In this document: positions 1 through 64,000 of the stretch, in pieces
How positions within the stretch are numbered: position 1 is the stretch's first letter
Layout of the letters: every line of letters begins with the position of its first letter
Assembly: GCA_965178125.1 (NCBI GenBank)
Contig: OZ237743.1
Coordinates: forward strand, 248,001 to 312,000
Direction of reading: 5' to 3'
Source: Bilabrum cf. latius
Taxonomy: Eukaryota
Length of the DNA: 64,000 bases
The notes under the pieces: generated by a model
The model's input: the letters and a program-made list of their open reading frames with translations, nothing else
What the model was told of the DNA's origin: nothing
Database searches by the model: none
Made by a program: the position numbers and the translations under genes

Positions 1-537
1 TTTTTGATTCATGGAATTCCCACGTTTTGGTTGCAGGGAAATCGAGCGATGAAGCAGGCGCTGCAACGATCCAAGGATTGGATGATGCTGCTCTTACCGG
101 GCCCAATTTCTACTGCAATCATCAGTGCCGTTATCATGTTTTTTGCTAGGTTCAGAGAGCCGGGTTGGCTCGATTACACTGGATGGGCAATGAATGTTGG
201 GCTGCTGTGCCTGACCCTCTGGCAAGGGTGGGAAGCAGCCAAGGACTCAAACAAAGACAAGCGCGACAAGTCATTCAATTCGATTATTGGGCAGGTTGCT
301 GCCGGGTGCGGTGCGTTTTTGATCGCTATGTTCACGCAGTTGGGCTGGCTGCTCATTCTGGTCATGGTTGGGGAGCATGCGTATGAGTTGTATCTCGCAT
401 TGGCCCCCTTGCTTGGGGCCATGCAATAGGCTGGTACGGCTGCCTCAAGCGGTGAAGATGGCGGAGACGACGCCGGGAAAGGCAGCGGTGGACGCAAGCC
501 TGGCAAGAAAGCCAGGGGGAGCAAGAAAAACCGATGA
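1..537 (+). CDS. 3' part of a small multi-pass membrane protein with a basic C-terminal tail ending SKKNR (KKxx-like ER retrieval signal); 5' end outside the window
   Basis: ORF 4..429 has several hydrophobic segments. Reading TAG 427-429 through adds AGTAASSGEDGGDDAGKGSGGRKPGKKARGSKKNR to TGA 535-537, followed by AT-rich sequence. Confidence 0.65.
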
Positions 538-623
538 CTCTGAATTTCCATGCACTTGCAGACAAACAATGTATCATTTTATCAATTTTTGCATTGTTCT
601 GCGGCCACTGAATGTGGCTTACA

Positions 624-3600
624 TCAAGATCCAACCCCTCGCCCTGTGGAAGCTGCCCTGGCCAGCCGAAGTCGCTTGGATCGCCTCGGGAGCGTTGCAG
701 GGACCAGCCCACGTCCTGCAGCATCACCGTTCTGGCCGCGAGCCAAAGGTTGGGATTGAAGTTGGCAGTCTGCCTTGCCTTGCGCTCCACCGCGCACCAC
801 TCCTTGCGTCGCCGGCATGGTGCCTGCTGCATCGTCCAGAGCAGGCGAGCAGGTCCCAAGCACCTCATCAATATGAAGATCCACAGCACGGTCTGCAAAC
901 AATGCCTCGGGACTACTTGTAGCATCAGTTTCTCTTGCAGGTGGAGACACGGGCCGACTCCGCTTGTGCCCAGCCAATTGCCTGCCTGGTTGCCGGCATG
1001 ACGACCTGGCAGCCACGGCGGACGCATCGATTTTGGATCGAATGTGATTATCCTATGCGCCTTGCTCAGCATTAGATATCGACCCAGTAGGTGCGCTAAT
1101 GCCAAGCCTCTCAGATTCTTGGCTGTGCTGCAGCGGTGCACTGTACCCTGCGCTCTGCTGTGTCGCTGCCCATGTGGATGCGACCGCCTGCAAGGTCTAC
1201 TTGTGCACCGACCGGCTGACCGAAATATGCTGACACACTTGCTCGGTACCAACATCAGGTCGCAGCAATGGTGCTTGCAAGCCCTTGTGCCATGCAGGTG
1301 AGCCTCTGGTGACTGCACCGCTCGGTAATGGAGGAACAGCCGGAGTACGCATGGCACCGGCAATTCCAGACTGCTACTGCTGCTGGGCCTGCAACTGGCG
1401 CTGCTCATGTACTCCCAATGTGTGCGCTACATATTGCGATCTAGGTTGCCCGATCACCTCGCTACGCATGACCAGGCCATAGGACGCAGAGATCGACATG
1501 GAATATCCCGTGTTAGTGGTACGCTTAGCTGGAGTGGAACCGCGTGCAGTGGCAACCACGGCTGCATTGTGCAGGCGTAAGGGTTCGACCTGCACACCGG
1601 AAACTCTAGCAGCTTGCATGCTAGATGCTGGCGCAGACGCGTGCAGATGGTCCTAGGACGAGGCGACGGCAGAATGTGTGGCCAAGTCGACCGAGTTGCT
1701 GCCAACACCATCATCTCTCGACTGAGCTCCAAAGGGCGAATGCGACCGCTGCGGCCGGGTGATTCTCTGCGCTGGGGTGATCCTGTTTCCATCAGTGCCA
1801 CCAGTCCGTTGTCCCCCCCCACCCTCGATGCCGTCTTTGGCCATGGCACCGAACGCCACGAGAGCTTCTCCAGCGTCCACCCGCTGCCTGGCCCTCGCTG
1901 TCTTCTCGTGGGATCGGCGGCGGTGCGACCCCGTGCGCATTCTCGGAACCGTCCTGCCTACGCGACGCAGGTGTTGCAGCACGTTCGGATGCACGTCCAT
2001 ACCCATGTTGAGGCCTCTGCGACGACCACCAACAGCGACACGAGAAGGGCCGTGGCGCGGCGGACCAGCGCTGCGGTCGGTGCCTGTCACGAGCCCGAAA
2101 GGGGAGACACTCCTTCGGAGGTCGGCAGAGCCACCCAGGCCAGTTAGATGACCTCCGGCGGCCACTTGCTTTTGTTCGATGGCGGCAGCTGCAGACAATC
2201 CCACTACGACAGCCAGTCTAGTCTGCGTCGGCGACACGAAGTTCACGGTGTCTGTCCCGCTGTTTCCAGCACCTACACTGCTTGTCTTTCGACTGGAGGC
2301 ACCGAGTGGGGGGCTCGCTATCTAGTGAGGCCTACTAGCGGCAAGGGACGCACGACCGTCCTAACTCGCCGAGCCATCGCCGTCCCGACGCTGGCCGTCG
2401 CGCCTGCCCATGCGAACCCTGTCGACCCATTGCACGTGCCGGCTCTGATGCCGCCTGCTGCTGCCCTACGCCTCTTCGCGGTACTGAATGGAGCTGGGCT
2501 ACGCTCCTTCGTTCAAGGCCACCACGGAGTCAGCAGGGCCGCTTTCCCCTCGCAGGCTAACTGGAGACTCCGCACCACCTGCAGCCGATCGTCCCGAAGT
2601 TGAAGATGCGGATCCGTCGTCGGCCGTGCCAGACGTTCCAGCTGTTGCTGCAGCTACCGATGCCGATCCATCTATGCTCCTTTGCGTTGGTGGCTGCACG
2701 CCCGTAAGCATTCCCTCATCTGCTGCAGGTGGCACCATGGTCGGTTTCGTTCGGGTTGGTCGCGTCGGTCCCACCGTCGATGCGCTCTTGTTGTGAGCCT
2801 GTTCCTCAAAATGAAGGTCACCATGATTCAGCAAGATGCTCCTTAACTTCAGGTCTAGCCTGTGCCGAGGCTTTCTTTGAATGAAATCGGGATAATCGAC
2901 CGAGAGCTGCTGCCAGATTCCTTCCGTTCGGCCTGAGAATCGCCTGCTGGGTATACCATAGCCGCGTCTGGAGCGTCGAAATCGCCTGTGCGATGCAACT
3001 GACGCACCCGATGTGCTATCATCCGTTCCTGGATCATCACTGGTCGCCCATCCCATGGACTGGCCGGCTGCCATCCCGCGGTAAGCGCGGCGCCCCGTGC
3101 CGACATTACGATGGGCCCTCGCACGTCTTCGATTCCGGCTGCTTCCGTCGCTGCCGGTGCCGCGAATAGATGAGCCACCTGACTGACTAGTGTCACTCAG
3201 CACACTCCCTGTCGTGCTGCCAACAGTGCCCACCACGCTAGCTTGCCCCCGCTAGTCAACTCGCCGACTTACTCCCCAAGGCTGACCGCCAGACACCGTG
3301 TCAGCAGCTCGTACCAAGTCAGGCTGCGAGATTCCCGCTGAACCATGGGACTGCAGCGCGTATGTGCTCCATTCTTTGCCACCAGTCCGCGAGGTCGGCG
3401 ACTGTAGCACTACTGTTGGCTGCTTGCGGTCTTCCATGCCGGCATTGGCACGGCTGCTGTGCGCGCTAACCGCTGAGCAAGCTGACTCGTATGCGGAGTC
3501 ATCGGGCTCGACCGCCCTACGCGGTGGGAGGGCGGGCCGATTGCGAGGAGCACTCGACTATGGCGCGGCGCCAGGTCGCTACAATGTCCTGGACCGGGCA

Positions 3601-6600
3601 CTTGATGTCGGCCTCGGACTTCCCGAGTCACCGCTCCGACTCACATCGGACATCTCGCTGTCAGTGCCCTCCGCGCTCGAGGAGCCCACAGAGGAGCGCC
3701 CAGACGATCTAGACACGACTGAGGCACGAGACCCTGCGGTTGAATTTGGAGCTAGGCTGTCTCGACCGCGCTGCAGGCTGCGCCCATCGCCACCGTCCGT
3801 CGTGTCACCACCCTCGCTCTGTCGACCCATGGACTCCGCATCCGCATCGGATCCGGAATCTGCTTCAGCGGTCGCTGGTTGCTGCCGAGCACTAGCCACA
3901 CGGGGCAGCATGGACGGCTAGGGCATGCCCGACGGCAATTGTCGCGGCCTAGCGTAGTTGCCGCTACTGCTCGGGGGTCCCATGACCTTGTGCTGCACGC
4001 GTGTACTGCTTGTGCCGCTCATTGCCTCACCTGAGGTGGTGAACCTCGCCTAAGACACCGTTGTGATAGACACAGCAGCGGGTGGTGACCTGCCTTCGTG
4101 CAAGCCCTGTTTAGGCCCTGCAGTTCCGAGGGGGTGGGGAGAGCTCGGGCGATCTCTAGCAGGGCGGACTGGCAGGTCACCGCCAACAGTGTCACCAGCA
4201 CCAGCACCAGCACCAGCACCAGCACCAGCACCAGCACCACACTCGTTCTCCAGCAACGAATCACTCTGTCTGGATGACTCGGGATTGCCTGCAGTACCAC
4301 TCGTGTCTTTGAAATTTCCAAGTAAATTGGGCTACCGCTAATCAGGTCGTTGCGCGTGCTAGCTGTTGGTTGGTCGGTCGCGGTTTGAGCCTGCCGACTG
4401 CACGCTGCTTGCGTACGACGGTGCAGTGGCATATCCGCTTCCTCCACTCGCAAGCCTGTCTAATTCTTGGCTATAAGGAGGAGCATGAGCCTCTCTAGAG
4501 ACAGCTCGCAAATCGATACCCAAGCTAACGACAGTTGCGTTTTGCGGCTGAATGGGTGCACTCCCCAGTTGCAGCGATGCATGTTCGATATCCGGTTGCC
4601 TTGCTTCTGACTGAATCGAATTGCCACTACTACTTGCTACATGCGCAGAGGCACCACTTGCTTGACGTCGTCGTGATCTCCGAGATTGGACCGCGGACTT
4701 CAATCTCAGTGGCCGGGGCATCTCGCGGTCTGCCTCCTCGGAGTCGTCGGAGGACTCCATCGGTCGCCCAGGCCATCCCAGTGACATTTGACCGTGCCTC
4801 ATTGATGATCTTGCCAAACTACTCAATAGATACTTCTCTCTAATCCGCCTGCGGTTCCTTTTCGATGCTGCACTCCCACTGCCGCTGCTGCTGCGACTGC
4901 GGCTGCCACTCCCACTGGCACTGACGCTCGCGCTGTGCTTCACGCCAAGGCTCGTGTCGCCGAACGCTGTCCCAGAATCTCGTCGATGGCCACCGTCAAG
5001 CGCCTCTTCTATCATAGGCTCAGAGGTGTGTGCATGTCCAAGCTGCTGATCATCATGGGTAATGTCAGCTTCTTCGTCTGATGCCACGCTGGAGTCCCCG
5101 CCCTCGGACTTGTGGCGCTTCCGACGGTTGCGAAGCAGCGAGGCCGCGTATCCATCCGATCCGTCCTGCAGATACCTCGCCCAATTCGGGTTATGGATGC
5201 GCATGTTAACATCTCTTAGTCGCCGCAGCCGTCTCGCGATCAAACCGGGGGTCCTTGGATTGCGCTCGGCTGCCACTACCGAAGGAGGAATGCTTGAAGC
5301 GTGTGCAGTAGCTTCCGTAGACACGTTCGTGACGGGCGCGTCGACTGTATCTCCGCCAGAAATCGTGACATGGCCGCCATGTATCTTCTTCAGCGGCGCA
5401 CGACTCGGTACACTGCTGGGCACTTGTAGGCCAGCAAGGTGAAATAGCTGTTCATCCTCCCGTGGAACATGAAGTGACGCAGAGCTGGGAAATGTTATTC
5501 CTGACAGGTGCTGCGTGTGACCTACGGACTCATTAGATGTCGCAGCGGTCCGCTGAGTGCCAACAGTACGTGAGCTCAATGGAGCATCTGCGAGCGAACG
5601 TTGCAGCGTTTCCACAGAGGCCGCACTGCGCTACTGCGACAGCAATGCCTCCGTTGCAGCCCCAATACCTGCCATGACTTTGTCGCGAGGTGGCCGTAGT
5701 CCGGCCACACTGGGATCTGTCGAGTCGCTGGCGCTGGCGCTGGCGCTGGCATGTGACGCCTCGCTTGACGAAGCACCCTACATGGCGTTCAACATCGGCC
5801 CAAACGGCCGAGGTGTTCCACCAGTGCTTCTTTCATTTCGAGAGTACTAGCGCGAGGCAATGGAACCGGGAATAGTGCACTTCTTTGATTCAGCTCCAGT
5901 TCGGCCCGCTGTTCTGATTTGACTCACTCCAGCCGAGGAGCTACCGTTATGGCCCCCGTTCCCAGTCGCCGTATCAATGCCTATTCTTACAGCTGACTCT
6001 GAATCGGACGGTGACAAAACTGCTGCATCAGACCTGACAGACAATGCTCTGCCAGCTGTAGCACGGCTGTAGCTCATGCTAGCAAGACCGGCTGATGATG
6101 CTGCAGAAGCGCGCAAATGCTCGGTCGTCATTGACCTGGACACGGAAGACGCATGACTCCACCCGAATTGGTATGAGCTGGGAGAAATTGGTCCGGCTTG
6201 TGACACGTATGGGTAATTTGGCTGCAGCATAGCCTCGGTTCCACTATGAAGACCTGCAGAGGCAGCCAAAAGTGGCACTCCCTCCGCCGATCGTCGCAAC
6301 GATGCTGAAGTGTCATCCTGCATCGGTGCAGATGGCAACACAGATGTGAGCAAGTCTTTCTGTGCGGCTGCCGCGATGGACCCAAGGTGCATAGATATGG
6401 CAAGCGGGGCCGAATGAGGCATCGTGTATCCCCTATGAACAAGCCACTGTGCTTGGAGCTGCTCGAGACCCAGCTGTGCCGAGCTGCTCACAGGTCGTGG
6501 CTAGTTGCGAGCAGTCGGGTCAATGGGCGGTCGAGCTTCTTCCGAAGGATGCAACGATGCTGACGAATACTGCTAGCCTGCTTGTCTCATGGAAACAATC

Positions 6601-7686
6601 GCTGGGGCTGGGGCATCCACGTGCGCTAGAGTCGAGTCAGCCGTGGATAACGCGTGCAGGGCCTCAGATGACGCTGCCGCTGAACTCCAGTTCCACTCTG
6701 CTCCTCGATCCGGGTAAGAATGCACAGCGTATTGTGGGACAGCAGGGATGCCGGCTGTTGGGTGCCGCAGCGGCTGTCCGCGCGGCGTGGCAGTCCCGCT
6801 TGGAGTGGACAACGGGGCACTGCTGCTGCTCCCGCTGCTCGCTGGCCGTGGTGCTGCTAGCATTTCTGCCGGGCCCCTCGCACTAGGTGCGATCACACCT
6901 GTCTGGTTTCTAGCTTGCATTTCCGCATCTGATGACGCGGGTGCCACTGGGCTTCGAACCTCCTGATTGGCCTGTGTGCAGTCGTAATCTGCACGTCCCG
7001 GCAACTTCGGTCTATGCCAGGTGCCTGCTAGTGGGGCGGGGCTGCTGGCTGAGCTCGTCGTTGGATGTGGTGGTGCAGCAGCACGCCCACGACTCCAGCT
7101 TATGGACGGTGTCGGCTAAGGTCTGCGCTGCAGAGCGCCTTGAGGGTGCCCACTTGCCAAGTTGAATGCGCGGCGAAGGCCGTCTTCCGAAAGCGTGACC
7201 ATCTGTGCCGGCGGGGCCTCCCAGCTCTCGTGAATCTTCCTTAGTCTTTCAATAGGGTGGCCAGAGCGCCGCGCTGACTGTTCCGGGGATAATCTGAGTT
7301 CACACACGATCACGTCGAAACCGGCGCTCTTGCCGACGGACCAGTAGTGCCGAAAGTGCTCTACCAACGCATTCACCTGGTCTACAACGACAAAGGTCGT
7401 TCGATGCTGCTCCACGGCTTTGGCAAACGCCCTCTGTGCTGCCCTCCGATACGCCTCCAACATGCTAGCATCAAACTTAAACACCCAGCGGGACTCCTCA
7501 GCTGAGCCACCTTTCTGCTCCACCAAGAAATAGTCGTTCAAACTGTGCAGCATTGGAGAAACAAAGCCTCTTGATATAGCCACTTGAAGCAGCAACTTGC
7601 CAAGCTCGGTCTTCCCTGCTCCAGGAAGGCCACGCAATATCACGCAAAGCGGCCGCCGGTTACCATCGGTCCCAAACATCTTCATG
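624..7686 (-). CDS. YLPM1/ZAP3-like P-loop nucleoside-kinase domain at the N-terminus followed by ~2100 aa of low-complexity sequence; the true 5' end may include further upstream exons
   Basis: Motifs VILRGLPGAGKT, SLNDYF, VVVDQVN..HF..YW....SAGFDV and WEAPP resemble the YLPM1 kinase-like domain. ORFs ending at 7116, 6573, 5847, 4359, 4050, 3579, 3252, 2499, 1653 and 1374 share one frame, separated only by TAG; the frame ends at TGA 624-626. Confidence 0.75.
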
Positions 7687-8179
7687 CTTGCGAATATCAG
7701 CGGTCTGCTGGATCTGCCGTCTACGTATAGATATATACGATCAATTTGTAATCTGGTCAGCAACACATGCCTAAAGTCTGCAAGATTGTTCTGCTGTTGC
7801 AGTTCTGGAAATAAACCAGAGATACTCAATAACTGCACGGAACAAATACGAACATGTTTTTCTCCTGGTGGGGGAGATGGACCCTTTATGGGCCCTAGCC
7901 ATAGCACATAGTGCTTTGGCTTTATTCTCCCTTCCTATGGGCTGGGAGAAGCCGACGCCTGGATTGGCATTGTCGGCTGCACCGGGTTCGGTGCCTGTGC
8001 TGGTTGAGCAGCACAGCCCTGTTCAGGCGTCCTGGAGTGTCGTCTGCGCAGCGGAAGAAGAGCTAAATAGCTCTCGATTCCACTCGAGATCCCTGCGGGG
8101 GCTGCGAAGTGGTTATGGCCCGTTCGCCGATGTGCGCGGGAAGGTCTACGACCAAACGGTCGGGAAGGTGTTTACCGCC

Positions 8180-8484
8180 TCCGACGCCCGTACTGTCATT
8201 TCAGCGCGGGATTTCTTCCCTTGTGGAGAAAATGGGTTCTTTGAAACCCTAGCCTTAGCAATTAACGCTTTGGCGCCGATCTACCTGCCGGAGAGCAGGG
8301 CGATTGGTTTCTGCACCGTTGGTGCCACCTATTCCGACGCCCGTACTGTCATTTCAGCACGGGATTTCTCCCCTTGTGGAGAAAATGGGTTCTTTGAAGC
8401 CCTAGTCTTAGCATCTAATGCTTTGGCGCCGATCTACCTGCCGGAGAGCAGGGCGATTGGTTTCTGCACCGTTGGTGCCACCTA
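8180..8484. repeat. Tandem duplication of a 153-bp unit (2 near-identical copies)
   Basis: tccgacgcccgtactgtcatttcagc...ggtgccaccta starts at 8180 and again at 8333. Confidence 0.9.
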
Positions 8485-9014
8485 TATCAGCCGGGCCCGG
8501 GAACACCGAGCTCGGGAAGACTCCCAGGAGGGGGAGCCTCGGAACCATTCACGTATTAACGCTGACAGTTCCAGAGACGAGCATGATTGTGTGCATGCTC
8601 GACCCTCAGAGGGATCGCGAGTCCGGACGATCCTGGAAGTGACGTCGGAGGCTGGAGGGGCACTCCGTGGTGGGTCTGGACCGCGCATTATGCCGGGCCC
8701 ACGCAGTATGCCTGTGTGTCTACGGATATCCGAAATAAAGGCTCCGGGACTGCTGCGAAGGAGGGCTTGAAGGCGACAAAGGGAGGTCCCAACATCAGGG
8801 CCGGTATATGGGGGGCCTTTGGTCTGAAAGGGTCGGGGGTCTTGTAGTCCTCTTATGAGGGCTCCTACCGCTGCAGGTGATCACCTGAGATATGGTGCAT
8901 CTGTGGCGGGTTCGGTAACTTAACCCAACAATGTATTTCTGTATTTCTGTATTTTTTCTCGCACGGGAAGAACAGAGCATCTGAAGCCTTAGTTAGGAGC
9001 CACCGCCAAAGTAA

Positions 9015-12000
9015 ATGTCCGTATCAAACAAATTGTTGAAGGCCGCGGCTGAGGCATCTTCCAGCAGCCCGATGAGCTCCAAGCATGGTGCCATACTGGT
9101 CTCTGGGGGCAAGGTGGTTGCTGTTGGTGCCAACTCTAGACGTACATATGCCCGTGGTGAAGTTGTCTGCTCCGTAAGTTTTAAATTTCGTTTTTCCCCA
9201 CTCAGCTTGTCGTTTCGTGTCGAGGATGGTCACCTGTTCGCTTGCTGAATCGATATCGCAGGTCCACGCTGAGCTGGATGCCCTGTTGTCGCTCAAGATC
9301 AACGGTAAGGCGTGCCGTAGCGGGAAATAGACTGCTTTAAAGTATAAAATAGCCATGCGTAGCTACGTTGATACATTGGTCTCTCTCACTTTCGTCACGC
9401 AGGTCGCCCGCTACCGGACAGCTTGTTTGCACAGGCAGAGTTGGACTACGACAACGTATGGCCCGACTACAAGACGCAGGTGTTCGGAGACAACCGGGGT
9501 GCGCAAATATTTGAAGAACCAAGGGGTGGGAAGGTGTCGGGTCCTGCCGCGTCAGATGCGTCCGCGCTACCTTCGGAACAGCACGAGCACGCCGGCTGGG
9601 AGCGCGCTCTGATGCAGATCGACAGCGAGCAGAACCAGAGGCAGCGCGTCGAAGGGGCCGCAGCGAAATCCCGCAGAGGAGGACCCTCCTCCGCAGCTGC
9701 TGGCAGCGAGGAGCACCACCTGCTGCAGTCCTTCTTCGAGGCCCAGGAGGCAGGCGCCGTCACCGTGCCTGCTGCCTCCAGTAAGCATTCGGCCACTGCT
9801 GCTGCTGCTGCTGCTGCTGGTGGAGCGGTTGCTGGCTCCGGCGCTAGTGCCAGCCCCAGCAAGCGCACCGAAGGAGGATACAAGGTCGCAGGCCCTGAGC
9901 ATGCTGTCGATGGCGTGTCGATGCAGAAGAACCGACGCAAGAAGAAGAAGAAGAGGGGGAAGGCTGCCCCTGGCAGGGCCTTCCTCATGACACCCGAGCA
10001 GGAAGCTGCGTGGATCGTCCTCGCACCCCACGTGCCCCCCGCTCTTCCGGCACAGAAGCAAGCCCCTGCTGGTGGCTCAGGGGCGGCTGGTGCTTCTTCC
10101 GCTGTAGTACACCGCTCAGCCTAGAGCGACACATCCGCAGCCGTAGCTGCAGCTGTAGCTGTAGGTGGGGCAGGAGCAAGGACAGCCGATTCGGCCGTAG
10201 GTGGGGCCAATGCCTGGAAATCGGGAGACAGTTCGAAGAGAGTCCATCACCAGGGCGAGGATGAGGACGCAGTCGATGCAGGGCGGCCCGGCGGGCAGAG
10301 CGCCGGGCCGCCGTTGCATTTGCTGGGCCGGGGGTCAGAGCCGTGCTTTTTACCAGGCGAACCACGGCTAGAAGCTCTATTACCACGGCGACCGGCCCCG
10401 CGCCAAGGGTGGAGCGCGGGGGTCGGGCCGGTCGTCGTGGAACAAGGCGCGGCAGCAGCAGCAGCTGCAGGGGCTGGGGCAGTCGCTGGACGTGCGCTCC
10501 TCGAGAGCACTCATGCGGAGACTGACCGGTCTGGCAGAGCAACAGCAGAGCACTGGGAAGGGCCGAGGGCCGGGGGCCTCCGCTGCCGCTCGGTCCACCA
10601 GCGGATCCGTCCTTCCGGTCGCCTTCGCCGCGCTGGCGGGTGTGGGCACTCGGTACGGCCCAGCGGACGACGTGACCACGTAGGGGCTGTCTGCCGAAGA
10701 CGCGGTGCTGGAGGCAGAGGTGCGGGGAGCCAAAGGAAAGCCGGTGCGGCAGAGGAAGCTGCGGCGCTGGCAGCAGCAGGCCCAGAGGCGTGGGCCAGGC
10801 GGCGCTCTGCAGGCCGGGTGCAGCAGCAGCACAAAGCGGGACGGGGACAGCAGCGTGGGGGGTGCGTCCCGGTCGACTGGGTCAGGCGGCAGAGTGACCA
10901 CTGCCACACCGACCGCAACGCAGCCTGCAGGGCCGCCGTCGAGGCTCTCGCCCGATCCAGCCAAGCCATGCAATGGGTTCAACGGGCGCAAGGGCAGTTC
11001 CGAGGCGCGCTCCCGGCAGCCGCTGCGGGCCGAGAGTCGTGAGTCCGACGGTGCAGGCATGGCTGCCGAGGGATCCTATGGTGATGAGCGGCTGGCTGCC
11101 TCGACTCACCACGAGGCTGGACATGCGGCTACCGGCAGCGACACCACTGCGTCGCTGGAGTCGACTCCGGGCAAGGCTGCGGGTGCCGGTGCTGGCATCG
11201 CTGCAGAAGAAGACATCGAAGCTGCCCCTGCCGGAAGCGACGCTGAAGGCAGCGAGGGCGGAGCGTCTGGAAGCGACAGCGACAGCGATGAGCTGAAGGT
11301 TGGCACCGGCAGCATCGGTGAGCGGAGCCCAAGCCCCGCATCGAGCTGTAGTGGCGGGATTTCGCGGCCCGATGCAGCCAAGGAGGTGGGCTCTGGGGGC
11401 AGCAGCGTTGGCAGGGGCAGCAGCGCCAGCGATCGCAGTCGCAGCAGCGACGCTTTCTCATCGTGCCCATCACAGCCCAACTCTGCCTGCTCCGCTCCCG
11501 CCACCACCGGGCTCACCGCCGCGAGGCCAACCGGTGTCATCAGGCCGAGCAAGGCGGCTCGCGCCGCCGCCCGCAAGTAGCGCAAGGCAGCCAGGGCGGC
11601 CCGCAAGCTAGAGAGGGTGCGAGCAGCCGTCGAGCGCGCCAGGATCGCAGACAGCCTCGGGTCTGGGCAAGCCCACCGCGGATCAGGAGGCGGGGCCGGC
11701 TGCGGGCTCGGGCTCCGTCGGAGCAAGGCCAAGGGCAGCGCGACCTCCGTTGCGGGTGGCCCGGCCTCTGCGAGGGGGCACGGTCAGCCGTTTTTGCGAG
11801 CTGCGGGCGGCCGACGCGGCCGCAGGTGCGGGACGAGCGTGTCTGGCCTGTCCCTCGGCGACCTGGACCCCGGCGTGGGGGCGGGGGGATCCCCCTGGGG
11901 GACTCGCAGCAGCGGGGGTGACAGCGGCAGCTTTGGGGGGGCGGAGGACGCTGGGTCGGATGGTTTCCCCGGGGATTCCTTCGGCGGAGAGGGTCCCGGT

Positions 12001-13212
12001 GCGGGCAATGCCGGGGCTAGTGGCAGCGCCGGCGCGCAGCCACTGGCTGGCGGGTCCCTGCCCGGCGCTCTGTCAACGGTACCCGCCATCGACGGGCGCA
12101 CGAGCCGGTCCTTGAGGAAGAAGGCCCTTCGGAGGGCGCGCGCTCTGAAAGGGGCTTCCAATGGACAGGTGGACCCCAGGGACCCCCGTCAGTGGAAGAA
12201 GCAGCTGGCGGCTGGCCGGGCCAGGCAGGCAGAGCTTGACCACGCTGCCGCTGCCAAGCGCTCAGGCCTGGCCGAAGCCGCTCGTGCGCTAGCCAAGTCC
12301 AGGGCAGTGGCGCTTCGAGGCGGGGGCGAGTACAGGGCTGTCGGGGCCGGTGGGAAGTTCAGTCCGTGGGATCCTGTGGCCGGTGGCATGGGTGGTGGGG
12401 CAAGCGACGCGTTCTCGGGGGAGGCCTCTGCGGCTGCTGCTGCTGCCGGGAGGAGCAGCGGAGTAGGGCGGGGGCGGCAGAAGAAGGGCAAAGGTCAGGC
12501 AACGGCAGGCGCCCGTGCCTCGGCTCTGGCGGGCCTGGACCCAGGCTGGCTGGCCTCGAGGGTGTGGAACGACCTCGTGTTCGGAGACAGCGGCGCCTTC
12601 GCGACCCTCCGGCCGGGGGACCGCTGGCTGGACAAGCAGCCCCGCAAGGTGCGTGAGTTTCTGGATTCCGTGCCGGCCATGACCATGGTGGTGGTGCGCC
12701 GGGCCCCCCACGGGCTGGGCGGATCGCGGGCCAAGGAGCGCAGGCGGAAGGATCGGATCAGGCGCGCCACCCAGCTGGGCATCACCGTGGGTGAGCTTCC
12801 CGAGGACCCCATCGGGTTCAGCTACTCTAGACCGTGCGCGCACTGCCTGGCGATCATCAGGAGGTGTCCCTTCATCAAGAGGGTGGTGTTTTCCACGGGC
12901 AACGGGAATTCCACCCTGTCTCTGCACTCGTCACGCATGAGCACGGGCCACTTGTCGCACGCCCAGCGGCTCGCATGGGCCCGCAAGGTCGAGGTCATGA
13001 CGGGGGGCAACGCGGCGGAGCGATTCATCCGAGGGTTCGTCGGCGGGCAGGGCCCTGGCCTGGGAGGCAGTGGGAGAGCGGCGCGCGCCCGCGTCGAGGA
13101 GGCCTCGCGCGCACCCAGCGCCTTTCTAGCGACCGGGGCGCTGGGGCGGGCTGTCAAGTCCAAGGGGAAGGGAGGAGGGGCTTCCCATGGCGGGAGAAAG
13201 GGTGTGAAGTGA
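9015..13212 (+). CDS. Cytidine/dCMP deaminase-like zinc-binding protein with a very large low-complexity insertion; exons 9015-9173, 9262-9304, 9403-13212, with a frame switch near 10347-10357
   Basis: KHGAILVSGGKVVAVGAN, then spliced VHAELDAL, and distant YSRPCAHCLAII...IKRVVFST at ~12830. GT-AG introns 9174-9261 and 9305-9402. In-frame TAGs at 10122, 10369, 10681, 11578. Ends at TGA 13210-13212. Confidence 0.75.
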
Positions 13213-13329
13213 TTACAAAGATAAAATTTCGATACAAGTTATAAATGCCTTCAATCCAGTTCGGTTCCGGTCTGCGTGCAGCAGCTGGGGATGACGTTGG
13301 CCACACATTGCCTTCGCCTCGCTAAATTG

Positions 13330-14890
13330 ATGTCGTCTCGCCGACCGCGTGCTGGTTCTAGGTAGACTGGAAGTCTGAAACATGCACAAGAGCCCTCAAA
13401 CGGGGCACGTAAGGAGGCATTCGCGCACTCTGCTGAGCCCGACGAGACGGAGCAGAAGCTGAATCCACGCACCTTGTCTGATGATATGGAGTTCTTCGGG
13501 ACTCCGGGGGCAATCATTGTGACATTTTTAATCCATGCAACGGTTCTAGTGATCGCGTGGGGGCACGATGATGCGTTCTGGCCGGATGCTAGCAAGCTTG
13601 CGAGCTTGCTCTCATCCAAGGGATGGATCGAGCTATCAAGTCTGGTCACGCTTGAGGCAGCAACCGCCTTGCTCGGCTGGTGGGTATTCCACGTATTCCT
13701 CCACCTCATACTCCCTGCTCAAATTGCTGATGGAACGGAGCTCCGAAATGGCGAGCGACTACCGTACCGCCTAAACGGTGAGTGCCCTGAATCGTGCGCT
13801 TATCCTGGTGTGCAGCGCCCGAATCTGCACCCTATCTTGATCGAGTCGTAAATTACTCACTCGCCTTCCCGCAGCTACTCTGTGTTACTTTGTGTCGATT
13901 GGTGCTGCAATCGCCGCACACTCAGGCGGTCTGCTCGAGTTGCGATGGATTGCGGCTAACTTCCCGAGTCTCGCTGTCACGGCGATGGTTTTGTGCGACA
14001 TTGCTTCTATCGGCTTGTACCTATGGTCCTTCCGGCCGACCTCTGACGGCAGGCCGGTCATGCTCGCCCTCGCCGGCAACTCTGGCTCGGTGTGGTACGA
14101 CTTGTTCATCGGGCGGGAGCTCAACCCCCGGATTCAGCTGCCCCTGCTGCCTGCCCTGGACCTCAAGTTCTTCAACGAGCTAAGGCCTGGATTGCACGGG
14201 TGGATCCTCATCAACCTGTCCTTCCTCCTGGTGCACATGGACAACGTGGCCAAGCAGACGGAGCACGACACCCCGTTTGGACTGGGCATTACAGGGGAGA
14301 TGCTATTGGTGCAGGTCTTCCAGGCGTATTACGTGCTCGATTCCGCCATCAGCGAGCGGGCCATCCTGACGACCATGGACATCACCACCGATGGGTTCGG
14401 CCTCATGCTGTGCTTCGGGGATCTGGCTTGGCTCCCATTCACCTACTCCCTGCAGGCAGCATACCTTGCCACCAACCCGCTGCACTTCCCATTCTGGGCA
14501 ATCGCGCTGGTACTACTGGCCAGCTGCATCGGCCTTTACATCTTTAGAGGTGCCAACGGTCAGAAGGACCTGTTCCGTCGCAACCCCAGCCACCCAGATG
14601 TGAGAGACCTCGAGACGATTCAGACCGCAAGGGGGACGCGTCTAATCGCGAGCAGCTGGTGGGGACTATCGCGGCACATCAACTACTTCGGAGACTGGAT
14701 CCTGGCCCTGGCATGGTGCCTGTGCACGGGATTCAGCGCGCCAATGACGTACTTCTACGCGGGCTATTTCGCGGTGCTCCTTGTCCACCGGGAGAGGCGG
14801 GACGACCACGCGTGCCACAAAAAGTACAAGGGGGCATGGGACGAGTACAGGAGGAGGGTGCCGTGGAGAATCGTCCCGGGCATCTACTGA
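13330..14890 (+). CDS. ERG24: Delta14-sterol reductase (ERG24/LBR/TM7SF2 family); intron 13778-13874; alternative in-frame ATG at 13291
   Basis: Motifs LNPRT..MEFFG, GRELNPRI, DLKFFNELRPG, TTMDITTDGFGLMLCFGDLAWLPFTYSLQA, WWGLSRHINYFGD and KKY..AWDEY..RVPWRIVPGIY. One in-frame TAG (13363) in the N-terminal leader; TGA stop. Confidence 0.92.
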
Positions 14891-15172
14891 GAGAGGTGTC
14901 GTGCGGCAGCTGTAGGAGTAGGAGTGGAAATGACAAGCCTTGGGATCCGATGGCTCACGCGGGTCAGCCATTCGGCACCCGCGCGCCCGCCCTGGCTGGT
15001 TGGGCTGGCTGGATTCAGTTTTCAGCTCTGTGAAATATGAACTCAAAGACGGGTCTAAATATTTGTGCTGGATTTTTGTGCGGTCCGTCGGTGACTAGTC
15101 TACCGGTGGGCCAGATGTGACAATCGAAATCATGGTGGCATGTGCGCGTGACGAAGGAACACCGACTGCACA

Positions 15173-18100
15173 TCACAACTCGCGCACTACTGTCAAAACG
15201 GCGTGGCCGACAGATACCATGGCTAGCACCAGCCCGAGAGCCGCAGATACACCAGCCGCGCTCGCCCGCTCCCCCAAGTACAGCTCGGGAGCTGTCCCCC
15301 GCAGCAAAATGTCGTGCTGCGTGCCGTCGCCATCCCCAACTCCCACCGGCCCCAGGCACCATTCATGTCCGCACGACCCCAAGGCGCACATCAAGCTCCA
15401 TGCGAGGCAAGCCAGCATTGCTACATCTTCGTACAGACGCAGCCATGCGCCTGACACGCCCACCACTCGACCCAGACCCACCGCCGCCACCCGTCTGCCA
15501 GTGCTGCCGCCAGTACTGCCGGTGTCCTTCCTGCCGACATCGAGGAGCGGGTCAGTGGCAGCCGAGGCCTGCACCCACATGAGGCTCTGTGCATCCCACT
15601 GCAGCACCTGCAGCGCGCGAAGCACCACCAGGTCGGGCGAATGGGCTGCAAGACGCTTGTGCACTGCCCTGCACGCCAGCATCACAGAGGCAGGCAAACC
15701 CTGTTCCACGCCAGCATTCAGCTCGATATGGCTTTGGAGAGTCATGCTTTCGCGTGCACCGGGCTCGCTGACACCCTCCCCAGCTGACGAGGAGTTTACG
15801 CGAAGACTGATAGCATCCACAACCGATGCTTCCGGTCGCACCGATCTTGACGGGTTGACAAGGATGCCTTCATGCATGCTGTTCGATGGCAACTAACCGT
15901 GCAGGGGTCTGTCTGTGCCAGGAATGGTCAATGGTGCGGAGCTCTGGATCGAGGACTGGTACACCAGGCCGGTCCTTCGAAACACGGCGGATGGTGTCGG
16001 GGGTGTCCACGACGGCCCTGTGCCGGCGCTCGATGAATGAAGCACCGCATGGCTTCCCCCTACACCATAGCCTAGCACATCTCCTCGATGGCACAGTCTC
16101 AGGCAAGTGCCTGGCCCGTGTGAATCGTGCCCTGATCCACTCGCATCGGCTCCCCCAGCTTGGCCAGCCTCGAGCCCGTCCCTACCCGTTGTGCCAGTGC
16201 AGCAATGCATGCCGGCCCCGCAGTAGAAGCACAGACACTCGTTGCAGGAGCGTCCCCCTCGCAATAGCCACACGCGGTATACCAAACCGAATCCAAGAGC
16301 TCCAAACAGCAGCACGGCAGGCACGCTCATCCTACCGACGCCTAGAGAAGCGGCAAGCACCCAGTACACAGCCCAGCGGTACAGCCATACCACAGCCCAG
16401 ATCCCACCACTTGCCTAGTCTTCCTCTCGAGTGAGACATGTGGGCAAACACAACCAGCCAGTCTGCCCCGATGTACCATTGAGCTGCAGATGCTCGGCAT
16501 CACGCGGTGCCCTCCATGCCCCGGTCTCCTCCCACCGATCTCCAACATCGCTCTCCACCGAAGCGGCTGCACGGATGTCTCCACTACTTTTGCCTTGAGT
16601 CACGCCATTGGATTGAGAGGACGAGCACACTACGCTAGTATGGATCGATGGAAGCGGGCTGGCTTTTAGTGCCAACCGCTCCGCAGCACCTCGCAACCGG
16701 CTGTGGCCAAGAGTAGACTGCCCAGCCGCGGCAACCCCACCGGCGTCACTGGACTGTCGACTTGTCCATACAGACGGGGATGATGGAAGTTCCATGGGCT
16801 CACCAGAGGTGGCTGGGTCTTTTACACGTCCACTGCTTCCCTGTGCGCCCATCCGCTTGCTCACCGCTGGGATGCGCCCACCGCGGGCGAGACGGTGCAC
16901 ATGTGAGTCGGGGCTGCTGGCCATGGACGGCACTACGATCTTCTCCTGGGACTGCAGGCCAATGGCCGGCTTGTCAGTACCAAGCTTTCTGTCACTCGCC
17001 TCTGGTGACGTTGCGGGTCGTGGTTTGATTCGAACCTGACGGGCGCTGGCCCGGGCAGAGTCGAGAACGCCGGCATTCACCGATTGCTCGGTGGTAAGTC
17101 GATCCATCGAGTCAATCATCGGATCACCACGCACGATAGGATCCACTCCAGCCGCTGCGAGGCCCAGTGGACTAGTGCCTGTCTATCTTGAATGGAGAAG
17201 AGTCGTTGTAGGCAGCATATCTGCACTGCTTGCACCCAGCAGTACCATTTCAGCTTCGGACGCCTGGACTCCGCCCTCGCTGTGAAGCCATGCCAGGCGA
17301 GCAGTGCGGGCTGCAAATAGACCCCAGCAGCTAAATGACAGACAGGCTAGGAGCAACCACTAAGCGATGGCAATTGGGCCCACGTATAGCTACTCCCATC
17401 CAACACCACACTGCCTCGCGTCTTGTCCGCTCCCGGTGTGAAGGCACGGTAGATCAATGACAACACTGACAGAACCGGGCACTGCTGCTGGAAGCCACGC
17501 GCCCCCTTCCGCCCCTGGTCTGGCACCTGCCAGCACGGCACCCAGCTGCTGGGCCAGCGTCCCACCCGAGCGACCCCTCTGCACCTGTTGGTGTCCTCCA
17601 CGGTCAAATACCACGACGGGCAAAGGGCCAATGTGCACCTCCACATCCACTTCCATGGGCAGATATGGAGCATCCATAGGTGGATTCGGACGAAGCGGTT
17701 CGGGGCCCCTGGAGCTGGGCCGTGGCACCGTCGGCGCACGCACCTGCAGCACCCGCACGTCGACCACTCGCACGAACCCACGCGTGCCATTGCAGCTGAC
17801 AGTGCGCCTGTTCATCCGAGGTGCTTTGCCCTGGGACCACGCTTCCCAATCGGGTCCCAGCGGTGGCCCAGTGTCTACTTGCTTGCCCTTCAGGCAGGAA
17901 TCCCACTCGCCCAGCACGTCCATCACGTCTGCTTGAATCTCGGCCTGCAAGCGGGCCAGCTGGAAGGCACTAGGCGCGGGGTATCCCAGCCCGGGGCCCG
18001 CGCTCTACACTGCGGATAATGTGATTGACGGAGGCCACTAGTTCCGGTCAAACAGCATCGTGAAAGACACGATACCGCGACTTGTAGGCTCACGCTGTGC

Positions 18101-20627
18101 CCACCGGGATTCGCCTCGGTTCAAGACCGGCCCTCGGCCATCGTCTCGCTGGCACGCCATACGAGGGGTCACCAACATCGATGGATTGCCCTGCACGCGT
18201 TCGTACACAGGGGGCGACCACGCAGCGCGGTCCTTCCAGCCGCCGAAAGATGCCACGTACCGACTTGCTGCCTGACTAGCGCGCGGCACCACGCTCTCGC
18301 TCTGCAGCAGGGCAGGGTACCCGTCCCACCGGGACAGCCAAGGCCGGGCCAGCGACGCCAGTCCCATCCACCCTCGCGGCTGTACGCTGCCTTCTAGAGC
18401 AAGATCCACGGCAATCTGCTACGGGTGCTTGCAGACTGCTCTGCACACGGGTCGCATGTAGTACGCCCCTAGACTGCTGGTCTAGCCGCACTACCACTGG
18501 CCACCGCTGATCTGGGGCAGAGATCGGCGGGGTGTGTCAGCTGTCACCCTCCACAGCGCCGCACCCCTGTACCTGGCCTTGGGTCCTTGCAGCGGGATGG
18601 GGTCGAGGAGCATCGGCCAAGGCTTGTCATCCTCAACCAGTCCAGGGATGTTTGGAACGGCTGTTGGAACGATCCTTTTTCTCAAGTCGAACCCATCGAT
18701 CGTGAGATTGGGAAGCAACGCCCGATCTCCTACCGCTACGGTGGGATCGAGCTGACCACCCACTGCTGCCGCTCGTGTCGACGACGCCGCTGGATAGTCC
18801 ATGTGCAGCATGTCAGCGTCCCATTCGACCACTGGGTTCTCCGCGGACCCATTCCCAGTTGTGCCCATGTAGTAAGCCAGCGAGCACCCAAACCGCGGAA
18901 CCTGAGCCCCCACCGGCAGCCCTTGCACATGCTCCTGAGCCCAGGCATGCACTGCCTCCAGTTGTTCCCTGGATCCGATCTCCACCCTTCCAGGCAAGTT
19001 CAATTCGGGCGTACAGTTGCGAGCTGCTACGCAAGAAGGGTCGTCAAGCAAAACCTCTGCGGCAAGCACAGGGGGAAATCCCGCCGGGGGTCGATTGAAC
19101 AGCTGTACCTCTCTCGCAAAGCAAACGCTGTATCCACCAGACATGTCTAGCGGGGGCTCGGATGTGTTGCCGGGATGCAGTCTCAGGTGAGTGATGGATC
19201 GTGCGACTCCAGGCACCGACCAGACGGACTGCACCACCGGCCGTCGATTCACCCTCCACGGGTAGTCTGGCGCCTTGGCTGGGCCAGTGAATGGGAAGCC
19301 ACGGGGTGTCAGCGGCATCTCTGCCACGGTGCCCGGTGGATACACCACCGTGAGCACCTGGTGCCATCGGTTGTACAGCCCGCCTCCTCCATCACTGGCT
19401 GGGTATTCTCGACTTCCTGGGGGCACTGGCACTCCAACAGATAGACCCCCAAACATGTGGTTGGCGGCATACGAATCGTCTGGCTCGAAAGAGACACGAT
19501 CTGCCAGGTCGGGTCTACCAGGACGCGACCTACATTCCTGCGACGTGCTGTTTGGTGGCTCTCGCCATGCCATGGCTTGCCTGCACGTGTCGTTGGGTGC
19601 GATGGGCACGTCCATCGGGGTGCATGCCTCGCTGAGCACCGGCCTGGGGCACCGGATCATCCCCGTGATGCTGACCGCCACCCGCCGATACAGACCCAGC
19701 ATATGACTTGCAATGAACGCTTCGGACGATTGTCCTTGTCTCTCGAACGAAAATGGACGGTATGCTTGGCTGTAATCAGTCGATAGACCAGGGTGTGGCA
19801 TCCACGGCTGCAGCTGCTCGCCATACCTGGCGTCTCCAAAGTGCCTTCCATAGGCACCCACAAGCAATGAGCCTGTCTTTTTGGATACCATCGATGATTG
19901 CAAATTGTATGCCAGCACCCATTCCTCAGTGGTCCACGGCTCGATCGATCGGGTGGGCGGCAGGAGAGCGCTGATCCTGGGTGGCTGCCCCGTGCCGTAC
20001 GCCTGCTCCTGGGGTGTCACCGCTGCCGGAGACATGCCGCTGGAGAGCCCTGATACGGAGGGGTACACCCTATTTGGCCATGGTCCTGCCTGTCTTGGCC
20101 TCAGCAGAGTGCCAGATACCTCTGCCTCGGCCGGGCTGGAGGGCATCTCGGACGGAGGGAGGCCGCCGGGGCCCACGGGCCATCGCCAGTGCGCAGCTAT
20201 CTCGAAATCGGGCTGTACCCATTTCGATGGACCTGGAAGTATAACAAGCTTACAGCCTGCGTCGTCCGATCCATCTGGAGCTGCTCTGATTTCAGCTTGG
20301 TCCCACCGCAGGATGCGATGCCGACGGGTGGCTTTGAGGCCGACCCCGAGCACATGCGGGCCCTAAGCAGCAAACCAGGTCGCTGCGCCAATATGCATAT
20401 ATGCAGACTTAATAACTAATCATGAGCGGTGCAACAAGCTACAAACTATTTATTTCCACAGAATCGCAAGCAATACGAGTCTCACAATTGCAAACGGTAG
20501 CATTCGACTGCTACACGGATCCGAACGGAAGCATGATATGCGGACCAGATCGTAGCATGCCCCCAGCTACGTCTACGCAACGCACCGTGGTGCTAAAGAG
20601 TACGAAGAGAGCTATCAACGCGAACAT
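15173..20627 (-). CDS. Large (~1750 aa) uncharacterised secreted/membrane protein: putative signal peptide, Pro-rich ectodomain, several C-terminal hydrophobic segments
   Basis: ORFs ending at 18491, 18038, 17390, 16415, 15893 and 15173 share one frame, linked by TAG only, and end at TGA 15173-15175. A candidate first exon MFALIALFVLFSTTVRC starts at ATG 20627 (splice junction not resolved; alternative ATG 20398). Confidence 0.6.
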
Positions 20628-21201
20628 CAATGCAGACTTCAACTTGTCCAGACCGCAATGGATGCTGCCAGCACGAGTGGAGCGTTATTCATTATCCCAG
20701 AAATGAGTATAGCCATGAATACAAGGCACGCGATAGAGCAAAATTAATATATTTCCTATCTCAGCTGCGAAAAGCACGAAAGTCGTGTGATTGAAACATT
20801 TTGATCTTCATTTTTCATTTCGATCAGTTGGTCGCAACGCCACTAGATCTGAGAATTGCGAAGGTATGCTACGAGAGGGTCTCACTGGGTCGTAGCTAGA
20901 TCGTGTTGCTGATTAGGACTACCACTCGATTGAGCTTCGTTTCTGTTGCCCCCCAGGCCAGCTGGAGATCAACTTGCTGGTACATCGGTCCGCAGGGTCC
21001 GTTTCGTTCATGCTGATTTGTTCTCATGGAGTTTCTCACTTCCATCTATGTTCCTGTTGACCCCCGGTCTCCCACCGTCTGGGACCAGGTGACCTGGCCG
21101 TAGACAGGGCTAGGCTAGCCGGCCCCAGATCGCATCAATAATCGCACCCAACAAAGCAATCTGAATAGATTTGAGAGACGGCTCATTTTCACTGGCAAAG
21201 G

Positions 21202-22493
21202 ATGGCGGGATTCCTTGAATCTCTAAGCAAAATGGTGGACTCAGTAGCCGAAGTGGTCGCGCCTCGATCTGGCTCCTCGCAGAAGAAGGAACCTGCAACA
21301 GCGGCGCCAAGGATTGCCATGTACGATCACATGACTGGTTCACAGACGGCGGGTGCAAGTCAGGCAGGCGGGAGTGGGTTGCCCCCAGCTGGAAGTGCAG
21401 CAGTAGGATAGGCAATGCAGGGTGGGATGCCGCCAGCGTTTCAGCAGTAGCCTTCAGGCGCCACAAGCCATAGCCAAGTACGCATGATGCAGCCTCAGCA
21501 ACTGCCACGAGGCCTTCGAAGGTAGCGCCGGGGATAGAGGTAGCAACGAGGCACATATATACCAGCCAACGACGGGTTTAAGTCGACTGCTGGCAACCCT
21601 GCACTTGCAGCTGAATACCGTGAGATTTGTGCGACCGCGCGTCATCTGTTCCGCACACATGTTCGTGTGTCTCTACGCAAACCCCGCTAATGCGAGCAAG
21701 ACTGCATAAATATTGAACTCTCTTACGGTTTTGGTTTGCAGAAACCGCGCCAGACGGCACAGGCGCTGCTGGCGCGAGCAGTGCCATGTCACCCGCGGCG
21801 CACTCTGCTGCAGGTGGAGCCCCCCCTCCTACTGGCGCTGCGGGGCCGCCCGGCGGTGGGCCGTCCATCCACCCCGCGTACCAAGCATAGGGTACCGTTG
21901 CCAGTACTAGTAGCGCGCCCCCTCACGCGCCACCAGCGCCCGGTGTATTTCCGATGCCGTACGGTGGGGCGGTGTCGGCAACGGCAACGTCGGGACCCGC
22001 CGCCTCATTCTCGTCTGGCGCAGGCGGTGCTACGCTTGAGAGCAGTGGGCCTGGCGCATCAGCGGGGTCAGGAACGGGAGCCGGCCCAGGGCCAGCAGGC
22101 CTGGCCTCCTCTGCGGCTCCTGCGCCGGCCGGCACAAACGGTGGCAATCCGGCTCCGGGTAGCGCCGCAGGACCAGGTGTGTCTTCGGGTGGGCATCAAG
22201 GGGTGTCTCGGGCTGGCGGCAGTCCGTTCAAGCCGCAGGGATTGGCTGGGACGGGACCTGCGAGTGGTGGCATGCCGCCGGGGCACGCTCCCCATGCCCA
22301 GGCACAGGCCCAGGCGCATGCGCAGGCGCAGGCGCAGGGGTTGACAGGCTCGCCTGCACAGCAGGGCAGCGCACCCCTCGCGTCGCCGTTCCAGTCTCCT
22401 GCCGGTGCCGGTGGCGGCCCGTCCCGCGGCAGGAGGGGGCGGGCCTCTAGGCGAGGGGGCAGGTACGTGGCTGCTCCGTCCAATGGGTACTGA
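21202..22493 (+). CDS. Low-complexity Gly/Ala/Pro/Gln-rich protein; intron 21620-21741
   Basis: Start MAGFLESLSKMVDSVAEVVAP. Several TAGs in Gln-rich context (FQQ*P, R*RRG*R*QRG). The phase-1 intron gtgaga...ttgcag joins to the frame of ORF 21954..22493; TGA stop. Confidence 0.6.
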
Positions 22494-22688
22494 TCGGATT
22501 CCATTCAGTTTGATGTATTGTGCGACTGCGCTTCACCAAACCGTGTCACGGAATTGATATATATCTTTGACACAAGTGCTTGCACCGAATCAGGCATGAG
22601 CGTCCACGGCATTCACCACGACAGTTCGGTCCCCATTGTTATAGCTTGCGCGGGCTTCTACAGACACCTGATTGTCGCCGTGCGTTGA

Positions 22689-24086
22689 TCAGCGACCTTC
22701 AGACTGGCCAGTAGCCTCGCCAGCGCTATCAGCCTTCTCTGCCAGCTAGATGGCAAGCCCATCTACGTGGGGCTGCTGCAGAGATGGGTCTACGCTGCTC
22801 AGCGCCTTGCCTTCGGACTTGTCGGCGATGTAGCCGTGCTGAATGGCGGCGCGAGCCATGTCGGTGAGCGAATCGAGTCCATGCGACAGACGCAAGCCGA
22901 GCACCTTTTCAGTGGTGGTCGCATCGACCTTGGGGAAATGCCCGATCATGCTCTGGGCCACTGCTGCGTCCTTTATGCAGCACGCGAGGCAGTTGATCAG
23001 CCACGTGGGCGTCAGTCCAGTTGACACGGAATACCCCTTGTCGTTGAACTCCGCCGCAAGCACTTTCTGCATGTCGAGAAGCGAGGCAGCGCTGTGAGTG
23101 GCAAGAAACCTACGGTTGCTCGCCTATGGGGTTGCGAGAGCGAGCAGGTGCGCGCGAGCGACGTCGCGCACGTCGACGAACGGGAAGCCGCCATCCACCA
23201 TGGAGTTTCCGGCCATCATCTGCTCTAGCAGAGTCATGGATGTGAACGAGCCGATGTCGCCAAGCACTGGCCCCGTGATGAATCCCGGGTGGATTGTCAC
23301 CAGGTCGAACTTGGCTGGGCCGTCTGCTGCGTACGCGCCTTCTCCCCTGGCGATCTTCCACGCTTCTTGTTCGGCGAGGATCTTGGACTTGACATAGTGC
23401 TCCATGTCAGGCCCATCCGGATCGGAGAAGTCCGCTTCGGTCCAGGTCTTAATCGAGATGCTCCCGTGGCCGTACATGATCGCCGCCACCGACGACGTCA
23501 GCACGACTCGCTTCACGGTGCCAGCGCGATTGGCGGCCTAAAGCACGGATACTGTGCCCTGTACAGCGGGTTTGATGACTCTGCGATGGACAGCAACGAT
23601 GTGAGACGCGGAAGTGGGAAGTAATAGCGGCGCTTGCCTTCTGTCAATACCGTGCCGCGCTAGCAGCAGCAGTTCTGTCGGTTGAAACGGAATCCGTCGC
23701 CCAGAAGTATGCTATCGGATTTTTCCAGAAAATGACTCTCACTCATCTGCGTTGTCCGTGATTATGACGGGGCTTGCTATGTGCATGACATAGTCGCAGC
23801 CGCTCGCTACACGGACCCAGTCCACCACAGGCTACATCAGGTCTGCCTGCACCAGCTCCAGCCGACCTTCCGCACCTGGAAGAGCGCGAAGGAGCCTACA
23901 CTTCTTAGTTTTTAACGCGCGCGCGGTTCCTCTCACGCGGTAGCCTGCAGCGAGCAGAGTGCTGACCGCCCACGAGCCGACGAACCCTGTCGCACCAGTC
24001 ACGAGGACGAGCGGGAGCTTTGCCACCGTGGTCACACGGCTCGGAGTCGCTGCAACTTTATCGATGTTTGGTGAAACGGACGCCAT
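22689..24086 (-). CDS. NAD(P)-dependent extended SDR (dihydroflavonol reductase / aldehyde reductase-like); intron 23581-23742
   Basis: Motifs VLVTGATGFVG, GCDYVMHIASP, IKPAVQGT, VKRVVLTSS, YVKSK and FVDVRDVARAH. In-frame TAGs at 23832, 23538, 23124, 22746; TGA at 22689-22691. Confidence 0.9.
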
Positions 24087-24258
24087 ATCTTGCTTCTCTT
24101 TGCTATTTTGAGCAATGAAAGTGTGAGTATCACGTTTTGAGGATCTCCCGCAAATAGGAGAGTTTGCTTTTGCGGGCAAACCAACACTTCCGGTTTATAT
24201 GCGATTCAACGTGACCTATACTTGGCAAAACATCGTATCCCGTTTAAACAACATACAA

Positions 24259-27200
24259 TCAAATACCAGCTAGTGACGAAGCGCCTGCAGCCGCCCCGCA
24301 CACTAGAGCGCACGCCACGAGCAGCCGAATGCAGGCATCCTCGTGCTCGAGCCAGCGGCGGTACCTTCGTCGCGCCGCTACTCCGAGACCAGCGAGCTCT
24401 TGGTGCCTATTGCTGGTGCCATCGTTCTCAATAGATGCGTTTCCTCCTTGCACGTTCCCGCGTCCCTCCGTCTCGACCCCACGAGCAACCAAGCCTGAGC
24501 ATGCAGAGGCGCCGCCGCCGCCGCAGCAGCAGCAGCAGCAGCAGCAAAAGTAGGTCTTGCAGTCCCACAGCGCAGCGCCACATGCAGCACCAGGCCTCTC
24601 ACTCGAAGAACATCCATCACAGCAGCCCCACGAGCCGGAACACGCGCAACATGCCCCTCCCGCAATCCCCGCCACCGGCCCGCTGCCATGCCACTACTCT
24701 GCCGCCTCCCACGCGAGACGGAACCGATGATTTCTCCACGGAGAATAGCCCCACATGCCTACACGGAGCAGGATATGCTGGTACCGCAGGGAGGTGCTGC
24801 TGGACCCAGCGGGGGTCGCAGTTGGTGGTGCAGCCCCTCCAGACCCTGCTTCACCCTCCATTGCATCCTGCATTGCATCCTGCATTGCACCAGCAGCCGC
24901 AACACCACCAGGGCTACCGCTTGAGGCAGCTCTAAAGTTTGTAGAGTCTGCATCACAGCCGTTGCACACTGCCTGGCTGCAACGTAGCAAGGACTGCACG
25001 AGCATGCGACCTATTCGAGTCGTGTGTCTCGTCACGGCTGCTTGCTCCACTGCAGGAAGTGGCAGCAGCGGCGTTTCTTGTGCTCCAGCAGCCCGCACGT
25101 GCTGGACTCCGATGTCGTCTCTTGCTTGGTGCGCACTTGCAGGCGCGGGTTGGTTCATACCATTGAGCGGTGTGAGCGGCAAGGTGCCTCGATCGCATTG
25201 CCATGGCGCGCCTCCGTGGGCCCCATGAGTGGCCGCTGCCGCACGAGCCAGCATGTCCACCACCTCTCTCGGCATTTCATCAACGAGGCGAGCCGCCACG
25301 GCGTCAGCAGCAGCCTCAATCTCCCGAGCCCCTTGATTGGGCTCGCGATCCAACCCATCGCCAGCGTCCTGGAAGAGCAGCTGGCCCAGCCACGGGATGG
25401 GAGTGCCGCTTTGAAGAGCTTCCTTGGGAAGAAGAGCCGCAGCGATGCAGCCCGTGATGCTATTCCGAGCCTTGCTTTCAGATGGCTGTTCGACTGCGGA
25501 ATCGCCTGCGGTCGCGGTCGCGCGTCGATGTTTCTTAGCTTCCGAGCAGTGCCTCGTCTAGTGCCAAACGTACGCATCGCACTGCGCTGCGGCAACTCCC
25601 TGCCTGTCAGCAATGCATGCAACCCCCACTGCAGACTTCTTGCCTTGACCACTAGCACCACGCATCTCCTTCGATCCAACCCCCGAATGGCCGTGCGCAG
25701 ACGCCGCGGCAGCCGTCCCCTCCAAGCAGCCGCAGCACTCAATCAGTCCGTCGAGAGACCACTGGGCCCACGTTCCGCTGCTGACCGGCTCAGGAGCCCC
25801 TGTTCTCACAGACGCACTGGTGGATCCGGCTGCATCTGCATCCCGAGGAGTGGTGGTGGCACCATCATCATACCCAGGGCTATACAAACCATCGACTTCA
25901 CGAGCAAATTCACACGCTTCTGCTGCTGCCACACCGAGAGCCTTGCCGATATCACAGAGCCCACACTGCGCCGCAATCAGCGCCGCACCCGCCCTCGAAT
26001 CGAAGAGAAAGACGCCCTCGCTCGCCAGCCGCGCTCGGTCCTACCAGCCCGTCTTGCGATCCATCCCGAGGCCGTCCCTCAGGCACACGTCGTGGATCAG
26101 GCACACGGGGGGCTCCCTGCCTAGTTCCCCAGCGAACTTTCGGCGGGCCACTTTGCCCAGGTGCACGTCGCCCTGGCCAGAGTCTCCTATCCACACGAAC
26201 CTGCAGTCGGGCCAGAGGTCGGCCTGCTCCGTGAGGTGCTCCAACTTGCGAGCAGCCATCATCTCCGAGGTCCACAGGGAACACGCAGATCCAGGCAGGA
26301 CGGACACGCCGAGTCTCTTCGGCCCAAGGCGACCCTCCAAATTCGTGATGCTATCGGCTCGCATCGCAGGTGGCCGCGCGGTGACAAAGGCTACGTGTCC
26401 CATCGGAGCGCTTCCGTATTCGATCTAGTCCTGGTCTGGTTGCTGCGAAGATCGGCCCTGCCTACCTCCGGCCCCCGGCGCTGCTGCCCCGCTGGTGCCT
26501 TGCACGGCATGGTACAGCGCTGGCATACCCGGGTACACGATCCGCGGGCCGATGGAATAATCCAAGTAGTTGCCGAAAGCAGTGTCGTCAACGTCGGAAA
26601 AGACCCGCACAGGGCATGAACTCGCTGCCATCGGCTGCAGCAGAGCGGTTGTGGTGTTCCCTGAAGCAGCCGGAGCAGTTTGATCTGCACGAGGCGCTTT
26701 CCTGGGTCGTTCATCTGCTGCGTCCAATGAGCTCTCTGGAGCCTGAATTTGTTGCAGAGTCACGACTGCCGCTGCTTCAACCTGTGGTGGTGCTCGCGTG
26801 ACACGGCGCATCTCGATCGAGATACCGGCAGGATCCAGACCTCCAGCCCGATCGACTGTGCCCCGGCTGCTGGCGGGTGGCAACACCTAGTTGGCACTTC
26901 CGCTGCCGCCCTACATCCGACCCTGGGCTCCGGGCCGAGCAGAGGTGCGGTCAGCTTGCGGGTGTCGCTGCGCGGCCTGACTCCCATCCTCTGTCTTGAA
27001 GGCCTGCACTGGCAGCCACAGGCCGCACGATCGCACACGTGCATCAAAATTCGTTTTCATGATGCGGTAACCTTGTATTTGTCCCGGTACGGTGGCAGGC
27101 GAAGCGCCTGCAGCAGCGTTGCCGCGATGCTTCCCTGTAGCATGCGACGCAGTTCCCAGCCGCTACGCTGCCCCTCTCGCCCCTGGCACAGCACCTCCTC

Positions 27201-28068
27201 TTCGCCGCACGCCTTGACGAGTCCACGCCGGTCGAAGCACGGGATCGGAAGCCTCTGCAGTCCTCGCGATCCGCTGCAATACGGCGTTCCTCACACGAGG
27301 GGCGAGCACGTCGTGGAGCAAGTGCCTGAGGTCCATCGTGGAGTCAAACGCCACTGCAGAACCACCCGTGCGCTGAAGCACGGCAGATGTTGCGACTGAA
27401 AATACGCGATCTTGCTCTGTAGAATCAGGCATGACTGGTGCTGACGCACTCGCGGCTGTTCGATTGCTGGTGCCCGCCGCTGGTCGACGGGCTGATCCTG
27501 GCAGTGACGGTGCCATGGCCACCTGCATTTCATCTAAATTTTCACTTGATGGCTCCTGATGCCCACCTGCGCCTCTATTATGGATAGTATGTGCCCTGGC
27601 TTGCTCTCTCGAGATGCGACGCAAGCGGGTGCTGGCGCTTCCGGCCGCCTCCAGATGCTGCCGCAGCGCCAGCATACCTTTCGGTCGCAAGCCCTCGATC
27701 AATGATAGAATAAACGCTGATACGCAGCTATCTCGAGTATCTCCTCGATACTCAATCGCAGATGAAATGCACAGAATTAGTTGTGCTAGTTTGCAAGGAT
27801 CACGACGTAACCACGTCTATACGGCACGGCTCGTCCTCAGTGCGTCGAGAAAGTCCCGGGCGTCGGAAGTTCCTCCCCAGACCGCAGAAGCAATAAGCTT
27901 AACAACAATTGTAAACAAGGACTGCTAGTTCTTGGTGATGAATGGAAGGTCGTCTGGTGGAATAGCGGCTAAATACAAGCGGTTGCTAGAGAGCCGCGCC
28001 ACCTCGCGAGTAGCTGCCTTTACATTTCCTGAATGCACTGCCCGGCTAAACGCATCGGAAATCTCCAT
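24259..28068 (-). CDS. App1-like phosphatidate phosphatase (HAD DxDxT) domain protein with long extensions and a Cys-rich C-terminus
   Basis: Motifs VFSDVDDT, VYPGMPALY, AFVTARP and FVWIGDSGQGD lie in ORF fragments (ending 27925, 27163, 26425, 26041, 25558, 24694, 24259) that share one frame and are joined by TAG; TGA end. Confidence 0.75.
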
Positions 28069-28691
28069 TTCAACACAAAAGGCCACCCATATACATGTAT
28101 AATTAGAGCAGACACCTGAAATTCGCAAGACTCATCGAGTGAGGCATCACGCACCGGCAACAGCGATCGGAGCCTCACCAAGTCGGCAATAATGAAGGTT
28201 GACTTGCAAGTATGCATCACAAAATCAGGCACGTTCATCCTAGCACGTATCCTGACCTGCCAAGATTGGCCATCCTTCACCACTCGCTCCCGACTCAGGC
28301 TGCTGAAGGCCCACTGGCAGCACCGCGCATTCCTAGTGACCACCTGCCTCTGCTGCCGAACCCGCATGTAATAAATATGCTAATCTGAACCAGTAGCATC
28401 AGGCTTGCTGCTGTAGCCATTTTCAAACCACAAGTTACCAGAAGCGCATCCTATATTTCCCATTTTTGCCCTAGGTCGCGGAATTTCACCTCCACCACAG
28501 GTCACATGCATGCCTCGGCTCCATCTGTGCCCTCTATACAATATGCATAGAAAATAATTGCAACCAGTAATTTATCATTCCATGTTCATGACGGCATGTA
28601 GATCTACGCCATTCCGGTCAAAGTGCAATATTCCGAGTTGGTCGCTACGCATCACGCATGCGACCGGTAGAACCACTCATTTCTAGCTACC

Positions 28692-29186
28692 ATGCGCACG
28701 CTGGCATCGCTTTGTCTGCTCACAGTGCTGTTGCCATTAGCTATGGGTGACTCGCCATCGAGAGCCCACCGAGTGCGCCGCAGGACTCGGACAACGGAGC
28801 TCAAGAAGTCTCCGTCGGTTATTGATCCCAAGCTCGACGCAATGCCGTCAGACGCCAGTGAGAGATTATTGGTCTCCTTCACTAGCTCGCTTGTCATACG
28901 AGCTTATACATCGTATCCTTGCGCCGACTTCGCTCTCATCGCAGACGATGCGGGCCCCAACGCCGCGCGAACCCACCCGCCGTTGTGCAGCAAGTGTGAA
29001 AGATCAGTTGCATCGCGCTTTCCTTTAAGATTTACTACTGAACTTGAATGTCACAGCACCAGGCACGTACACCCTGACGTGCATCCTAAGTTGCCAAAAT
29101 GCACTGCCCGCCGATTCAACTCCCGCACTAATGACCTGCGTACTAGTAGAGCGCACTCTGTATGCCCCCCTGCCTCGGCTGCTTGA
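28692..29186 (+). CDS. Possible small secreted protein (signal-peptide-like start, CxxC); 3' end uncertain
   Basis: MRTLASLCLLTVLLPLAMG hydrophobic leader; possible in-frame intron 28858-28944. The ORF end overlaps the convergent LRR gene. Confidence 0.3.
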   Translation: MRTLASLCLLTVLLPLAMGDSPSRAHRVRRRTRTTELKKSPSVIDPKLDAMPSDASERLLVSFTSSLVIRAYTSYPCADFALIADDAGPNAARTHPPLCSKCERSVASRFPLRFTTELECHSTRHVHPDVHPKLPKCTARRFNSRTNDLRTSRAHSVCPPASAA

Positions 29187-30632
29187 GCTGCGTCTAGCTA
29201 TTTACCTGACACGAGCCCTTTCCGTTCTGCCCCACCTGCCATCACCCCGAGCCGCAGTCGCTTCGCCAACTCTAGAGGCCTGCCCTCTGCTGCAGCTCGC
29301 CACACTAGCCCCGCATCCCGGTGAGCCTGCGCAGCAGTCCTATGTCGTACCAAGGCCCACAGCCTGGACTGCCTGGACTAGTAGTGCTGCAGCCTGGTCA
29401 GCATGAGAGGTACAGTTCTTGCATACTTACCAGGAACACATGAAGTGCGCCAGTCGTAGAACACTATGCGGGGATTGGCCACTACAGCATCCAGGTTCCG
29501 GTCGTGCTGGCGACTGAATTCAGCCTCATACCTCCAGGAATTGAGCCCGCTGTATCCGACGGATATCGACAGCAGCGCCCTGTTCCGCCTGATTGCAGCC
29601 CACAGCAGACATAACGGAAGTCGTGTTTTCTCCGGTATCATGTCATAGAACAGCATCAGGTGCCTGATACTCACGTTCTCACACACGATCCTTTCCACCT
29701 GTGCACCGAGGGCGTCGCTGGCTTCTGGCGACTTGGATATGAATGAAAGCAGCACCTGCCTCAGTGCCCGATGCGCCACCAGAGTATCAGCCCACGCCAC
29801 CAGCTATTCTTTGTTCACCACGCAGTCTCCCGTTGACAAATACCGAAGGCTTCTGTTGGTCAGCATGCCCTTTGCTATCGGGGCATTGCGCCGATACAGG
29901 TTTCTGTAGGCTGCCCCCAGAGTGATTCCAGAACGAGCATCCCACCCGAGCATACCCATCAGACTCAGCGCATACAAGCTGCACCGCGAGTCTCCTAGCA
30001 CCTACCCGAGCGACTCGAACAGATCCTGAGGGGCTCCTTCTAAGCACTGCCTACTACTGCTGCTCTGCAAGATGAGAGCCTCAAGGCGATTCGACCTTCC
30101 TGAATGCAGCATCGACGGAGCCAGTGCTGCCATGGCGCCTGGCTCCCACCTGCAGTCCCCCAGATGCAAGCAAGAGAGATGATGACCCTCAACGTCCAAA
30201 CATACCATCTCGCAAAGCAACCTGGCTGTCGGAACATCGATCGTCTCGTCAACCAGCCGCAGCGACTTCAACCGGATGCCATCCGAGGGCAGCAGCGCCA
30301 GTAACTGCCTGAAGCTTGCCATTCCAGATCGGTGCGGCATTGTGGCACTTGCATACCCCTGCCTGACCGCCCACAGGAACTGCCAAACCAGCGTGCACTC
30401 CGGCGCGATATCGTTCCTGCCTTTCTTGTATGTCTCGTGCATACCGTCAGAAGAAACCTGCTAAACTTACAAGATATATTTTAGTTTCGATGAAGAACTT
30501 GACCCCAACAAAAATGCGGTGCCGGGGGCACTCGGAAACTACTAGTGTTGGACAGTGTTTGCTCCTCACGATCGAGGTGATAGCCCTATACGGGGCACGA
30601 TAGACACCTGGCACAAGTTTCTCTTGGAGCAT
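29051..30632 (-). CDS. RNI-like/LRR-like protein, paralog A (short first exon plus intron)
   Basis: LRR-like segments LKSLRLVD, LSCLHLGDC, LEALILQ. In-frame TAGs at 30002, 29804, 29378, 29198; TGA 29051-29053. Colinear with paralog B. Confidence 0.7.
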
Positions 30633-31385
30633 GAATTTTATCATTTTGGCAAATCTTGGAGCCTACTGTCGTGTGTGCAGTGCTTAATGCTGCATGCTGT
30701 TTTCTGGTGATCCGGAGCCACATTCATGGTCACCCTAGGGCCTAGGCTATCCAATGAGTCAGGCTGCCACCAGGGGACTGCATCAGGTTGTTCCCGGCAT
30801 GCTTCGGCCCCTTTCTTGTAGAGGCCCTCTTGTACTTCTGCGCCTTCTTCTGGTCCTGATTCGGATAGTCTACCATGGACTCCGTCGATGGACCACAAGC
30901 AGCAACACCCCCACGAAGGAGCAGCCCAGCCTGCGGAGCCCGTGGCGTGAGCTCGCTGTCCTGTACGAGCTATCCAGCGCGAGCTCCTCCTAGGGAGATT
31001 GGTGTCATTAGCCGCTCTCTCTCACTCCTCCGCATCGCTACGTCGCATCTGATCCTACACCTCGAGCGGGTCCTGCGCCCACCGCGCGACCTCAATCTCA
31101 GAGACCTTGTTGGCCTCACCAACTCTAATGCTACAAATCCTCTTCCCACCTACGGACAAGGTGTTGCCGCGTTCTCCTTCTTCACAGAGCCATCCTCATC
31201 GCACAGACGCTTATCATCTCATTTGACGTCAACAACGAATCAGACTCTGTCTCCTTAAAACCATGCATACCCGAACCAGGTACAATGGGTGCTGCACAAG
31301 ACAGCATAACCACGATGGTGGACTTTTGTCCGCAATCATACAGATGAAAGATTCGTCACTTCCATATTGCATGCTGGATCTGGTT

Positions 31386-31495
31386 GAGGAGAATCAAAAC
31401 GCTTGTACCGTGCTGTGCAGAGGATCGTAGAGGGGGCGTAGAGGAGAATCAAAACGCTTGTACCGGGCTGTGCAGAGGATCCAAGAGGGGGCGTA
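31386..31495. repeat. 55-bp tandem duplication (2 copies, few mismatches) in the spacer between the LRR paralogs
   Basis: gaggagaatcaaaacgcttgtaccg...gagggggcgta starts at 31386 and again at 31441. Confidence 0.85.
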
Positions 31496-31600
31496 GCGGC
31501 AGGAGCAGAAGGCATCGCTGCACGCTGTGAAGAATGCGTGGAATAAGTACCCTGCACGTTGTCAGGTGCTGAGATGGCGAGGAACGCATACTATAGTGAT

Positions 31601-33194
31601 TCACGACACCAAGCACGAGAACGTGGGCATACCTTCTGTCAGGCCACGATCAATCGCCCTTCGGTTCACCTCTCGCGCAACTGACCGGCGCACTAGCAGC
31701 ACGCATTCCCTATGCCCGCCTGCTTTGGCCGCTTGCCCCGCGTCTAGCAAGCTGCCTGACACGAGACCTTGCCGTTCCGCGCCACCTGCCATCACCCCGA
31801 GCCGCAGTCGCTTCGCCAACTCTAGGGGCCTGCCCCCTGCTGCAGCTCGCCACACTAGCCTCGCATCCCGTTGAGCTTGCGCAGCAGTCCTATGTTGTAC
31901 CAAGGCCCACAGCCTTGACTGCCTGGATTGGTACTGCTTTAATCGAGGTAACATAACGGGCTCGACTCTCTCGTTCTTTTGGGTCGAGGCCACCGTGCAC
32001 CAGTCGTAATGTATAATACGGGGATTGGCCACTACGGCATCCAGATTGCGGTCGTTCTGCGGGACGTAGTACTATGGACTATAGTAGAATTCGTCTCCAA
32101 TACATCCGACCAATATCGACAGCAGTGCCCTGTTCCGCCTGATGGCAGCCCGCAGCAGGTGCAACGGAGGTGGCACTGGATCCCATCCCCGCTCCATGTC
32201 GTACAACAATATCAGGTGCCTGATGCTCACGTTCTCACGCACGATCCTTGCCACTGGTGCACCGAGCGCAATGCGGGCTTCGTTCGTCACAGGATGAAAG
32301 GACACAAGAAGCTGCCGCAAGGAATAGCTCGTGGCCAGAGCATCGGCCCACGCGACCAGCTGCTCTGTGTTCACTATACACTCGCCAGTCGACAAATACC
32401 GAATGCTTGTGTTGCTAAGCATGCCCCTGGCCACCAAGGCATTGCGCCGATACATGCAAGTCCAGTCCACGCCTTCAACCGGACCATAGGGGTGACTCCA
32501 TCCGAGCATGCCCACCAGGCTCAGCGCATACAAGCTGCACCACGAGTCTCCTAGCACCTATCCAAGCGACTCGAACAGATCCTGAGGGGCTCCTTTCACC
32601 GATGGCTCGCCAGTAGTGCTCTGCAAGAGGAGTGCTTCCAATCGATTCGACATCCCCGAGTGCAGCATCGACGGAGCCAGTGCTGCCATGGCGCCTGGCT
32701 TCCACCTGCAGTCCTCCAGATGCAAGCAAGACAAGCCATGACCCTCAACGTCCAAACATACCATCTCGCAAAGCAGCTTGGCGGCCGAAACATCGATCGT
32801 CTCATCCACAAGACGCAGCGACTTCAACCGGATGCCATCCAAAGGCAGCAGCGCCAGCAGCTGCTTGAAGCCTGCTATGCCCGATCCGGAAGGCATTGTG
32901 GCGCTGGAGTATCCCTGCTTGATCGCCCACAGGAATTGCTGAAGAGATTCACATTCGGGGGCAAAATCGTTCCTCCCTTTCTTGTAGCTTTCATGCATGC
33001 CGTCAGATGAAACCTGCATCGCATCACAACGTAAAGTGTCTTATAGAACAATAAATTGAACCCCAGCAAACATGCGGTGCAGCGGGCACACTTTGCAAAC
33101 AGTTCGCCCAGCGCCTCACGATCGAGGTGATGCTCCTATACGGGCTTCGATAGGTATCAGGTGTTGGCCATTCATATACCATGTAGTCAGCCAT
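31601..33194 (-). CDS. RNI-like/LRR-like protein, paralog B
   Basis: Highly similar to paralog A along its length, with the same intron position (SITSI|VSSDG). In-frame TAGs at 32558 and 32072; TGA 31601-31603. Confidence 0.7.
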
Positions 33195-33324
33195 GCTGGT
33201 TTAGCATGCAACTACCTGCGTCTTAGAAAATTTCATCAGCATTAAGGTAAATGAGGCATATTGTGGACGATTGCGGCGATCGGAGCCCTGACATCACCCG
33301 CTGGACGCATCTATTCGGTTCACG

Positions 33325-34476
33325 ATGGCAGCTGCCTGTAGGATGACTCGTACAGGCATCATAGCTGCTTCATCTCGACTAATTCCTCGTCTGGGTGGTG
33401 TTCGCGCCATTTCACAATCCGCAGCGTCTCTGCAGATTACCACAGCCAAAATCAAGGAGCTTCGAGAGCGATCTGGAGCTCCAATGATGGATTGCAAGAA
33501 GGCTCTCATGGATGATGAGGTTGGGGGAGATATTTAGAAGGCGTTTGATTGGTTGCGTAAAAAGGGAGTCGCAGTAGCTGGCAAGAAAGCCGGGAGGGCG
33601 GCCCAAGAAGGTGTTGTCTCCGGCGTGATCACCGACGACGAGCGATACGGCGTGCTTGTGGAAGTGAGCAGCGAAACAGACTTTGTAGCAAGAAACGCAG
33701 ATTTCTAGTACTTTGTGCAGAAGGTGTCGCGCACGGCCGTGGCGGCCCTGCCCGGAGCCGGCGTTGGCGAGGCATCTGCTCCGACCGCTGCTCCCGGCAG
33801 CGCGCTCGGCGTGATGGAGTGGCTGCAGAAGCAGAAGCTGGACGGAGGCGATCTGGTTGGTCGCGATTGCACCGTGGGTGAGGGCCTCCTTGACATGGTG
33901 GGCAAGATCCGCGAGAACCTGCTGTGCCGACGTGGCGCCGTCCTCGACGCGGGCGAGGGTGGGCTGGTGGTGCCCTACGTGCACAACGTGGTGGGGCCTT
34001 CGATGGGCTCCCTGGCCGTCCTCGTGGCCATGGCGCCCGCCCAGGGAACAAGCGGAAGCGGGAGCCCCTCCGACGAGAAGGCTCGGGCGGCCATGCGCAG
34101 CGCGGGCAAGACGGTCGCGCTGCACGTGGCGGCTGCCAGGCCGCTGGCAGTGGACCGGGACTCTGTACCCGCAGAGGCCGTGGAGCGGGAAGCGAGCGTG
34201 CTGGCGGCACAGGCCAGGGAACAAGGCAAGCCGGAGAAGATCGTGGAGAAGATGGTGCAGGGCCGCCTATCGAAGTTCTATGAGGAGTCGTGCCTCCTGG
34301 AGCAGGACTGCATGGTGGCTGACGGCAAGGTGGGGGAGATAGTGGCGGCTGCGGGGGAGGAGGCGGGCACTGAGCTCAGGGTCGTGGGCTTCCGCGTGCT
34401 GGCCAAGGGGGAGGTAGAGGAAGGGGAGGGGACGGGGGAGGAGGAGCAAGGGGACGAGACGGAGGGTAGGCAGTGA
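33325..34476 (+). CDS. TSFM: Mitochondrial translation elongation factor EF-Ts with an N-terminal transit peptide
   Basis: Motifs [50 protein letters not shown] and [27 protein letters not shown], continuous in one frame across TAG 33535 and TAG 33706; TGA stop. Confidence 0.95.
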
Positions 34477-34768
34477 TCGATCAACTGTGATTGGGCTTTG
34501 CTGGTCTAGTGGGTCGCCCTGATGATGAGGGGGCTCCAACAGTGTGGTCTCTGCTAGTTGTCGATGGATAATCCGGAGGAAGAATAGAGAGGGCAGCTTG
34601 ACAGTGATTTTGCACAGCAGGTACGTTGCTTGCCTTAGAGGAATTTGTGGAGGCGGTGCGTGCGCTGCAAATCTTGGCGGCGCCGCGCACGCGCCGAATC
34701 GGTTCCGCCAAGAATGCTGGTCCGGTTGCCAGTAATCTCGCTTGCGTCCGTCGTATTGGGTCAGCAAC

Positions 34769-37700
34769 ATGGATGCTATGCGAAAATTATTTAATACATC
34801 AGATAGTGACGACGACGACTCGCCAGTATCTGCGCCAGCGGCTGGCCGCAGCGCTGCAGCAGCAGACGTGAGAATGGCATTGCGAAACCATATACTTTGG
34901 CGCTGTTCTTGTCCATTCTACTCGCCTTTGCATGCTCTTAGCCGTTCATGTACAAATGTTTTGCGCAGGGAATTGAGTCAGGCCCTTCGCCACGGGCAGC
35001 AAGCGGCTTCTGTGGGCTAGAGAATCAGTGAGTAGGATCCAGAGTTGTATTCGCTCGCTATCGTGCGCCTGAAGCTGCTGCACTCGTAATTGATCGTCTT
35101 GAGAACTGCATTTGTTGCAATTTTTGTGCGTCTCGACCCGCAGGGGCGCGACATGTTACATGAACAGCCTCTTGCAGGCCTTGTTCATGACGCCGGAGTT
35201 TCGGAGCAGGCTGTACGGGCTGCCAATGGAGCACCTGCACGTAGACAAAGTAAGACGATTGTAGTGTGCGCTATTTTTCATCATTGCTAACTGCCTCAAT
35301 TGAAAGAGCTATTGCCGTCGACCTGACGATTCGTGCAGATGGAGGCCTACGAAGCTGCAGAGGCAGCGGCAAAGGCCGCAGCAGATGCCCCGGCCAAGTC
35401 CAAGTCCAGGTCCGGTGATTCCTCCGGCGACCCAGTGGAAGATGCCGAGAAAGGGTCAGAGGCTGCTCCTGCGCCAGCCCCGCCGAAGCCGCACCGTTTC
35501 CGCGAGATCATCAGCCTGGAGCTGCAGCGCCTGTTTGCTCGCCTAAGCATCCTGGACCGGAAGGACCTGGACACGACGGAGCTCACCCGAAGGGGCTTCA
35601 ACTGGACGGGAAACGAGGGCGGGGTGCAGCACGACGTGGTCGAGCTCAACCAGAAGCTGTACGACGCCATCGACAAGAGCCTGCTTGCCCTCAAAGAGCC
35701 CGCGGACCAAGACATCATCAAGAGCCTGTACACCCTGGACGGAGGCGCGCGCATGCAGTGCCTCAGCTGCAAGACCCCTCGGGACACCAAGGAATCCCAC
35801 ACGGTGACCAGCGTCCAGGTGCAGGGCCACGACGACCTGGTTTCCTCCCTGGCTGCGCGATGCAGGCCCGAGCTAATGGATGAGGTCAACTGCCCCGCCT
35901 GCGAGGAAAAGAGGCCTACCCTGCGGTGGGAGAAATTTGTGTCTGCGCCCCCGGTCCTGCTGCTGAGCCTGAGCCGGTTTGTGTTCGACATGCAGGTGCT
36001 GGACCGCGTGCGGCTCAACAGCAGGCTGGAGCTCCCGCTTGTGATCGACATGAGGCCTTTTCTTCCCGGTGGCACTGTCAACAAGCTGCAGGAACTGCTG
36101 GGCACGGCAGAATACCGCTGTGAGGAGGCTTCCAAGGCTGTGAGCGCGGCAGAAGGCGGCAAAGCCAAGGAGCAGGTAGAGGTTGCGATGGCTTCGGCGC
36201 GCGCCGTGGTGGACTCGATCAAGGCCAGGCTCGGGAAGGCCCTGCACGCCGCGCGCTCGTCCTGCATTTGGGCCTCTGGGCTGGCCACCCACGAGGGGCG
36301 ACTGAAGTCCGAGGCGACCCTTCGGGCCATCGAGGCCCTGCCGCGGGAGAGGCAGGCCCTCGTCTACGACCTGCACGGCGTGGTCATACACAGCGGCAAC
36401 GCGCACCACGGCCACTACACCGCGAAGATCAGGGACGTGCTCGGCGAGGGGATATGGACTGCTCCTGACGAGTCGTTCAAGCAGGCGAGCGAGTCGGTGG
36501 GGAAGCGAATGTTCGGCTCTGGCCATGTGTTTGGGCCAGGGGAAGGGCCGGTGCTGGCCTAGGGAAGCGGCGGCGACTGGGGAGGCAGCTCCGGCGGCGG
36601 CTCTGGCTCTGGTTCCGGCGGCGGGTCCGGTCGCGACGAGCTGCTTGCCGTGAAAATGCAGGCCAAGACAGACCCGTCCTCTCCGCTGAGGCACGTGCGG
36701 CAGGCCGTCGCGAGCCACGGCAAGGACCCGTCGACCGGGATCCGCAAGTGCAAGATCTCGCAGGTAGGCGGGGCCCTGGCCAAGGTTGGCGCCAAGAAGG
36801 GCTGGAACAAGCTTTACAAGCAGAAATGGGGCACTCTCAAGCGGTTTCTGGACGCTTGCGACGAGGATTTCGTGGTAGATGAGGACAGCAAGGAGGTCAT
36901 GCTGATCGGGGAGGACCCCAAAGGGACCGACGCCCAAGCGGATGACGGGTGGAGGCGCAAGGGGGACGGCAAGGCGGCCAAGACCGCCGACCCGAGCAGC
37001 AGCGGTCGCGGAGGCAACGGCGGTGATACAACAGGAGCAAAGAGCGGAGACGGCAACAGCGGATAGGCCCCCGCCCACCCCAGCGGCATGTCTCCAAAGG
37101 AGCTCAAGGAGACAGCCTTCAGGGCAATGCACACCCGCCTTGCCGCGAGGTACGGGCGATGGTTTTCCTTCGACGACAGTCGCGTCACGCCCGCCGGCAT
37201 CTCTGACGTGGAGGACACGTTCTCCGGGTCTGCTTCGGCATATCTTGTCTTTTACCGCAGCAGGGCGCTGGGCCATCCGGCTGTGGAGGGCAAAGGCAAG
37301 ACGCCACTGAACGGTACCTCTGGCGCTGCGCAAGAAGAGGAGTGGCGCAAGCTATTTGCGGATGCCTCTTTGCTGCCAGACGCCCAGAAGAAGATCGACG
37401 AGCACAAGGCGGCGGTAGCACGACACATAAGCGACGCAGAGTACGACTGCCTGGAGGATCCCCCGGAGATGCCAGAGGATGAGAAGGCCGAGGCTGGTGT
37501 TCCTTGTGGTGCCGGGGCGGCGGCGGCATCATCCGGTGCTGAAGGAGCCGCAGGCGATGAGTCTGGCGCCAGCGCAATTCGTTGGAGGCCCGAGGCACTG
37601 CTAGAGTACATCAGCACGCACCCCAAGATAAGCGCGCCGCCTGCAGCACCTTCTTACTGGCTGAAGCGGATCCGGGCGGAGAACGAGACCCTTTTGGCCC

Positions 37701-40700
37701 ACAGGGCGGTGTACGAGCGACTCAGCAACCAGATGACCCTGACTGTGCTGCCTCCGAGTGCGCTGGCAGTAACACCCAAGGGACTGACGCTCAGGGTCAA
37801 CCCTACGCTGCCCACAGGGGATGCCGTTATGCCGCCGGTGGGTGACGCGCAGGCCTTTGCCTACAAACCCTGCGCCGACCGCGCGGTCGAGGTGACAATA
37901 GACCTCCGCCGGCCGCTCAAGCACCTTCTCACCACGCTCAAGCACGCCTTCAGCGACGCGAAGGGGCTTGGTCTACCCGCCTCGCAGCAGGACTGGCGCC
38001 TTAATCTCTTGGGTGAGACTGAGGTCGAGGAGGCCGACGGGGACGGCGGCAGGGGCCCCGCGGCCTCGGGAGCCGGCGCTGACGACGACTCGAAGCCCCA
38101 ACCAGCTGCCCTCAACAAGTCGCTGCATCCGTTGAGCGGGGTCCCCGACGACACTCTGCTGGGCAAAATCGCGCAGACGATGGGCATGTCAGAGGCCGAG
38201 GCCAAGGGCTTCAGCTCTGGCGACAGAGCGCTCGCAACCCTGCTCGCGCAGCGACGTGTGGTCAAGCTGCAGCAGGAGGTTGAGCTGCTGCGAGCCAAGG
38301 GTAAGCCCACAGCTGTGGTCCAAAAAGACCTTGAGGCTGCCAAGCAGACCGCCGTCAAGGGCCCCGCTGTGCCCGACGCCCTGGAGATGGTCCTGGAAAC
38401 AGCAGCTGAAAAGCCCATGCTTGAGTACGCAGAGACACTCGGGCACGGGGCCGTTCTCTTGATGTGGGACGGCATCCGCCTTGGTGACACGATCGTTGTG
38501 CCCGGGGGGGAGGGCGAGCCCGTGCAGCTCTCCGGGGAATACCTGTGGCAGGACAAGGCCGAGCTAGACGAGGCAGCGGATCGGGCCGGTGGCGGCTGGA
38601 AGCAGGCTGGCGGAGGTGGCGCAGGCGGGCCTGGTAAGCGCAAGACGCCCAGTGCCCCCGTCCATCGCACGCCAGTCAGCCTTGTGGTACCAGCCACTGC
38701 CACGCTGCCAGAGCTAAGGGCGGCCTTTGCGCAAAGGGCTGGCCTCGTGGATGACGCCGGGGGTGCGGCAGCAGGTAGCGTGGCTGCTTGCGACTCGACT
38801 CCCCTTGGTGTGCCCTCGGCCGCGGCGATGGCAGCAGGGAAGAACCTGATCCTGTCCCGCGTGTCCTACGAGCGCGGCAAGAAGAAGCTGAGTGTGGTGC
38901 ACGACAAGAGCGTGGGACCGCTGCACGCACTGCGGCCCGCAACAATCAAAGAATACCAGTTCTTCAATGCTGCCACGGAGCTGCTGATCGAGCAGAAACC
39001 GCCAGCAGGCAGAGAGCAAAAGGGAATCCACGCGGTGCCGAACCCACTCGCAGACGCTGAGATGCAGAGAAGGGCCTTGCAGGCCGAAATCACCGTGCTG
39101 TGGCAGGCCGGGGGCTTCCCTCCATCGGGACCGAGGACAGAGAAGGACATCAAGTCCAAGCACCCAGAGGTGGAGAACGTTCGCCTCGACATCACGAGGG
39201 ACGCGGACGGCATCGTGGTCGAGGCTTCTGCCCGGCTGACCATGACGGTCTCGCGTCAGAATCATGTGTCTGACGTGAAGCAGATCGCGGCTGGTATCCT
39301 AGGAGCAGACCTTGGCAGCATCCTGGGCGGCGGACGGTGCAGGCAAAACCAGGACGGTGCCCTGGTGGATGACGAGGAGCTGACCATTTCCCAGGCGGGC
39401 TTCGGGTCCGGCGAGAACTCCTTGCAGGTCGAGCCTGGCGAGGCGCTGGCCAAGGGTGAGATCAACATCAAGTACCAGCTGCTGGTGGGCAACGATCTCG
39501 GCCCGCTTCCCAGGGGTGGGTACAGGAGCCAGGAGCGAGAGGTGGTCGTGGACCAGGGGATCTCACTGGCGGATCTCAAGGTGGCCATTCTCGCCAATTC
39601 CGCCAAGCACGGGGATGACTTGGGCAAGGGTGGCGTTGAGGCAGCCCGCGCCGCTGACTTCGCCACGCTCGCTCAGAACCGTCGGCTGCGTATGAGCAAC
39701 TGGATGGGTGAGGCCACCGACCTCCTGAAGAAGGAGCACATTCCGTTGGCGCGGTCCGATCTGAGCGGGGCATCTACAGTGCTGCTTGAGGAGGGCAGGC
39801 TGCCTGTGCAGGGCGAGCTTCACCTGAACTTTGCCCTGCTGTGCCCGCAGTACTCGCAACGGGTACTTGCGCTATCGCCGGAACAGGGCGGTCTTCCCAG
39901 CGGTGCCCTCGTGGAGCTTGACGAAGAGCGGAAACAGGCGCAGGCGATCGCCACAGAGGAGCTGGCCAGGCTGGAGGAAGGGCGGAAGGTGCTGAAGGAG
40001 GCCGACGCTGGCCAGGCAGCGAGCGACGGCGGGGACGGCGGCGGCTTGCTTGGGTGGGCGGCATCGGGGCTTGCTGCCGCGGTGTCTGCAGTGGCAGGTG
40101 GCCCGGCTGGGGACGGGGGCAGCACAGATGTCCCGAGGGATGCCCCGGCTGCGTCCAGCGACGGTGCTGCGCCCGTAGCGGCGGCGCCCGGTGAGGAGCT
40201 TCCTCCCCCAATGGTGAGGAGGCACTCAGCAGACAGGAACCCTCCCAGGCAGTCGGAGCCGCTCGACTACATCCGCCGAGTGAGGGCTGCCTCCCTGTGG
40301 CCCCTGCCGCGCGTCGTTGCCAACGAGAGCTGGACGGTCCGCAGGCTGAAGGAGACCGTGCTCGAGGACCCGCACGTGTGCGCAGCCTACCTGCGGGCTC
40401 AGCGCCCCGGCGAGATGTTCGACCCGTGGGCTGGGAGGTTCGTGCAGCCAGCGCCAGCTGAGCAGCCTGCAGGGAGTGATGCTGCGGCAGCAGCCAAGGC
40501 GGACAGGGAGAGCAAGGAGCAGTATTCTTCGTCTGGTGAATCTCCTGCCGACGTGCAAAAGGCGGCGGCGGCCGCCAAGAAGGACCCGGTGCAGGAGCTG
40601 CGAGATGAGGTCGATCATCAGGTGGCTACAGCTGACGTCGACCCCGAGGCCTCCCGCCCAGCCGCCCTCTCCCACTGGGGTTTCACCCCGGAGCACGTCC

Positions 40701-42124
40701 GCATCCGCGTGGTGGGCCAGCACGAGGTACCGGGCCGTGTGCTTAAGCCGGACCTTAGCAAGCTGCAGCGGTGCGGGGTAAAGCAGAGCCAGGTACTTCT
40801 CGCCATCGACATCCTACCGAGGGAGGAGCCGGACGAGGACGAGGTGCGTGGAGACGAGGTGTTCCTTTGGGTGCAGAGGAGGCGACCCAACCCGTTGGTG
40901 ATGGCGCGAAGGGCCAGGGAGCGTCAAGTGGCCAAGCTTGACGACGCCAAAGCAGCGGACGCCAAAGGCAAGGGGAAAGGCAAGGGCAAGGGCAAGGGCA
41001 GCGGGAAAGGTCGCGTGGAGGCGAGCATGGAAGACGTGGAGGACCTAGCCGTGAGGGCATCGTCTGCTATGGACACCAGGGGGTCCGTTTCGCACACGGT
41101 GGCAGTCGACAAGGAGCTGGCTGAGGCACAGGAGGTTATCTCTGCGTCCAAGCAGGCATCGCAGGGTTCCCAAGAAGGCGAGGGCGATACAGCAGATTCA
41201 GCAGCGGCAGCGGCGGCAGGTGATTCAGGGGATTCAGGAGAAGTGCAGCCTTTCTAGCTTGGCAGCGGGCCATTCAGGCCGCTGCAGGCCATCAGCGGAT
41301 AGAACTCGCCGATGTGGCCGCTGGAGTGCGTCAGGGTGCGGGCCTCACTCAAGGGGCAGCCCCTGCTCGCAGACCTGCTCGACGCCCTAGCTTCCTCTGA
41401 AACTTGCAAGGGGATGGACATCGGCAAGCTGCGGATCGCTAGGCTGCACCAGGTGAGACACCAGTGGAAGGAGCTCACGGACCAGGCGCAGCTGGAGCAG
41501 CTGCCCAAGGTGAGGGAAGAGCAGGAGAAGGTCGGGGCATCGTCCTCAGCCGCCGCTGCAGCCCCTACCGGCAGCAATGCTTCGGGTCGGAGGCGTGGGC
41601 GGCGCCGTGGGGGCAACAAGAAGAAGAAGTTTAAGACCTTGCGGGACCAGCCGTGGGGCACTCAGTGCGGTGACGTCATAGCGGTGATGCACGCGGATGA
41701 CGACCCGGAAGGCACCGACGACTGGCTCCGAATCGAGGACTACTCGTCTGCCGTGAAAACCATGCGCAAGAGGCAGGAGAAGGCTCTTGAAAAGAAAGCA
41801 GCGCGTTGGGAGGGAGGCGGAGGTGGGGGGGGTTCTAGGCCCAGGCAGAGGGAGGTCGCATTGCACATCGGGTACGACTCTGACGAGTTCGACTTCGAGC
41901 AGGTGCACCAGGAAGACGACGGAGACGGTGATGATGACGCCGGATCTGAGCCTGGTGCCGCTGGCAAGGAGGACTCTGGCGATACCGGTGCCAGTGCAGA
42001 GGATGTCGCGGCTGCTGGGGGAGCGGCCGCCGCCCCTGCAGAACCTCCAGGTGCCGAAGGCGATGAGGACGCCGATGCTCGAATGGCGAGGGAGCTGCAA
42101 GCTCAGTTTGACGCCGAAAATTGA
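34769..42124 (+). CDS. USP40-like ubiquitin-specific protease (C19) with C-terminal UIM-like DARMARELQAQF; exons 34769-34867, 34969-35027, 35144-35249, 35339-42124
   Basis: Spliced Cys box GLENQGATCYMNSLLQALF, QHDVVEL, His box GVVIHSG..HHGHY, then WFSFDDSRV and SAYLVFYR. The insert WNKLYKQKWGTLKRFL recalls USP40. In-frame TAGs at 36560, 37064, 41255, 41300; TGA end. Confidence 0.9.
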
Positions 42125-42329
42125 TTTTGCAAGACATACACAAGTATTAGTTCTGAAAGCAGACTACTTGCTTTTATCGACGTCATTGGGCAGACACGGG
42201 GCAGACTAGTTGCAGTCCTTGAGCGAGCCTGTAATACCAATTCGAATTTCAAAGCTTTACTCCTATTTTCATGCAGCGTGCACAATCCAATAGCAAGCAC
42301 CGGGTCACTCGCAGCAGAATGCAAGCGAA

Positions 42330-43892
42330 TCAAAGACAACCTCGCGCATGCCTACTGAGATCCCCTGCCCGCCCGAATGACTTGCCGCACTCCATGCACT
42401 CGTGCTTGCGCTCGCCCAGATGCACAGTGGACATGTGCGTCCTGAGACTGCCTGCCCGCCCGAATGACTTGCCGCACTCCATGCACTCGTGCTTGCGCTC
42501 GCCCAGATGCACAGTCCTCGTGTGCGTCCTGAGACTGCCTGCCCGCCCGAATGACTTGCCGCACTCCATGCACTCGTGCTTGCGCTCGCCCATGTGCACG
42601 GTCCTCATGTGCGTCCTGAGATTGCCTGCCCGCCCGAATGACTTGCCGCACACCATGCACTCGTGCTTGCGCTCGCCCAGATGCACAGTCCTCGTGTGCG
42701 TCCTGAGATTGCCTGCCCGCCCGAATGACTTGCCGCACACCATGCACTCGTGCTTGCGCTCGCCCAGATGCACAGTCCTCATGTGCGTCCTGAGACTGCC
42801 TGCCTCCCCGAATGACTTGCCGCACACCATGCACTCGTGCTTGCGCTCGCCCAGATGCACAGTCCTCATGTGCGTCCTGAGGTGGCCTGCCTCCCCGAAT
42901 GACTTGCCGCACACCATGCACTCGTGCTTGCGCTCGCCCAGATGCACACTCCTCATGTGCCTTCTGAGTGAGCCGGCCTCCCCGAATGACTTGCCGCACA
43001 CCATGCACTCGTGCTTGCGCTCGCCCAGATGCACAGTCCTCGTGTGCGTCCTGAGACTGCCTGCATGCCCGAATGACTTGCCGCACACCATGCACTCGTG
43101 CTTGCGCTCGCCCAGATGCACAGTCCTCGTGTGCGTCCTGAGGTGGCCTGCCTCCCCGAATGACTTGCCGCACTCCATGCACTCGTGCTTGCGCTCGCCC
43201 AGATGCACAGTCCTCATGTGCGTCCTGAGACTGCCTGCCCGCCCGAATGACTTGCCGCACACACTGCACTCGTGCTTGCGCTCGCCCAGATGCACAGTCC
43301 TCATGTGCGTCCTGAGATTGCCTGCCTGTCCGAATGACTTGCCGCACACACTGCACTCGTGCTTGCGCTCGCCCAGATGCACAGTCCTCATGTGCCTACT
43401 GAGATCGCCTGCCTGTCCGAACGCCTGCCCGCACACGCTGCACCGATGTTCTACCCCGATTGTGCCTGCCTGTCCACGCCGTCTCTTCGCCCTCGATCCG
43501 CTCTGGCTGTCTGCTGACCTCGCCTATGCCTGCCTGCCTCGCTTCTGGCCCACAGAGGCATCGGTGCCGCCGCTTGCACCTACCCCTGAGCTTGACTGCA
43601 TTGAAGATTGCTCTTCTTGCGGCAACATTGCGCTGCTGCTGGAGTGTCCCGACGCCACGATGGACGTGGGAACAGCTTCGGCTCGATCGCTGGCTTGATC
43701 TCGGGTCCTACCTTTCCCACCTGCCTCTCGCCTGCCCCACTAGCGACTGCTGGTCAATGATAGCGATGCAGCAATTGTGCTCATGCGGCGGTCGGGAACC
43801 TCGACATCGCTTCCACCAGAGTCGCTGTCGCTTGAGTCGCTGCTGACGAGATCGATCACCTCCCCTGAGCATGCACCTGCTGCTTGCTCCAT
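42330..43892 (-). CDS. C2H2 zinc-finger protein with 13 tandem fingers and an acidic N-terminus (SIM-like EVIDLVSSD)
   Basis: Repeated HECxxCGKSFGxAGxLRTHMRTVH units. The N-terminus from ATG 43892 joins the array via TAG 43740 and TAG 43524; TGA 42330-42332. Confidence 0.9.
42350..43440. repeat. 84-bp coding minisatellite, ~13 copies (zinc-finger array)
   Basis: Near-identical units ccgaatgacttgccgcac...gcactcgtgcttgcgctcgcccagatgcacagtcctc with a period of 84. Confidence 0.95.
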
Positions 43893-44264
43893 GGCTTCCT
43901 GGCAGTATTTATATCCAGTATTGACTGCTGATACGCAGCCAGCCAGGTGGCTGCCGACGTCAGAATGACAGGGAATACGAGCTTTACTATGCACGCCCTT
44001 TTCTTGTGTACCTGTTCGACGGTCAGTTCTGATTCGCTCCAACTCAACCCTGTATCTAGAAAGGCTTTAGTTGTGGATGCTGCAGTCGAAACAGTATCGA
44101 TGAAACTGACAACGCGTCGGTGAGATCGATCCACTCTGGTCCGGTTCAGGCTGTTTTCATCTTCACACCTTGAAGGTGCTGGGCCTGGCGTGGCAGCCAC
44201 GCTTACTTGGAACATCAGCTTCACAGGAAGCAACCAGGCCACGCGCAACCGACCACATCCCTCC

Positions 44265-44832
44265 TCACGGAGAAGCACCGTTCTCGCTCGCTGCCCCTTC
44301 TTCGCCAGACGCCTTCTCCACCACCTCCCTGCGCGCCTGCTTCTGCTGCTGCTGCTGTTGCGCCCCGGCCCGCTTCTCCCTCCACGCCTGGCCCTTGATC
44401 CGGGCCTCGTCAGACCGCTTCAGCTGGGCCGCCAGCGCATCCACGGAGAAGGCCTCCTTGAAGTCCATCGCCATCGACTGGGAATCCACCCCACCCCCCC
44501 ACCGGAAGCCCCTCGATGATCAGCCACCCATTCTGCCCCTCCTCCTCGGGGATGTCCTCCCCAGTCGCGATGGCCTGCATGGCAGACATCCACCCGCCCC
44601 CAGACCGCAGGTCACCGGACCACCACGCCAGGAACTCCGCCTTGGAGATCATCCTGTCCCTGTTCTTGTCCATCTCCATGATGGCGGCCTCCAGCTCCGC
44701 GGGGCTCAGCTTGCTGCCTAGCTGCACGCACAGGTCGGCCAGCTCGGTCGTGTCTAGATCGCCGCCGCCGTCGAGGTCCGCAGCATCGAGTGTCAAGGTG
44801 AGCGCGGAGGAGGCGGCTGCTGCTGCTGCCAT
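44265..44832 (-). CDS. EF-hand pair protein with a charged C-terminal tail; frame discontinuity near 44490-44520
   Basis: EF-hand loops DLDGGGDLDTTEL and DKNRDRMISKAEF(LAWW). The coding-like tail (MDFKEAFS...QQQQQQKQ) lies in a different frame and ends at TGA 44265. Confidence 0.65.
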
Positions 44833-45394
44833 TGCGGGCGGTGCGCTGGGTGACAGCTTCCATTGCGGGCGGTGCGCTGGGTGACAGGTGATGCCTCACT
44901 AGAGTTGAGTGAGTGAGCGTGGCTGCTCACTGCGGTCACCCGCAGGGAGGGTCCTGCCTGCGGGGGGATGCGGCTGGGACTGGGACTGGGAGGGGTCCGC
45001 GTTCCAGCCCTCTCCCGCAGTGATGCCACCACCCCCTGTGAGTGCCCCGGCCTGCGAGATGGAGGCAGCCGCGTAGGAGCTGTACGGCCACAGCTCCAGC
45101 AAGCCAGTGGAAAGTCATGTAGCGAGGCCCGGCTAGCTAGTTTGCCTATCTTCCAGGCAAATGCCAATCGGATGGTTGACGAGCTTTCCTGTCGGTGCCG
45201 GTCCAAAGGTTTCTTCGCAGGTACTATTGTATACCCATATATTGGTTATTGATGCCATTTCAAATTGCATTGTGCAACTATAACTGTATTACAACACCCA
45301 GAAAGCAGGCACTCACTACCCCCCGCCCCCGGGCAGTCACCGGAAACGGCTCGCATGGGTCGTCCTACAGTCGTACAATAAGTCCTTGACCTAT

Positions 45395-48300
45395 TCACTT
45401 GATAGTAGTCTCATCGGAAATTTGCAAGGCATCTCCAAGGTCGCCCTTCGTGCGAGCAGCAGCTGCCTGCCTGCGCATTCTCCGCATCATCATGTCGCGG
45501 CGCACGCGGAACACCGGCAGCACCCTCCTGGCCCAGCGCTGAATAGCAAGAATCCGAGAGTACTTTGTGTTCCGCTGCTGCACGTTCGTCACGCAGAACA
45601 GCAGGTCATCTGCTCCGATTGCTGCATCGTACGGCGGGCTCGTGTACACGTACGGCAGGGCCCTTCGCTTTGGTACCCACCAGTTGTTGGGCAACCAACG
45701 CATCATGCGGGGCCCCAGCTGGCCATACCGCCCACCTGGCAGCGGCCGGTTGCTTGCCTAGGGGCAAGACTCGTTGCGGCGTCGCCTTCTGCTCTCGTCC
45801 CGGGCGGATCCACCCGAGCCTATCGCACCGCTGGCTCTAGTGCTGCCAATGCCACTGCCACTGCCACTGCCACCTCCTTCCGGTGACATGCCACCAGAAC
45901 GAAGCAAGGCGCGCACAGCAGCTACTGCTCGCCGCTTAGCCACAAATCTTACAGATACATTCTGCAGCCTTGCTTCCGCTCTTGCTGTTTGGCTGCCCAG
46001 CGATCTCGCACCTGAGCCACTGGAGTGCACGCCCTGACTCATGCGAGTGAGGGTTCGCCCGTGCCTGAAGATCGCTACCGGAGTCAGCCCGTACTCTTGC
46101 TGCATCCAGGCACACACGGCCCCATAGCGAGGCATGGGCCACGCCCACGGGCCCCACTCGTCTCCAGACAGAGCAGCTGCGGCCACGCCGTGAGGGGTCG
46201 CGCCTCCTGCAGGCGGGGGCCCGTGCGGGTCGGCCGACCTCGCGTTCTTTAGGATGCGGTCGGCTTCCTTGACGGCCTGCGCGTAGGCAGCCTCCCTAAT
46301 TTTCTGGCTGATCAGCACGGAGGGGTCATACCTGGGACGCTGGGCCACCTGGAAGCCGTACCTCTTCTGCACCATTCCGCACGGCCCGACGCAACGGCGC
46401 GCGGCGTCATACGGTAGAGACACCTGTACAACCCGCCCGTCCACATCAGACAGCAGCCCAGTGATCACCTGCGGCTTCAGAGGGTCGAACAGGGCCGATG
46501 CAGTCAGGGCTTCCGCGATGGTTGACGTGTACACGGAGCCGTTGGCCACCTCGGGCTCGACCGCAGCAAAGGAGGCTTCCGTGGAGCCAACGGTGGGAAA
46601 TAGCTCGGCAGAGAGCTGCTTTCCCTTGTGGGCCTCTACCAGTTCTTCGTCAATACGAACCAGCTCGCAGGCGAGCTGGCCCTTGCGGCCATCGCGCAGC
46701 CCTCTACTCGCCAACTCAGCGCGTGCCCTGCTGTCTGAGGACTAAGTGTTGGTCATTGCCGCCTCTGTCGCCTCCTCCAAGACAGCCTCAGCATCCCGAA
46801 GTGCCTGTTGCTTTGCCCTGTGGCGAGTGCGATGCACCGACGACAGGGATGCAAACGGATCGCAGGTCGAGCGAAGCATGCAGCATGCGAACCCAATGCA
46901 GCATACGAGCCCAAACAGAGAAGCAAACACGTCGCAGCACTCGTCGTAGTCCACCATCCACGCGTACTCTCCGCAGCAGCAGTTACAAGAATTTTCTTCT
47001 TCTTCTTTGCTGGACTCGTCTTCCTTGTCGCCATTGTTGCCGTCTTCAGAGCCCGTGGGATCCCCTTGCGACTCCTTGCCTCTCATAGCAGTACCACTCC
47101 CGTTGCTCTTTCGACCGCCATCAGTCGCACCAGTTCTGGACGCTGGGCCATCCAATACGAAGGGGGGCGGGTGCTGCGCCCTGGAGAGCGCCTGGCTTTG
47201 CTACCCATTCAAGTCGAACAGCACCCTTGAGACCTCGACTGGGTCCTCCCTCATCGAAAACAGCTGCTGCTGGTGGGTAGGCCGCTTCGGGACGGGAGCA
47301 GGACTGCTGCGAGCCGCTGATGAGTTGACCACAATTGGCCCCGCATCGATCGCGGCTGCAACGTGCGCGATGGAGCTTGCGTGCGGGCTGGAGGCAGGTG
47401 TCGCGAGTGTGGGCAATTCCCTATGGCCCTCTGCATCGATCACTTCCTCCATTGCTTTGCTGAAGTGCTTGCCATCGTCGATCTCAAGCTCCTCCTCTCC
47501 CACGTCGGGCTCGTCCATCGTGCATGACTGCGCATCGTCGTCGTCAATCTCTTGGCCAGCCGGCTCAAGGTGCTAATGCTGCTGGCCACTGCTCACCTCC
47601 ATCGCGGCCGATCCTCTGCTCTGCGGTCCACGAGATGTCACCACAGAACCGTGATAGACCTCCCCGTGCGCCCCGGAAATCATGGAGTCGTGCACCTCCA
47701 TGGCTGCGTCGTGGTCCGTGGAGCGCTACAGCAGTCGGGCATTCGGCTCTAGGTCTCGGAGAAATCGTCTGCCTGCCCTGCGAAGGCAATTTGCGATGGA
47801 ACCACAATTGCGCACCTCGTCTACGATGTGAGTAGCGGCAGGTGCGTGCTCAAAGAAATGGGCGCTGTGAGGTGCAGACATGCCCGCGTCTCTCATGATT
47901 GACAGCTTCTGCTTTGCTAGCCAGCGCACCTCCAAGATTGGCCTCATCCTGATGCGAGACCAATACAAAAGCTGCTAAATGTCCAGACTGGGCACAGAGC
48001 CCGTTCTCTCGACCAGCCTAGAGGCACTGTGGTAGTCCAAGCGACCGGGCACTACGGCCAGTTGCCGCTCATCGCGGGCCGTGCGAGCCACATTGATGGC
48101 GTCGTGCATCGCAGCCAGTACGCTGTCTTCGCTTAGCGGCGCCGATCCGGACTCGGAATGAGTGCGCACAAGCTAACCCAGCATCGTACTTGTGCCTGCA
48201 TGCTGTACTTTTGTGTCCAGACCCTTGCCTGAAGAGCGCCTGGCCGATGGGCTGCTGAGGACACGGCGGGGCTGCCCGGCCCGTCGCCGCGACGCCGGTC

Positions 48301-51300
48301 CGCTGTGCATTGGCGCCACTGCAGCATACTTAGAGTCCACGCTTGCCTGGGGTTCATGCATCTTAATGAACCCCTGGATCGACTCGTCGTGAAGCCGTGC
48401 TGCCGTAGCAACGGCAAGAGAAGGGATGCGCGATTGCGGGGGCACTGCCAGGCCCGTGCTGCTGGTCCTGTGGCCTGGCAGACCGCTCAACATTTGCTGC
48501 CTGGCATAGTGCAGGAACGGCAGCTCAAACATAGTCAGTTGTGCCCGCACAAGCCACTCAACGGCCTCCCTCTCCCCAATCTGCGTGGCATGCATCGACC
48601 TGGCTCTCGACACGGCCCCTGGAGCGGACAGGGCATGTGCCGTGGCAATCTACTCGCGTGACCTGGCAGCTGTCTTGGAGGTGTACTTCGACTTCGTCTT
48701 CCAAAACACGAGCATTTGGCGCAGCAGATCCACCGCAGGCCAGTGATGCGCGCGACTCTGCGTGGTTCCTACTGCGTCAAGCTTGCCCGCGGATGTCTTC
48801 GGCTGCTGCAGCAGAAAGGCCAGAAGCGGTGTCTGCCCCCTCGCCGGGCGGCTCGCGTTCGCTGCTGATTTAGGGGGGAATGCGCGGGGCACTGGTGCAG
48901 CACCGGGGTCACTCGCTCCAATGCTGCTACTCCCATCTCCGTTGGCATGACTGGATAATTGCAGACCAGCCTTGGTGGCAGCATCCGCGCGCATGGCCTT
49001 CAGAATCCTCTCACCTTCAGGCACCTCCGTACCCGACACCTCCAGAGAGGCACCCACAGTCCAACGGGGCGGATTGGCACGAAGGTGCTGCGCAAATCGA
49101 ATTTCAGACGCAGCAGTGACTGCCAGCAGCGCGGATCCCATCCTCTGGGTGGTGACGCGGGACAGTGCTGGGCGGCAGTCGTACGAGCTGGATTGTCCTT
49201 GCTTTCGGCTCCCGTGCACCGGTGCTCTGGCATGGGCCCGTATCCTGCTGGCGGACTCGTCCGCCCTCTTTGCCCTCGAGGTCGCTCCAACCTGCCGCGT
49301 GCTGCTGAGGAAGCGAACACTCTCCGTGCGGGTCAGCTCCATGATGGCAGGCGGGGCATTGGCGCCGAGAATGGCCCGAATCGTCTGCAAGCAATGCAGC
49401 GCAAGTGCATCGCTGGCACTGTCTGCGTTCCTCTACAGCGCCTCGATGTGAGACTGGCGCTCCTGCGCAGAGCTTTGACCGCCATCATCGTCGGCACCGT
49501 CGGCCCCGCCATCTTTGGGCGCGTCACCGCCGATCGGACCGGTCGCAGCGGCCACTTGTATGGATCTGGCTCGCGCTCCCGGATCGGCCAGAATCAGCAC
49601 CCTCGCTGCTGTGTGGACCCCCGCCCTCCCGAGATCCATTGGGTCGTACGGCGTCCCGTGCACAAAATACAGGGACGGTCGCGGCGTCACCGGCAGGATA
49701 CTCGGCATCTTTTGTCTGCGGCTCTGCCTGCGGCTTGGCGGGGACAACTGCGCTCTTCCCACGGCCGAGCCAGGCGGTGACATGGCTCCCTGCACGTCGT
49801 CCCCGACGCCGTACCCGCCCTCATTCTCCTGTCCTTCGCTGTTCAGATAACCGGCATTGAGCCCCGTCGTGTCAATCTGGGCCGCAGTGTAGCCAGCGGT
49901 GTGCTCATGCATGGACGGCGCCTTGCCAGCTGTCGGTCTTCCTGACCACCACCTGTTGGGGCGATGCATCCGCTGCCCGAAGGAAGGCGTGAATTGAGCC
50001 CACTCTCTCCTCGTTGGAGCCCTGGGATGCAGCACCACGATGGCAGGCACGTGAATGGAGCTCATCATTGCCCGCACGATCACGTGAAGGGCGGCATACG
50101 GAGTCGTTTCGGAGCACAGCACTGCCACGTGCCCGCCGTGCATGAGCAGGGCGGCGGGTGGGGACACGCTCACCGGGTCGTTCTCGACGTCAGCGCAGAC
50201 GCTATACCGCAGAATCGATTCCGCCATTCGGGCACGGCGCTTTCCCACGCTCTGTCGCAGCCACTCGTGCGAGTTGGAGCCTGCGACTGCGGTGGGGCCC
50301 AGAGATCCGTGGGGCTTGTGACTGCCTCGTCCGCTTTTTCGTGGGCTCGCCCCAGCAGGTGATGACTTTGCCGGTTGCTGTTGCTACTACTGCTGCTGTT
50401 GCTGCTGCTCCCCTTGACTGCTCTTGCCCAGCCCTCCAGCGGTGGCCTCCTCACCACCAACTCCAGCCGCCGTCAATAGCCCCTCGCCGCCCATTCCTGC
50501 GTTCTGCTGCGATGCATCGTCTCGCGCTGCTTTTCCCTCGGCGTCGATCTCGTCCGCTTGCTGCTCTTGCTATTCGGGTTCTTGGGACACTTCCGAGCTC
50601 TCATCAGCATCCAAATCCTCGTCACCGGAGTTCTCTTCATCGCTGTTGTTACTGTCGCTGCCTTGCAGGTCGGCACGCTCGATCGATCCACCTGCTAGAC
50701 TGCCTTCAGGGCTCTCATCGTCATCAGTTGCACCCCCACCATCCTCACCGTCCTCGTCTTTCCCATAATGATCCGAGTCAACACCCTGATTGGAGGTCTA
50801 GAACTGCGACTGGCTGGCAGCGAAGTCGCTGGTGGCAGCGCCCCCAAGCCCGGAGACTTGTCCTGACACCCCTCCCGCGCTCCCCCCAGCCTTCCCACCC
50901 AGCCCGCTGCTGCCCATCCCACCCACCACCTCTTCGGCTGCGCCAAGCGTCAGCCGATCAGTGACAGAGCCCAGCGCCATCAGCTGCTCCTCCAGCTCAG
51001 CTGCCTTTGCCTCCACCTCGCGCTCCAAGTCGCCGTCGGTTGTTGCCGATCCGTCCGAAATCTCGCTGCCGCTGTCAGAGTCATCGATTGGTACGATCTC
51101 CACCGGTCCACCACGCCCTTTTTCGTCACCACCACTGCCCCCTGACCCCACAGCCAGCCGCTTCTGACTGCTCAAATGAGCTTGCGAGGATGACGGGCGG
51201 TCAGCTGCACCGCCACCAGCTTCCCCACCCGGTGGCGAATCGTCGTCGGCCGAGCGACCCTCCCCAATGCTAGAGTCTGCCACCTCTTGCACGCCCTCAC

Positions 51301-54300
51301 CCGCGAGGTAGTCAGGCACGATGGCGCTGCCGCCCCCGGTGAGGGCACCATCCTAAGGCCGCATGACAGACGGCGGGCTCGGACCGCCCCTTCCAGCTGC
51401 TGAGTCAGCAGCACCCAAGCGAGAAGCGCCTACGGCACGCCGGATCGCACCAGCTCCAATCCCAGCTGGCTGCCTCTTGCTGCCTTTGTTGCCCTTAGGG
51501 ACCATTAGGGCCATAACGAAGCCAAGGCTAATTCCGGTCTTTGTCACCCGCCTGCTGAGACGCCGCAGCGAGGCTTTGCCGCCCTTGTTGGAAGGCAGTG
51601 CAGGCGGCTGTACCCGCTGTTTGCTCAAAGGCTGCGGCGGTTGTGCACTCGAATCCTCTTCGCGTTTCTTCCTGGCTGGCGTACTGGGGCTGGCCTTGCC
51701 GTCGATCTCGCCATTCCCGACACTTGCACTTGAAGCTTCATCCTCACCGTGGACTGCCGCGGTTTCCGCTCCGTCGTGCTCCTCGTCTTCTTCGATACTC
51801 TACTGCGCAGCACCAGCATCTTCAGCTGGTGCAGCAGCTGCTTGTCGCGCGCTGGAGAGAAGTATTTCCGTGCTGTCCACATGGGCAGACTCGTCCGCGG
51901 CATTTTCCGCGACCTGCAGCCCGAATCGATGCATTGCATCCCCGAGCGCAAGAGCCTGCCCCACCGCCTCGAGTTCCGCCTTCGTGTGCGGGGACATCGG
52001 CTCTGTCACACTCGCGTTCTCTTGCTCCTGCTGCAAAACACGAGATACAGCCGGATGCGTTCCATCCGGACGCGGGTCTTTGCCCACGCTGCCACCGCTT
52101 CCGTGGTCATTGCCACTCTATGCCTTGGCGCTGGATGATGCAGCCCCGCCGCCCGCGGTCTTTGCCTTGGCAGGCACCTGCACCGGAATGCGTATGCTAG
52201 ACGGCACGCTCCCGCTTGCACCCGCGCCCTGCCCGGTTTGGCTGGCAGATGTCTTGGCGCCGCCGCTTGCAGCAGCACGCAGGCCGTTGCGCGCGCCCCG
52301 CAGCCCCGGTGGACGGAAGCCGAGGGCTGCCCATGGGTCGAGCCACTTGATAAATTCCTGCTGGTCGGCAGCTATACCAATCACCAGTGAGGACGGCTGC
52401 AGAACTGCCTTTGGCATGCCCACGGCTAGGAAGTACCGTGAGTCCTTTCCGGCTGCTGCTTGCATGCCCGCAGGAGCAGACTCCGGCTCGCCAGACCCCC
52501 CTGCCCCGCTAGCCGCAAACATGAACTGTGCCCCTTGCAGCAGCCAGTTGGCCTGGTGGCCTGCTCCCTGCGCGCCCTTGCTCCCTGGATTCCCATCCCG
52601 CGCCATTCCGCTCGTCCTTGCCTGGCTCCGTGCCAGCATCTGGCGCATCGCTGATTCCACACGGTTGAAATCAACGCCGGGAGCCGTGTCCCGGCAGTCC
52701 TACACTGCGGCTCGCACCAGCTGCTGCAGGTCCGTGTTGGACGCCTGGGCCTGCAACTAAAGCAGCCTGCTGAGCGCCTCACATGTCGTGGTGACCTCCC
52801 TGGCACCTTTGCGCAATTCACGCAGGGCTTTGTGCCTCCACCTGCGCCTGGCGGCCCCGCCCTCCGGTGGACCGTCTTCCACCTCCTCACTTGCTTGCTT
52901 GCGCAACTCATCCAGGCCAGGCTCCTCCTCCCCTTCACAGGCTAGCCGTACGGCACACGGCCCGCCCCCGGCAACGAACACCTCAACGGCCCGCTCGAGG
53001 CGGCGACTGACCGTTGCTGCGAGCACAGCAAAGTGGGCCGCGTGAGCGGCAGCGACCTGGCTGGGCTTCGCCTTCGTCCGCGGGATTACAGCTCCGATGA
53101 TCTGCACCGTGCCGTTGGAAGCAGTGCCAACGGCTGCAGAAAGGTCCCCGACGGTCATCTGACGAGCAATGGCAAAACTGGGCGCCGCGGACGAGTAAAT
53201 TTCCTGGGAGGCCCCAGATTTGTACTCCATGGCCCATGGGCGATCCATGGCAGTGATGGAGTCTGCCCGCGACACGATGAGATTCGTGAGCAGGGCGGGA
53301 AGACCGGGCACTCCCACGGAGCAACCCAGCATGGAGTAGTCGATCGAGTCGATCGGCACGCAGTTGTTCGGCGAAACACCGCAGCCCTGCGCGAATTTGA
53401 GGGAGCTGATCGTTCGAAGCATTACGACGAATCGAGGGATGGTCGGCCGGTGCTGCTGCCTGGAGCCAAATGCCTCCTCGGCAACGTCGGCCATGCCGTC
53501 ATCATCCTCATCGTCGTCATCGTACTGCAGTCCCGTGCCGAGTCTTCGCCTATCCTCTGGGCCCTGATGCCGCCCGCAGCATGCACAGCAGAAAACGTAG
53601 TCTAGACAGACTCGCATAGGCTTAAACATGCCGCCTATTTCGGAGCAAAAGGCTCCAGCCTGCGAGTACACCCGATTCATCGTCGTGTCACTCTGCTACA
53701 AGCCCGCCCGAATGGCATCTTCCTGCAGCAGGTAGTGTCGCATGCGGAGAAGAGCCAGGAGGTTCGAGCGGTCCTCGGCCGGACCATCTTCGGCGGCACG
53801 GGAGGGCAGCACCACAACCTGCTCTGCGTGCGCCACGGCAGCCCTGTCGACGTCGTTCTCTGAGGTGGCTGCGCCCACGATGAGGAAGAGCCTGTCCTTG
53901 TAGTGCTCGGCATCGGTGTGCTTGCCCTTGCCACGGAGAAAATCAGCGACGTCCGAGGAGGGGGTGCCTAAGAAGACCGTGTCTCGGTTGCAGTTGTCCG
54001 AGTTGTCGGGATGGTACAGCTCCCTCAGAAACTGCTTCAACTGCTCGAGCGAGGGGTCTCCCATGACCACGATGTGGGGCTGTGCTTCGGGCCCGCTGCT
54101 GTCCTCGGCGTCCTTGCCCCCGGCACCCCCTGGCCTGCAGTAGCAGCAGAGAGACGACTGGAGTGCCGAATCGTCGTCCTCCTGCAGCAGCGCGTTCTTC
54201 TGAATGGACGCCTTGGGCAAGTACACGGAGGGGCTGCTGGTCTTCAGGTTCAGGATAGCCACAAACTCGCTGGTGGCAGAGGCAAACGCCGCCAGCCCCA

Positions 54301-56147
54301 AGAAGATAAAGATAACGATCACAAGCCTCGAGACCGTGTGGTTGGGAGAGTAGTCGCCATAGCCCACGGTGGACAGCGATATGATCACGAAGTAGAACGA
54401 CACAAAAGGACTCAAGACCTCGTCCTCGCACCGGCCATCCACGGCCACAAACGAGTAGGCACCGTCATCGCACCGGTACAGAGTCCATAGGGCAGAGGGC
54501 ACGGTGGAGTCGATGGGGAGCTCACCGAGGAGTTCAAGCACGTACACGGTGGTGCTGATCACGTAGAGTGCGGCGAACGTGTTGATGCCAAAGGCCGTGA
54601 TCCTCCAAGTCGCTGACCGGACCCACTCCTCCCCTCGAGCCTCGGCCGCGGCCGCTGCGTTGCCGTCCAATGGGTCAAGCTCTACGGGGCTGTCCAGGCT
54701 CTCCGCATTCCGCAGCACATCCAGCTCCTCCTCGTCCTCCAGCGTGTAGCAGACCACGCAGCAGTATCGAGCCACGTATTGCACCCAACAGCTGCTAGGC
54801 CCTTCTCCAGAGCCGCCGTCTTCCTCGTTAGTTCCCTCTGCCTTGCCCCACTGCTGGGCGGGGCGACTCTTTGCAGAGCTCCCTGCGCCTGTTCCGCTCG
54901 GCGGTGCGGTTGCGACGAGCGAAGAGACTTGCTGCACGCCCGCCCCGACTGGCTTGGACGACGTGCCCGTGCCTACTGAGCTGGCTACCCCGCTGCTTAC
55001 GGTGCTGGGCTTGCCCTGCCCAGCGTCCGCCCGATCGGCCAGCTCTTTGGCCGCCTTGTCGGAGTCCCTTGCCACGCTGATGGCTTCCTGCTCGCGCCTG
55101 TCGGTCTTGATCGCCTCGTCGACCGCCTGCTTAGAGACGACGCAGCAGCAGGTGAGAGTTTCCGGGGGATGCACTCCGCACAGCCCCCCGCCGCACAGGC
55201 CGTCGTCTGTGGCCGGCGGCTTCCTGCGGATGATCTGCTCGATGACCGTGACGAGCTCGCGCATGTAGAGGGCTCTGACGAACGCGAGAGAGAACCATGT
55301 GCGACTCGCAACAAACGGAATGCTTCCACCATCGACCTCGTCCGGTGGGAGGCAGCGCTGGTCCGCGACGCTCCAGAGGCTCAAATCCCCGACGTCTTCG
55401 GGCCGATCTCCGGCAGCTTGGCCGATGTACTCGGTCGAATCCCCCGTCGAATCCAGCAAGGACCACGCGCACACGCTTTGGACCTGTATAAAGAAGCTTC
55501 CAATAGTGAGTACGTCGATAATAGTTCCAAGGTGCACCATTGCGTCGAGCTTCGGGCGCTCGGCGAATCGAACTATCAAATTCACTGCAAATAGGAGCAC
55601 GCACACAAAGTGCACCCACATCTCCCACTAGCTAATCGAAAATGAGCTACCCTCTACCGTTAGCAATACACAAACGACCTGCGGAAAAACCGAAGAGACA
55701 TGGAGAGAGCGGATAGCTGAGGGTTCAGAGGAAGATAGCTGGCAACTCAGCCGTAACTGATTGAATACTCACGGTCGAGGGAACATTCTGAAGCATGATG
55801 CGCAGAAGATTTGCCATGAGTGGATGCCTACTGTATGCCCCGGTCACTTGTTTCTGCAAAGCCTGGTCTGCTTCGCGTACGCATCGACATAAGGGTCGGC
55901 ATAGGCAGTCATAGAGTGCGACTGCTGGGATCAGCGCAGCAATCGCGAAGACAGTAACAAAAAGTTGATAAAATACAAAGTCCCACGAGAGCACGCAAGC
56001 AACGCCATCGAGCACTGAGTTTCCACAGAACTTGGCCAGAGGGTTGCTCTCAAAGAAAGACGGCAGATTCTCTTCAGCGCCAGGGATCCCACTCGATTCA
56101 TTGGACGGAAGATCTTCCAGCAGGTAAACTCGAAGAAAATCTTGCAT
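45395..56147 (-). CDS. Very large (~3550 aa) BK/Slo-type potassium channel with RCK domains and long insertions; intron 55679-55772
   Basis: Pore FYFVIISLSTVGYGDYSP, S4-like WFSLAFVRAL, RCK segments HIVVMG, FLRELYHP, VGVPGLPALLTNL, EYKSGASQEIY, GTPYDPMDLGRAGV and RALPYVYTSPP. One frame with 20 TAG and no TAA/TGA until TGA 45395-45397. Confidence 0.88.
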
Positions 56148-56447
56148 TTTTCGATCGACGGATCAGATGCAAGAACCGGAACGATCGACAGAAACTTCAG
56201 AAGTAGACAATCCAAGCCCCTCAGCAACGCTAAACGCCACTTTCTACAACACAGGAACAGCACAGAACGTGATTGGGCGATTTCAGCCGCTCAAAAGTGC
56301 AACGGAAGCCGTGCGGTCGCTGCCCCGTGAATCCGATGGTTTTAATCTTCTTCTTGAAAGTTCATCCGATCATGATGGTTGCAACCGATTTCGTCCAGCC
56401 GTGGTTTGGGTACACTTGACGCACACTTTACACTTTACGCACCCAAT

Positions 56448-59400
56448 TCAAAGCTCAACTGCAATCCCTGTTTCCTCGCCCTTGGCCTGCACGTCCATCA
56501 TCATCGCGTCGCTCTCCCAGAAGGCTCCAGTGACCCACATCTCCTTGAGGCCCGCCCTGCTCCAAGCCGGCATGTTCTGCTCCAAGATCGCACCGTGGAT
56601 CCAGGAATGAGACACGTCCAAGAACCGGAGCTGCTCCAACGGGGATCCGAGCCGCCTCCACACGATCCCAGAGCACGGGGGGCTGCTGCTGCCAGCGCCT
56701 CCAGAGGTCGGCCCGCAGGGACTGCTGCTGCCCCCCTACAGAGCAGCAACGGCAGCAGCCGCCCCTTGCATCTTGCCCATGGATGATCCCCTGTAGCCTC
56801 GTTCGCTCACTTCCGGCCTGCAATCTGCTGGTACCCCGCTGCCCGACAGCATGCCTCGCCTAACCCGCCGTGTTGGCGCTTCGATGATATCGCTGCTGCT
56901 TGACCCCTCCACCGCCCCGCTCTCTTCCGTGGGTCTCTTCTCCCTTGATCTACCCGTCGCACCTGGTTGAGCCCCGGCCCCATCCATTGCCGTTGAGGCA
57001 TTCCCCCCTACCCCTACCACCGGCGATCCGCCCGTCCTGCTTCGCACCCTGCGGCCAGGCAGGAGCTCCTGCGGCACGGCTCCCTTGAGCAGAAAGCACC
57101 TCTGCAGGATATGCATGGTTCGGCTGGAGAGCTGCTGCAGCGGGGGCTTGCGCGCCAGGGCTTGGTCGAGGGCGGGCACAGGCTGCGTGCAGGAGACATC
57201 GTCCATGAATCCATCGGTGGATTGAGCGATCGCACTCCTGGTCCTGGGCTTATCAAGGACCGAGAAATCGAGGGATCGAGCGGCGGGCAGCCTGCCAGCC
57301 CCGACCCTGCGCACGCCAAACCTCGATGCAGCGACGTGTTTCAGTTGCTTTCCTGCCGGGCGAGCTGGATCCTGTCCCGTGCCAATGCCAACTGCATGCT
57401 GCTGCGTTGCGTGGCCGGCAGCATTTCCATCCTCTGCGTCGTCCTCCTCTTCCTCCTCGAGGCTTGCCATGCTGGCCTGGCCCGCCCCTGACTCCGCGCC
57501 TGACGATGCCTGCGACCTTGGGCTGAAGAACAGCCGCTGCACCGAGCTGCCAGGCAAACCATCCGACGCGCGCGACGCATGCCCCAGCGTGAGACCTGTG
57601 CCCGACCCAGAGGACGAGACTCTGTCCTGACCCTAGCCGTCCCTCCTCGCCTGGGAGCCAGCGCCTGAGCTAGCATTCGATCGCGTGCTCCGCCTTGTTC
57701 GGGTCCTTCCAGACGCCGCCGGGTGCGTGGACAGCGGGGTAGGCGCGAAGGCCGATAGCCCCGCCAGACCGGGACCGGGGCCGAGTGATGATCCGTCCGC
57801 AGTTGCAGAGGACGATGAGGATGAGGCGGCAGATGAGGACGAAGAGGACGACTGCAGAAGAGCACCCGCAGCATAGCTATTCGCTGGACCGGTCGACGGA
57901 GCAGCCGACATTGGGAGCGACGGCGGCACGGCTTGCGGCACGCTGCCGGCGCTCGCTGGGGCAGTGGAGCCCGGGCTCATGGTCGCAGCCGGGCTCCCGA
58001 ATGGCAGCTGCGCCCACCCGCCATGCCCCCCACCACGAGCACGCAATCCGCCGGGGTGCTGTATCCCAGTCCCGAGGCCAGCTGATGGGCCTGGTACAGC
58101 TGCACCGGTGTCTAATTCGCTCATCCGAGCGAGCCCGCTGAGCCCGGCATGCGGCCCCATGGCTTGCCCACGGCTGCGGCCGGCACCGTCCTCGTCCTCG
58201 TCTCCGTCCTCCATGGGAACCGAAGCGGGGCGTTTCTGATTGTACTGACGAGCGCGCGGATGGCTCGTGGTTGAAGCCAGCTGGCCCGGCGCAGATCGGC
58301 GGCCACCTGCCGTAGCCCAAGCACCCATTTCATCCTCGCCGGCCTCTTGCACCCTGCGAATCCTCGCAGCGTTGGGACCCCCTGAGGACTGAACAGCGTC
58401 TGTGTCCACGCGGCACAGCAGCGTCCTGCCGTCAGACCCGAGCACGATCGACACGCCGGGCGAAACGACCACACCCCCCTCGCCCGCGCCCTCACACGCG
58501 CGCCTCACCTCTGCCCTGGCCTGAGCGGCGGCAGTGGCAGCCCCAGTCAGCTGGGTAAACACCTGCCCAGACACCTCGCAGTGTGACAGCCGCAGCCGCT
58601 GCAAAGCCGGCAGAGACCCGATGGCATCCAGAAACCGCCGAGAGCTCTTGCGCCCGATCAAGTTGTTCCCCAGGTCGAGCCGCTGCACCCCCCGCAGGGG
58701 TGCCAGGAGCCGCACCAGCCCGCTCAGCGAGTGCATCGTCAGCCGATTCCCCGCAATGTCCAGCTCCTCCAGCATGCCAGCGCTACCGGCCTGCAGCGCA
58801 GCATTCAGCACGATGGCAAGCCCCTCCATGCCCGCCCCGCAGTACCTGAGCCCAAGCTCGCGCAGGTGCGGGGCCCTCTGCAGCAGGAGCGCCAGGCACC
58901 TGGCCGCGCTGCCGTCCAGTGCTATCCCGTTGATGCGGACTTCGCGCAGCCGGCTGGTGTTCACTGTGTCTGCCATCGTGGCGAGAAGCTGCCTCAAGGA
59001 AACCGCTTCAGTCTCTGCGTCGCGGTGCGGGCTCCGCCTGCCCGCCCTGGCGCTGCTCGGACTTGAGCTGCTCCCAAACGCGACCTGACCGCGCGGCTCT
59101 GAAAACTCAGCAGATGCGTAGGCGCCCATGCCTGCGACGATGTGTTCAATGAGTGGAAGGCGGGGATGCGGGCTAGAGAATCGGCGGGCAATGTTGCAAT
59201 GGCCGATTCTGGATTGACAACACGCGAACGCGCGGGCCCAGCGCGAATAGCCACCAGATGTCAGAAGAGCAACGATCGCAATGTGAGCGTCGTCGACGTA
59301 ATCTCTATGCACAAAAGTCGGAGGCAAATACGAGAGCAAATGGAGGCCTCACCGCGGATACGAATAAAACGGGGGCTGAGTGGTCTCTGCCGGGACCGCA

Positions 59401-59780
59401 ACGATGCAGCGACAGCTTTCAGGCTCTCCGCACAGCATCCTGCGACCAAATTGTAACAATTAACTACACTGATATCCTATGATTAGTAGATAGTGCTACA
59501 TCGCTGACGGCGCAGGTGTGAATCACGGTTGTACATTCAAACTAGCTTGCTGCAACTGCTCACCGTTGCACTCCAATGAATTGATACACACTGCCTGCAC
59601 CATCTCAAAGCATTCGTAAGGACAATTGGAGCCAGTCAGACTGAGACTGACTTGCAAAGCGGGGGCTACTTCGCGTTCCCACGCTGAGCAAACTCGTCCA
59701 GCTCGAGCCTGATCCGGGCCTGGCAAGAATTCATAAGCGAGCCGGGCTGCTGCTGCGATCCGCCTCCCTGATATGTCCAT
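56448..59780 (-). CDS. F-box-like / RNI-type leucine-rich repeat protein; 5' exon structure uncertain
   Basis: N-terminal EFLPGPDQARAGRVCSAW (F-box-like). LRRs LRELGLRYC, LEELDIAGNRL, VQRLDLGNNLI, LQRLRLSHC and LRFLDVSHSWI. TAG joins at 57633 and 56736; TGA 56448. Confidence 0.7.
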
Positions 59781-59978
59781 CGCTGATTTGTGCAACTATC
59801 GTCTTTCAGACGCGATTTATCACACCACTGACTCGCTGTAGTTACTGGCGTTTGAATACTTCAACCACCGCCAGAAGGTTCCGCTACAGAGGCGCCGCGC
59901 AATTATGATGACTGTTTCCCGTCCTTGCGATGCAATCAAACGAAATGCGAAGACGCACACCAGGCAAATGCCAAAAGG

Positions 59979-60617
59979 TCAGGCCGCCATCCTTGCACAC
60001 GCAAGCCGGACCGCAACACGGTCCCCCACCCGCTTCAGCCCAAGAACCTCCGCCAGCTCGCCATCCGTCGTGGCAGCCAGCTCCCATACAGACCTCATGT
60101 GCTGCTTGCCTGCCTGCAGGAGCAGACGGGAGGACGGCGGCGTGCTTCCCATCGCAGCCGAAGCACCGCTGCCTGCCACCAGCCGGAGAGAAACGTCGCG
60201 CAGGACGTGTGTCCCCACCCCACACAGGCCCACAGCCGCCCATCGCATGCTGCTGGTGACCTGACCATCGAGCTCTTGCGACTGCTGCCAGTGAGCGGTA
60301 GACCCAGCTACCGCGGACCATGACTCATGAAGCGCGCTGTACAGCCAAGTGGCAGCCCAAGCTTGAGCGGGGACCTGGTGTCCCGGAATAGGGCAGTCAT
60401 TCAAAGCGGACAATTGTCCGTGCAAGCGGACAATAGGGCAGTATGTGCGACACAGGTGCAAGCGTCGACGGCATAGTACGCCGGCGGGGTCCAGCTCATG
60501 GGAATCTGAATGCGACTTCGCTACAGCTTTTGACCTGTCATGGCCTGGTGATAGGTTCAAGGAAGCACACAAGCCAGCCAGCAACGCGGCGGTGGCTTGG
60601 TACTATAAGTACTGCAT
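59979..60617 (-). CDS. Small protein with a C-terminal SAM-like motif
   Basis: Starts MQYL*YQATAALLAGLCASL (TAG 60603) and ends WELAATTDGELAEVLGLKRVGDRVAV; TGA stop. Confidence 0.5.
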
Positions 60618-60786
60618 TTTGGTTGATATGTACCTGTTCATTCGGCGCGTCGCTCTGCGCTGGACCGCCGGCGTGGATACTCCCTGGCAATTGTAGCGTG
60701 CGAACCGGAATGCAACCGAAACGTACGTGACGCGCGTACGCGCACGCCACCGATGATACATTTCACTAGCAGCCGAAACGGGGAGG

Positions 60787-63468
60787 ATGTCGCTGTATGC
60801 CGCAAAATCGGGCAACGTTGACTCTCTCAAGACAGCGCTTGCTGGGGGTGCAGATCCCAACTGCAAAGATGTCGAGGATGACAAATCGCGTCAAATCCTT
60901 GCAGTAGCTGCCTCCCGCGGTCACACTGAAGTGGTTCGAGAATTGATCAAGGCAGGTGCCAATGTACATGCAACATCAGACTTACGCGAGTGGTCCGGCT
61001 GGACCTACGAGCTGTGGTACGGCTCTTGCACAGCTCTTCACGAAGCTGCCAGAAAAGGCAGGACGGAGTGCGCGATAGCTCTTTTAGAAGCAGGCGCAAG
61101 CAAGGAAGTAAGGAATTAGCAGCGTCAAACGCCATACGATTTGGCGCGGGCAGAGGGCCATCGTAAAACTGCGGATGCCATAAGAGCCTTCGATCCGGTT
61201 GCACACTAGAAAAAGCAAGCCGAGGAGGTCGCAAGACAACAGCACGATGCCAAAATGAGAGAAGAGAGAGCTCACCGACAGCTTGCAGAAAAAGAAAGAC
61301 AGCTCGAAGCTCAGGCGCAAGAGATCGCGAAACTGAGGGCAATGGCAGCGGAATCGAGCCACTCGGAGGCCACAAAGAGAGCCGCTTTTGATGAGGCTGC
61401 AGATCCCGTAGAGGCGGAAAAGGCAGCAGCTGTCCCATCCATGGCCATTTCAGTCCATGTGGACCATGGCGGGTAGACAACCAGCGCCCATGGGCCTGAG
61501 ATTCCTTGGAGCTCAGAGCACCAGACAGTCGTGTAGTCCGTGGTAGCTTCTCACGATGCAGCCGTTCGCAGCGCGGAACTCTCTTCGATCGAGGGCGGCG
61601 ACTGGTTCGCGGATCTCAGCGGCAAGGTTAGATTCGTCGCGGGCGGTCAGGGGCGGATCGATCTATCAACTGTGCTTGCCCCCGATATGCTCGAAGGCTC
61701 GGTGCTTGGCGGCAAGGCAAAGATCGTTCCGGCAGGCATAGGCAATCGAAGGCCGGGGCCAGCCGTTAGCTTTGCGCCCGGGACGCTCCCAAGCGAGGCC
61801 TCTATGTCTAGCATTGAAGCAGGCCGTATCCCCCCTCTCAACCTGCCCGGTGGCAAGGGCGGGGTGGGACAGGGGGTGAACGGCTTCGTGTTCGCCGTGG
61901 AGTTGCAACCAAGGGAGAAGAGCAAACCTCCAGCGCAGGTGGCCCTGAAAGGGCTGTTGCCTGTAGTTTCGGCCAGCCAGTACTACTCGTCTGTCTTGCG
62001 AGCCGGCCACCAGGAGGAGTGGCGGGTGCCAAGAGTCGTTGGAGCGCATCCAAACATCGTGGCAGTGAGGCACTCCTTCTTTGGTAGCTCCATGGCTTTG
62101 GTTCCATGGGCAGGCGATTTTCTCATGTTTGGAGCTGTGGCGCGACGCACTACCTGGCTCGTCATGCCATTGTATCCCACCAGTCTGTAGTCCAGTACGA
62201 AGAAAGTGCCTTGTTCTGGCCAGCGGGAGGCTGCGCTTTGGTTGCTGCAAGCGCTGCAAGCAACTCAGCACATGTTTCGCCGGGGGGCCGTCCATCGTGA
62301 CATCAAGGCAGACAACTTTTTCCTAGCAGGGGATGGTCGTCTGGTGCTGGGCGATTTCGGGGCGGGCTGCCTTCTTTTCTACGGTGGACGAGCAGACGCG
62401 TTGGAGCTAGAGTACCAGGAGCACCAGAGAGAGCAGGCGCTGGACCACGCAGCTGCAACGGGGGCAGGATCTGTGGCTTTCGATGAAGCCGGCAGGACAG
62501 AGAGTGGCGGTGCCGAGGAAGCGGTGAGTGAAAGTGCATCAGATGGCACTGCAGCAGAGGCGGAAGAACAGGCGTTGCCGGAAGTTTTCGAAGGTGCTGG
62601 AGAGGACGCCCTAGAGTTTCCATTCATGGTCTCTGTCACGAATTCTGGCGGCGCGTGGGACTGCCGAGCGCCTGAGCTGGTTGCAATGGGGCAACGGACG
62701 CGACCGCTGAAGAAGGATTCGCACGGAAGGCCGCTCCGGACCTTGTCACAAGCCTACGAGATGGCGGATGCATGGGCCGCAGCAAAAACTGTGTGGATGC
62801 TCCTTGCCAGCTCAGATTCTGCACAAACCTTTCCTAGCTCAGCGAAGCTGTACCGAAGCGAGGAGCTGCCAGCGCTTCCGAGCGCAGGACGGCAGCTTGA
62901 GGCGATCCTTCGCGGGCTCCTGCAATCCAGGCCGAGCAATAGGCTTCGTCCAGAGGACGCAATCAGCGCACTGAAAGCTTTTCTCTACGGTCCAGGCACA
63001 CTGAAAGGCGTGGAGAGAGCCGCAGCGCCGGTTAGTTCCGTTCATACAGGTGTACTTTTGGCGCAACATGCCTCTGTACCGGCGGCCTCGGGTGCGGGTG
63101 CAGACAGCAGCGTCGGTGGTGCGCCAGATACGGCCTGGATGGTAGAGGAGGTTGAAGCACAGCTGCAGCTTTGCGCTGCTTTGGATGGCCCCGCAGGTAC
63201 CCATCGGGACGGTGCATCCAAGAGCATATGGTGGGGACTGGCCGGGCAGGCACGGTTTCTGCGGCTGCCCATAGGTGAGGATGCATACGACGCTTTTGGC
63301 TGGGGTGCGGCTCGGTGTGTCGACGGTGAGTCGAGCCTGTGGGACCGACAGATGAGGCGACAAACCCTGCTCAGAGGAGCGTGTCCCGCAGAGTCAGCAG
63401 CCGCTTTATCCAAGGACTGCAAGCAGCTGCTGGATGTCATCCGCAGGTATGCTCTTGGTGACTCGTGA
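60787..63468 (+). CDS. Ankyrin-repeat + coiled-coil + PINK1-like Ser/Thr protein kinase
   Basis: Ankyrin motifs (TALHEAARKG, TPYDLA). Kinase motifs GQGVNGFV, VALK, HPNIV, HRDIKADN, DFG, APE, ADAWA. One frame with TAG at 61117, 61207, 61474, 61534, 62188; TGA 63466-63468. Confidence 0.88.
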
Positions 63469-63756
63469 GTAACCAAGAGAACAACATGTCTAGTCCACTG
63501 AATAAAGCTTGACCTGAAGAGCGCAGCCTCGACAGGCTTGCGACAAGGCCGGCAAATATTGCATCATTCCATCGGACTCCAGCATGCTATCTGAGAAAGT
63601 TACTGGCATCAATGCTCTATGGCATACAGTTCGGTCATTCGTTGCCGGGAACCCATACAGAGTGGTGACCTAGAGTAGCACTGGAGCCAAACGTCCACGC
63701 TCGGCCTACTAGACATTCGTGAGGCAATCCGGGGTCGGTAAACTTGTCCAATGCCG

Positions 63757-64000
63757 TCATTGCCGGCGGCGGCAGTCGCCACAAAACCGTAGCGCAACAG
63801 AATTTCGAATCGACATGCCAAGGACAAGGAGCGACGAGGAAGAGACAGGGGCTGCACCCGTCCCACTGCCACCAGCAGCACCTACACCTGAAGAGGCGCC
63901 TTCGCTGCATCCATCATGCCCTGCAAGTGCCTCGCGAATCCCATGTGCAAGCGCTCTCGCTTCCTGACCCGCCATGCCACCGCCACCCGGCACTGCCTCG
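63757..64000 (-). CDS. Probable C-terminal end of a gene running in from beyond the window
   Basis: Gly/Ala-rich open frame from the window edge to TGA 63757, convergent with the kinase gene. Confidence 0.4.
   Translation of the reverse strand, partial: EAVPGGGGMAGQEARALAHGIREALAGHDGCSEGASSGVGAAGGSGTGAAPVSSSSLLVLGMSIRNSVALRFCGDCRRRQ

Follow-up and report, generated by a model that had tools for sequence, protein, structure and literature searches.

What does TAG mean in this DNA? UAG and UAA are nearly always reassigned together and are uncoupled in few nuclear lineages, as reported in PMC11687900 and PMC5304391. In the window (the whole 64-kb stretch of DNA that was analysed, GC ~60%), the question concerns not only whether TAG is read as an amino acid, and as which one, but also what TAA and TGA do. 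We conclude with high confidence that the window comes from the nucleus of a GC-rich (~60%) eukaryote that has introns and mitochondrial translation, and that in this DNA UAG specifies glutamine (Gln), the working stop is UGA, and UAA has no sense meaning.

Open frames and stop trinucleotides

Under the standard code, the longest stop-to-stop frames of the window were 1396, 643, and 623 aa. With TAG scored as sense, they were 3457, 2515, 2265, 1748, 1290, 1073, 966, and 903 aa. With TAA as sense, the three longest frames were the same as under the standard code, and with TGA as sense no frame exceeded 918 aa, save the unchanged one of 1396 aa. On the plus strand TGA (809) is about twice as frequent as TAG (425), with TAA at 187, yet reading TGA through gave no comparable growth of frames. 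Sequences simulated with a first-order Markov model (n = 40) and scored with TAG as sense had a longest frame of 418 aa on average and 561 aa at maximum.

Fourteen long TAG-sense frames (16,851 codons) carried 97 in-frame TAGs and, by construction of the frames, no TAA or TGA. The two off-frames of the same stretches held 252 TAG, 81 TAA, and 547 TGA. The abundance of TAG within the frames, together with frame lengths beyond those of the simulation, indicates that in-frame TAGs are far above chance. Frameshifts were absent, and single frames stayed open for up to 10.4 kb. The sequence-only reading had counted more than 60 in-frame TAGs and held that genes end at TGA once TAG is read through; our count exceeds the former, and all 14 long frames ended at TGA. 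About seven of the 97 TAGs may lie outside coding sequence: the one at aa 2 of paralog A (parA, see below), which a splice joint places inside an intron, and six at 10105-10369, where a different frame looks more protein-like.

TAGs in the genes and in their spliced transcripts

Several frames were of low complexity or had little or no likeness to known families. On the minus strand these were a low-complexity protein frame (Big1; 624..8171, 2515 aa, 23 TAGs), a frame with hydrophobic stretches and no known family (15173..20419, 1748 aa, 11 TAGs), a 1290-aa frame whose APP1_cat match is weak and misses the Pfam cut-off (24259..28131, 9 TAGs), and a 966-aa frame with weak, sub-threshold leucine-rich-repeat matches (56448..59348, 2 TAGs). 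On the plus strand, a 1073-aa frame (9991..13212) had no Pfam family match; the doubtful six are the first of its eight TAGs. A C2H2 zinc-finger array protein (42330..44066, minus strand) has two TAGs in its N-terminal part. The last exon of a delta-14 sterol reductase gene (ERG4/ERG24; 13841..14890, plus strand) has no TAG; it matched PF01222 (E = 1e-110) over profile positions 114-432 of 432, and the profile ends where the exon has its TGA stop. A search of the 64-kb window with Rfam returned no rRNA, tRNA, or other match.

The placement of TAGs inside conserved domains, proposed from the sequence for five genes, held in part. In the mitochondrial-type EF-Ts frame (33292..34476, plus strand, 394 aa; PF00889, E = 2e-45, aa 120-373), both TAGs, at 33535-33537 (aa 82) and 33706-33708 (aa 139), are within Pfam-matched parts. 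This EF-Ts carries an N-terminal extension and points to mitochondrial translation in the organism. The C-terminal exon of an SDR/epimerase-type reductase (22689..23738, minus strand; PF01370, E = 2e-8) has TAGs at aa 9, 67, 205, and 331, two of which are within the domain; PDB alignments cross those at aa 67 and 205, both in variable columns. One TAG of this frame stands 18 codons ahead of the TGA. The ankyrin-repeat protein kinase (60757..63468, plus strand; Ank_2, E = 4e-17; Pkinase, E = 1e-10) has five TAGs, one in the kinase domain and one in the ankyrin part. In the ubiquitin hydrolase (USP; large last frame 35327..42124, plus strand, coding from 35339; PF00443, E = 1.6e-22), the TAGs at aa 412 and 580 fall after the matched stretch (51-387); by reading of the translation, they occupy a putative insert preceding the last block of the catalytic domain. 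In the BK/Slo-type K+ channel (45395..55768, minus strand, 3457 aa, 20 TAGs; matches to PF22614, PF07885, and PF03493), those at aa 47 and aa 691 stand to either side of the pore and RCK matches, outside them.

Two paralogs of a multicopy family lie between these genes on the minus strand, parA (29051..30466, five TAGs) and paralog B (parB; 31601..33040, two TAGs). Their products are identical at 324 of 471 aligned residues and have a TAG in common at aa 161/155. The read depth of parA is far over the 44x baseline. Its first TAG, at 30463, is within the intron 30456-30567, whose joint 30455>30568 was seen in read contigs.

The 5' part of the USP gene (34868..35338, plus strand) contains three GT..AG introns, 34868-34968, 35028-35143, and 35250-35338, separated by the exons 34969-35027 and 35144-35249. 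The three joints 34867>34969, 35027>35144, and 35249>35339 were present in contigs of the runs X5, X6, and X7, and were absent from the DNA run X4, whose contig spans the introns unspliced. A tool only guessed X5, X6, and X7 to be RNA, and flagged X5 as 'probably DNA'; we take them as RNA because of the intron-skipping joints. Introns measured 87-116 nt, and single exons reached 10 kb.

The TAGs were retained in these transcripts. Contigs of X5, X6, and X7 covered both EF-Ts TAGs (33535 and 33706) with 0 differences. The USP TAGs at 36560 and 37064 likewise showed 0 differences in the spliced X5 record 13 (35339-40958) and X6 record 19 (35339-38561), and those at 41255 and 41300 were carried by X5 record 14, X6 record 20, and X7 record 28. 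All six EF-Ts and USP TAGs were covered without a difference in each of the three runs, by intron-skipping or neighbouring contigs, and two TAG sites of the multicopy parA were also unchanged in intron-skipping contigs. The check that had been asked for, that UAG is a sense codon kept in mature mRNA, thereby came out positive at eight sites, at the level of assembled contigs, which cannot reveal rare variants. Unchanged TAGs in intron-skipping contigs of three runs exclude both editing and splicing-out.

These data bear directly on the default under the standard code, namely that the TAGs are untranslated, whether as lesions of pseudogenes, errors of assembly or sequencing, sites edited in the RNA, or pieces of small introns. 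We found no supporting evidence for it and give it almost no credence. A single stop interrupts the genes (97 TAG against no TAA and no TGA), frames as long as 10.4 kb are free of frameshifts, at these sites X4 and three other runs have the same letters as the window, and the TAGs persist in spliced contigs. Moreover, some TAG positions are common to the window and its relatives, and a 63%-identical relative has in-frame TAGs of its own.

The residue at TAG and the ends of genes

To ask which amino acid UAG specifies, we compared 15 well-aligned TAG sites, which gave Gln at 12, Leu at two, Glu/Asp at one, and Ser at none. By class, Gln was found at nine of ten ortholog sites, two of three paralog sites, and one of two deep EF-Ts columns. 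At the ten ortholog sites (local identity at least 11/21; one site 13/16), TAG stood opposite Q or CAG at nine and opposite L at one. Relatives of the K+ channel have Q at aa 691, 2112, 2373, 2598, and 2681, and those of Big1 have Q at aa 1891 and 1937 and L at aa 1950. In the alignment of parA with parB, the parA TAGs are opposite TAG, CAG, CAA, and TTG, the last three being the well-aligned paralog sites (TTG at parA aa 423). TAG and CAG differ by a transition, the type of substitution that occurs most often, so that close-ortholog pairs taken alone are somewhat biased towards CAG. Of the sites, only the deep EF-Ts column is wholly independent of mutation; at aa 139 it has Q in 115 of 120 homologs and no L, E, or S. 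The K+ channel also has two consecutive TAGs (50386-50391) embedded in a CAG/CAA run that encodes polyQ. The Gln meaning, which the sequence-only reading had drawn from polyQ context, paralog alignment, and a conserved EF-Ts position, is thus upheld.

Some observations point elsewhere. Two well-aligned sites have a Leu codon or residue opposite TAG, and the EF-Ts column at aa 82, against Gln, is Glu/Asp in 115 of 120 homologs (E95/D20/Q3/G1/A1). They would suit a UAG that is sense but stands for another residue (Leu as in the rhizarian exLh, Ser as in Scotinosphaera, or Glu) or is decoded ambiguously, and nuclear UAG=Leu and UAG=Ser codes are reported in PMC11687900. We nevertheless regard this as highly improbable given the tally of the 15 sites, the EF-Ts column at aa 139, and the paired TAGs within the polyQ run.

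With UAG read as Gln, the Gln codons over the 14 frames are CAG 505, CAA 187, and TAG 97, so that TAG makes up 12% of them (97/789). This allows a quantitative comparison for TAA. If TAA and TAG stood in the ratio of CAA and CAG, ~36 in-frame TAAs would be expected, and none was observed; the off-frames of the same stretches have ~40 TAA each. No gene was split by TAA, and scoring TAA as sense merged no long frames. A reading in which UAA and UAG both mean Gln (the ciliate, dasycladacean, and hexamitid type, NCBI table 6), with TAA too rare in a GC-rich 64 kb to be noticed, draws on the fact that it is the commonest nuclear stop reassignment, found in several lineages (PMC11687900, PMC5304391), that TAA is the least frequent of the three stop trinucleotides (plus strand: 187, against 425 for TAG), and that TAA ended none of the 14 frames. 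It is very unlikely in view of the missing TAAs where CAA is common, and of L001, a 4-kb metagenome contig from a relative, which has TAGs and no TAA. We conclude that UAA does not act as sense across the 64 kb of the window and the 4 kb of that contig. As a terminator, TAA was found at 0 of 14 long frames, and nearly all TAA-ended ORFs of at least 120 aa lie over the main genes in a different frame; that UAA is still a stop is our assumption.

The ends of genes also bear on whether UAG might be dual, Gln inside genes and stop at some of their ends, in the style of Condylostoma, karyorelicts, and Blastocrithidia. Ambiguous stop/sense codes have been described elsewhere, and the SDR TAG close to the terminal TGA could be of this kind. 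No TAG-terminated gene was seen in the 14 frames, although these were defined with TAG as sense, so that a TAG at a real gene end would have been passed over. On the other side, similarity goes on past the last TAGs in the tail of parA and parB, and the K+ channel still resembles its relative beyond aa 2681, as far as L001 extends. TAG is also common among the Gln codons, and the base after it can be any of the four (C 34, G 27, T 18, A 18). We consider a dual UAG unlikely.

For the preferred reading, UAG as Gln only, the mechanism would be that set out in PMC5304391. UAG would be decoded by a tRNA-Gln with the anticodon CUA, presumably descended from tRNA-Gln(CUG) through a single change of the anticodon, which would pair with UAG but not UAA (PMC5304391). 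The N-domain of eRF1 would have lost recognition of UAG and kept that of UGA (PMC5304391).

Relatives, lineage, and known codes

The same pattern appears in relatives. L001, from a 63%-identical relative, stays open for 1349 codons, with six in-frame TAGs and neither TAA nor TGA. When ORFs of relatives were called under the standard code, seven ends could be scored: three were right before a TAG of the window, three opposite CAG/CAA, and one opposite TAC. One such ORF ends exactly ahead of the TAG at aa 2173 of Big1. The UAG=Gln reading is supported for the window and two relatives. In practice, annotation by the standard code fragments almost every gene of the organism and its relatives, and the public protein collection already includes fragments that terminate exactly at TAG positions; annotation of the assembly must use TAG=Gln.

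A single-gene tree of ERG24, whose closest relative is 96% identical, left the lineage unplaced. The query, two relatives, and one ENA protein formed their own clade within a polytomy, apart from the diatom clade in a sequence set with no bicosoecid, the stramenopile group suggested as a guess by the sequence-only reading, and the query did not join the sampled fungal-side groups. The genus Amoeboaphelidium was considered and rejected on GC content (~60% against ~40%), on TAA not being sense, and on the position of the ERG24 query outside those fungal-side groups; no annotated Amoeboaphelidium protein was among the ERG24 matches.

The code fits the known variant in which UAG alone means Gln, and an independent origin is plausible. 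Tentatively, the organism may belong to an undescribed clade of GC-rich, mitochondriate, non-ciliate eukaryotes in which UAG=Gln arose separately from its origins in Iotanema and the ciliates. It would have at least three members (the window organism, one in public read assemblies that is ~96% identical, and one in an environmental metagenome at 63-69% identity). UGA would be its sole working terminator and UAA neither sense nor detectably a stop, unlike all described UAG-only codes. In the sources consulted, the described cases have UAA as the dominant stop and mostly AT-rich genomes. A further case in a GC-rich, UGA-terminating genome would be an independent data point, relevant to the choice between codon-capture and ambiguous-intermediate models and to the way in which eRF1 can lose UAG yet keep UGA.

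The codon table itself, TAG=Q, is listed by NCBI as table 15 and was at first the Blepharisma table. Under the name 'genetic code 15' it is used for crAss-like phages (PMC9523058), which are bacteriophages, whereas the window is eukaryotic nuclear DNA with spliceosomal introns. The list of UAG-only lineages given by the sequence-only reading was incomplete, lacking Protocruzia tuzeti (Gln) and the green alga Scotinosphaera (Ser), both in PMC11687900. In exLh (UAG=Leu) and Scotinosphaera the meanings of UAG and UAA are likewise uncoupled (PMC11687900), but the residue differs, as the well-aligned sites of the window show.

In ulvophyte green algae, hexamitid diplomonads, Streblomastix, and the aphelid Amoeboaphelidium protococcarum, UAR=Gln codes resemble that of the window in the residue and in leaving UGA as terminator (PMC11687900, PMC5304391, PMC6299283). 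In those lineages, however, TAA is also Gln, in contrast to its absence from the window frames, and the Amoeboaphelidium genomes have 40.5% and 39.9% GC (PMC10608142). Phyllopharyngean ciliates and P. tuzeti have, like the window, UAG alone reassigned to Gln and at least one UAG in most genes (PMC11687900). Phyllopharyngean genomes have 27.4-53.6% GC, with UAA the most and UGA the least used stop (PMC11687900); the window differs from them in its GC content, its uniform TGA ends, its introns of 87-116 nt, and its exons of up to 10 kb.

A close likeness in residue and proposed mechanism is found in a fornicate, Iotanema spirale. To our knowledge, fornicates lack mitochondrial translation, and the mitochondrial-type EF-Ts with its N-terminal extension sets the window organism apart from Iotanema. 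As in the window, nuclear UAG alone is reassigned there, to Gln, and in-frame UAG is widespread in conserved genes; Iotanema keeps UAA as a stop (PMC5304391). The same mechanism is proposed, a tRNA-Gln(CUA) together with a change in eRF1, which in Iotanema is T32G (PMC5304391). The two differ in termination: UAA is the dominant stop of Iotanema (PMC5304391), whereas in the window UGA ends every long frame and UAA none.

Open frames and the genes that carry TAG

The 64,000 bases of the window contained no N, and the GC content was 55–65% per 4-kb bin. Neither tRNA genes nor Rfam families at gathering score were found within this 64-kb window. We enumerated open frames from stop to stop under several codes. 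The longest frames under the standard code were 1396, 643, and 623 aa, and the same frames were obtained when TAA was read as sense. With TGA as sense, the 1396-aa frame was retained as under the standard code and the remainder did not exceed 918 aa; on the plus strand TGA is about twice as frequent as TAG (809 versus 425 trinucleotides), and reading it through nonetheless yielded little gain in frame length. With TAG as sense, the longest frames were 3457, 2515, 2265, 1748, 1290, 1073, 966, and 903 aa. Under the same TAG-sense reading, the longest frame in simulated windows (n = 40, first-order Markov) had a mean of 418 aa and a maximum of 561 aa.

Stop codons were counted in 14 long TAG-sense frames, totaling 16,851 codons. 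These frames contained 97 in-frame TAGs; over the same stretches, 252 TAG, 81 TAA, and 547 TGA were counted in the two off-frames. Thus, the 14 frames lack any TAA or TGA, while their TAG density is still about three quarters of that in the off-frames. About seven of the 97 TAGs are possibly noncoding, namely the one at aa 2 of paralog A, which is intronic and joint-supported, and six at 10105–10369, where an overlapping alternative frame appears more protein-like. The sequence-only reading had described genes interrupted by in-frame TAG, and this was borne out by the 97 codons and by a frame of 3457 aa against a simulated maximum of 561 aa. UAG is almost certainly a sense codon here.

The TAG-containing genes include EF-Ts (33292–34476, plus strand; PF00889, E = 2e-45), a ubiquitin hydrolase of the USP family (35327–42124, plus; PF00443, E = 1.6e-22), a BK/Slo-type K+ channel (45395–55768, minus; PF22614, PF07885, PF03493), an ankyrin-repeat kinase (60757–63468, plus; Ank_2, Pkinase), and an SDR/epimerase exon (22689–23738, minus; PF01370). 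The last exon of the delta-14 sterol reductase ERG24 (13841–14890, plus; PF01222, E = 1e-110) terminates at a TGA that falls just where the family profile ends (432/432). The earlier claim that TAGs fall inside conserved domains stood for both TAGs of EF-Ts, two of four in the SDR, one in the kinase domain, and one in the ankyrin repeats, but not for the USP and the channel, where the TAGs adjoin the Pfam-matched parts. The SDR TAGs occupied variable columns in PDB alignments.

The channel is a single unbroken frame of 3457 codons with recognizable pore and RCK parts within the first ~870 residues, followed by a long, partly conserved tail shared with a 63%-identical metagenome relative. In the USP, the TAG-free stretch of 1396 aa (37067–41254, plus) showed language-model features of a USP7/USP47/USP40-type ubiquitin-like tail, with scores of 0.77–0.85 (all below 0.9), and a weak Pfam match to UBL_USP40 is consistent with these leads, which carried no clue to taxonomy. 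The frame at 42330–44066 (minus) encodes a C2H2 zinc-finger protein of ~13 near-identical 28-residue units (consensus HLGERKHEC.VCGKSFG.AG.LR.H.RTV), and the repeat also generates, as by-products, long open frames on the complementary strand and in the remaining reading frames. Read depth in the public run X4 had a baseline of ~44, rose to 350–2180 at 28.5–33.2 kb, and reached ~5700 at 41.8–42.5 kb; 28500–33200 and 41844–42500 also carried many variant letters in this run. The raised depth and variants indicate that high-copy families or repeats include both the tandem paralogs A and B (an unassigned family) and the beginning of the zinc-finger region.

Retention of TAG in spliced contigs

Public sequencing runs containing the stretch comprise X1–X4 from one organism (A), which behave as DNA, X5 and X7 from a second (B), and X6 from a third (C). 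None of them is on record as RNA for this stretch. In X5, X6, and X7, a fraction of 0.74–0.84 of the sampled words was present. We compared contigs of X4–X7 against 22501–42500. Contigs of X5, X6, and X7 had the joints 34867>34969, 35027>35144, and 35249>35339, and the three stretches skipped in the USP region (101, 116, and 89 nt) were all bounded by GT..AG. X4 had none of these joints and read across the region unspliced. Two more joints, 28857>28945 (GT..AG) and 30455>30568 (CT..AC, a minus-strand intron), were each found in two of the three runs. Because of these intron-skipping joints, we regard the X5–X7 contigs as cDNA; the RNA status of the runs themselves is a software guess, with X5 flagged 'probably DNA', and contigs lose rare variants.

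Removal of the TAGs by splicing, or their editing to CAG, would leave an mRNA lacking UAG. In EF-Ts and USP, all six TAGs (33535, 33706, 36560, 37064, 41255, and 41300) were covered without a difference when contigs of the three runs were taken together, and two TAGs of paralog A were likewise covered by contigs with no differences. One X5 contig (record 13) and one X6 contig (record 19) ran from the last USP joint through 36560 and 37064 with no other letter and no gap. Since spliced contigs keep the TAGs, both UAG-to-CAG editing and removal by splicing are excluded within the limits of contigs. X5–X7 contigs identical to the window over up to 5.6 kb come from runs filed under two other organism codes and in two other studies. 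The organism may have been co-sequenced with, or filed under, another one, such as a co-culture partner, host, or prey.

Residues opposite TAG, and the roles of TAA and TGA

The EF-Ts alignment used the best 120 of 5785 matches. In these 120 homologs, the column of the TAG at aa 139 contained Q 115, R 4, and K 1, and that of the TAG at aa 82 contained E 95, D 20, Q 3, G 1, and A 1. PDB alignments, with E and Q in E. coli at the two positions, included few sequences and were replaced by this alignment. Paralogs A (29051–30466) and B (31601–33040) have 324 of 471 residues in common. Between them, TAG was opposite TAG once and opposite CAG, CAA, and TTG once each; pairs with GCT (a variable stretch) and ATG (the intron TAG) were kept outside the tally. 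TAG also occurred within polyglutamine, in CAG CAG CAA CAG CAG CAG TAG TAG CAA CAG CAA and, at a second site, after CAG CAG CAG.

Public proteins of relatives are fragments because they were predicted under the standard code. The channel query matched six proteins in the public protein collection. Q was found at channel aa 691 in P0247 (98% identical), at aa 2112 in P0246 (91%), and at aa 2112 and aa 2373 in P0248 (JGI, 64%). A representative search with residues 1270–2375 of the low-complexity 2515-aa protein (624–8171, minus) matched four proteins, with Q at aa 1891 in P0252, Q at aa 1937 in P0254, and L at aa 1950 in P0254. P0255 was left out, being low-complexity and 41% identical, with A and D in poor context; a second alignment of it at 24% identity (R, M, S, S) was treated as noise and also left out.

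A single-protein metagenome scan returned one contig, L001, the 4048-nt JGI contig encoding P0248 (63% GC). Its frame 1 was open across 1349 codons with six TAG, no TAA, and no TGA, and 805 of 1284 residues were identical to the channel. At all six well-aligned sites (11 or more of the 21 flanking residues identical), TAG was opposite CAG: the channel TAGs at aa 2112, 2373, 2598, and 2681 faced CAG in L001, and the L001 TAGs at codons 1131 and 1134 faced channel CAG in the block RYGF-VA-RPRYD. Another nine sites, poorly aligned with no more than 6 of 21 residues identical, had M, A, P, gap, L, S, D, P, and E opposite them and stayed outside the tally. Three of the seven scorable ends of relatives' fragments lay directly before a window TAG (aa 2373 and aa 2532 in the channel, aa 2173 in the 2515-aa protein), three at CAG, CAG, and CAA, and one at TAC. 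The codon terminating the Logan fragments is presumably TAG; for P0248, a TAG stop is seen directly in L001.

Altogether, Gln was found at 12 of 15 distinct well-aligned sites, that is, at nine of ten ortholog sites (one Leu), two of three paralog sites (one Leu), and one of two deep EF-Ts columns (one Glu/Asp); Ser was found at none of the 15. Judged from these alignments, Gln is the sole assignment compatible with most sites, and the Leu and Glu exceptions are one step away from Gln or conservative substitutions for it. It is highly likely that UAG encodes Gln, the residue that the sequence-only reading had proposed.

Among Gln codons in the 14 frames, CAG was counted 505 times, CAA 187, and TAG 97 (12% of the three). 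If TAA also encoded Gln with an A/G preference like that of CAA/CAG, ~36 in-frame TAAs would be expected, and no gene was interrupted by one. Because of this difference, because reading TAA as sense joins none of the long frames, and because L001 has no in-frame TAA, we consider it likely that TAA is not a sense codon here. Almost all TAA-ended ORFs of at least 120 aa overlapped the main genes in a different frame. All 14 frames, as defined with TAG as sense, ended at TGA and none at TAA, in agreement with the earlier reading of gene ends. TGA was followed by T eight times, by A three times, by G twice, and by C once (n = 14). The sequence was also AT-richer immediately 3' of the stop. The frequent TGAT and the AT-richer downstream sequence may reflect a preferred termination context.

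UAG is present in mRNA, in frame, at a conserved position, and interchanges with Gln codons. Along the lines of section 9 of PMC5304391, a putative tRNA-Gln(CUA), which differs from tRNA-Gln(CUG) by a single anticodon substitution, would decode UAG but not UAA, and eRF1 would have lost recognition of UAG.

Lineage and comparison with known codes

EF-Ts has an N-terminal extension with a weak match to the mitochondrial EF-Ts N-domain. Its best three matches were 44–48% identical, and the nearest named relatives among the best 120 of 5785 were alphaproteobacterial. For ERG24, the closest relatives were P0126 (Logan, 96% identical) and P0127 (JGI metagenome, 69%), and the other matches listed, at ~50%, came from chytrids, Paramoeba, Thecamonas, diatoms, and a green alga. 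We built an IQ-TREE phylogeny of 46 ERG24 sequences, with 45 picked from 120 listed matches: rows bearing an organism name, P0126 and P0127, and a selection of unnamed or EukProt rows. These two relatives grouped with the query and one ENA protein in a clade of their own (support 99/95), which was part of an unresolved polytomy. The tree kept this clade apart from its fungal, diatom, green-algal, apusomonad, and choanoflagellate groups. A one-gene tree is insufficient to place a eukaryote, and this one speaks neither for nor against the bicosoecid affinity guessed at in the sequence-only reading. In a relative, the orthologs of the sterol reductase and the 2515-aa protein (624–14890 in the window) are represented by the fragments P0126 and P0252. 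For both, the longest contig on record measures 16,947 nt, which suggests that they lie on one contig with conserved gene order.

To our knowledge, fornicates are without mitochondrial translation; this and the UAA-dominant stops of the fornicate Iotanema would argue against that lineage. UAA is reported as the dominant stop in Iotanema (PMC5304391). Phyllopharyngean ciliates have a GC content of 27–54%, and their genes terminate most often at UAA and least often at UGA (PMC11687900, sections 10–11); the 55–65% GC and UGA ends of the window speak weakly against them. The aphelid Amoeboaphelidium, with a genome of ~40% GC (PMC10608142, Table 1) and both TAA and TAG as Gln (PMC6299283), is ruled out with fair confidence by GC content and TAA use.

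In open-access papers and bioRxiv, we found no description of a GC-rich non-ciliate with UAG as Gln. An independent, undescribed origin of the reassignment is conceivable, and we hold it somewhat doubtful. The code variant itself is already known: UAG as Gln with UAA unreassigned is listed for Iotanema, Protocruzia tuzeti, and two phyllopharyngean lineages in the Discussion of PMC11687900, and TAG as Gln in phages is genetic code 15 (PMC9523058). Novelty may lie in the lineage and in its setting, namely high GC, UGA at all gene ends seen, no use of UAA, and at least two relatives with the trait.

Follow-up and report, generated by a model that had tools for sequence, protein, structure and literature searches.

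UAG as a sense codon, most likely for glutamine, and UGA as the stop codon of every gene in a GC-rich 64-kb DNA segment

The 64-kb stretch of DNA analysed here (the window) uses UAG as a frequent sense codon, does not use UAA as a sense codon and terminates every one of its genes with UGA. The amino acid specified by UAG is most likely glutamine. The genetic code is probably a nuclear code resembling NCBI translation table 15, in which UAG is Gln, UAA and UGA are stops, and UGA is strongly preferred. Rare codes of this type are already known, and the window most likely provides another case.

The window itself is most likely nuclear DNA of a compact, GC-rich (60%), intron-poor microbial eukaryote. 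A eukaryotic nuclear origin is indicated by genes for a mitochondrial-type elongation factor Ts (EF-Ts), a ubiquitin-specific protease (USP), a delta-14 sterol reductase of the ERG4/ERG24 family (ERG24), a C2H2 zinc-finger protein, an ankyrin-repeat protein kinase and an EF-hand protein, all present in the window. The USP gene (34769..42124, plus strand, 4 in-frame TAG, stop TGA 42122-42124) comprises exons 34769-34867, 34969-35027, 35144-35249 and 35339-42124. Its three GT..AG introns are spliced out with 0 mismatches in contigs from runs X5 and X6; the joins restore the Cys-box of the protease, and the TAG-bearing USP frame is found in these spliced contigs. Ciliate genomes do not typically have long multi-gene contigs, spliceosomal introns or 60% GC.

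With TAG taken as a sense codon, the window contains frames of 3,458, 2,524, 2,266, 1,749, 1,291, 1,074, 967 and 904 codons, whereas the longest frame under the standard code has 1,397 codons. The first of these, on the minus strand, encodes a protein of 3,408 amino acids (45395..55621, stop TGA 45395-45397), which we take to be potassium-channel-like from its TVGYGD filter. The initial annotation had given this channel about 3550 codons; measured from stop to stop it has 3,458 codons, and from the first ATG 3,408. The codon usage described there (20 TAG, no TAA, CAA in use) was found again, the frame having 20 TAG (19 after the first ATG), 41 CAA, 120 CAG and 0 TAA from stop to stop.

In-frame TAG codons were also found in genes encoding a variety of other proteins. 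On the minus strand these are a 2,452-aa low-complexity protein (624..7982, with 23 TAG and, from the first ATG on, 0 TAA; stop TGA 624-626), an orphan membrane-like protein of 1,741 aa (15173..20398, 11 TAG, stop TGA 15173-15175), a member of the NAD-dependent epimerase/dehydratase family encoded by at least two exons (22689..24194, stop TGA 22689-22691), a protein of 1,269 aa whose APP1-like match is weak (24259..28068, 9 TAG, stop TGA 24259-24261), the C2H2 protein with 12 tandem zinc fingers (42330..43892, 2 TAG, stop TGA 42330-42332), a leucine-rich-repeat protein (56448..59129, 2 TAG, stop TGA 56448-56450) and an orphan protein (59979..60761, 1 TAG, stop TGA 59979-59981). Two further minus-strand genes belong to a multi-copy orphan family: paralogue 1 (29051..30442, 4 TAG, stop TGA 29051-29053), which has a spliced 5′ exon past an intron near 30456-30567, and paralogue 2 (31601..33019, 2 TAG, stop TGA 31601-31603), 69% identical to it. 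The plus strand carries the 3′ part of a gene whose 5′ end lies beyond the window (1..537, 1 TAG, stop TGA 535-537) and the gene of the ankyrin-repeat protein kinase (60787..63468, 5 TAG, stop TGA 63466-63468).

For the codon counts, 18 coding stretches were chosen conservatively. These 17,197 codons include 97 in-frame TAG, 0 TAA and 0 TGA. The positions of TAG along the genes match those of CAA and CAG (KS p=0.35), and the TAG closest to any stop is 49 codons away from it. A context-dependent stop/sense code of the Condylostoma or Blastocrithidia type was rejected for these 18 genes, since TAG is uniform along them (KS p=0.40) and 0 of 18 end in TAG.

Glutamine is the most likely meaning of TAG, with moderate support from a few conserved columns and with two cases in which TAG aligns with Leu. 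UAG would then make up about 12% of the Gln codons. The EF-Ts gene (33325..34476, plus strand, stop TGA 34474-34476) has two in-frame TAG, one of which falls in an F-Q column where 12 of 13 aligned homologues have Q. A 13-residue polyQ run of the channel protein is encoded by two TAG together with 11 CAG/CAA codons without interruption. One further TAG sits in the context QQQqQ. Comparison of paralogues 1 and 2 revealed both CAG and CAA opposite TAG. These observations argue against UAG specifying another amino acid, Leu or Glu, with UAA as in the table-15-like code, a reading that we consider very unlikely. Leu has precedents as the meaning of UAG in the rhizarian exLh and in some phyllopharyngean ciliates, and in well-conserved contexts TTG stands opposite TAG in a paralogue and CTG (Leu) of the window stands opposite a TAG of the syntenic relative L001 described below; the second EF-Ts TAG falls in an E-dominated column. 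Most TAG sites compared between the window and L001 are variable positions and give no clue to the amino acid. We also counted against a non-Gln meaning the frequency with which a Gln codon adjoins TAG (14 of 98), as compared with Gln codons (90 of 713) and Leu codons (138 of 1,395).

If TAA related to TAG as CAA does to CAG (193:522), 35.9 in-frame TAA would be expected in the coding set; with the lowest NNA/NNG ratio, that of TTA/TTG, the expectation is 13.0. The observed number was 0 (P=2.7e-16 and P=2.2e-6, respectively). Read in their two alternative frames, these coding stretches contain 76 TAA in total. TAA is also present in introns, and in-frame TAA was found in four TGA-bounded frames, each time upstream of the first ATG; in the 5′ leader of USP it precedes the ATG by 11 codons. 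The earlier statement that TAA occurs neither in frame nor as a stop holds for the coding frames and the 18 gene ends, but not for the pre-ATG parts of these four frames.

Because of these codon counts (0 TAA against 13-36 expected) the Gln role that TAA has in table 6 is excluded here. The window shares with that code, used by ciliates, dasycladaceans and hexamitids, the Gln meaning of UAG and UGA as a working stop, and differs from it in that TAA is not a sense codon. Table 6 is the commonest variant, UAA and UAG being mostly reassigned jointly (PMC5304391), and counted over both strands of the whole window, TAA is less frequent than the other two stop triplets (349 TAA, 912 TAG). That table 6 applies and TAA is merely scarce through GC bias is nevertheless extremely unlikely, given the shortfall from 36 or 13 expected codons (P 2e-6 or below) and the TAA content of the off-frames of the same genes.

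The claim that all 18 reconstructed gene ends are TGA was borne out, each TGA closing a long or homology-supported reading frame. None of the 18 genes ends in TAA, although the non-coding DNA has TAA and TGA in the proportion 152:380 (TAA share 0.286, P=0.0023). With 18 genes, the fraction of stops that are TAA has a 95% upper bound of 15%. We also looked for TAA-terminated genes among the 130 TAA-ended frames of at least 50 codons: none reached the coding score of 8, the threshold for listing a gene frame. The best two scored 7.9 and 7.8, and both are antisense to ERG24. Frame 21175-21690, conserved in L001, was rejected as a TAA-terminated gene. The TAA that closes it lies in the intron (21620-21740, GTGAGA..TTGCAG) of a plus-strand two-exon gene (21202..22493; exon 1 21202-21619, exon 2 extending to 22493), which ends in TGA (22491-22493 in the window) in both organisms. 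The gene of the small EF-hand protein (44265..44895, minus strand; two overlapping frames with an intron inside) has the highest coding score per codon of the window, and its stop is still TGA (44265-44267).

The lack of TAA among the gene ends could mean that UAA is in effect unassigned or terminates poorly, eRF1 having been narrowed to UGA in the absence of a UAA-reading tRNA, with UAA purged by selection and UGA left as the sole stop. We consider this rather unlikely. It is favoured by the deficit of TAA ends relative to the non-coding DNA (TAA, 28.6% of TAA+TGA), by the TGA end of even the top-scoring EF-hand gene and by a stop usage opposite to that of the described UAG-only organisms, where UAA dominates (PMC5304391). 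Against it, 18 genes leave room for as much as 15% TAA among the stops, and a marked preference for UGA is ordinary in GC-rich genomes. In keeping with the caveat of the initial annotation, UAA may be avoided in this organism: TAA is never a stop in the window, and is rarer at gene ends than the non-coding ratio predicts (P=0.002).

Evidence on UAA came from a relative. Alignment of the ERG24 clade against metagenome contigs gave 80 loci, of which the 53 of at least 3 kb were screened; a TAG-sense signal was seen only in L001, and the other 52 look standard. L001 is a syntenic metagenome contig whose ERG24 is 79% identical to that of the window. It carries four genes in the same order as the window, but not contiguously, as the window gene 15173-20398 is missing from it, and so are the genes that the window has between 22493 and 24259. 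L001 1-1584 is the orthologue of a plus-strand orphan gene of the window (10210..13212; frame open from 9991, first ATG 10210, stop TGA 13210-13212) and ends in TGA. The orthologue of 21202..22493 has the same two-exon structure, and L001 5460-8750, the orthologue of the 24259..28068 protein gene, also ends in TGA. In L001 TAG is used as a sense codon, whereas TAA is absent from 2,394 codons in which 9.5 were expected (P=8e-5).

The fourth L001 gene, ERG24, ends in TAA (TGA 3 of 4, TAA 1 of 4). The window ERG24 gene (13225..14890, plus strand) has its exon 1 within 13225-13848 and its last exon within 13841-14890, and its TGA (14888-14890) follows ...RIVPGIY at the C-terminus of the family. 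The end of the L001 protein, ...RIVPWVY-TAA, aligns with this conserved C-terminus, and P0127, P0128 and P0129 end at the same point. The occurrence of a TAA end in a contig with sense TAG favours the retention of UAA as a stop and argues against UAA as a poor terminator; this TAA belongs to another organism than that of the window, to one contig and to one gene. Together with the 0 TAA in the L001 coding frames, it also tells against table 6. The preference of the initial annotation for a UAG-only, table-15-like code over UAA+UAG=Gln is supported by the codon counts and by L001.

In the table-15-like code UAG would be read as Gln in cytoplasmic translation, UAA and UGA would stay terminators, and the near-exclusive use of UGA would leave UAA simply rare. 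By analogy with known codes (PMC5304391), a tRNA-Gln with anticodon CUA would decode UAG and be unable to pair with UAA, and eRF1 would have lost recognition of UAG. The 64-kb window encodes neither tRNA-Gln nor eRF1. ARAGORN found no tRNA in it, and Rfam at the gathering threshold gave no match in the window or L001.

The DNA runs X1-X4 contain the window at 100% identity, and no RNA run is listed as carrying it. Run X8, labelled 'algae metagenome', contains a closer relative, 91-93% identical to the window with about 1,500 differences. Searches with the ERG24 clade alignment against genome contigs, and with the multi-copy paralogue family against metagenome, genome and viral contigs, found no relative. 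A quick, weakly supported ERG24 tree placed the clade among fungi. A doubtful, though conceivable, extension is that the window comes from a possibly fungus-related, alga-associated new lineage in which UAG is Gln, UAA is disfavoured or nearly unassigned and UGA is effectively the sole stop. If this were true, its GC-rich state would be the opposite of all described UAG-only codes, where UAA is the main stop, and it might represent a step on the way from the standard code to complete UAR=Gln.

The closest described code is that of Iotanema spirale (Fornicata), in whose nuclear genes UAG is Gln and UAA and UGA are stops (UAA 104 and UGA 15 of the 119 genes scored; PMC5304391). As in Iotanema, Gln has taken over UAG alone, UAA has no sense meaning and UAG ends no gene. 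Unlike in Iotanema, where UAA ends 104 of 119 genes, UGA ends 18 of 18 genes of the window, and a UAA stop was seen only in the relative L001; moreover, the window genome is GC-rich (60%) and, by the one weakly supported ERG24 tree, unrelated to Fornicata. Table 15 has also been assigned to the phyllopharyngean ciliates Hartmannula sinica and Trochilia petrani, alongside which Protocruzia tuzeti is cited as a further case (PMC11687900). The window resembles Hartmannula and Trochilia in that UAG is Gln and is spread as the other Gln codons are; UAA is the dominant stop of these ciliates, whereas in the window UGA is the stop.

Amoeboaphelidium protococcarum (Aphelida) is reported to read UAR as Gln (Karpov et al. 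2013, as cited in PMC5304391, PMC6299283 and PMC11687900). Shared features are a stop-to-Gln change, an association with algae (suggested here by the relative from an algae metagenome) and a possible kinship with fungi (ERG24 tree). The differences are the GC content, which in Amoeboaphelidium genomes is about 40% (PMC10608142) as against 60% here, and TAA, which is reported as Gln there and is absent in frame here. The name Amoeboaphelidium does not appear among the 120 best ERG24 matches. An aphelid (Amoeboaphelidium) identity was rejected on GC content and on the lack of a named ERG24 match. Nuclearia thermophila has 44% GC.

UAA is the dominant stop in the rhizarian exLh, Iotanema and the phyllopharyngean ciliates (PMC5304391, PMC11687900). 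With UAG=Gln and near-pure UGA stops, a eukaryote that is GC-rich, intron-poor and not a ciliate would be a further independent case, at the opposite extreme of base composition; the paper library that we searched contained no report of such a eukaryote. GC pressure is not expected to eliminate UAG, a point in favour of an ambiguous intermediate and against codon capture. Such a case bears on how stop codons are reassigned and on the UAA activity of an eRF1 that has dropped UAG. In practice, gene callers that assume the standard code truncate such proteins at TAG, as illustrated by P0173, which stops precisely at a TAG of L001.

The code of this genome is probably of the UAG-only, table-15-like type (UAG as Gln, UAA and UGA as stops), with near-exclusive termination at UGA, a further case of a known code type. 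The UAG-only reading, already favoured in the initial annotation, was supported by the sense use of TAG, the lack of in-frame TAA and a TAA-ended ERG24 gene in a relative. The G+C content of the 64-kb window is 60%. With the standard code the longest frame has 1,397 codons and the window is otherwise cut into short frames; reading TAG as sense opened frames of 3,458, 2,524, 2,266, 1,749, 1,291, 1,074, 967 and 904 codons on both strands.

Eukaryotic genes were recognised in the window by Pfam: a mitochondrial-type EF-Ts with an N-terminal extension, a ubiquitin-specific protease (USP), a delta-14 sterol reductase (ERG4/ERG24), an NAD-dependent epimerase, a C2H2 protein with 12 fingers, an ankyrin-repeat kinase, an EF-hand protein, an LRR protein and a potassium-channel-like protein of 3,408 aa (45395-55621). 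The latter, very large for a channel of this kind, has one pore region amid mostly Ala/Gly/Ser/Gln-rich low-complexity sequence. The 20 TAG codons previously counted in the channel frame were borne out (19 lie past the first ATG), the length of ~3550 codons was not: the frame has 3,458. Contigs from two public sequencing runs (X5, X6) matched the window without mismatches and were joined over three GT..AG intervals, 34868-34968, 35028-35143 and 35250-35338, whose removal by splicing reconstitutes both the start of the USP and its Cys-box (GLENQGATCYMNSLLQALF). Since X2, a DNA run, is collinear with the window, the X5 and X6 contigs, from runs whose kind is not recorded and which we presume to be RNA, were taken as spliced mRNA from a nuclear genome whose introns are few and short.

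In-frame codons were counted in 18 conservative coding stretches (17,197 codons), each ending at the stop and beginning either at the first ATG or where the Pfam match starts. They contained 97 TAG, no TAA and no TGA, whereas the two other frames of the same stretches held 76 TAA, 249 TAG and 558 TGA. UAG is a sense codon in this organism and UAA is not. If TAA were Gln alongside TAG, the CAA:CAG ratio of the coding set (193:522) would predict 35.9 TAA (P=2.7e-16), and the most G-biased two-fold pair, TTA:TTG (29:216), 13.0 against none observed (P=2.2e-6). In four frames, frame-aligned TAA precedes the first ATG; in the USP gene it stands 11 codons 5′ of the start, and other copies lie in introns. 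The 130 TAA-ended frames of at least 50 codons all had coding scores below 8, the cut-off for listing gene frames, and the two best (7.9 and 7.8) are both antisense to ERG24. The only TAA-ended frame conserved in a relative, 21175-21690, was rejected as a gene: it consists of exon 1 and the intron (GTGAGA..TTGCAG) of a two-exon gene ending with TGA.

Glutamine is most likely the amino acid read at UAG, as judged from a few conserved columns. One TAG of EF-Ts falls in the F-Q column, where 12 of the 13 aligned homologues have Q, and the other in an E/D/Q column. In the channel two neighbouring TAG lie within a 13-glutamine run and one more in QQQqQ. Between two tandem paralogues (69% identical) the partners of TAG are TAG, CAG, CAA and, once, TTG; one TAG of the related contig L001, described below, is aligned with Leu in the window. 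TAG adjoins a CAA or CAG codon in 14/98 cases, the top rate among residues and near Gln's own (90/713). TAG positions along the genes resemble those of CAA/CAG (KS p=0.35), and the smallest distance from a TAG to the stop is 49 codons.

UGA is a stop codon in this organism; all 18 gene ends listed in the initial annotation are TGA (95% upper bound for the TAA share of stops, 15%). For the lack of TAA stops the initial annotation had offered mere GC bias, or an avoided or ambiguous UAA, as possible causes. In 11,258 non-coding bases (53% G+C, both strands) TAA:TGA was 152:380, and with the resulting neutral TAA share of 0.286 the probability of no TAA among 18 stops is 0.0023. The deficit is larger than the neutral ratio predicts, which would suit an organism in which UAA is avoided or poorly read. 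Stop usage is, however, seldom neutral, and GC-rich genomes often favour TGA strongly; the lack was therefore read as a real, unexplained preference and not as proof of avoidance, which we consider unlikely. T follows TGA at 9 of the 18 ends, and A, G and C at 3 each; efficient eukaryotic termination usually occurs with a purine directly after the stop codon. In four convergent pairs (537-624, 14890-15173, 22493-22689 and 42124-42330) only 86 to 282 bases separate the TGA stops of the two genes, which requires their 3′ untranslated regions either to overlap or to be very short.

The chief new evidence for the UAG-only code with UAA as a stop is the TAA end of one gene, ERG24, on one contig of another organism. 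An ERG24-clade alignment search yielded 80 metagenome loci, and among the 53 of at least 3 kb screened for TAG sense usage only L001 (8,752 nt, 58% G+C) gave the signal. Four window genes recur in the same order on L001: the orphan 9991-13212, ERG24, the two-exon gene and the APP1-like gene. The window gene at 15173-20398 and those lying between 22493 and 24259 are missing from L001, which makes the order non-contiguous relative to the window. Its 2,394 in-frame codons include 15 TAG and no TAA, where CAA:CAG predicts 9.5 (P=8e-5). The ERG24 proteins of L001 and the window are 79% identical over 355 residues and end with ...RIVPWVY followed by TAA and then TAG, and with ...RIVPGIY followed by TGA, respectively. 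Because the same final tyrosine ends the predicted proteins P0127, P0128 and P0129, TAA is, by this alignment, the apparent terminator of ERG24 in a relative with the same TAG reassignment. The in-frame TAG lies directly 3′ of the TAA (L001 3332-3337) and the nearest TGA 7 codons further, so any readthrough product would be short. The remaining three L001 gene ends are TGA. A public protein prediction, P0173 (198 aa), stops exactly at an in-frame TAG of L001 ERG24 (2924-2926, codon 224 of frame 2255-3334), which indicates that database proteins of this clade are truncated by standard-code gene calling.

In 2013 Karpov is said to have reported UAR as Gln in Amoeboaphelidium. This genus was not among the best 120 ERG24 matches, and its genomes have ~40% G+C (PMC10608142) versus 60% in the window. 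UAG alone is assigned to Gln in Iotanema spirale, where 104 of 119 scored genes stop at UAA and 15 at UGA (PMC5304391), and in Hartmannula sinica, Trochilia petrani and Protocruzia tuzeti, with UAA as the preferred stop (PMC11687900). The window shares the codon table of all four, but its stop usage is the opposite (UGA) and the genome is GC-rich. By extension from PMC5304391, a tRNA-Gln with the anticodon CUA would read UAG and not UAA, and an eRF1 with an altered N-domain would no longer recognise UAG. No tRNA genes or Rfam families were found in the window or L001. No GC-rich eukaryote outside the ciliates was found described with a UAG-only code in a literature search that covered few of the subscription journals.

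In a quick ERG24 tree the window, P0127 (a 96% relative), L001/P0173 and P0128 (a 69% relative) formed one clade (SH-aLRT 100), which this single gene tentatively placed inside an unresolved fungal group (SH-aLRT 93). A 91-93% identical relative occurs in a run labelled 'algae metagenome'. For 22400-42399, 100% identical contigs, spliced forms included, were found in runs of two other studies under two other organism names, so the organism is either present in mislabelled material or filed under several names.

In X2 the word depth of the tandem paralogues and their spacer (28400-33100) is 10- to 70-fold that of the flanks (up to 3,077 versus ~45). Pfam gave no family match for either paralogue or for the spacer frame 30733-31218. 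Numerous distinct loose ends begin at 31123 in X2, X5 and X6, and the segment looks like a high-copy family or a mobile element with a boundary near this position.

Follow-up and report, generated by a model that had tools for sequence, protein, structure and literature searches.

Conserved programmed frameshifts in nuclear genes are very few, according to PMC11451614. The +1 sites that it covers include those of influenza PA-X (UCC_UUU_CGU) and human PLEKHM2 (UCC_UUU_CGG), the latter with a shift of ~1%, and both are thought to shift while UUU occupies the P site and the A site fills slowly (PMC11451614). Ornithine decarboxylase antizyme is likewise encoded in the nucleus, by two overlapping ORFs whose function requires a +1 shift; the shift takes place at the last codon of ORF1, beside the stop, and senses polyamines, and in some fungi the antizyme slips at UUU, stimulated by the nascent peptide (PMC5009743). 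That source also describes the yeast Ty1/ABP140 (CUU_AGG_C) and Ty3 (GCG_AGU_U) sites, which shift +1 with a sense codon in the A site, and an incidental -1 shift in Bacillus cdd that merely extends the protein (PMC5009743). In Euplotes, protists with an altered genetic code, +1 and +2 shifts occur genome-wide at the stop codons of many genes (PMC10235951, PMC12275403).

The gene described here encodes a predicted deaminase and lies in the window, by which we mean the whole 64,000-nt stretch analysed (G000:C9:248001-312000, from an assembly totalling 48.6 Mb). Judging from its sequence, it very probably gives a full-length 1336-aa deaminase through an obligatory programmed +1 ribosomal frameshift. 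It resembles PLEKHM2 in being a nuclear gene, and both PLEKHM2 and PA-X in the proposed combination of a P-site UUU with a slowly filled A site. The first-pass annotation had compared the geometry of the site with that of PA-X; this part of the likeness stands, but the YCC_UUU_CG motif is absent, the window gene reading UGC_UUU_UUA and re-pairing, as proposed, on UUU rather than UUC. The shifts of PA-X and PLEKHM2 add an alternative tail, whereas that of the window gene would complete an enzyme, and it may require a shift rate above the roughly 1% of PLEKHM2. With antizyme the gene shares a nuclear location, two overlapping ORFs and a function that would require +1 slippage, but its product is a deaminase and its A-site codon is a sense codon. 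The ORF1 stop at 11040 lies ~230 codons (~690 nt) beyond the site, which is thus not a shifty stop of the antizyme or Euplotes type. A sense codon in the A site is also found at the Ty1/ABP140 and Ty3 sites, which involve other codons and another gene family. These yeast sites depend on rare budding-yeast tRNAs. The host is, like Euplotes, a protist with an altered genetic code and, as proposed, a +1 shift; unlike in Euplotes, there is no stop at the site, and the long ORFs of the window, of 900-3,458 codons, run unbroken.

The host and its deaminase gene

The window shows no long ORFs unless TAG counts as a sense codon; they then reach, for instance, 3,458 codons (20 of them TAG) and 2,516 codons (23 TAG), and TAA and TGA serve as their stops. 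The residue most frequently facing TAG is Gln (83 of 205, all frames pooled from alignments to diverged paralogs and relatives), and a tRNA with a CUA anticodon, whose D arm resembles that of Gln tRNA, is encoded on C23 (L203; G000:C23:907607-907679). We regard TAG as a sense codon in this organism, most likely for Gln; a literature search for a nuclear lineage with sense TAG and with TAA and TGA as stops gave no match. Genome GC is ~60%. Also identified were two tRNAs on nuclear contigs called Ile(GAU) by ARAGORN (L209, C32:91173-91245; L240, C4:952092-952164), which could be miscalls or a true oddity; A34 is usual for Ile in eukaryotic nuclei, and Ala and Thr tRNAs with A34 are present in this genome.

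The deaminase gene lies on the plus strand and begins with an ATG at 9015. Exon 1 (9015..9173) supplies the deaminase fold with its first helix and its KHGAILVSGGKVVAVGAN strands, and exon 2 (9262..9304) contains HAE at 9265-9273, the zinc-binding His and catalytic Glu. The intervening intron 1 (9174..9261, 88 nt, joint 9173-9262) and the following intron 2 (9305..9402, 98 nt) are both of GT..AG type, and the joint of each was found in 3 of 3 RNA-type runs. Exon 3 carries frame 0 (ORF1, 9403..11042) through a low-complexity linker, with a TAG at 10122 read as sense, to the TGA at 11040-11042; with TAG as sense, this frame is open over 9372-11042. Removal of the two introns places HAE in the frame closed by this TGA, whereas the second zinc motif, PCAHC (12832-12846), lies in the +1 frame. 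This frame (ORF2) is open from 9991, would be read over 10351..13212 after the shift, and encodes the C-terminal half of the deaminase fold at 12652..12960, comprising an MVVVRR strand, SRPCAHC and IKRVVFSTG. At the level of contigs, one spliced mRNA bears both motifs, HAE in its frame 0 and PCxxC in its +1 frame, and the frames and spliced joints confirm the division of the two halves between frames, with closure at TGA 11040-11042, that the first-pass annotation had proposed. The unshifted product is 613 aa long and lacks PCxxC, and the shifted product would comprise 1336 aa. Even in the latter, the HAE and PCxxC halves would be ~1,190 residues apart, separated by mostly low-complexity sequence.

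Although the separate N- and C-halves gave no match to PF00383, intact homologs match this family, with 7 of 8 full-length homologs above the Pfam cut-off. The C-half of ORF2 matches the intact homologs (hhalign probability 95.7, E 8.6e-9), and the window gene possesses both signature motifs of the family, HxE (as HAE) and PCxxC (as PCAHC). From these sequence features we conclude that the gene is a nuclear zinc-dependent CMP/dCMP-type deaminase of the PF00383 family. The nearest solved relatives are dCMP deaminases, followed by TadA/ADAT and guanine deaminases. The dCMP deaminases 2hvv and 4p9c and the TadA 2nx8 share the HAE...PCxxC zinc site and the fold with intact homologs, whose profile matches 2hvv at E 9e-11; the window gene differs from all three in an active site split across frames and in its long linker. 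Compared with a metagenome relative (L002) whose sequence begins ~1.3 kb downstream of the shift site, the C-half shows 68 synonymous and 23 non-synonymous codon changes over 155 codons. This pattern indicates that ORF2 is under purifying selection and, therefore, that it is translated in the lineage. The downstream neighbour is an ERG4/ERG24 gene, an adjacency shared with L002; together with the spliceosomal introns, this argues that the deaminase gene is cellular.

Very long low-complexity inserts are also present in a potassium channel of the BK/Slo type (at least 3,457 aa; window 45395-55768, -) and in a ubiquitin hydrolase (at least 2,265 aa; window 35327-42124, +), and seem general across the genome. 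Just 5' of the deaminase gene, contig depth is very high at window 8800-8955 (13,711 in the DNA run and 476 in one RNA run), marking a high-copy repeat that is partly transcribed. A direct duplication of ~50 codons, in which SDARTVISARDF...GATY occurs twice, lies at window ~8230-8480 within an ORF at 7775-8770, between two divergent genes. Elsewhere, we observed tandem paralogs without a Pfam match at window 29051-33040 (-); farther downstream, ankyrin-kinase and related genes are repeated in an array at G000:C9 ~305000-352000.

The frame break in DNA and RNA

The proposed shift site, CCG TGC TTT TTA C, occupies 10341..10353 (+), with UUU in the P site, UUA in the A site and a T5 run at 10347-10351. 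It is spanned by one DNA contig (X2 rec 8, 9832-13400) with 0 other letters and 0 gaps, and by three RNA contigs (X5 rec 12, 9832-11866; X6 rec 18, 10206-11873; X7 rec 22, 9832-10560) with 0 mismatches and 0 gaps. The T5 run is thus unaltered and unspliced in one DNA and three RNA-type runs, from three studies altogether, although X2 may be the source of the assembly itself and all runs, being identical over the covered bases, possibly represent one strain. None of the runs is recorded as RNA; X5-X7 were taken as such because they are spliced, and run X8 (share 0.05) was left out. By arithmetic on contig depths, the bins containing introns hold only the share expected from their exons, so the spliced contigs represent mature mRNA; a skipped repeat (9787-9831) lies between these and the contigs that cover the site. 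The identity of T5 across DNA and RNA contigs rules out a homopolymer assembly error, and the lack of a splice joint at the site in RNA contigs rules out a major intron. Both observations that the first-pass annotation had named as fatal to its candidate frameshift, reads with T4 in place of T5 and reads removing a 3n+1 intron, were thus looked for at contig level and not found, which lends the candidate sequence-based support.

A rarer splice form was also considered. Some transcripts might regain the frame through a minor 3n+1 intron that uses the TTTTTACCAG acceptor (10356), or through another minor splice form, as the site resembles a pyrimidine tract followed by CAG and rare variants are lost from contigs (a further 59 loose ends and 200 pieces fall outside the listing). 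However, none of the 7 joints listed from the 3 RNA-type runs uses the 10356 acceptor, both true introns are fully spliced, and the region upstream of the site codes in frame 0. With the viral breaks described below requiring no intron, this explanation appears very improbable. Loss of one U from some transcripts through transcriptional slippage or RNA editing, for which the U run would offer a substrate, is less credible still and in our judgement extremely unlikely: none of the runs has a gap listed at 5 in 100, T5 is short and recurs 21 times on the plus strand of the window, and many viral sites have no such run.

To locate the break independently of the motif, a codon-usage change-point model was built from the 13,621 codons of 9 further ORFs in the window. 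Its peak falls at 10341, with ~0.8 of the posterior within 10314-10383, in agreement with the switch in coding composition near the T5 run noted at first pass. The suspicion that UUA is a rare codon was also borne out, TTA being the rarest Leu codon (24 of 1,111). A search for tRNA-Leu genes with one pattern gave no match, and none was retrieved among the 63 of 780 tRNA candidates scored.

Predicted RNA structure flanks the site on both sides. A strong hairpin at 10270..10325 (z -4.3) has its 3' edge ~21 nt before the UUU codon and overlaps the top-ranking window of 94 in the exon (z -3.4). A second hairpin at 10383..10440, with a 16-bp stem, begins ~30 nt 3' of the site, but its z score varies with the choice of window: -4.1 for one picked by hand, -2.3 in another estimate, and -1.1 in a sliding scan. 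In the paralog described below, structure is predicted on the 5' side of the site only, leaving the 3' hairpin without a counterpart there.

Across the genome, YCG TGY NTT (TTA/AAA) has 39 matches, among which only the two deaminase genes combine coding frame 0 upstream with a long coding +1 frame downstream, the motif having been partly defined from these same two genes. One match, L279 (G000:C13:941495-941506), reads CCG TGT CTT AAA in frame within a long unbroken coding ORF, and is either a counter-example or a leaky site with a 77-codon +1 tail. Furthermore, long host ORFs show no avoidance of TTT TTA, with 4 occurrences vs 1.6 expected. The in-frame motif at L279 and the tolerance of TTT TTA make it unlikely that the site acts alone; given this tolerance and the several other site types used in the family, the hexamer is probably not the entire signal. 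Two further comparisons were discarded: a reversed control for the motif (39 vs 98 matches), as the control lacks the TA dinucleotide, and a 274-kb scan for other frame breaks (6 matches), as it missed the window gene's own site.

Viral homologs and the host paralog

Four pattern scans of IMG/VR provided viral DNA loci for comparison. In the first set, of 167 loci read, removal of 26 duplicates and 11 short loci left 130 distinct homologs, of which 24 break in the +1 direction, 0 in the -1 direction, 103 are intact and 3 lack PCxxC. A held-out set from two new scans (135 loci read, 15 duplicates and 8 short loci removed) gave 34 +1 breaks, 0 -1 breaks, 68 intact genes and 10 without PCxxC among 112 distinct homologs. 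Together, 58 of 229 distinct viral homologs with both halves break +1 and 0 break -1, counts that include near-copies; the prediction of direction, declared beforehand, held in the second set at 34:0.

With respect to sequence, the site at L167 (CCG TGC TTT TTA CGA) contains a 13-mer identical to that of the window gene, while L121, L174 and L192 are near-identical (TCG TGY TTT TTA TGG). These cases, together with the +1 break of the paralog, match the expectation at first pass that homologs would keep a break with a TGY_TTT/TTA-like motif. Three others (L041, L086 and L102) break at TCG TGT TTT AAA CGA, and intact kin read CFLGRISMY (L148) and CGFYERVSLY (L150) at the break position. In the first set, TGY TTT TTA occurs in 4 of 24 break windows vs 0 of 7,710 codons of intact genes. 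Viral breaks also recur at ATA AAA G, at GTA GTT C or GTA GGT C, and at NTT with a stop after it, and types such as the first three dominate the held-out set, in which a TGY-NTT prediction fared weakly (4 of 34 vs ~1.6 expected) and a YCG prefix failed (0 of 34 breaks). The break is therefore conserved in place and direction, while the sequence of the site has turned over. Some viral members have a stop codon at the break; those with UUU directly before the stop suggest that UUU occupies the P site and that the next codon is the slow A site. One subgroup (L038, L095, L068) combines two members whose +1 break coincides with the ORF1 stop and a closely related intact one. The shift site lies ~360 codons past HAE in the window gene vs a few tens in viral genes, a distance that excludes an exit-tunnel stimulator made by HAE for the window gene. 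Upstream NTA codons make up 5.5% in broken viral genes and 6.5% in intact ones, only a slight avoidance. An apparent tendency for an NTA codon to come first in the break window (44 of 58) was rejected as circular, since a +1 TAA or TAG forces NTA, and a look-alike peptide after the motif at L256 proved a chance resemblance in a repeat-rich gene read in another frame.

At the protein level, a profile built from two N-halves retrieved 304 proteins, with HAE in 142 of the best 150. Of these 142, 105 lack PCxxC and typically end within 60 residues, though some end for other reasons (P0005-P0007 read into an intron). The window gene's C-F-L is echoed as C[FLVI]L in 21 of the 105 tails, against a mean of 2.1 and a maximum of 8 over 2,000 shuffles, and in none of the 37 intact linkers. 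The nearest Atlas clusters are Nucleocytoviricota proteins of 60-88 aa; for the C-half, the first Atlas cluster is eukaryotic, which we treat as a lead only. For the N-half of the window gene itself, searches found no confirmed viral locus and no phage record. A quick-search tree of the C-half (83 columns, 41 of 103 intact rows kept) intermixes broken and intact members, requiring 9 changes of break status of which at least 3 are forced. The two host paralogs group together (96), apart from the viral TGY-TTT-TTA clade and tied to no viral clade.

Searches of the genome with each half identified only one other copy, on C1, with 47% identity in the C-half; a weak match on C10 (E 0.3) falls outside the homolog set. 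The layout of the C1 paralog is the same, comprising HAE, an intron, a short frame-0 stretch to TGA and a 466-codon +1 frame with PCALC. It also breaks +1, over an overlap of ~16 codons that holds CCG TGT ATT AAA followed by TGT TTT GAA. Either could be its shift site, and the latter aligns gap-free to the window gene (LLSRPCIKCFEAVEP vs LLGRGSEPCFLPGEP). A candidate 124-nt GT..AG intron (GTAGGC..CTGCAG) would also mend the paralog's frame, a further point for the minor-intron explanation raised above, but its GC content of 59% exceeds the 45-50% of both introns confirmed by RNA and of the first intron predicted for the paralog, and it scores best as coding sequence in +1. The short frame-0 product of the paralog closes with SRPCIKC, which resembles PCxxC and lies shortly after HAE (L006:4449-4334, -); from this sequence, the unshifted product might bind zinc alone, or the motif may be due to chance.

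The paralog and the viral genes also bear on whether the break is a strain-specific loss-of-function insertion in a young, still transcribed pseudogene. Mutations that add one T to a run of T are common, the sequencing runs may, as noted, come from one strain, and junction-peptide searches for relatives' DNA across the site scored none of 9 and 413 candidates. Against this, the paralog breaks in the same direction at a similar motif, the expected chance of the motif at its genome-wide rate being ~6e-6 in the paralog's 16-codon window and ~1e-4 in the 350-codon overlap of the window gene (with the motif chosen post hoc). Given also the identical 13-mer at L167 and the 58:0 direction of the viral breaks, we consider a pseudogene as improbable as the minor intron.

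A split enzyme, in which ORF2 is translated from its own AUG (by internal start, reinitiation or a shorter transcript) and the halves assemble in trans, seems slightly less remote, yet still improbable. ATGs are available in the +1 frame at 10210, 10261, 10276 and 10513, the two halves are far apart across the linker, and databases contain both N-half-only and C-half-only clusters. However, 12 AUGs precede 10210 in the spliced mRNA, and one RNA contig covers 9832-11866 at uniform depth. In addition, the +1 frame of the paralog codes for 193 codons before its first Met (score 10.3 vs -33.6 and -36.9), in 41 of the 58 viral ORF2s no Met precedes the conserved strand, and free-standing ORFs would not overlap in the +1 direction in 58 of 58 cases.

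Proposed mechanism and implications

Under programmed frameshifting, most ribosomes would stay in frame 0, halt at TGA 11040 and yield the 613-aa protein without a complete zinc site. A minority would pause with tRNA-Phe on UUU (10347-10349) and the A site awaiting the rare UUA; re-pairing of tRNA-Phe on the overlapping UUU would then make UAC the next codon and give the 1336-aa protein with both halves. By analogy with described sites, slippage from a P-site UUU with UUA in the A site is the reading that we favour, with some reserve. Slippage one codon later, from a P-site UUA, is its main alternative and rather unlikely. The shift is probably aided by its 5' context, be it UGY, the Cys encoded there or the hairpin upstream.

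The deaminase fold needs both zinc-binding halves, and the shift rate would therefore set the amount of enzyme. Since neither half possesses the full zinc site, output would be all-or-none, and frameshifting could be assayed as enzyme activity. We guess, at about even chances, that the shift acts as a throttle, keeping active deaminase low and raising it when decoding slows, for example when the tRNA for UUA is scarce or under stress.

Judged from titles and the beginnings of abstracts, the literature yielded no description of frameshifting in the deaminase family, and the expressed nuclear case of a +1-broken deaminase is new. An expressed nuclear gene, and probably its paralog, thus join a family in which 58 of 229 viral members carry a +1 break. 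This break would account for many of the 60-120-aa 'fragment' deaminases in databases, and the natural site variants and naturally fused members provide a ready series for investigating what drives eukaryotic +1 slips. More tentatively, and with the balance somewhat against it, the family may be a recoding family common to eukaryotic nuclei and giant viruses, in which the +1 shift between HAE and PCxxC is a sensor that turns the enzyme on when decoding stalls. If so, the stall might be triggered by tRNA shortage or undermodification during stress or infection, and, were the substrate tRNA or the nucleotide pool, the result would be an antizyme-like feedback loop for the state of translation, kept through turnover of the site and reassignment of TAG in the host.

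Follow-up and report, generated by a model that had tools for sequence, protein, structure and literature searches.

Does an in-frame TAG in a housekeeping translation factor mark a damaged gene, or does it specify an amino acid? The question is raised by a single gene for a mitochondrial-type elongation factor Ts (EF-Ts), at 33325-34476 on the forward strand of the 64,000-nucleotide stretch analysed here (the window, G000:C9:248001-312000), which is part of a eukaryotic assembly of 48.6 Mb in 111 contigs. By sequence reading, this frame carries TAG at codons 71 (33535-33537) and 128 (33706-33708) before ending in TGA (34474-34476), and reads through the two sites in stretches of 14 and 18 residues (protein letters not shown). 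Translated with TAG as Gln, it yields a protein of 383 amino acids with no intron, against approximately 307 in bacterial homologs. An earlier note on this DNA had described both TAG codons, and had proposed that the residue adjoining the ETDFVxxNxxF motif is Gln; codon 128 does indeed face Gln in 117 of 120 homologs. The first TAG is placed differently, as the column at codon 71 contains 113 Glu, five Asp and two Gln (120 homologs). Hence EF-Ts alone cannot separate Gln from Glu, and while the implied reading of TAG as Gln named the right residue, its first site lies in a Glu column; the amino acid was fixed only by evidence beyond EF-Ts, from a test on dynein genes.

The gene itself has the features of an intact EF-Ts. 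Its EF_TS domain was matched by the Pfam family over residues 109-362 (1.9e-45), while EF-Ts_N matched at 2.3e-05, below that family's cut-off; the EF_TS domain with its ETDFV motif, the N-terminal domain and a presequence-like start are all present. This start is an N-terminal extension of 37 amino acids (33325-33435) containing five Arg, five Ser and neither Asp nor Glu, a mitochondrial-presequence-like composition that suggests the protein is targeted to the mitochondrion. The window gene is the sole match of the EF_TS profile in the genome (one candidate scored), such that a genome-wide search for a second, TAG-free copy returned none, and the view that this single, intact copy is not a pseudogene was upheld. 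Both TAGs lie in the more AT-rich part of the gene, with GC3 being 0.48 in the first 130 codons (33325-33714) and 0.83 downstream.

The earlier note was silent on scope, which is larger than EF-Ts: TAG is a sense codon in the nuclear code of this genome. When TAG is treated as sense, the longest frames in the window rise from 1396 codons to 3457, 2515, 2265 and 1748 codons, whereas the same treatment of TAA brings no gain over 1396. Fourteen long frames, picked by hand from 61, total 16,837 codons, of which 97 are TAG; each of them terminates with TGA. A BK-type potassium channel frame (45395-55768, reverse strand) has 20 TAG in 3457 codons, two of them within a poly-Gln run; a frame without a Pfam family (624-8171, reverse strand) has 23 in 2515 codons; the last exon of a ubiquitin hydrolase (UCH) gene (35327-42124, forward strand) has four in 2265 codons; and an ankyrin-kinase frame (60757-63468, forward strand) has five in 903 codons. 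Two local paralogs on the reverse strand, A (29051-30466) and B (31601-33040, with two in-frame TAG), are identical at 326 of 468 aligned residues (29051-33040). The TAGs of A face CAG, CAA, TAG and TTG in B, with one further TAG preceding the likely start of A, and across the pair TAG is swapped with CAG and CAA, as well as with TTG and with GCT at one site each.

Two side observations concern repeated sequence in the window: the paralog pair (29051-33040) belongs to a multi-copy family with no Pfam match, and the C2H2 zinc-finger array at 42235-44066 has many copies elsewhere and a very high contig depth.

Frames opened by TAG are neither the product of chance nor specific to one gene. A crude gene caller, the first version of which gave only 13 frames, called 44 frames of at least 250 codons, covering 250 of 464 kb on two contigs; 40 of these 44 genes contain TAG, which accounts for 274 of their 2477 Gln codons (11%). 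The TAG share of Gln codons drops with higher GC3 across the 44 called frames (rho -0.48), and both TAG and CAA are slightly commoner near gene starts. The largest sample came from dyneins, for which 19 paralog stretches comprised 61,977 codons and 271 TAG. These frames are interrupted only by TAG, never by TAA or TGA: 18 of the 19 stretches, on 12 contigs, run for 3224-3333 codons without TAA or TGA, while containing between one and 48 TAG each.

These dyneins also identify the amino acid. In columns conserved at 70% or more, TAG faces Gln at 17 of 24 sites, Arg at three, Glu, Val, Ile and Leu at one each, and Tyr at none. Control codons in the same columns behave comparably, with CAG facing Gln at 142/208 and CAA at 17/25, and GAG facing Glu at 277/321; the seven non-Gln residues among the 24 conserved TAG sites represent the same rate as that of CAG. 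The residue profile of TAG correlates at 0.985 with that of CAG and 0.952 with that of CAA, the next best being 0.81. Against human DYNC2H1, 17 TAGs counted by eye in part of the alignment face eight Gln, five Asn, two Glu, one Val and one Ala. UAG can therefore be read as Gln in this nuclear genome with a high degree of confidence, and an equally firm case can be made for a nuclear code of the code 15 type, with UGA as the main stop codon and UAA as a minor one.

This stop assignment is visible at gene ends. The 44 called frames end 34 times in TGA and ten times in TAA, with introns possibly cutting some of them short, while 12 ends fixed by homology (EF-Ts, ERG24, eRF1, GlnRS, GluRS and seven dyneins) comprise ten TGA, two TAA, those of eRF1 and one dynein, and no TAG. 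Coding score drops after 8/253 TAG, 37/1692 CAG and 2/398 CAA codons, compared with 41% at TAA and TGA ends. Treating TAA as sense too, as in the UAR=Gln code (table 6), was rejected, as frames were not lengthened, the dyneins are free of TAA, and TAA ends genes.

An exclusive role as a sense codon could nevertheless be incomplete, with UAG mostly Gln but ambiguous, either because it ends some genes or because the tRNA(CUA) described below receives Tyr part of the time by way of its C1-G72 pair. Four called frames have a TAG two to seven codons ahead of TGA, hence a few TAG gene ends are possible; C1-G72 is a eukaryotic Tyr determinant (listed in Table 1 of PMC9976931, as far as its accessible part shows); and a TAG in GluRS, selected by eye, lies opposite Trp and Tyr in the two GluRS of known structure. 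However, TAG is not depleted before stops, its frequency over the final ten codons (4/440) being a little above that in the body of genes (0.31%), and CAA is likewise raised there (7/440). The coding score does not fall after TAG either. For context-dependent stop and sense use of the Condylostoma and Blastocrithidia type, in which the dual codon would be depleted ahead of true stops and would also end genes, the small sample shows no depletion, no TAG among the 12 anchored ends and the four frames just described. As to Tyr, it is the majority residue at none of 83 dynein TAG sites at which the majority residue reaches at least 40%, and of the four Tyr determinants A73 and G34 are missing from tRNA(CUA). 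Ambiguity on either count is unlikely.

There is one eRF1 gene (on contig C35), as two other profile matches are Pelota, including a locus (L051) that was tried as eRF1 and rejected. Its four exons, as deduced from GT-AG ends, would encode 438 residues with two in-frame TAGs and a TAA end. The first, TAG48 (human Q44), lies in a column with Gln in 89 of 95 homologs; the second, TAG73 (human L69), in one with Leu in 89 and Gln in six. Together with this L69Q, three changes surround the GTS and TASNIKS motifs: S60V (found in 1/95 homologs), N30D (0/95) and G29A (2/95). The eRF1 motifs read the stop codon, and L69A raises UAG readthrough, according to the accessible part of PMC5304391. These substitutions may underlie blindness to UAG; yet eRF1 retains T32, E55, S70 and YxCxxxF, which would be compatible with the ambiguous use of UAG outlined above. 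Separately, the first TAG is the last codon of the inferred exon 2, at the donor site (L032:1418-1420), UAG readthrough is needed twice in the N domain of eRF1 itself, and a close relative (P0253) has an eRF1 with GSGTS and L69Q.

Gln incorporation at UAG requires a tRNA, for which there is one candidate. Among 48 tRNA matches (63 of 780 candidates scored) a single tRNA(CUA) gene was found, at G000:C23:907607-907679 on the reverse strand, adjoining a frame with four TAG in DNA of 61% GC. It is single-copy and folds as a cloverleaf. A short-arm pattern search gave no second tRNA(CUA) in 50 rows, 30 put through ARAGORN and 20 judged by eye; tRNA(UUA) was found neither in the tRNA search (63 of 780 scored) nor in the short-arm CUA/UUA pattern search, a pattern that misses introns and long arms. 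A GlnRS gene was also found (L218). Over the 751 codons read it uses 16 Gln codons, none of them TAG, and it has FG where E. coli (K401-R402) and human share KR. R402 of E. coli GlnRS reads G36, and plant GlnRS has G at the R402 place; the FG pair carries no weight in the argument here.

These components suggest a mechanism. On this reading EF-Ts is an ordinary, intact single-copy gene for a mitochondrial factor, whose cytosolic translation yields Gln71 and Gln128; GlnRS would charge tRNA(CUA), which would pair with UAG but not UAA, and eRF1, altered beside its stop-reading motifs, would compete poorly at UAG. The same code could instead be achieved through near-cognate reading of UAG by tRNA-Gln(CUG), with the CUA gene being silent or a pseudogene. 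The genome does have two tRNA-Gln(CUG) genes, and its only CUA gene, a candidate identified by sequence, is unlike a recent copy of a Gln tRNA, sharing 10 and 9 of 20 stem pairs with Gln tRNAs. Against this stand the perfect stems, intact T loop and trailing T run of the CUA gene, as well as the very efficient decoding that up to 48 TAG in 3333 codons would presumably demand, making near-cognate reading a rather improbable substitute for decoding by tRNA(CUA).

The source of tRNA(CUA) is less clear than its likely function. Among 22 nuclear tRNAs its closest match is Tyr(GUA) (50/73), followed by Gln(UUG) (47/75) and Gln(CUG) (44/73). It shares with tRNA-Tyr six of seven acceptor pairs, including C1-G72, four of five anticodon-stem pairs, including G27-U43, and a variable loop of five bases. 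These 10/12 acceptor and anticodon stem pairs exceed the maximum of eight in all 245 non-isoacceptor pairs, albeit in stems chosen post hoc; across all stems, the 13/20 shared with Tyr is reached by 5/245 pairs and is nothing unusual for the top result among 23 comparisons. With Gln(UUG), tRNA(CUA) shares the D stem (4/4) and G73. Eukaryotic Tyr identity depends on A73, C1-G72, G34 and U35, and bacterial Gln identity includes G73, G2-C71, G10, U35 and A37, the eukaryotic Gln entry being blank in Table 1 of the source (PMC9976931, accessible part). Of these, tRNA(CUA) has lost the Tyr elements A73 and G34, and has the Gln elements G73, G2-C71, G10, U35 and A37. Engineered amber suppressors are similar in that a CUA anticodon and G73 on a foreign scaffold accept Gln, as with a yeast amber tRNA-Tyr that E. 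coli GlnRS charged with Gln in trace amounts (PMC1483225) and a tRNA-Lys changed from A73 to G73 (PMC9976931); they differ in being artificial, in using E. coli GlnRS and in their weak acceptance, as described in the accessible parts of these papers.

Hence origin from tRNA-Tyr is plausible but falls short of an even chance, and an old, diverged tRNA-Gln is as likely a source. The full scenario, in which the first nuclear code change in stramenopiles took place in a GC-rich, UGA-preferring genome through a tRNA-Tyr(GUA) that became tRNA(CUA) by G34C, then passed to GlnRS through the change of A73 to G73, a Gln-type D stem, G2-C71 and A37, is more tentative still. If true, it would mean that a stop codon was captured as Tyr, then moved to Gln by a change in tRNA identity, in contrast with the usual assumption that a tRNA-Gln mutates. 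A search for Tyr and Gln tRNAs in relatives, to set beside these, yielded none. As a separate observation, approximately 170 bases ahead of the tRNA-Tyr gene there is a 32-base duplicate of the 3' half of this tRNA (L010:1335-1366).

That UAG might encode some other single residue, such as Glu, Tyr, Lys, Leu or pyrrolysine, is exceedingly improbable. This would suit the Glu column at EF-Ts codon 71 and the Tyr-like scaffold of tRNA(CUA), which ARAGORN labels Pyl from the anticodon alone; but in addition to the near absence of Glu and absence of Tyr from the conserved dynein columns, the log-likelihood over 200 of the 271 dynein TAG sites is best for Gln, with Lys lower by 138, Glu by 144 and Tyr by 378, TAG is swapped with CAG and CAA between paralogs and species, and the genome contains no PylS match.

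The codons were also found in what appears to be RNA. Contigs from three runs (X5, X6 and X7) skip three GT..AG stretches ahead of the UCH last exon (34867, 35027 and 35249), which a contig from another run (X4) retains; hence X5-X7 probably derive from spliced RNA. These three belong to two studies and carry other organism labels; their RNA origin is deduced from splicing, with no run on record as RNA. Their EF-Ts contigs (33321-34091, 33325-34347 and 33327-34306) have both TAGs unchanged, with no other letters and no gaps, so the claim that neither site hides an intron was confirmed, and UAG is probably present in the mRNA, unspliced and unedited, at the level of contigs in RNA-like runs. 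Such contigs drop rare variants and show no level; the assembly may itself have been built from the DNA-like X4, hence X4 is not independent, and the small-share runs X8-X12 contribute nothing to this evidence. Other origins of the TAGs, whether misassembly, pseudogene decay, very short introns or C-to-U or U-to-C editing, gain something from this dependence and from the single transition that separates TAG from CAG, but have a negligible probability given the identical, gapless letters from two other studies, the exclusive interruption of frames by TAG over at least 3224 codons in 18 of 19 dynein stretches, the single-copy status of both EF-Ts and eRF1, and a TAG site of its own in a second species.

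The reassignment of UAG to Gln can then be compared with known codes, as far as these are described in the accessible parts of the cited papers. It is rare for a nuclear code to separate UAG from UAA, with UAG=Gln alone reported for one fornicate, Iotanema spirale (Panek et al. 2017, PMC5304391), and three ciliates, Hartmannula sinica, Trochilia petrani and Protocruzia tuzeti (McGowan et al. 2024, PMC11687900). Iotanema resembles this genome in retaining UAA as a stop and in the proposed combination of a tRNA(CUA) with changes to eRF1 (PMC5304391). However, it belongs to an unrelated lineage in which UAA is dominant, eRF1 has T32G, and the tRNA is only predicted, from Gln(CUG) (PMC5304391), no CUA tRNA being found for Iotanema in the accessible text (PMC5304391, PMC11687900); here UGA is dominant, T32 is kept alongside S60V, G29A, N30D and L69Q, and a tRNA gene is in hand. 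The ciliates share UAG=Gln without UAA, but phyllopharyngeans prefer UAA as a stop, as opposed to the mostly UGA ends at approximately 60% GC here, and no suppressor tRNA(CUA) is described as detected in H. sinica or T. petrani (PMC11687900). The UAR=Gln code of Tetrahymena, ulvophytes, hexamitids and Amoeboaphelidium (PMC11687900) likewise has UAG=Gln via tRNA(CUA); in the present genome, by contrast, UAA is excluded from the sense codons and the searches above gave no tRNA(UUA). Genetic code 15 in gut phages (TAG=Gln; PMC9523058) has the same codon table, but operates in a bacterial translation system, rather than a eukaryotic nucleus with eRF1.

Judging by marker genes, this genome probably belongs to a bicosoecid stramenopile allied to Cafeteria. 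The closest named match of its eRF1 is Cafeteria roenbergensis (69%), ranked behind another match at 88% and one identical record, and in a tree of 33 rows, 32 of which were hand-chosen from 120 matches, it joins the Cafeteria group at 93/83, a value below the tool's bar, with Bicosoecida sp. CB-2014 outside the Cafeteria fork. A cox1 search (120 rows) gave best matches of 94% and 89%, with Saprolegnia at 78%. Contig C111 is the mitochondrial genome, of 38.4 kb and 24% GC, using code 4 with tRNA(UCA) and a short nad11; these traits match the description of bicosoecids in the accessible part of PMC6723347, hence a bicosoecid is probable. Both C. roenbergensis (PMC6972860) and Cafileria marina (PMC6723347) likewise have a mitochondrial code 4 with tRNA(UCA), a short N-terminal nad11, a mitochondrial genome of about 40 kb (42.8 kb in C. 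marina) and intron-poor nuclear genes, although C. roenbergensis has a genome of 34-36 Mb and approximately 70% GC, and the sole variant code mentioned for it in the accessible text is mitochondrial. The 11 tRNA calls on C111 (L052-L054, L074; Phe, Tyr, Arg, Trp, Lys, Gln, His, Glu, Met, Cys and a weak second Met) are fewer than in Cafileria (PMC6723347, accessible part), hence heavy tRNA import is implied; its long frames end 28 times in TAA and once in TAG.

The code has apparently arisen independently, in what seems to be the first case among stramenopiles. A literature search, outside whose scope lay most subscription journals and supplements, found no nuclear code change in any stramenopile, and stramenopiles are unmentioned in the accessible part of PMC12153298. 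At least one related species would have the same code: a metagenomic eRF1 locus (L107), with a TGA end, is 82% identical in nucleotides, 54% at third positions and 93% in protein, and has TAG at one codon where this eRF1 has CAG, which suggests a sister species and a clade-wide code. Of 70 metagenomic eRF1 loci, 49 matches were checked for in-frame stops, with TAG found in L107, L131 and L132, TGA in L156, and both TAA and TGA in L162; none reached 80% identity to the Cafeteria protein. This case brings together a contiguous genome, a candidate tRNA, eRF1, GlnRS and a sister species, making it possible to test how eRF1 drops UAG yet keeps UAA and UGA, and where a suppressor tRNA comes from. 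A UGA-preferring genome of 60% GC does not fit the AT-pressure account of other recodings, and standard annotation would truncate most genes in this lineage.

Several further observations were made in passing. The metagenomic eRF1 of L131 and L132, with in-frame TAG and TAA, a TGA end and the motif AESIKS, come from an unrelated UAR-recoding organism, probably a ciliate. The eRF1 labelled Symbiodinium sp. KB8 (among P0250 and P0252-P0254) groups with the Cafeteria clade, which probably reflects contamination of that record. A CAT anticodon is carried by at least six nuclear tRNA genes (L023, L036, L040, L048, L049 and L050) that resemble tRNA-Pro(UGG) at 13/20 stem pairs and match neither Met type; four have a G1:A72 mismatch and one sits 316 bases from the Pro gene, so that they may represent a further switch of identity or a repeat derived from a tRNA. 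The nuclear genome has two distinct tRNA-Ile(GAU) genes (L009, L045), where eukaryotes mostly use AAU, and a short dispersed repeat on at least 12 contigs (L078, L079, L082, L088, L093 and others), which is not a tRNA, occurs among the tRNA-pattern matches. Finally, the assembly contains two 18S types that are 83% identical, one of approximately 1700 nt in a tandem array on C12 (L076) and the other a single copy of 1802 nt on C95 (L075); the second type, which we take to be dinoflagellate-like, likely comes from a second eukaryote in the sample.

Follow-up and report, generated by a model that had tools for sequence, protein, structure and literature searches.

Changes to the nuclear genetic code are rare, and codes in which UAG and UAA differ in meaning are rarer still. 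The reading of both codons as glutamine (NCBI table 6) is found in hexamitid diplomonads and some ulvophytes. PMC11687900 and PMC6299283 attribute this UAR-to-glutamine type (UAA and UAG) to many ciliates, Hexamita, Streblomastix, Ulvophyceae and the aphelid Amoeboaphelidium protococcarum. A few lineages with different meanings for UAG and UAA are named in PMC11687900 and PMC5304391, and the cases given there for UAG alone as glutamine (the assignments of NCBI table 15) are the fornicate Iotanema spirale and the ciliates Hartmannula sinica, Trochilia petrani and Protocruzia tuzeti. Ambiguous codes, with all three stop codons in frame, are described by PMC12005148 in Amoebophrya sp. ex Karlodinium veneficum, Blastocrithidia and Condylostoma, and PMC10942620 reports ciliates whose glutamine-rich motifs are written with reassigned stop codons.

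Here we report a glutamine-type codon run with two consecutive in-frame TAGs in a 64-kb window, by which we mean the whole stretch of DNA analysed. The window is very probably nuclear DNA of a eukaryote that has introns, is rich in GC (61%) and has turned UAG genome-wide from a stop into a glutamine codon, with UGA ending the genes and UAA without a sense meaning.

The tract and its potassium-channel gene

The tract is hosted by a Slo/BK-like K+ channel gene of 3552 codons, in the main exon (exon 2) and within the linker leading up to the second RCK domain. The features of the gene, all on the minus strand, are as follows.

55773..56147, minus: exon 1, 125 codons from ATG 56147, with an in-frame joint to exon 2
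55679..55772, minus: spliceosomal intron, 94 nt, GTGAGT...CCGCAG, missing from one contig of run X5 (joint 55676|55771, cut +2)
45395..55678, minus: exon 2, 3427 sense codons and a TGA stop at 45397-45395, with 20 in-frame TAGs
54254..54454, minus: pore domain, Ion_trans_2, aa 390-456, containing TVGYGD (Pfam, E 8.7e-14)
53732..54082, minus: first RCK domain, Slo-like_RCK, aa 514-630 (Pfam, E 6.1e-20)
53171..53365, minus: BK_channel_a, aa 753-817 (Pfam, E 6e-08)
50570..50572, minus: in-frame TAG in EPE[TAG]QEQQ
50375..50407, minus: 11 glutamine-type codons (CAG CAG CAA CAG CAG CAG TAG TAG CAA CAG CAA), aa 1739-1749 counted from ATG 55621
50384..50389, minus: two consecutive in-frame TAG codons, at 50389-50387 and 50386-50384
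49574..49678, minus: second Slo-like_RCK stretch, the RCK2 core (E 3.9e-07)
47573..47575, minus: in-frame TAG in GQQH[TAG]H

The original prediction described a glutamine run containing two in-frame TAGs inside a channel gene, and the run is real: the minus strand reads as claimed, with GAG before the 11 codons and CCG after them within 50410..50372(-), and the positions 50387 and 50384 given earlier are the low ends of the two tandem TAG codons. The similar sites EPE[TAG]QEQQ and GQQH[TAG]H also exist, both in the reading frame of the tract. The tract does precede the second RCK region, as had been stated, because the second Slo-like_RCK stretch lies downstream of it. Under the standard code the frame of the tract is open for 60 codons only, against 3457 with TAG as sense. 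The ORF 45395..55621(-) comprises 3408 codons that are open only when TAG is sense, with 19 TAG, no TAA and no TGA before its TGA stop, and the joined exon frame crosses a TAG in SIS[TAG]WEMW upstream of ATG 55621. The TAGs of exon 2 have their first bases, on the minus strand, at 55630, 53698, 52759, 52702, 52120, 51802, 51355, 50800, 50572, 50389, 50386, 49435, 48652, 48175, 47977, 47728, 47575, 47203, 46744 and 45760.

The K+ selectivity filter and pore are present, with TVGYGD in the translation and a pore that can be aligned to BK chains. Hydrophobic segments are seen in exon 1 and in the early part of exon 2, and Pfam places two tandem RCK domains behind the pore, as in Slo/BK channels. 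Slo1/BK channels, the best solved matches (E 3.6e-15), share the order of TVGYGD pore, RCK1, BK_channel_a and second RCK stretch, but the channel in the window, at 3552 aa, has three times their length and carries a low-complexity RCK1-RCK2 linker of ~900 aa and a tail of ~1300 aa without Pfam matches. Annotation under the standard code splits most long genes of the window genome and its relatives into fragments; a public protein collection holds the channel only as pieces ending at TAG positions.

TAG across the window and among relatives

A codon census was taken over 13 genes (15,418 codons) of the 64-kb window, with ORFs defined by reading through TAG. In frame there are 87 TAG, no TAA and no TGA, whereas the +1 and +2 frames of the same genes hold 130 and 105 TAG, 37 and 39 TAA, and 237 and 277 TGA, respectively. 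TGA and TAA are thus absent only from the reading frame, which indicates ongoing selection on that frame. TAG occurs in 12 of the 13 genes, mitochondrial EF-Ts included, and its counts by decile of gene length (7, 8, 9, 11, 10, 11, 7, 10, 10 and 4) are flat and glutamine-like. Every one of the 13 genes terminates in TGA. In the ERG4/ERG24 gene the Pfam profile is matched through its final position (432/432) at the last residue ahead of TGA, a coincidence of ends that fits TGA as a true stop there; in EF-Ts, whose tail has no TAG, the protein end and that of the closest homolog are at most about a dozen residues apart.

Glutamine-type codons number 457 CAG, 179 CAA and 87 TAG. The TAG share is therefore 12% (87/723), from which ~1.3 TAGs would be expected in an 11-codon run; two are observed. 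Runs of at least four glutamine-type codons occur only twice among the 13 genes, in the tract and as QQQxQ in 624..7970, and both contain TAG. Glutamine flanks TAG on both sides three times (0.15 expected) and is adjacent to it 16 times (7.2 expected), while glutamate is depleted at adjacent positions (6 observed, 9.5 expected). A likelihood for the TAG residue based on neighbour profiles did not separate the candidates: R, L, G and S came first, with a few log units between them. Neither tRNA genes nor Rfam matches at the gathering score were found in the 64-kb window.

Homologous sites were compared at TAGs other than the tandem pair of the tract. Sites set aside before counting were TAG1168 (R) and TAG1274 (P) of the window, in gapped alignments at 30-47% identity; TAG1608 and TAG1684, in a spurious second alignment of the relative P0251 at 25% identity; and, with at most 6 of 21 flanking columns identical, window TAG2483, 2683, 2807, 2960 and 3288 together with the TAGs at codons 485, 878, 1327 and 1339 of a metagenome locus, L001. 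Across the nine distinct well-aligned orthologous sites, TAG corresponds to glutamine at eight and to leucine at one. The relatives P0248 (98% identical) and P0247 (91%) have Q at TAG642 and TAG2063, respectively; in P0252 (53%), TAG955 is matched by Q and TAG974 by L. Locus L001, at 63% amino acid identity and 63% GC, is open over 1349 codons with six TAG, no TAA and no TGA, and all six TAG sites in its well-aligned blocks are paired with CAG: window TAG2063, 2324, 2549 and 2632 are CAG in L001, and the L001 TAGs in RYGF[TAG]VA[TAG]RPRYD are CAG3091 and CAG3094 in the window. Seven standard-code ORF fragments of relatives reach their last residue in reliable alignment; three end right before a window TAG (955, 1608 and 2324), three before a window CAG (488, 806 and 1075) and one before TAC. 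One relative, X11, shows 775 base differences from the window.

Two paralogs within the window, 29051..30442 and 31601..33019, have aligned sites of TAG/TAG, TAG/CAG, TAG/CAA and TAG/TTG, so that among the four sites one is shared and the differing three give glutamine twice and leucine once. In EF-Ts, the column at TAG128 is Q in 117 of 120 homologs, and that at TAG71 is E in 112, D in six and Q in two of the 120. Two TAG sites of an epimerase-like gene are uninformative, because the columns that they occupy in the comparison with solved structures vary (N/N/K/N and S/S/S/A). Counter-points to glutamine are the glutamate column at EF-Ts TAG71 and the leucines at TAG974 and at one paralog site.

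The claim that TAG encodes glutamine is thus supported by independent tests: the orthologous sites, the TAG/CAG and TAG/CAA pairs of the paralogs, and the EF-Ts glutamine column. In this genome TAG stands in frame, is transcribed unedited, is conserved or swapped with CAG or CAA among relatives, and is evenly spread along genes. With UAG reassigned to glutamine, the tract is a translated run of 11 glutamines, and since TAG is then an ordinary glutamine codon, two in succession are harmless inside it. C-to-T transitions in a CAG-rich run would yield TAG with the protein unchanged, and because they are silent TAG would build up there to near its general share of glutamine codons. By analogy with other lineages that read UAG as glutamine, the decoder would be a tRNA-Gln with anticodon CUA, pairing with UAG and not UAA, and eRF1 would presumably no longer terminate at UAG. 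The tract itself makes a modest point, namely that CAG-to-TAG transitions within glutamine runs are silent in such an organism. It had been put forward as the most direct evidence for TAG as glutamine; its context does point that way, but the pairing of TAG with CAG codons from one relative to another is more direct.

Alternative readings of the in-frame TAGs

It is very improbable that translation does not follow the tract as written, whether because of an intron, of RNA editing or of the opposite-strand ORF of 200 codons at 50362..50964, which would run as Ala/Val/Thr across the tract. GT-AG introns do occur in this organism, and the plus strand has a stop-free stretch of 272 codons. Yet a 5545-nt contig of run X5, 45323..50867, spans the tract with no differences and no joint, and another X5 contig lacks the 94-nt GT..AG intron at 55679-55772. 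Four runs were compared, as contigs only, which show neither strand nor level; X5 itself is labelled 'RNA? (probably DNA)', with no matching run on record as RNA, so that a single spliced contig carries the RNA argument. As the run that holds this contig covers the tract with no break and no base change, the tract is neither intron nor edited, and UAG is present in the transcript, whose RNA nature depends on that same contig. The GT..AG orientation of the intron indicates minus-strand transcription. Pfam domains and orthologs keep to the minus-strand frame on either side of the tract, and long antisense ORFs are common here (for example, 13922..15133(-) is antisense to the ERG24 gene). An intron and another reading frame were the two hazards raised in the original prediction; the X5 contig crosses the tract without a joint, and no better reading was found in another frame or strand. 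The standard code, with the TAGs as pseudogene nonsense mutations or as rare leaky read-through, is already contradicted and has practically no probability left. It has in its favour the formal presence of stop triplets and nothing further; against it stand the census, with the mitochondrial EF-Ts gene among the 13, the 20 TAGs in one 3552-codon frame, and relatives at 98% to 53% identity in which TAG positions are kept or swapped with CAG. The earlier argument that tandem TAGs speak against leaky read-through stands, but its weight comes less from the tandem pair than from those 20 TAGs and from the 87 spread over 12 of the 13 genes.

Were TAG to stand for a residue other than glutamine (Leu, Glu, Tyr or Lys), its place in a polyQ run being coincidental, the two TAG/Leu pairings and the Glu-dominated EF-Ts column would find a place, but this, too, is highly improbable given glutamine at eight of nine orthologous sites, six of them with TAG exactly opposite CAG inside blocks that are otherwise conserved, and the enrichment of glutamine and depletion of glutamate next to TAG. 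It is unlikely, though less remote, that TAG besides its sense use is a true stop at some gene ends. TAG counts are lowest in the last gene decile (4, against 7 to 11 elsewhere), and since the ORFs were drawn straight through TAG, one that does terminate would go unnoticed. Against this, the checkable gene ends of ERG24 and EF-Ts fit TGA, the X5 contig over the channel starts 72 nt after the TGA, and, in contrast to ambiguous codes, neither TGA nor TAA ever occurs in frame. A little less probable again is the table 6 type, with TAG and TAA both glutamine and TAA scarce merely from GC richness. The gene ends (TGA 13/13, TAA 0/13) agree with it, and the best named ERG24 matches come from chytrid fungi, an apusomonad and an amoebozoan, with which an aphelid-like lineage is compatible; aphelids are reported, in PMC6299283, to read TAG and TAA as glutamine. 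If TAA:CAA equalled TAG:CAG (87:457), however, ~34 in-frame TAAs would be expected among the 179 CAA; in-frame TAA is absent from the 15,418 codons counted in the window, whose +1 and +2 frames hold 37 and 39, and also from the 1349 codons of L001.

Lineage and comparison with known codes

Public relatives of the window fall at ~98%, 83-91% and 53-65% protein identity and include an environmental metagenome contig with in-frame TAG. In an ERG24 tree, built by a quick method from 41 rows hand-picked from 120 listed matches (the named ones and the closest others), the window and three relatives form a long-branched clade in a polytomy with fungi, apusomonads, amoebozoans and green algae. ESM Atlas matches to the ERG24 protein are assigned to Eukaryota, most often to Streptophyta. 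Viral contigs scanned with the ERG24 and ankyrin-kinase proteins yielded no relative. That this eukaryotic clade is new as a code variant, GC-rich, non-ciliate and non-fornicate, with UAG alone read as glutamine, stops practically always UGA, and UAA neither sense nor stop, is a tentative idea that we consider doubtful. If true, the 'unassigned UAA' state would uncouple UAA from UAG, unlike known UAG-only lineages, for which UAA is the main stop and no such uncoupling is reported. A GC-rich, intron-bearing eukaryote with UAG as glutamine, UGA stops and UAA avoided would add an independent case of UAG capture without UAA, and would also show a shift of release-factor specificity. Our literature search found no GC-rich non-ciliate eukaryote with UAG-only-to-glutamine and UGA stops, by word searches blind to unknown organism names.

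Among the described codes, this one looks like the TAG-only-to-glutamine type of table 15 and not like table 6, the distinction following from the absence of in-frame TAA where ~34 would be expected were it also glutamine. With table 6 lineages it shares UAG as glutamine and UGA as a working terminator, and differs in that TAA is never in frame. Unlike the ambiguous-code lineages, in which PMC12005148 considers in-frame UAG to be read as glutamine via a suppressor tRNA, the window has neither in-frame TGA (Trp) nor in-frame TAA. Amoebophrya sp. ex K. veneficum was set aside as a candidate; its genome is far more AT-rich than those of its relatives according to that text, against 61% GC in the window. 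The polyQ tract, mixing canonical glutamine codons with reassigned stops, resembles the Q-rich motifs of ciliates, yet in the ciliates of PMC10942620 TAA/TAG are dominant and CAG rare, whereas in the window CAG is dominant and polyQ runs are scarce (two of at least four codons in 15,418).

The likeness to the UAG-only lineages is that UAG is sense and aligned with glutamine, that UAA is not sense, and that tRNA-Gln(CUA) is the expected decoder. In those lineages UAA is the predominant terminator, as stated in PMC5304391 and PMC11687900, while in the window all 13 ends are TGA; the lack of a TAA stop in 13 genes is not significant, its chance being ~0.02 to 0.18 depending on the background TAA:TGA ratio used, and is compatible with chance. 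The window also differs from them in its GC richness, in ordinary GTGAGT...CAG introns of ~94 nt or more and in a mitochondrial EF-Ts, features that would make the genome neither ciliate-like nor anaerobic fornicate-like. It is a further lineage with an already known kind of variant code.

The glutamine tract and its channel gene

A glutamine homopolymer carrying two consecutive in-frame TAG codons had been noted within the Slo/BK-like K+ channel gene, and direct reading of the minus strand at 50410..50372 confirmed it: GAG, CAG CAG CAA CAG CAG CAG TAG TAG CAA CAG CAA, CCG. The similar sites EPE[TAG]QEQQ (50572-50570) and GQQH[TAG]H (47575-47573) are also present.

Features of the channel locus
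50407..50375, minus strand: 11 Gln-type codons (direct reading)
50389-50387 and 50386-50384, minus strand: tandem TAG codons (direct reading)
aa 390-456: Ion_trans_2, with TVGYGD (Pfam)
aa 514-630: Slo-like_RCK (Pfam)
aa 753-817: BK_channel_a (Pfam)
49574..49678: second Slo-like_RCK stretch
55772..55679, minus strand: intron of 94 nt, starting GTGAGT and ending CCGCAG (joint in a contig of sequencing run X5)
ATG at 56147, minus strand: upstream exon, 125 codons, then the main frame

Because it falls between the two Slo-like_RCK matches, the tract lies in the long, low-complexity RCK1-RCK2 linker, upstream of the second RCK region as had been claimed. With TAG as a sense codon, the channel frame extends without interruption over 55621..45395 (3408 codons, with 19 TAG, 0 TAA and 0 TGA) and stops at TGA, limits that are unchanged under table 6, in which both UAA and UAG encode Gln. 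Under the standard code the biggest piece at the locus is 641 aa, and the frame around the tract is open for just 60 codons. The closest solved structures are BK/Slo1 channels (E 3.6e-15). The gene starts upstream of the ATG at 55621: an X5 contig joins 55676 to 55771, the joined frame holds one further TAG ahead of that ATG (SIS[TAG]WEMW, 55630-55628), and the full model comprises 3552 codons with 20 TAG. Its downstream neighbour, 44413..44895 on the minus strand, encodes a small EF-hand protein (EF-hand_7, E 1.4e-07); it is free of TAG and its stop is TGA.

Only two runs of at least four Gln-type codons occur in the 13 genes of the codon census, and TAG is found in both; the other run, CAG CAG CAG TAG CAG, is in the gene at 624..7970. 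Once UAG reads as Gln, C-to-T transitions inside a CAG-rich run would be silent, so the tandem TAGs would need no special role.

Transcript evidence, introns and strand

Two circumstances could have undermined this reading, namely that the tract is intronic or that it is translated in another frame. All runs were aligned as contigs, and X5 is rated 'RNA? (probably DNA)'; the spliced channel contig belongs to this same run. A single X5 contig of 5545 nt, starting 72 nt past the TGA stop, spans 45323..50867 with no joint and no letter difference. It crosses the tract unbroken, so neither the tract nor any TAG from 50572 to 45760 is spliced out or edited. Run X6 retains the channel intron (contig 54399..56000). 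One X6 contig ends, at 48423, in 24 letters that match nothing in the window, which we take to be the template-switch/PCR primer of SMART-type cDNA kits. As to another frame, a plus-strand ORF of 200 codons (50362..50964) does cross the tract in a different register, but domains, orthologs and intron orientation all agree with the minus strand. The GC-rich window contains many antisense ORFs; the one opposite ERG24 (13922..15133, minus strand; 403 codons, 7 TAG) was judged to be noise.

The organism has ordinary introns. The ERG4/ERG24 sterol C-14 reductase gene (13213..14890, plus strand) is split near 13.8 kb into two or more exons whose frames differ, and an intron near 23.6-23.7 kb in an epimerase-like gene contains TGA.

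ERG4/ERG24 profile matches
13213..14043, plus strand: profile positions 36-110
13841..14887, plus strand: profile positions 114-432

The large ERG4/ERG24 exon has no TAG. The best named matches of ERG24 (~50% identity) are from chytrids, Paramoeba and Thecamonas, and a quick-method tree did not resolve its branching. The epimerase gene, dihydroflavonol/cinnamoyl-CoA reductase-like (22689..24130, minus strand), has two exons, the N-terminal one carrying GATGFVGS; the intron between them (~23590..23740) happens to stay in frame. The ORF 22692..23738 on the minus strand includes four TAGs, one of them intronic, with one more in the N-terminal exon. A putative coding region at 8026..8880 (minus strand), with no Pfam match, carries a direct repeat of ~40 codons (VAPTVQKPIALLSGRQIGAKAL..., twice).

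Codon census and the residue at TAG

The census covered 13 genes (15,418 codons) backed by Pfam, relatives or great length. In frame we counted 87 TAG, 0 TAA and 0 TGA, against 130/105 TAG, 37/39 TAA and 237/277 TGA when this DNA is read in its two other frames. TAG occurs in 12 of the 13 genes, makes up 12% of Gln-type codons (87/723) and is spread evenly over gene-length deciles (7, 8, 9, 11, 10, 11, 7, 10, 10, 4), as is Gln. Among the common residues beside TAG, Gln is the most enriched (16 vs 7.2 expected); Glu occurs there less often than expected (6 vs 9.5). All 13 genes end in TGA, which is a real terminator: in ERG4/ERG24 the profile match runs through to its final position, and this falls on the last residue ahead of TGA.

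If TAA stood to CAA as TAG does to CAG (87:457; CAA 179), ~34 in-frame TAAs would be expected; none was observed in the 13 window genes, nor in L001, a metagenome locus of a relative. The window therefore fits a TAG-only reassignment rather than table 6. No gene of the 13 ends in TAA, which has a chance of ~0.02 to 0.18 depending on the background TAA:TGA ratio taken (out of frame, 37:237 and 39:277; between genes, 161:466). Absent both in frame and as a terminator, TAA looks like a codon that is avoided or unassigned, the stop-usage part being statistically insecure. A C2H2 zinc-finger gene (42330..43892, minus strand), which encodes 13 near-identical fingers in tandem with the linker HLGERKHEC, has one in-frame TAA ahead of the first ATG, where it probably belongs to the 5' leader; owing to the repeat, both other frames are open for ~490-620 codons.

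In the public protein collection the channel is represented only by fragments called under the standard code. Two fragments carry Q at a window TAG, P0248 (98% identical) at TAG642 and P0247 (91%) at TAG2063. From the representative library, P0252 (53%) has Q at TAG955 and L at TAG974, and P0254 (64%) has Q at TAG2063 and TAG2324; the latter is the product of L001, so the two were counted as one source. L001 (4048 nt, 63% GC) has one frame open for 1349 codons with 6 TAG, 0 TAA and 0 TGA, and the relative therefore shares the window's code. Codon pairs were counted where at least 11 of 21 flanking columns were identical, poorly aligned sites being dropped; in these blocks TAG pairs with CAG at 6/6 sites. 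Window TAG2063, 2324, 2549 and 2632 are CAG in L001, and the two TAGs in its RYGF[TAG]VA[TAG]RPRYD are window CAG3091 and CAG3094. At 3970..4048, L001 has a tandem repeat, ...GDSK[TAG]EGEGEGGEDSK[TAG]EGEGEGGEDS, in which a TAG-containing unit has been duplicated. Across all sources, the nine distinct well-aligned ortholog sites comprise eight Gln and one Leu. Among seven fragments aligned to their final residue, three stop just before a window TAG (955, 1608, 2324), three before a window CAG (488, 806, 1075) and one before TAC; these ends, which may be stops or contig ends, fit TAG/CAG exchange.

Tandem paralogs at 29051..30442 and 31601..33019 (both minus strand; 318/472 aligned columns identical), whose family matches no Pfam entry, pair TAG with TAG, CAG, CAA and TTG, plus one pair in an unalignable stretch. 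In mitochondrial EF-Ts, among the best 120 of 6157 matches, the TAG128 column reads Q 117, R 2, K 1, but TAG71 falls in a column of E 112, D 6, Q 2. This site and the two Leu pairings (TAG974 and the paralog TAG/TTG) count against Gln, and are what occasional replacements would give. The ortholog sites, the in-frame census, the paralog pairs and the EF-Ts TAG128 column bear out the original reading that TAG encodes Gln. UAG is an in-frame, transcribed and evolutionarily maintained codon that interchanges with CAG and CAA.

Mechanism and relation to known codes

Our data support viewing the tandem TAGs as one manifestation of a UAG-to-Gln code that extends over the whole genome; this type of variant is already known. 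A tRNA-Gln(CUA), one anticodon change from tRNA-Gln(CUG), would read UAG and not UAA, and eRF1 would no longer compete at UAG. The lack of TAA and the clade's depth both merit a follow-up on the whole genome. For aphelids, the primary papers are reportedly Karpov 2013 and Mikhailov 2022. Literature word searches did not find a description matching the organism and its code, which is weak evidence of absence. The proposed tRNA and eRF1 changes are both modelled on other lineages, as described in PMC5304391. UAR is reported to encode Gln in many ciliates, Hexamita, Streblomastix, ulvophytes and Amoeboaphelidium (PMC11687900; PMC6299283), and ciliate polyQ is partly written with reassigned stops (PMC10942620). 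UAG alone encodes Gln, with UAA as the main stop, in Iotanema spirale, Protocruzia tuzeti, Hartmannula sinica and Trochilia petrani (PMC11687900, PMC5304391); from these UAG-only lineages, as so described, the window differs in its 61% GC, its ordinary introns and TGA as the sole terminator seen.
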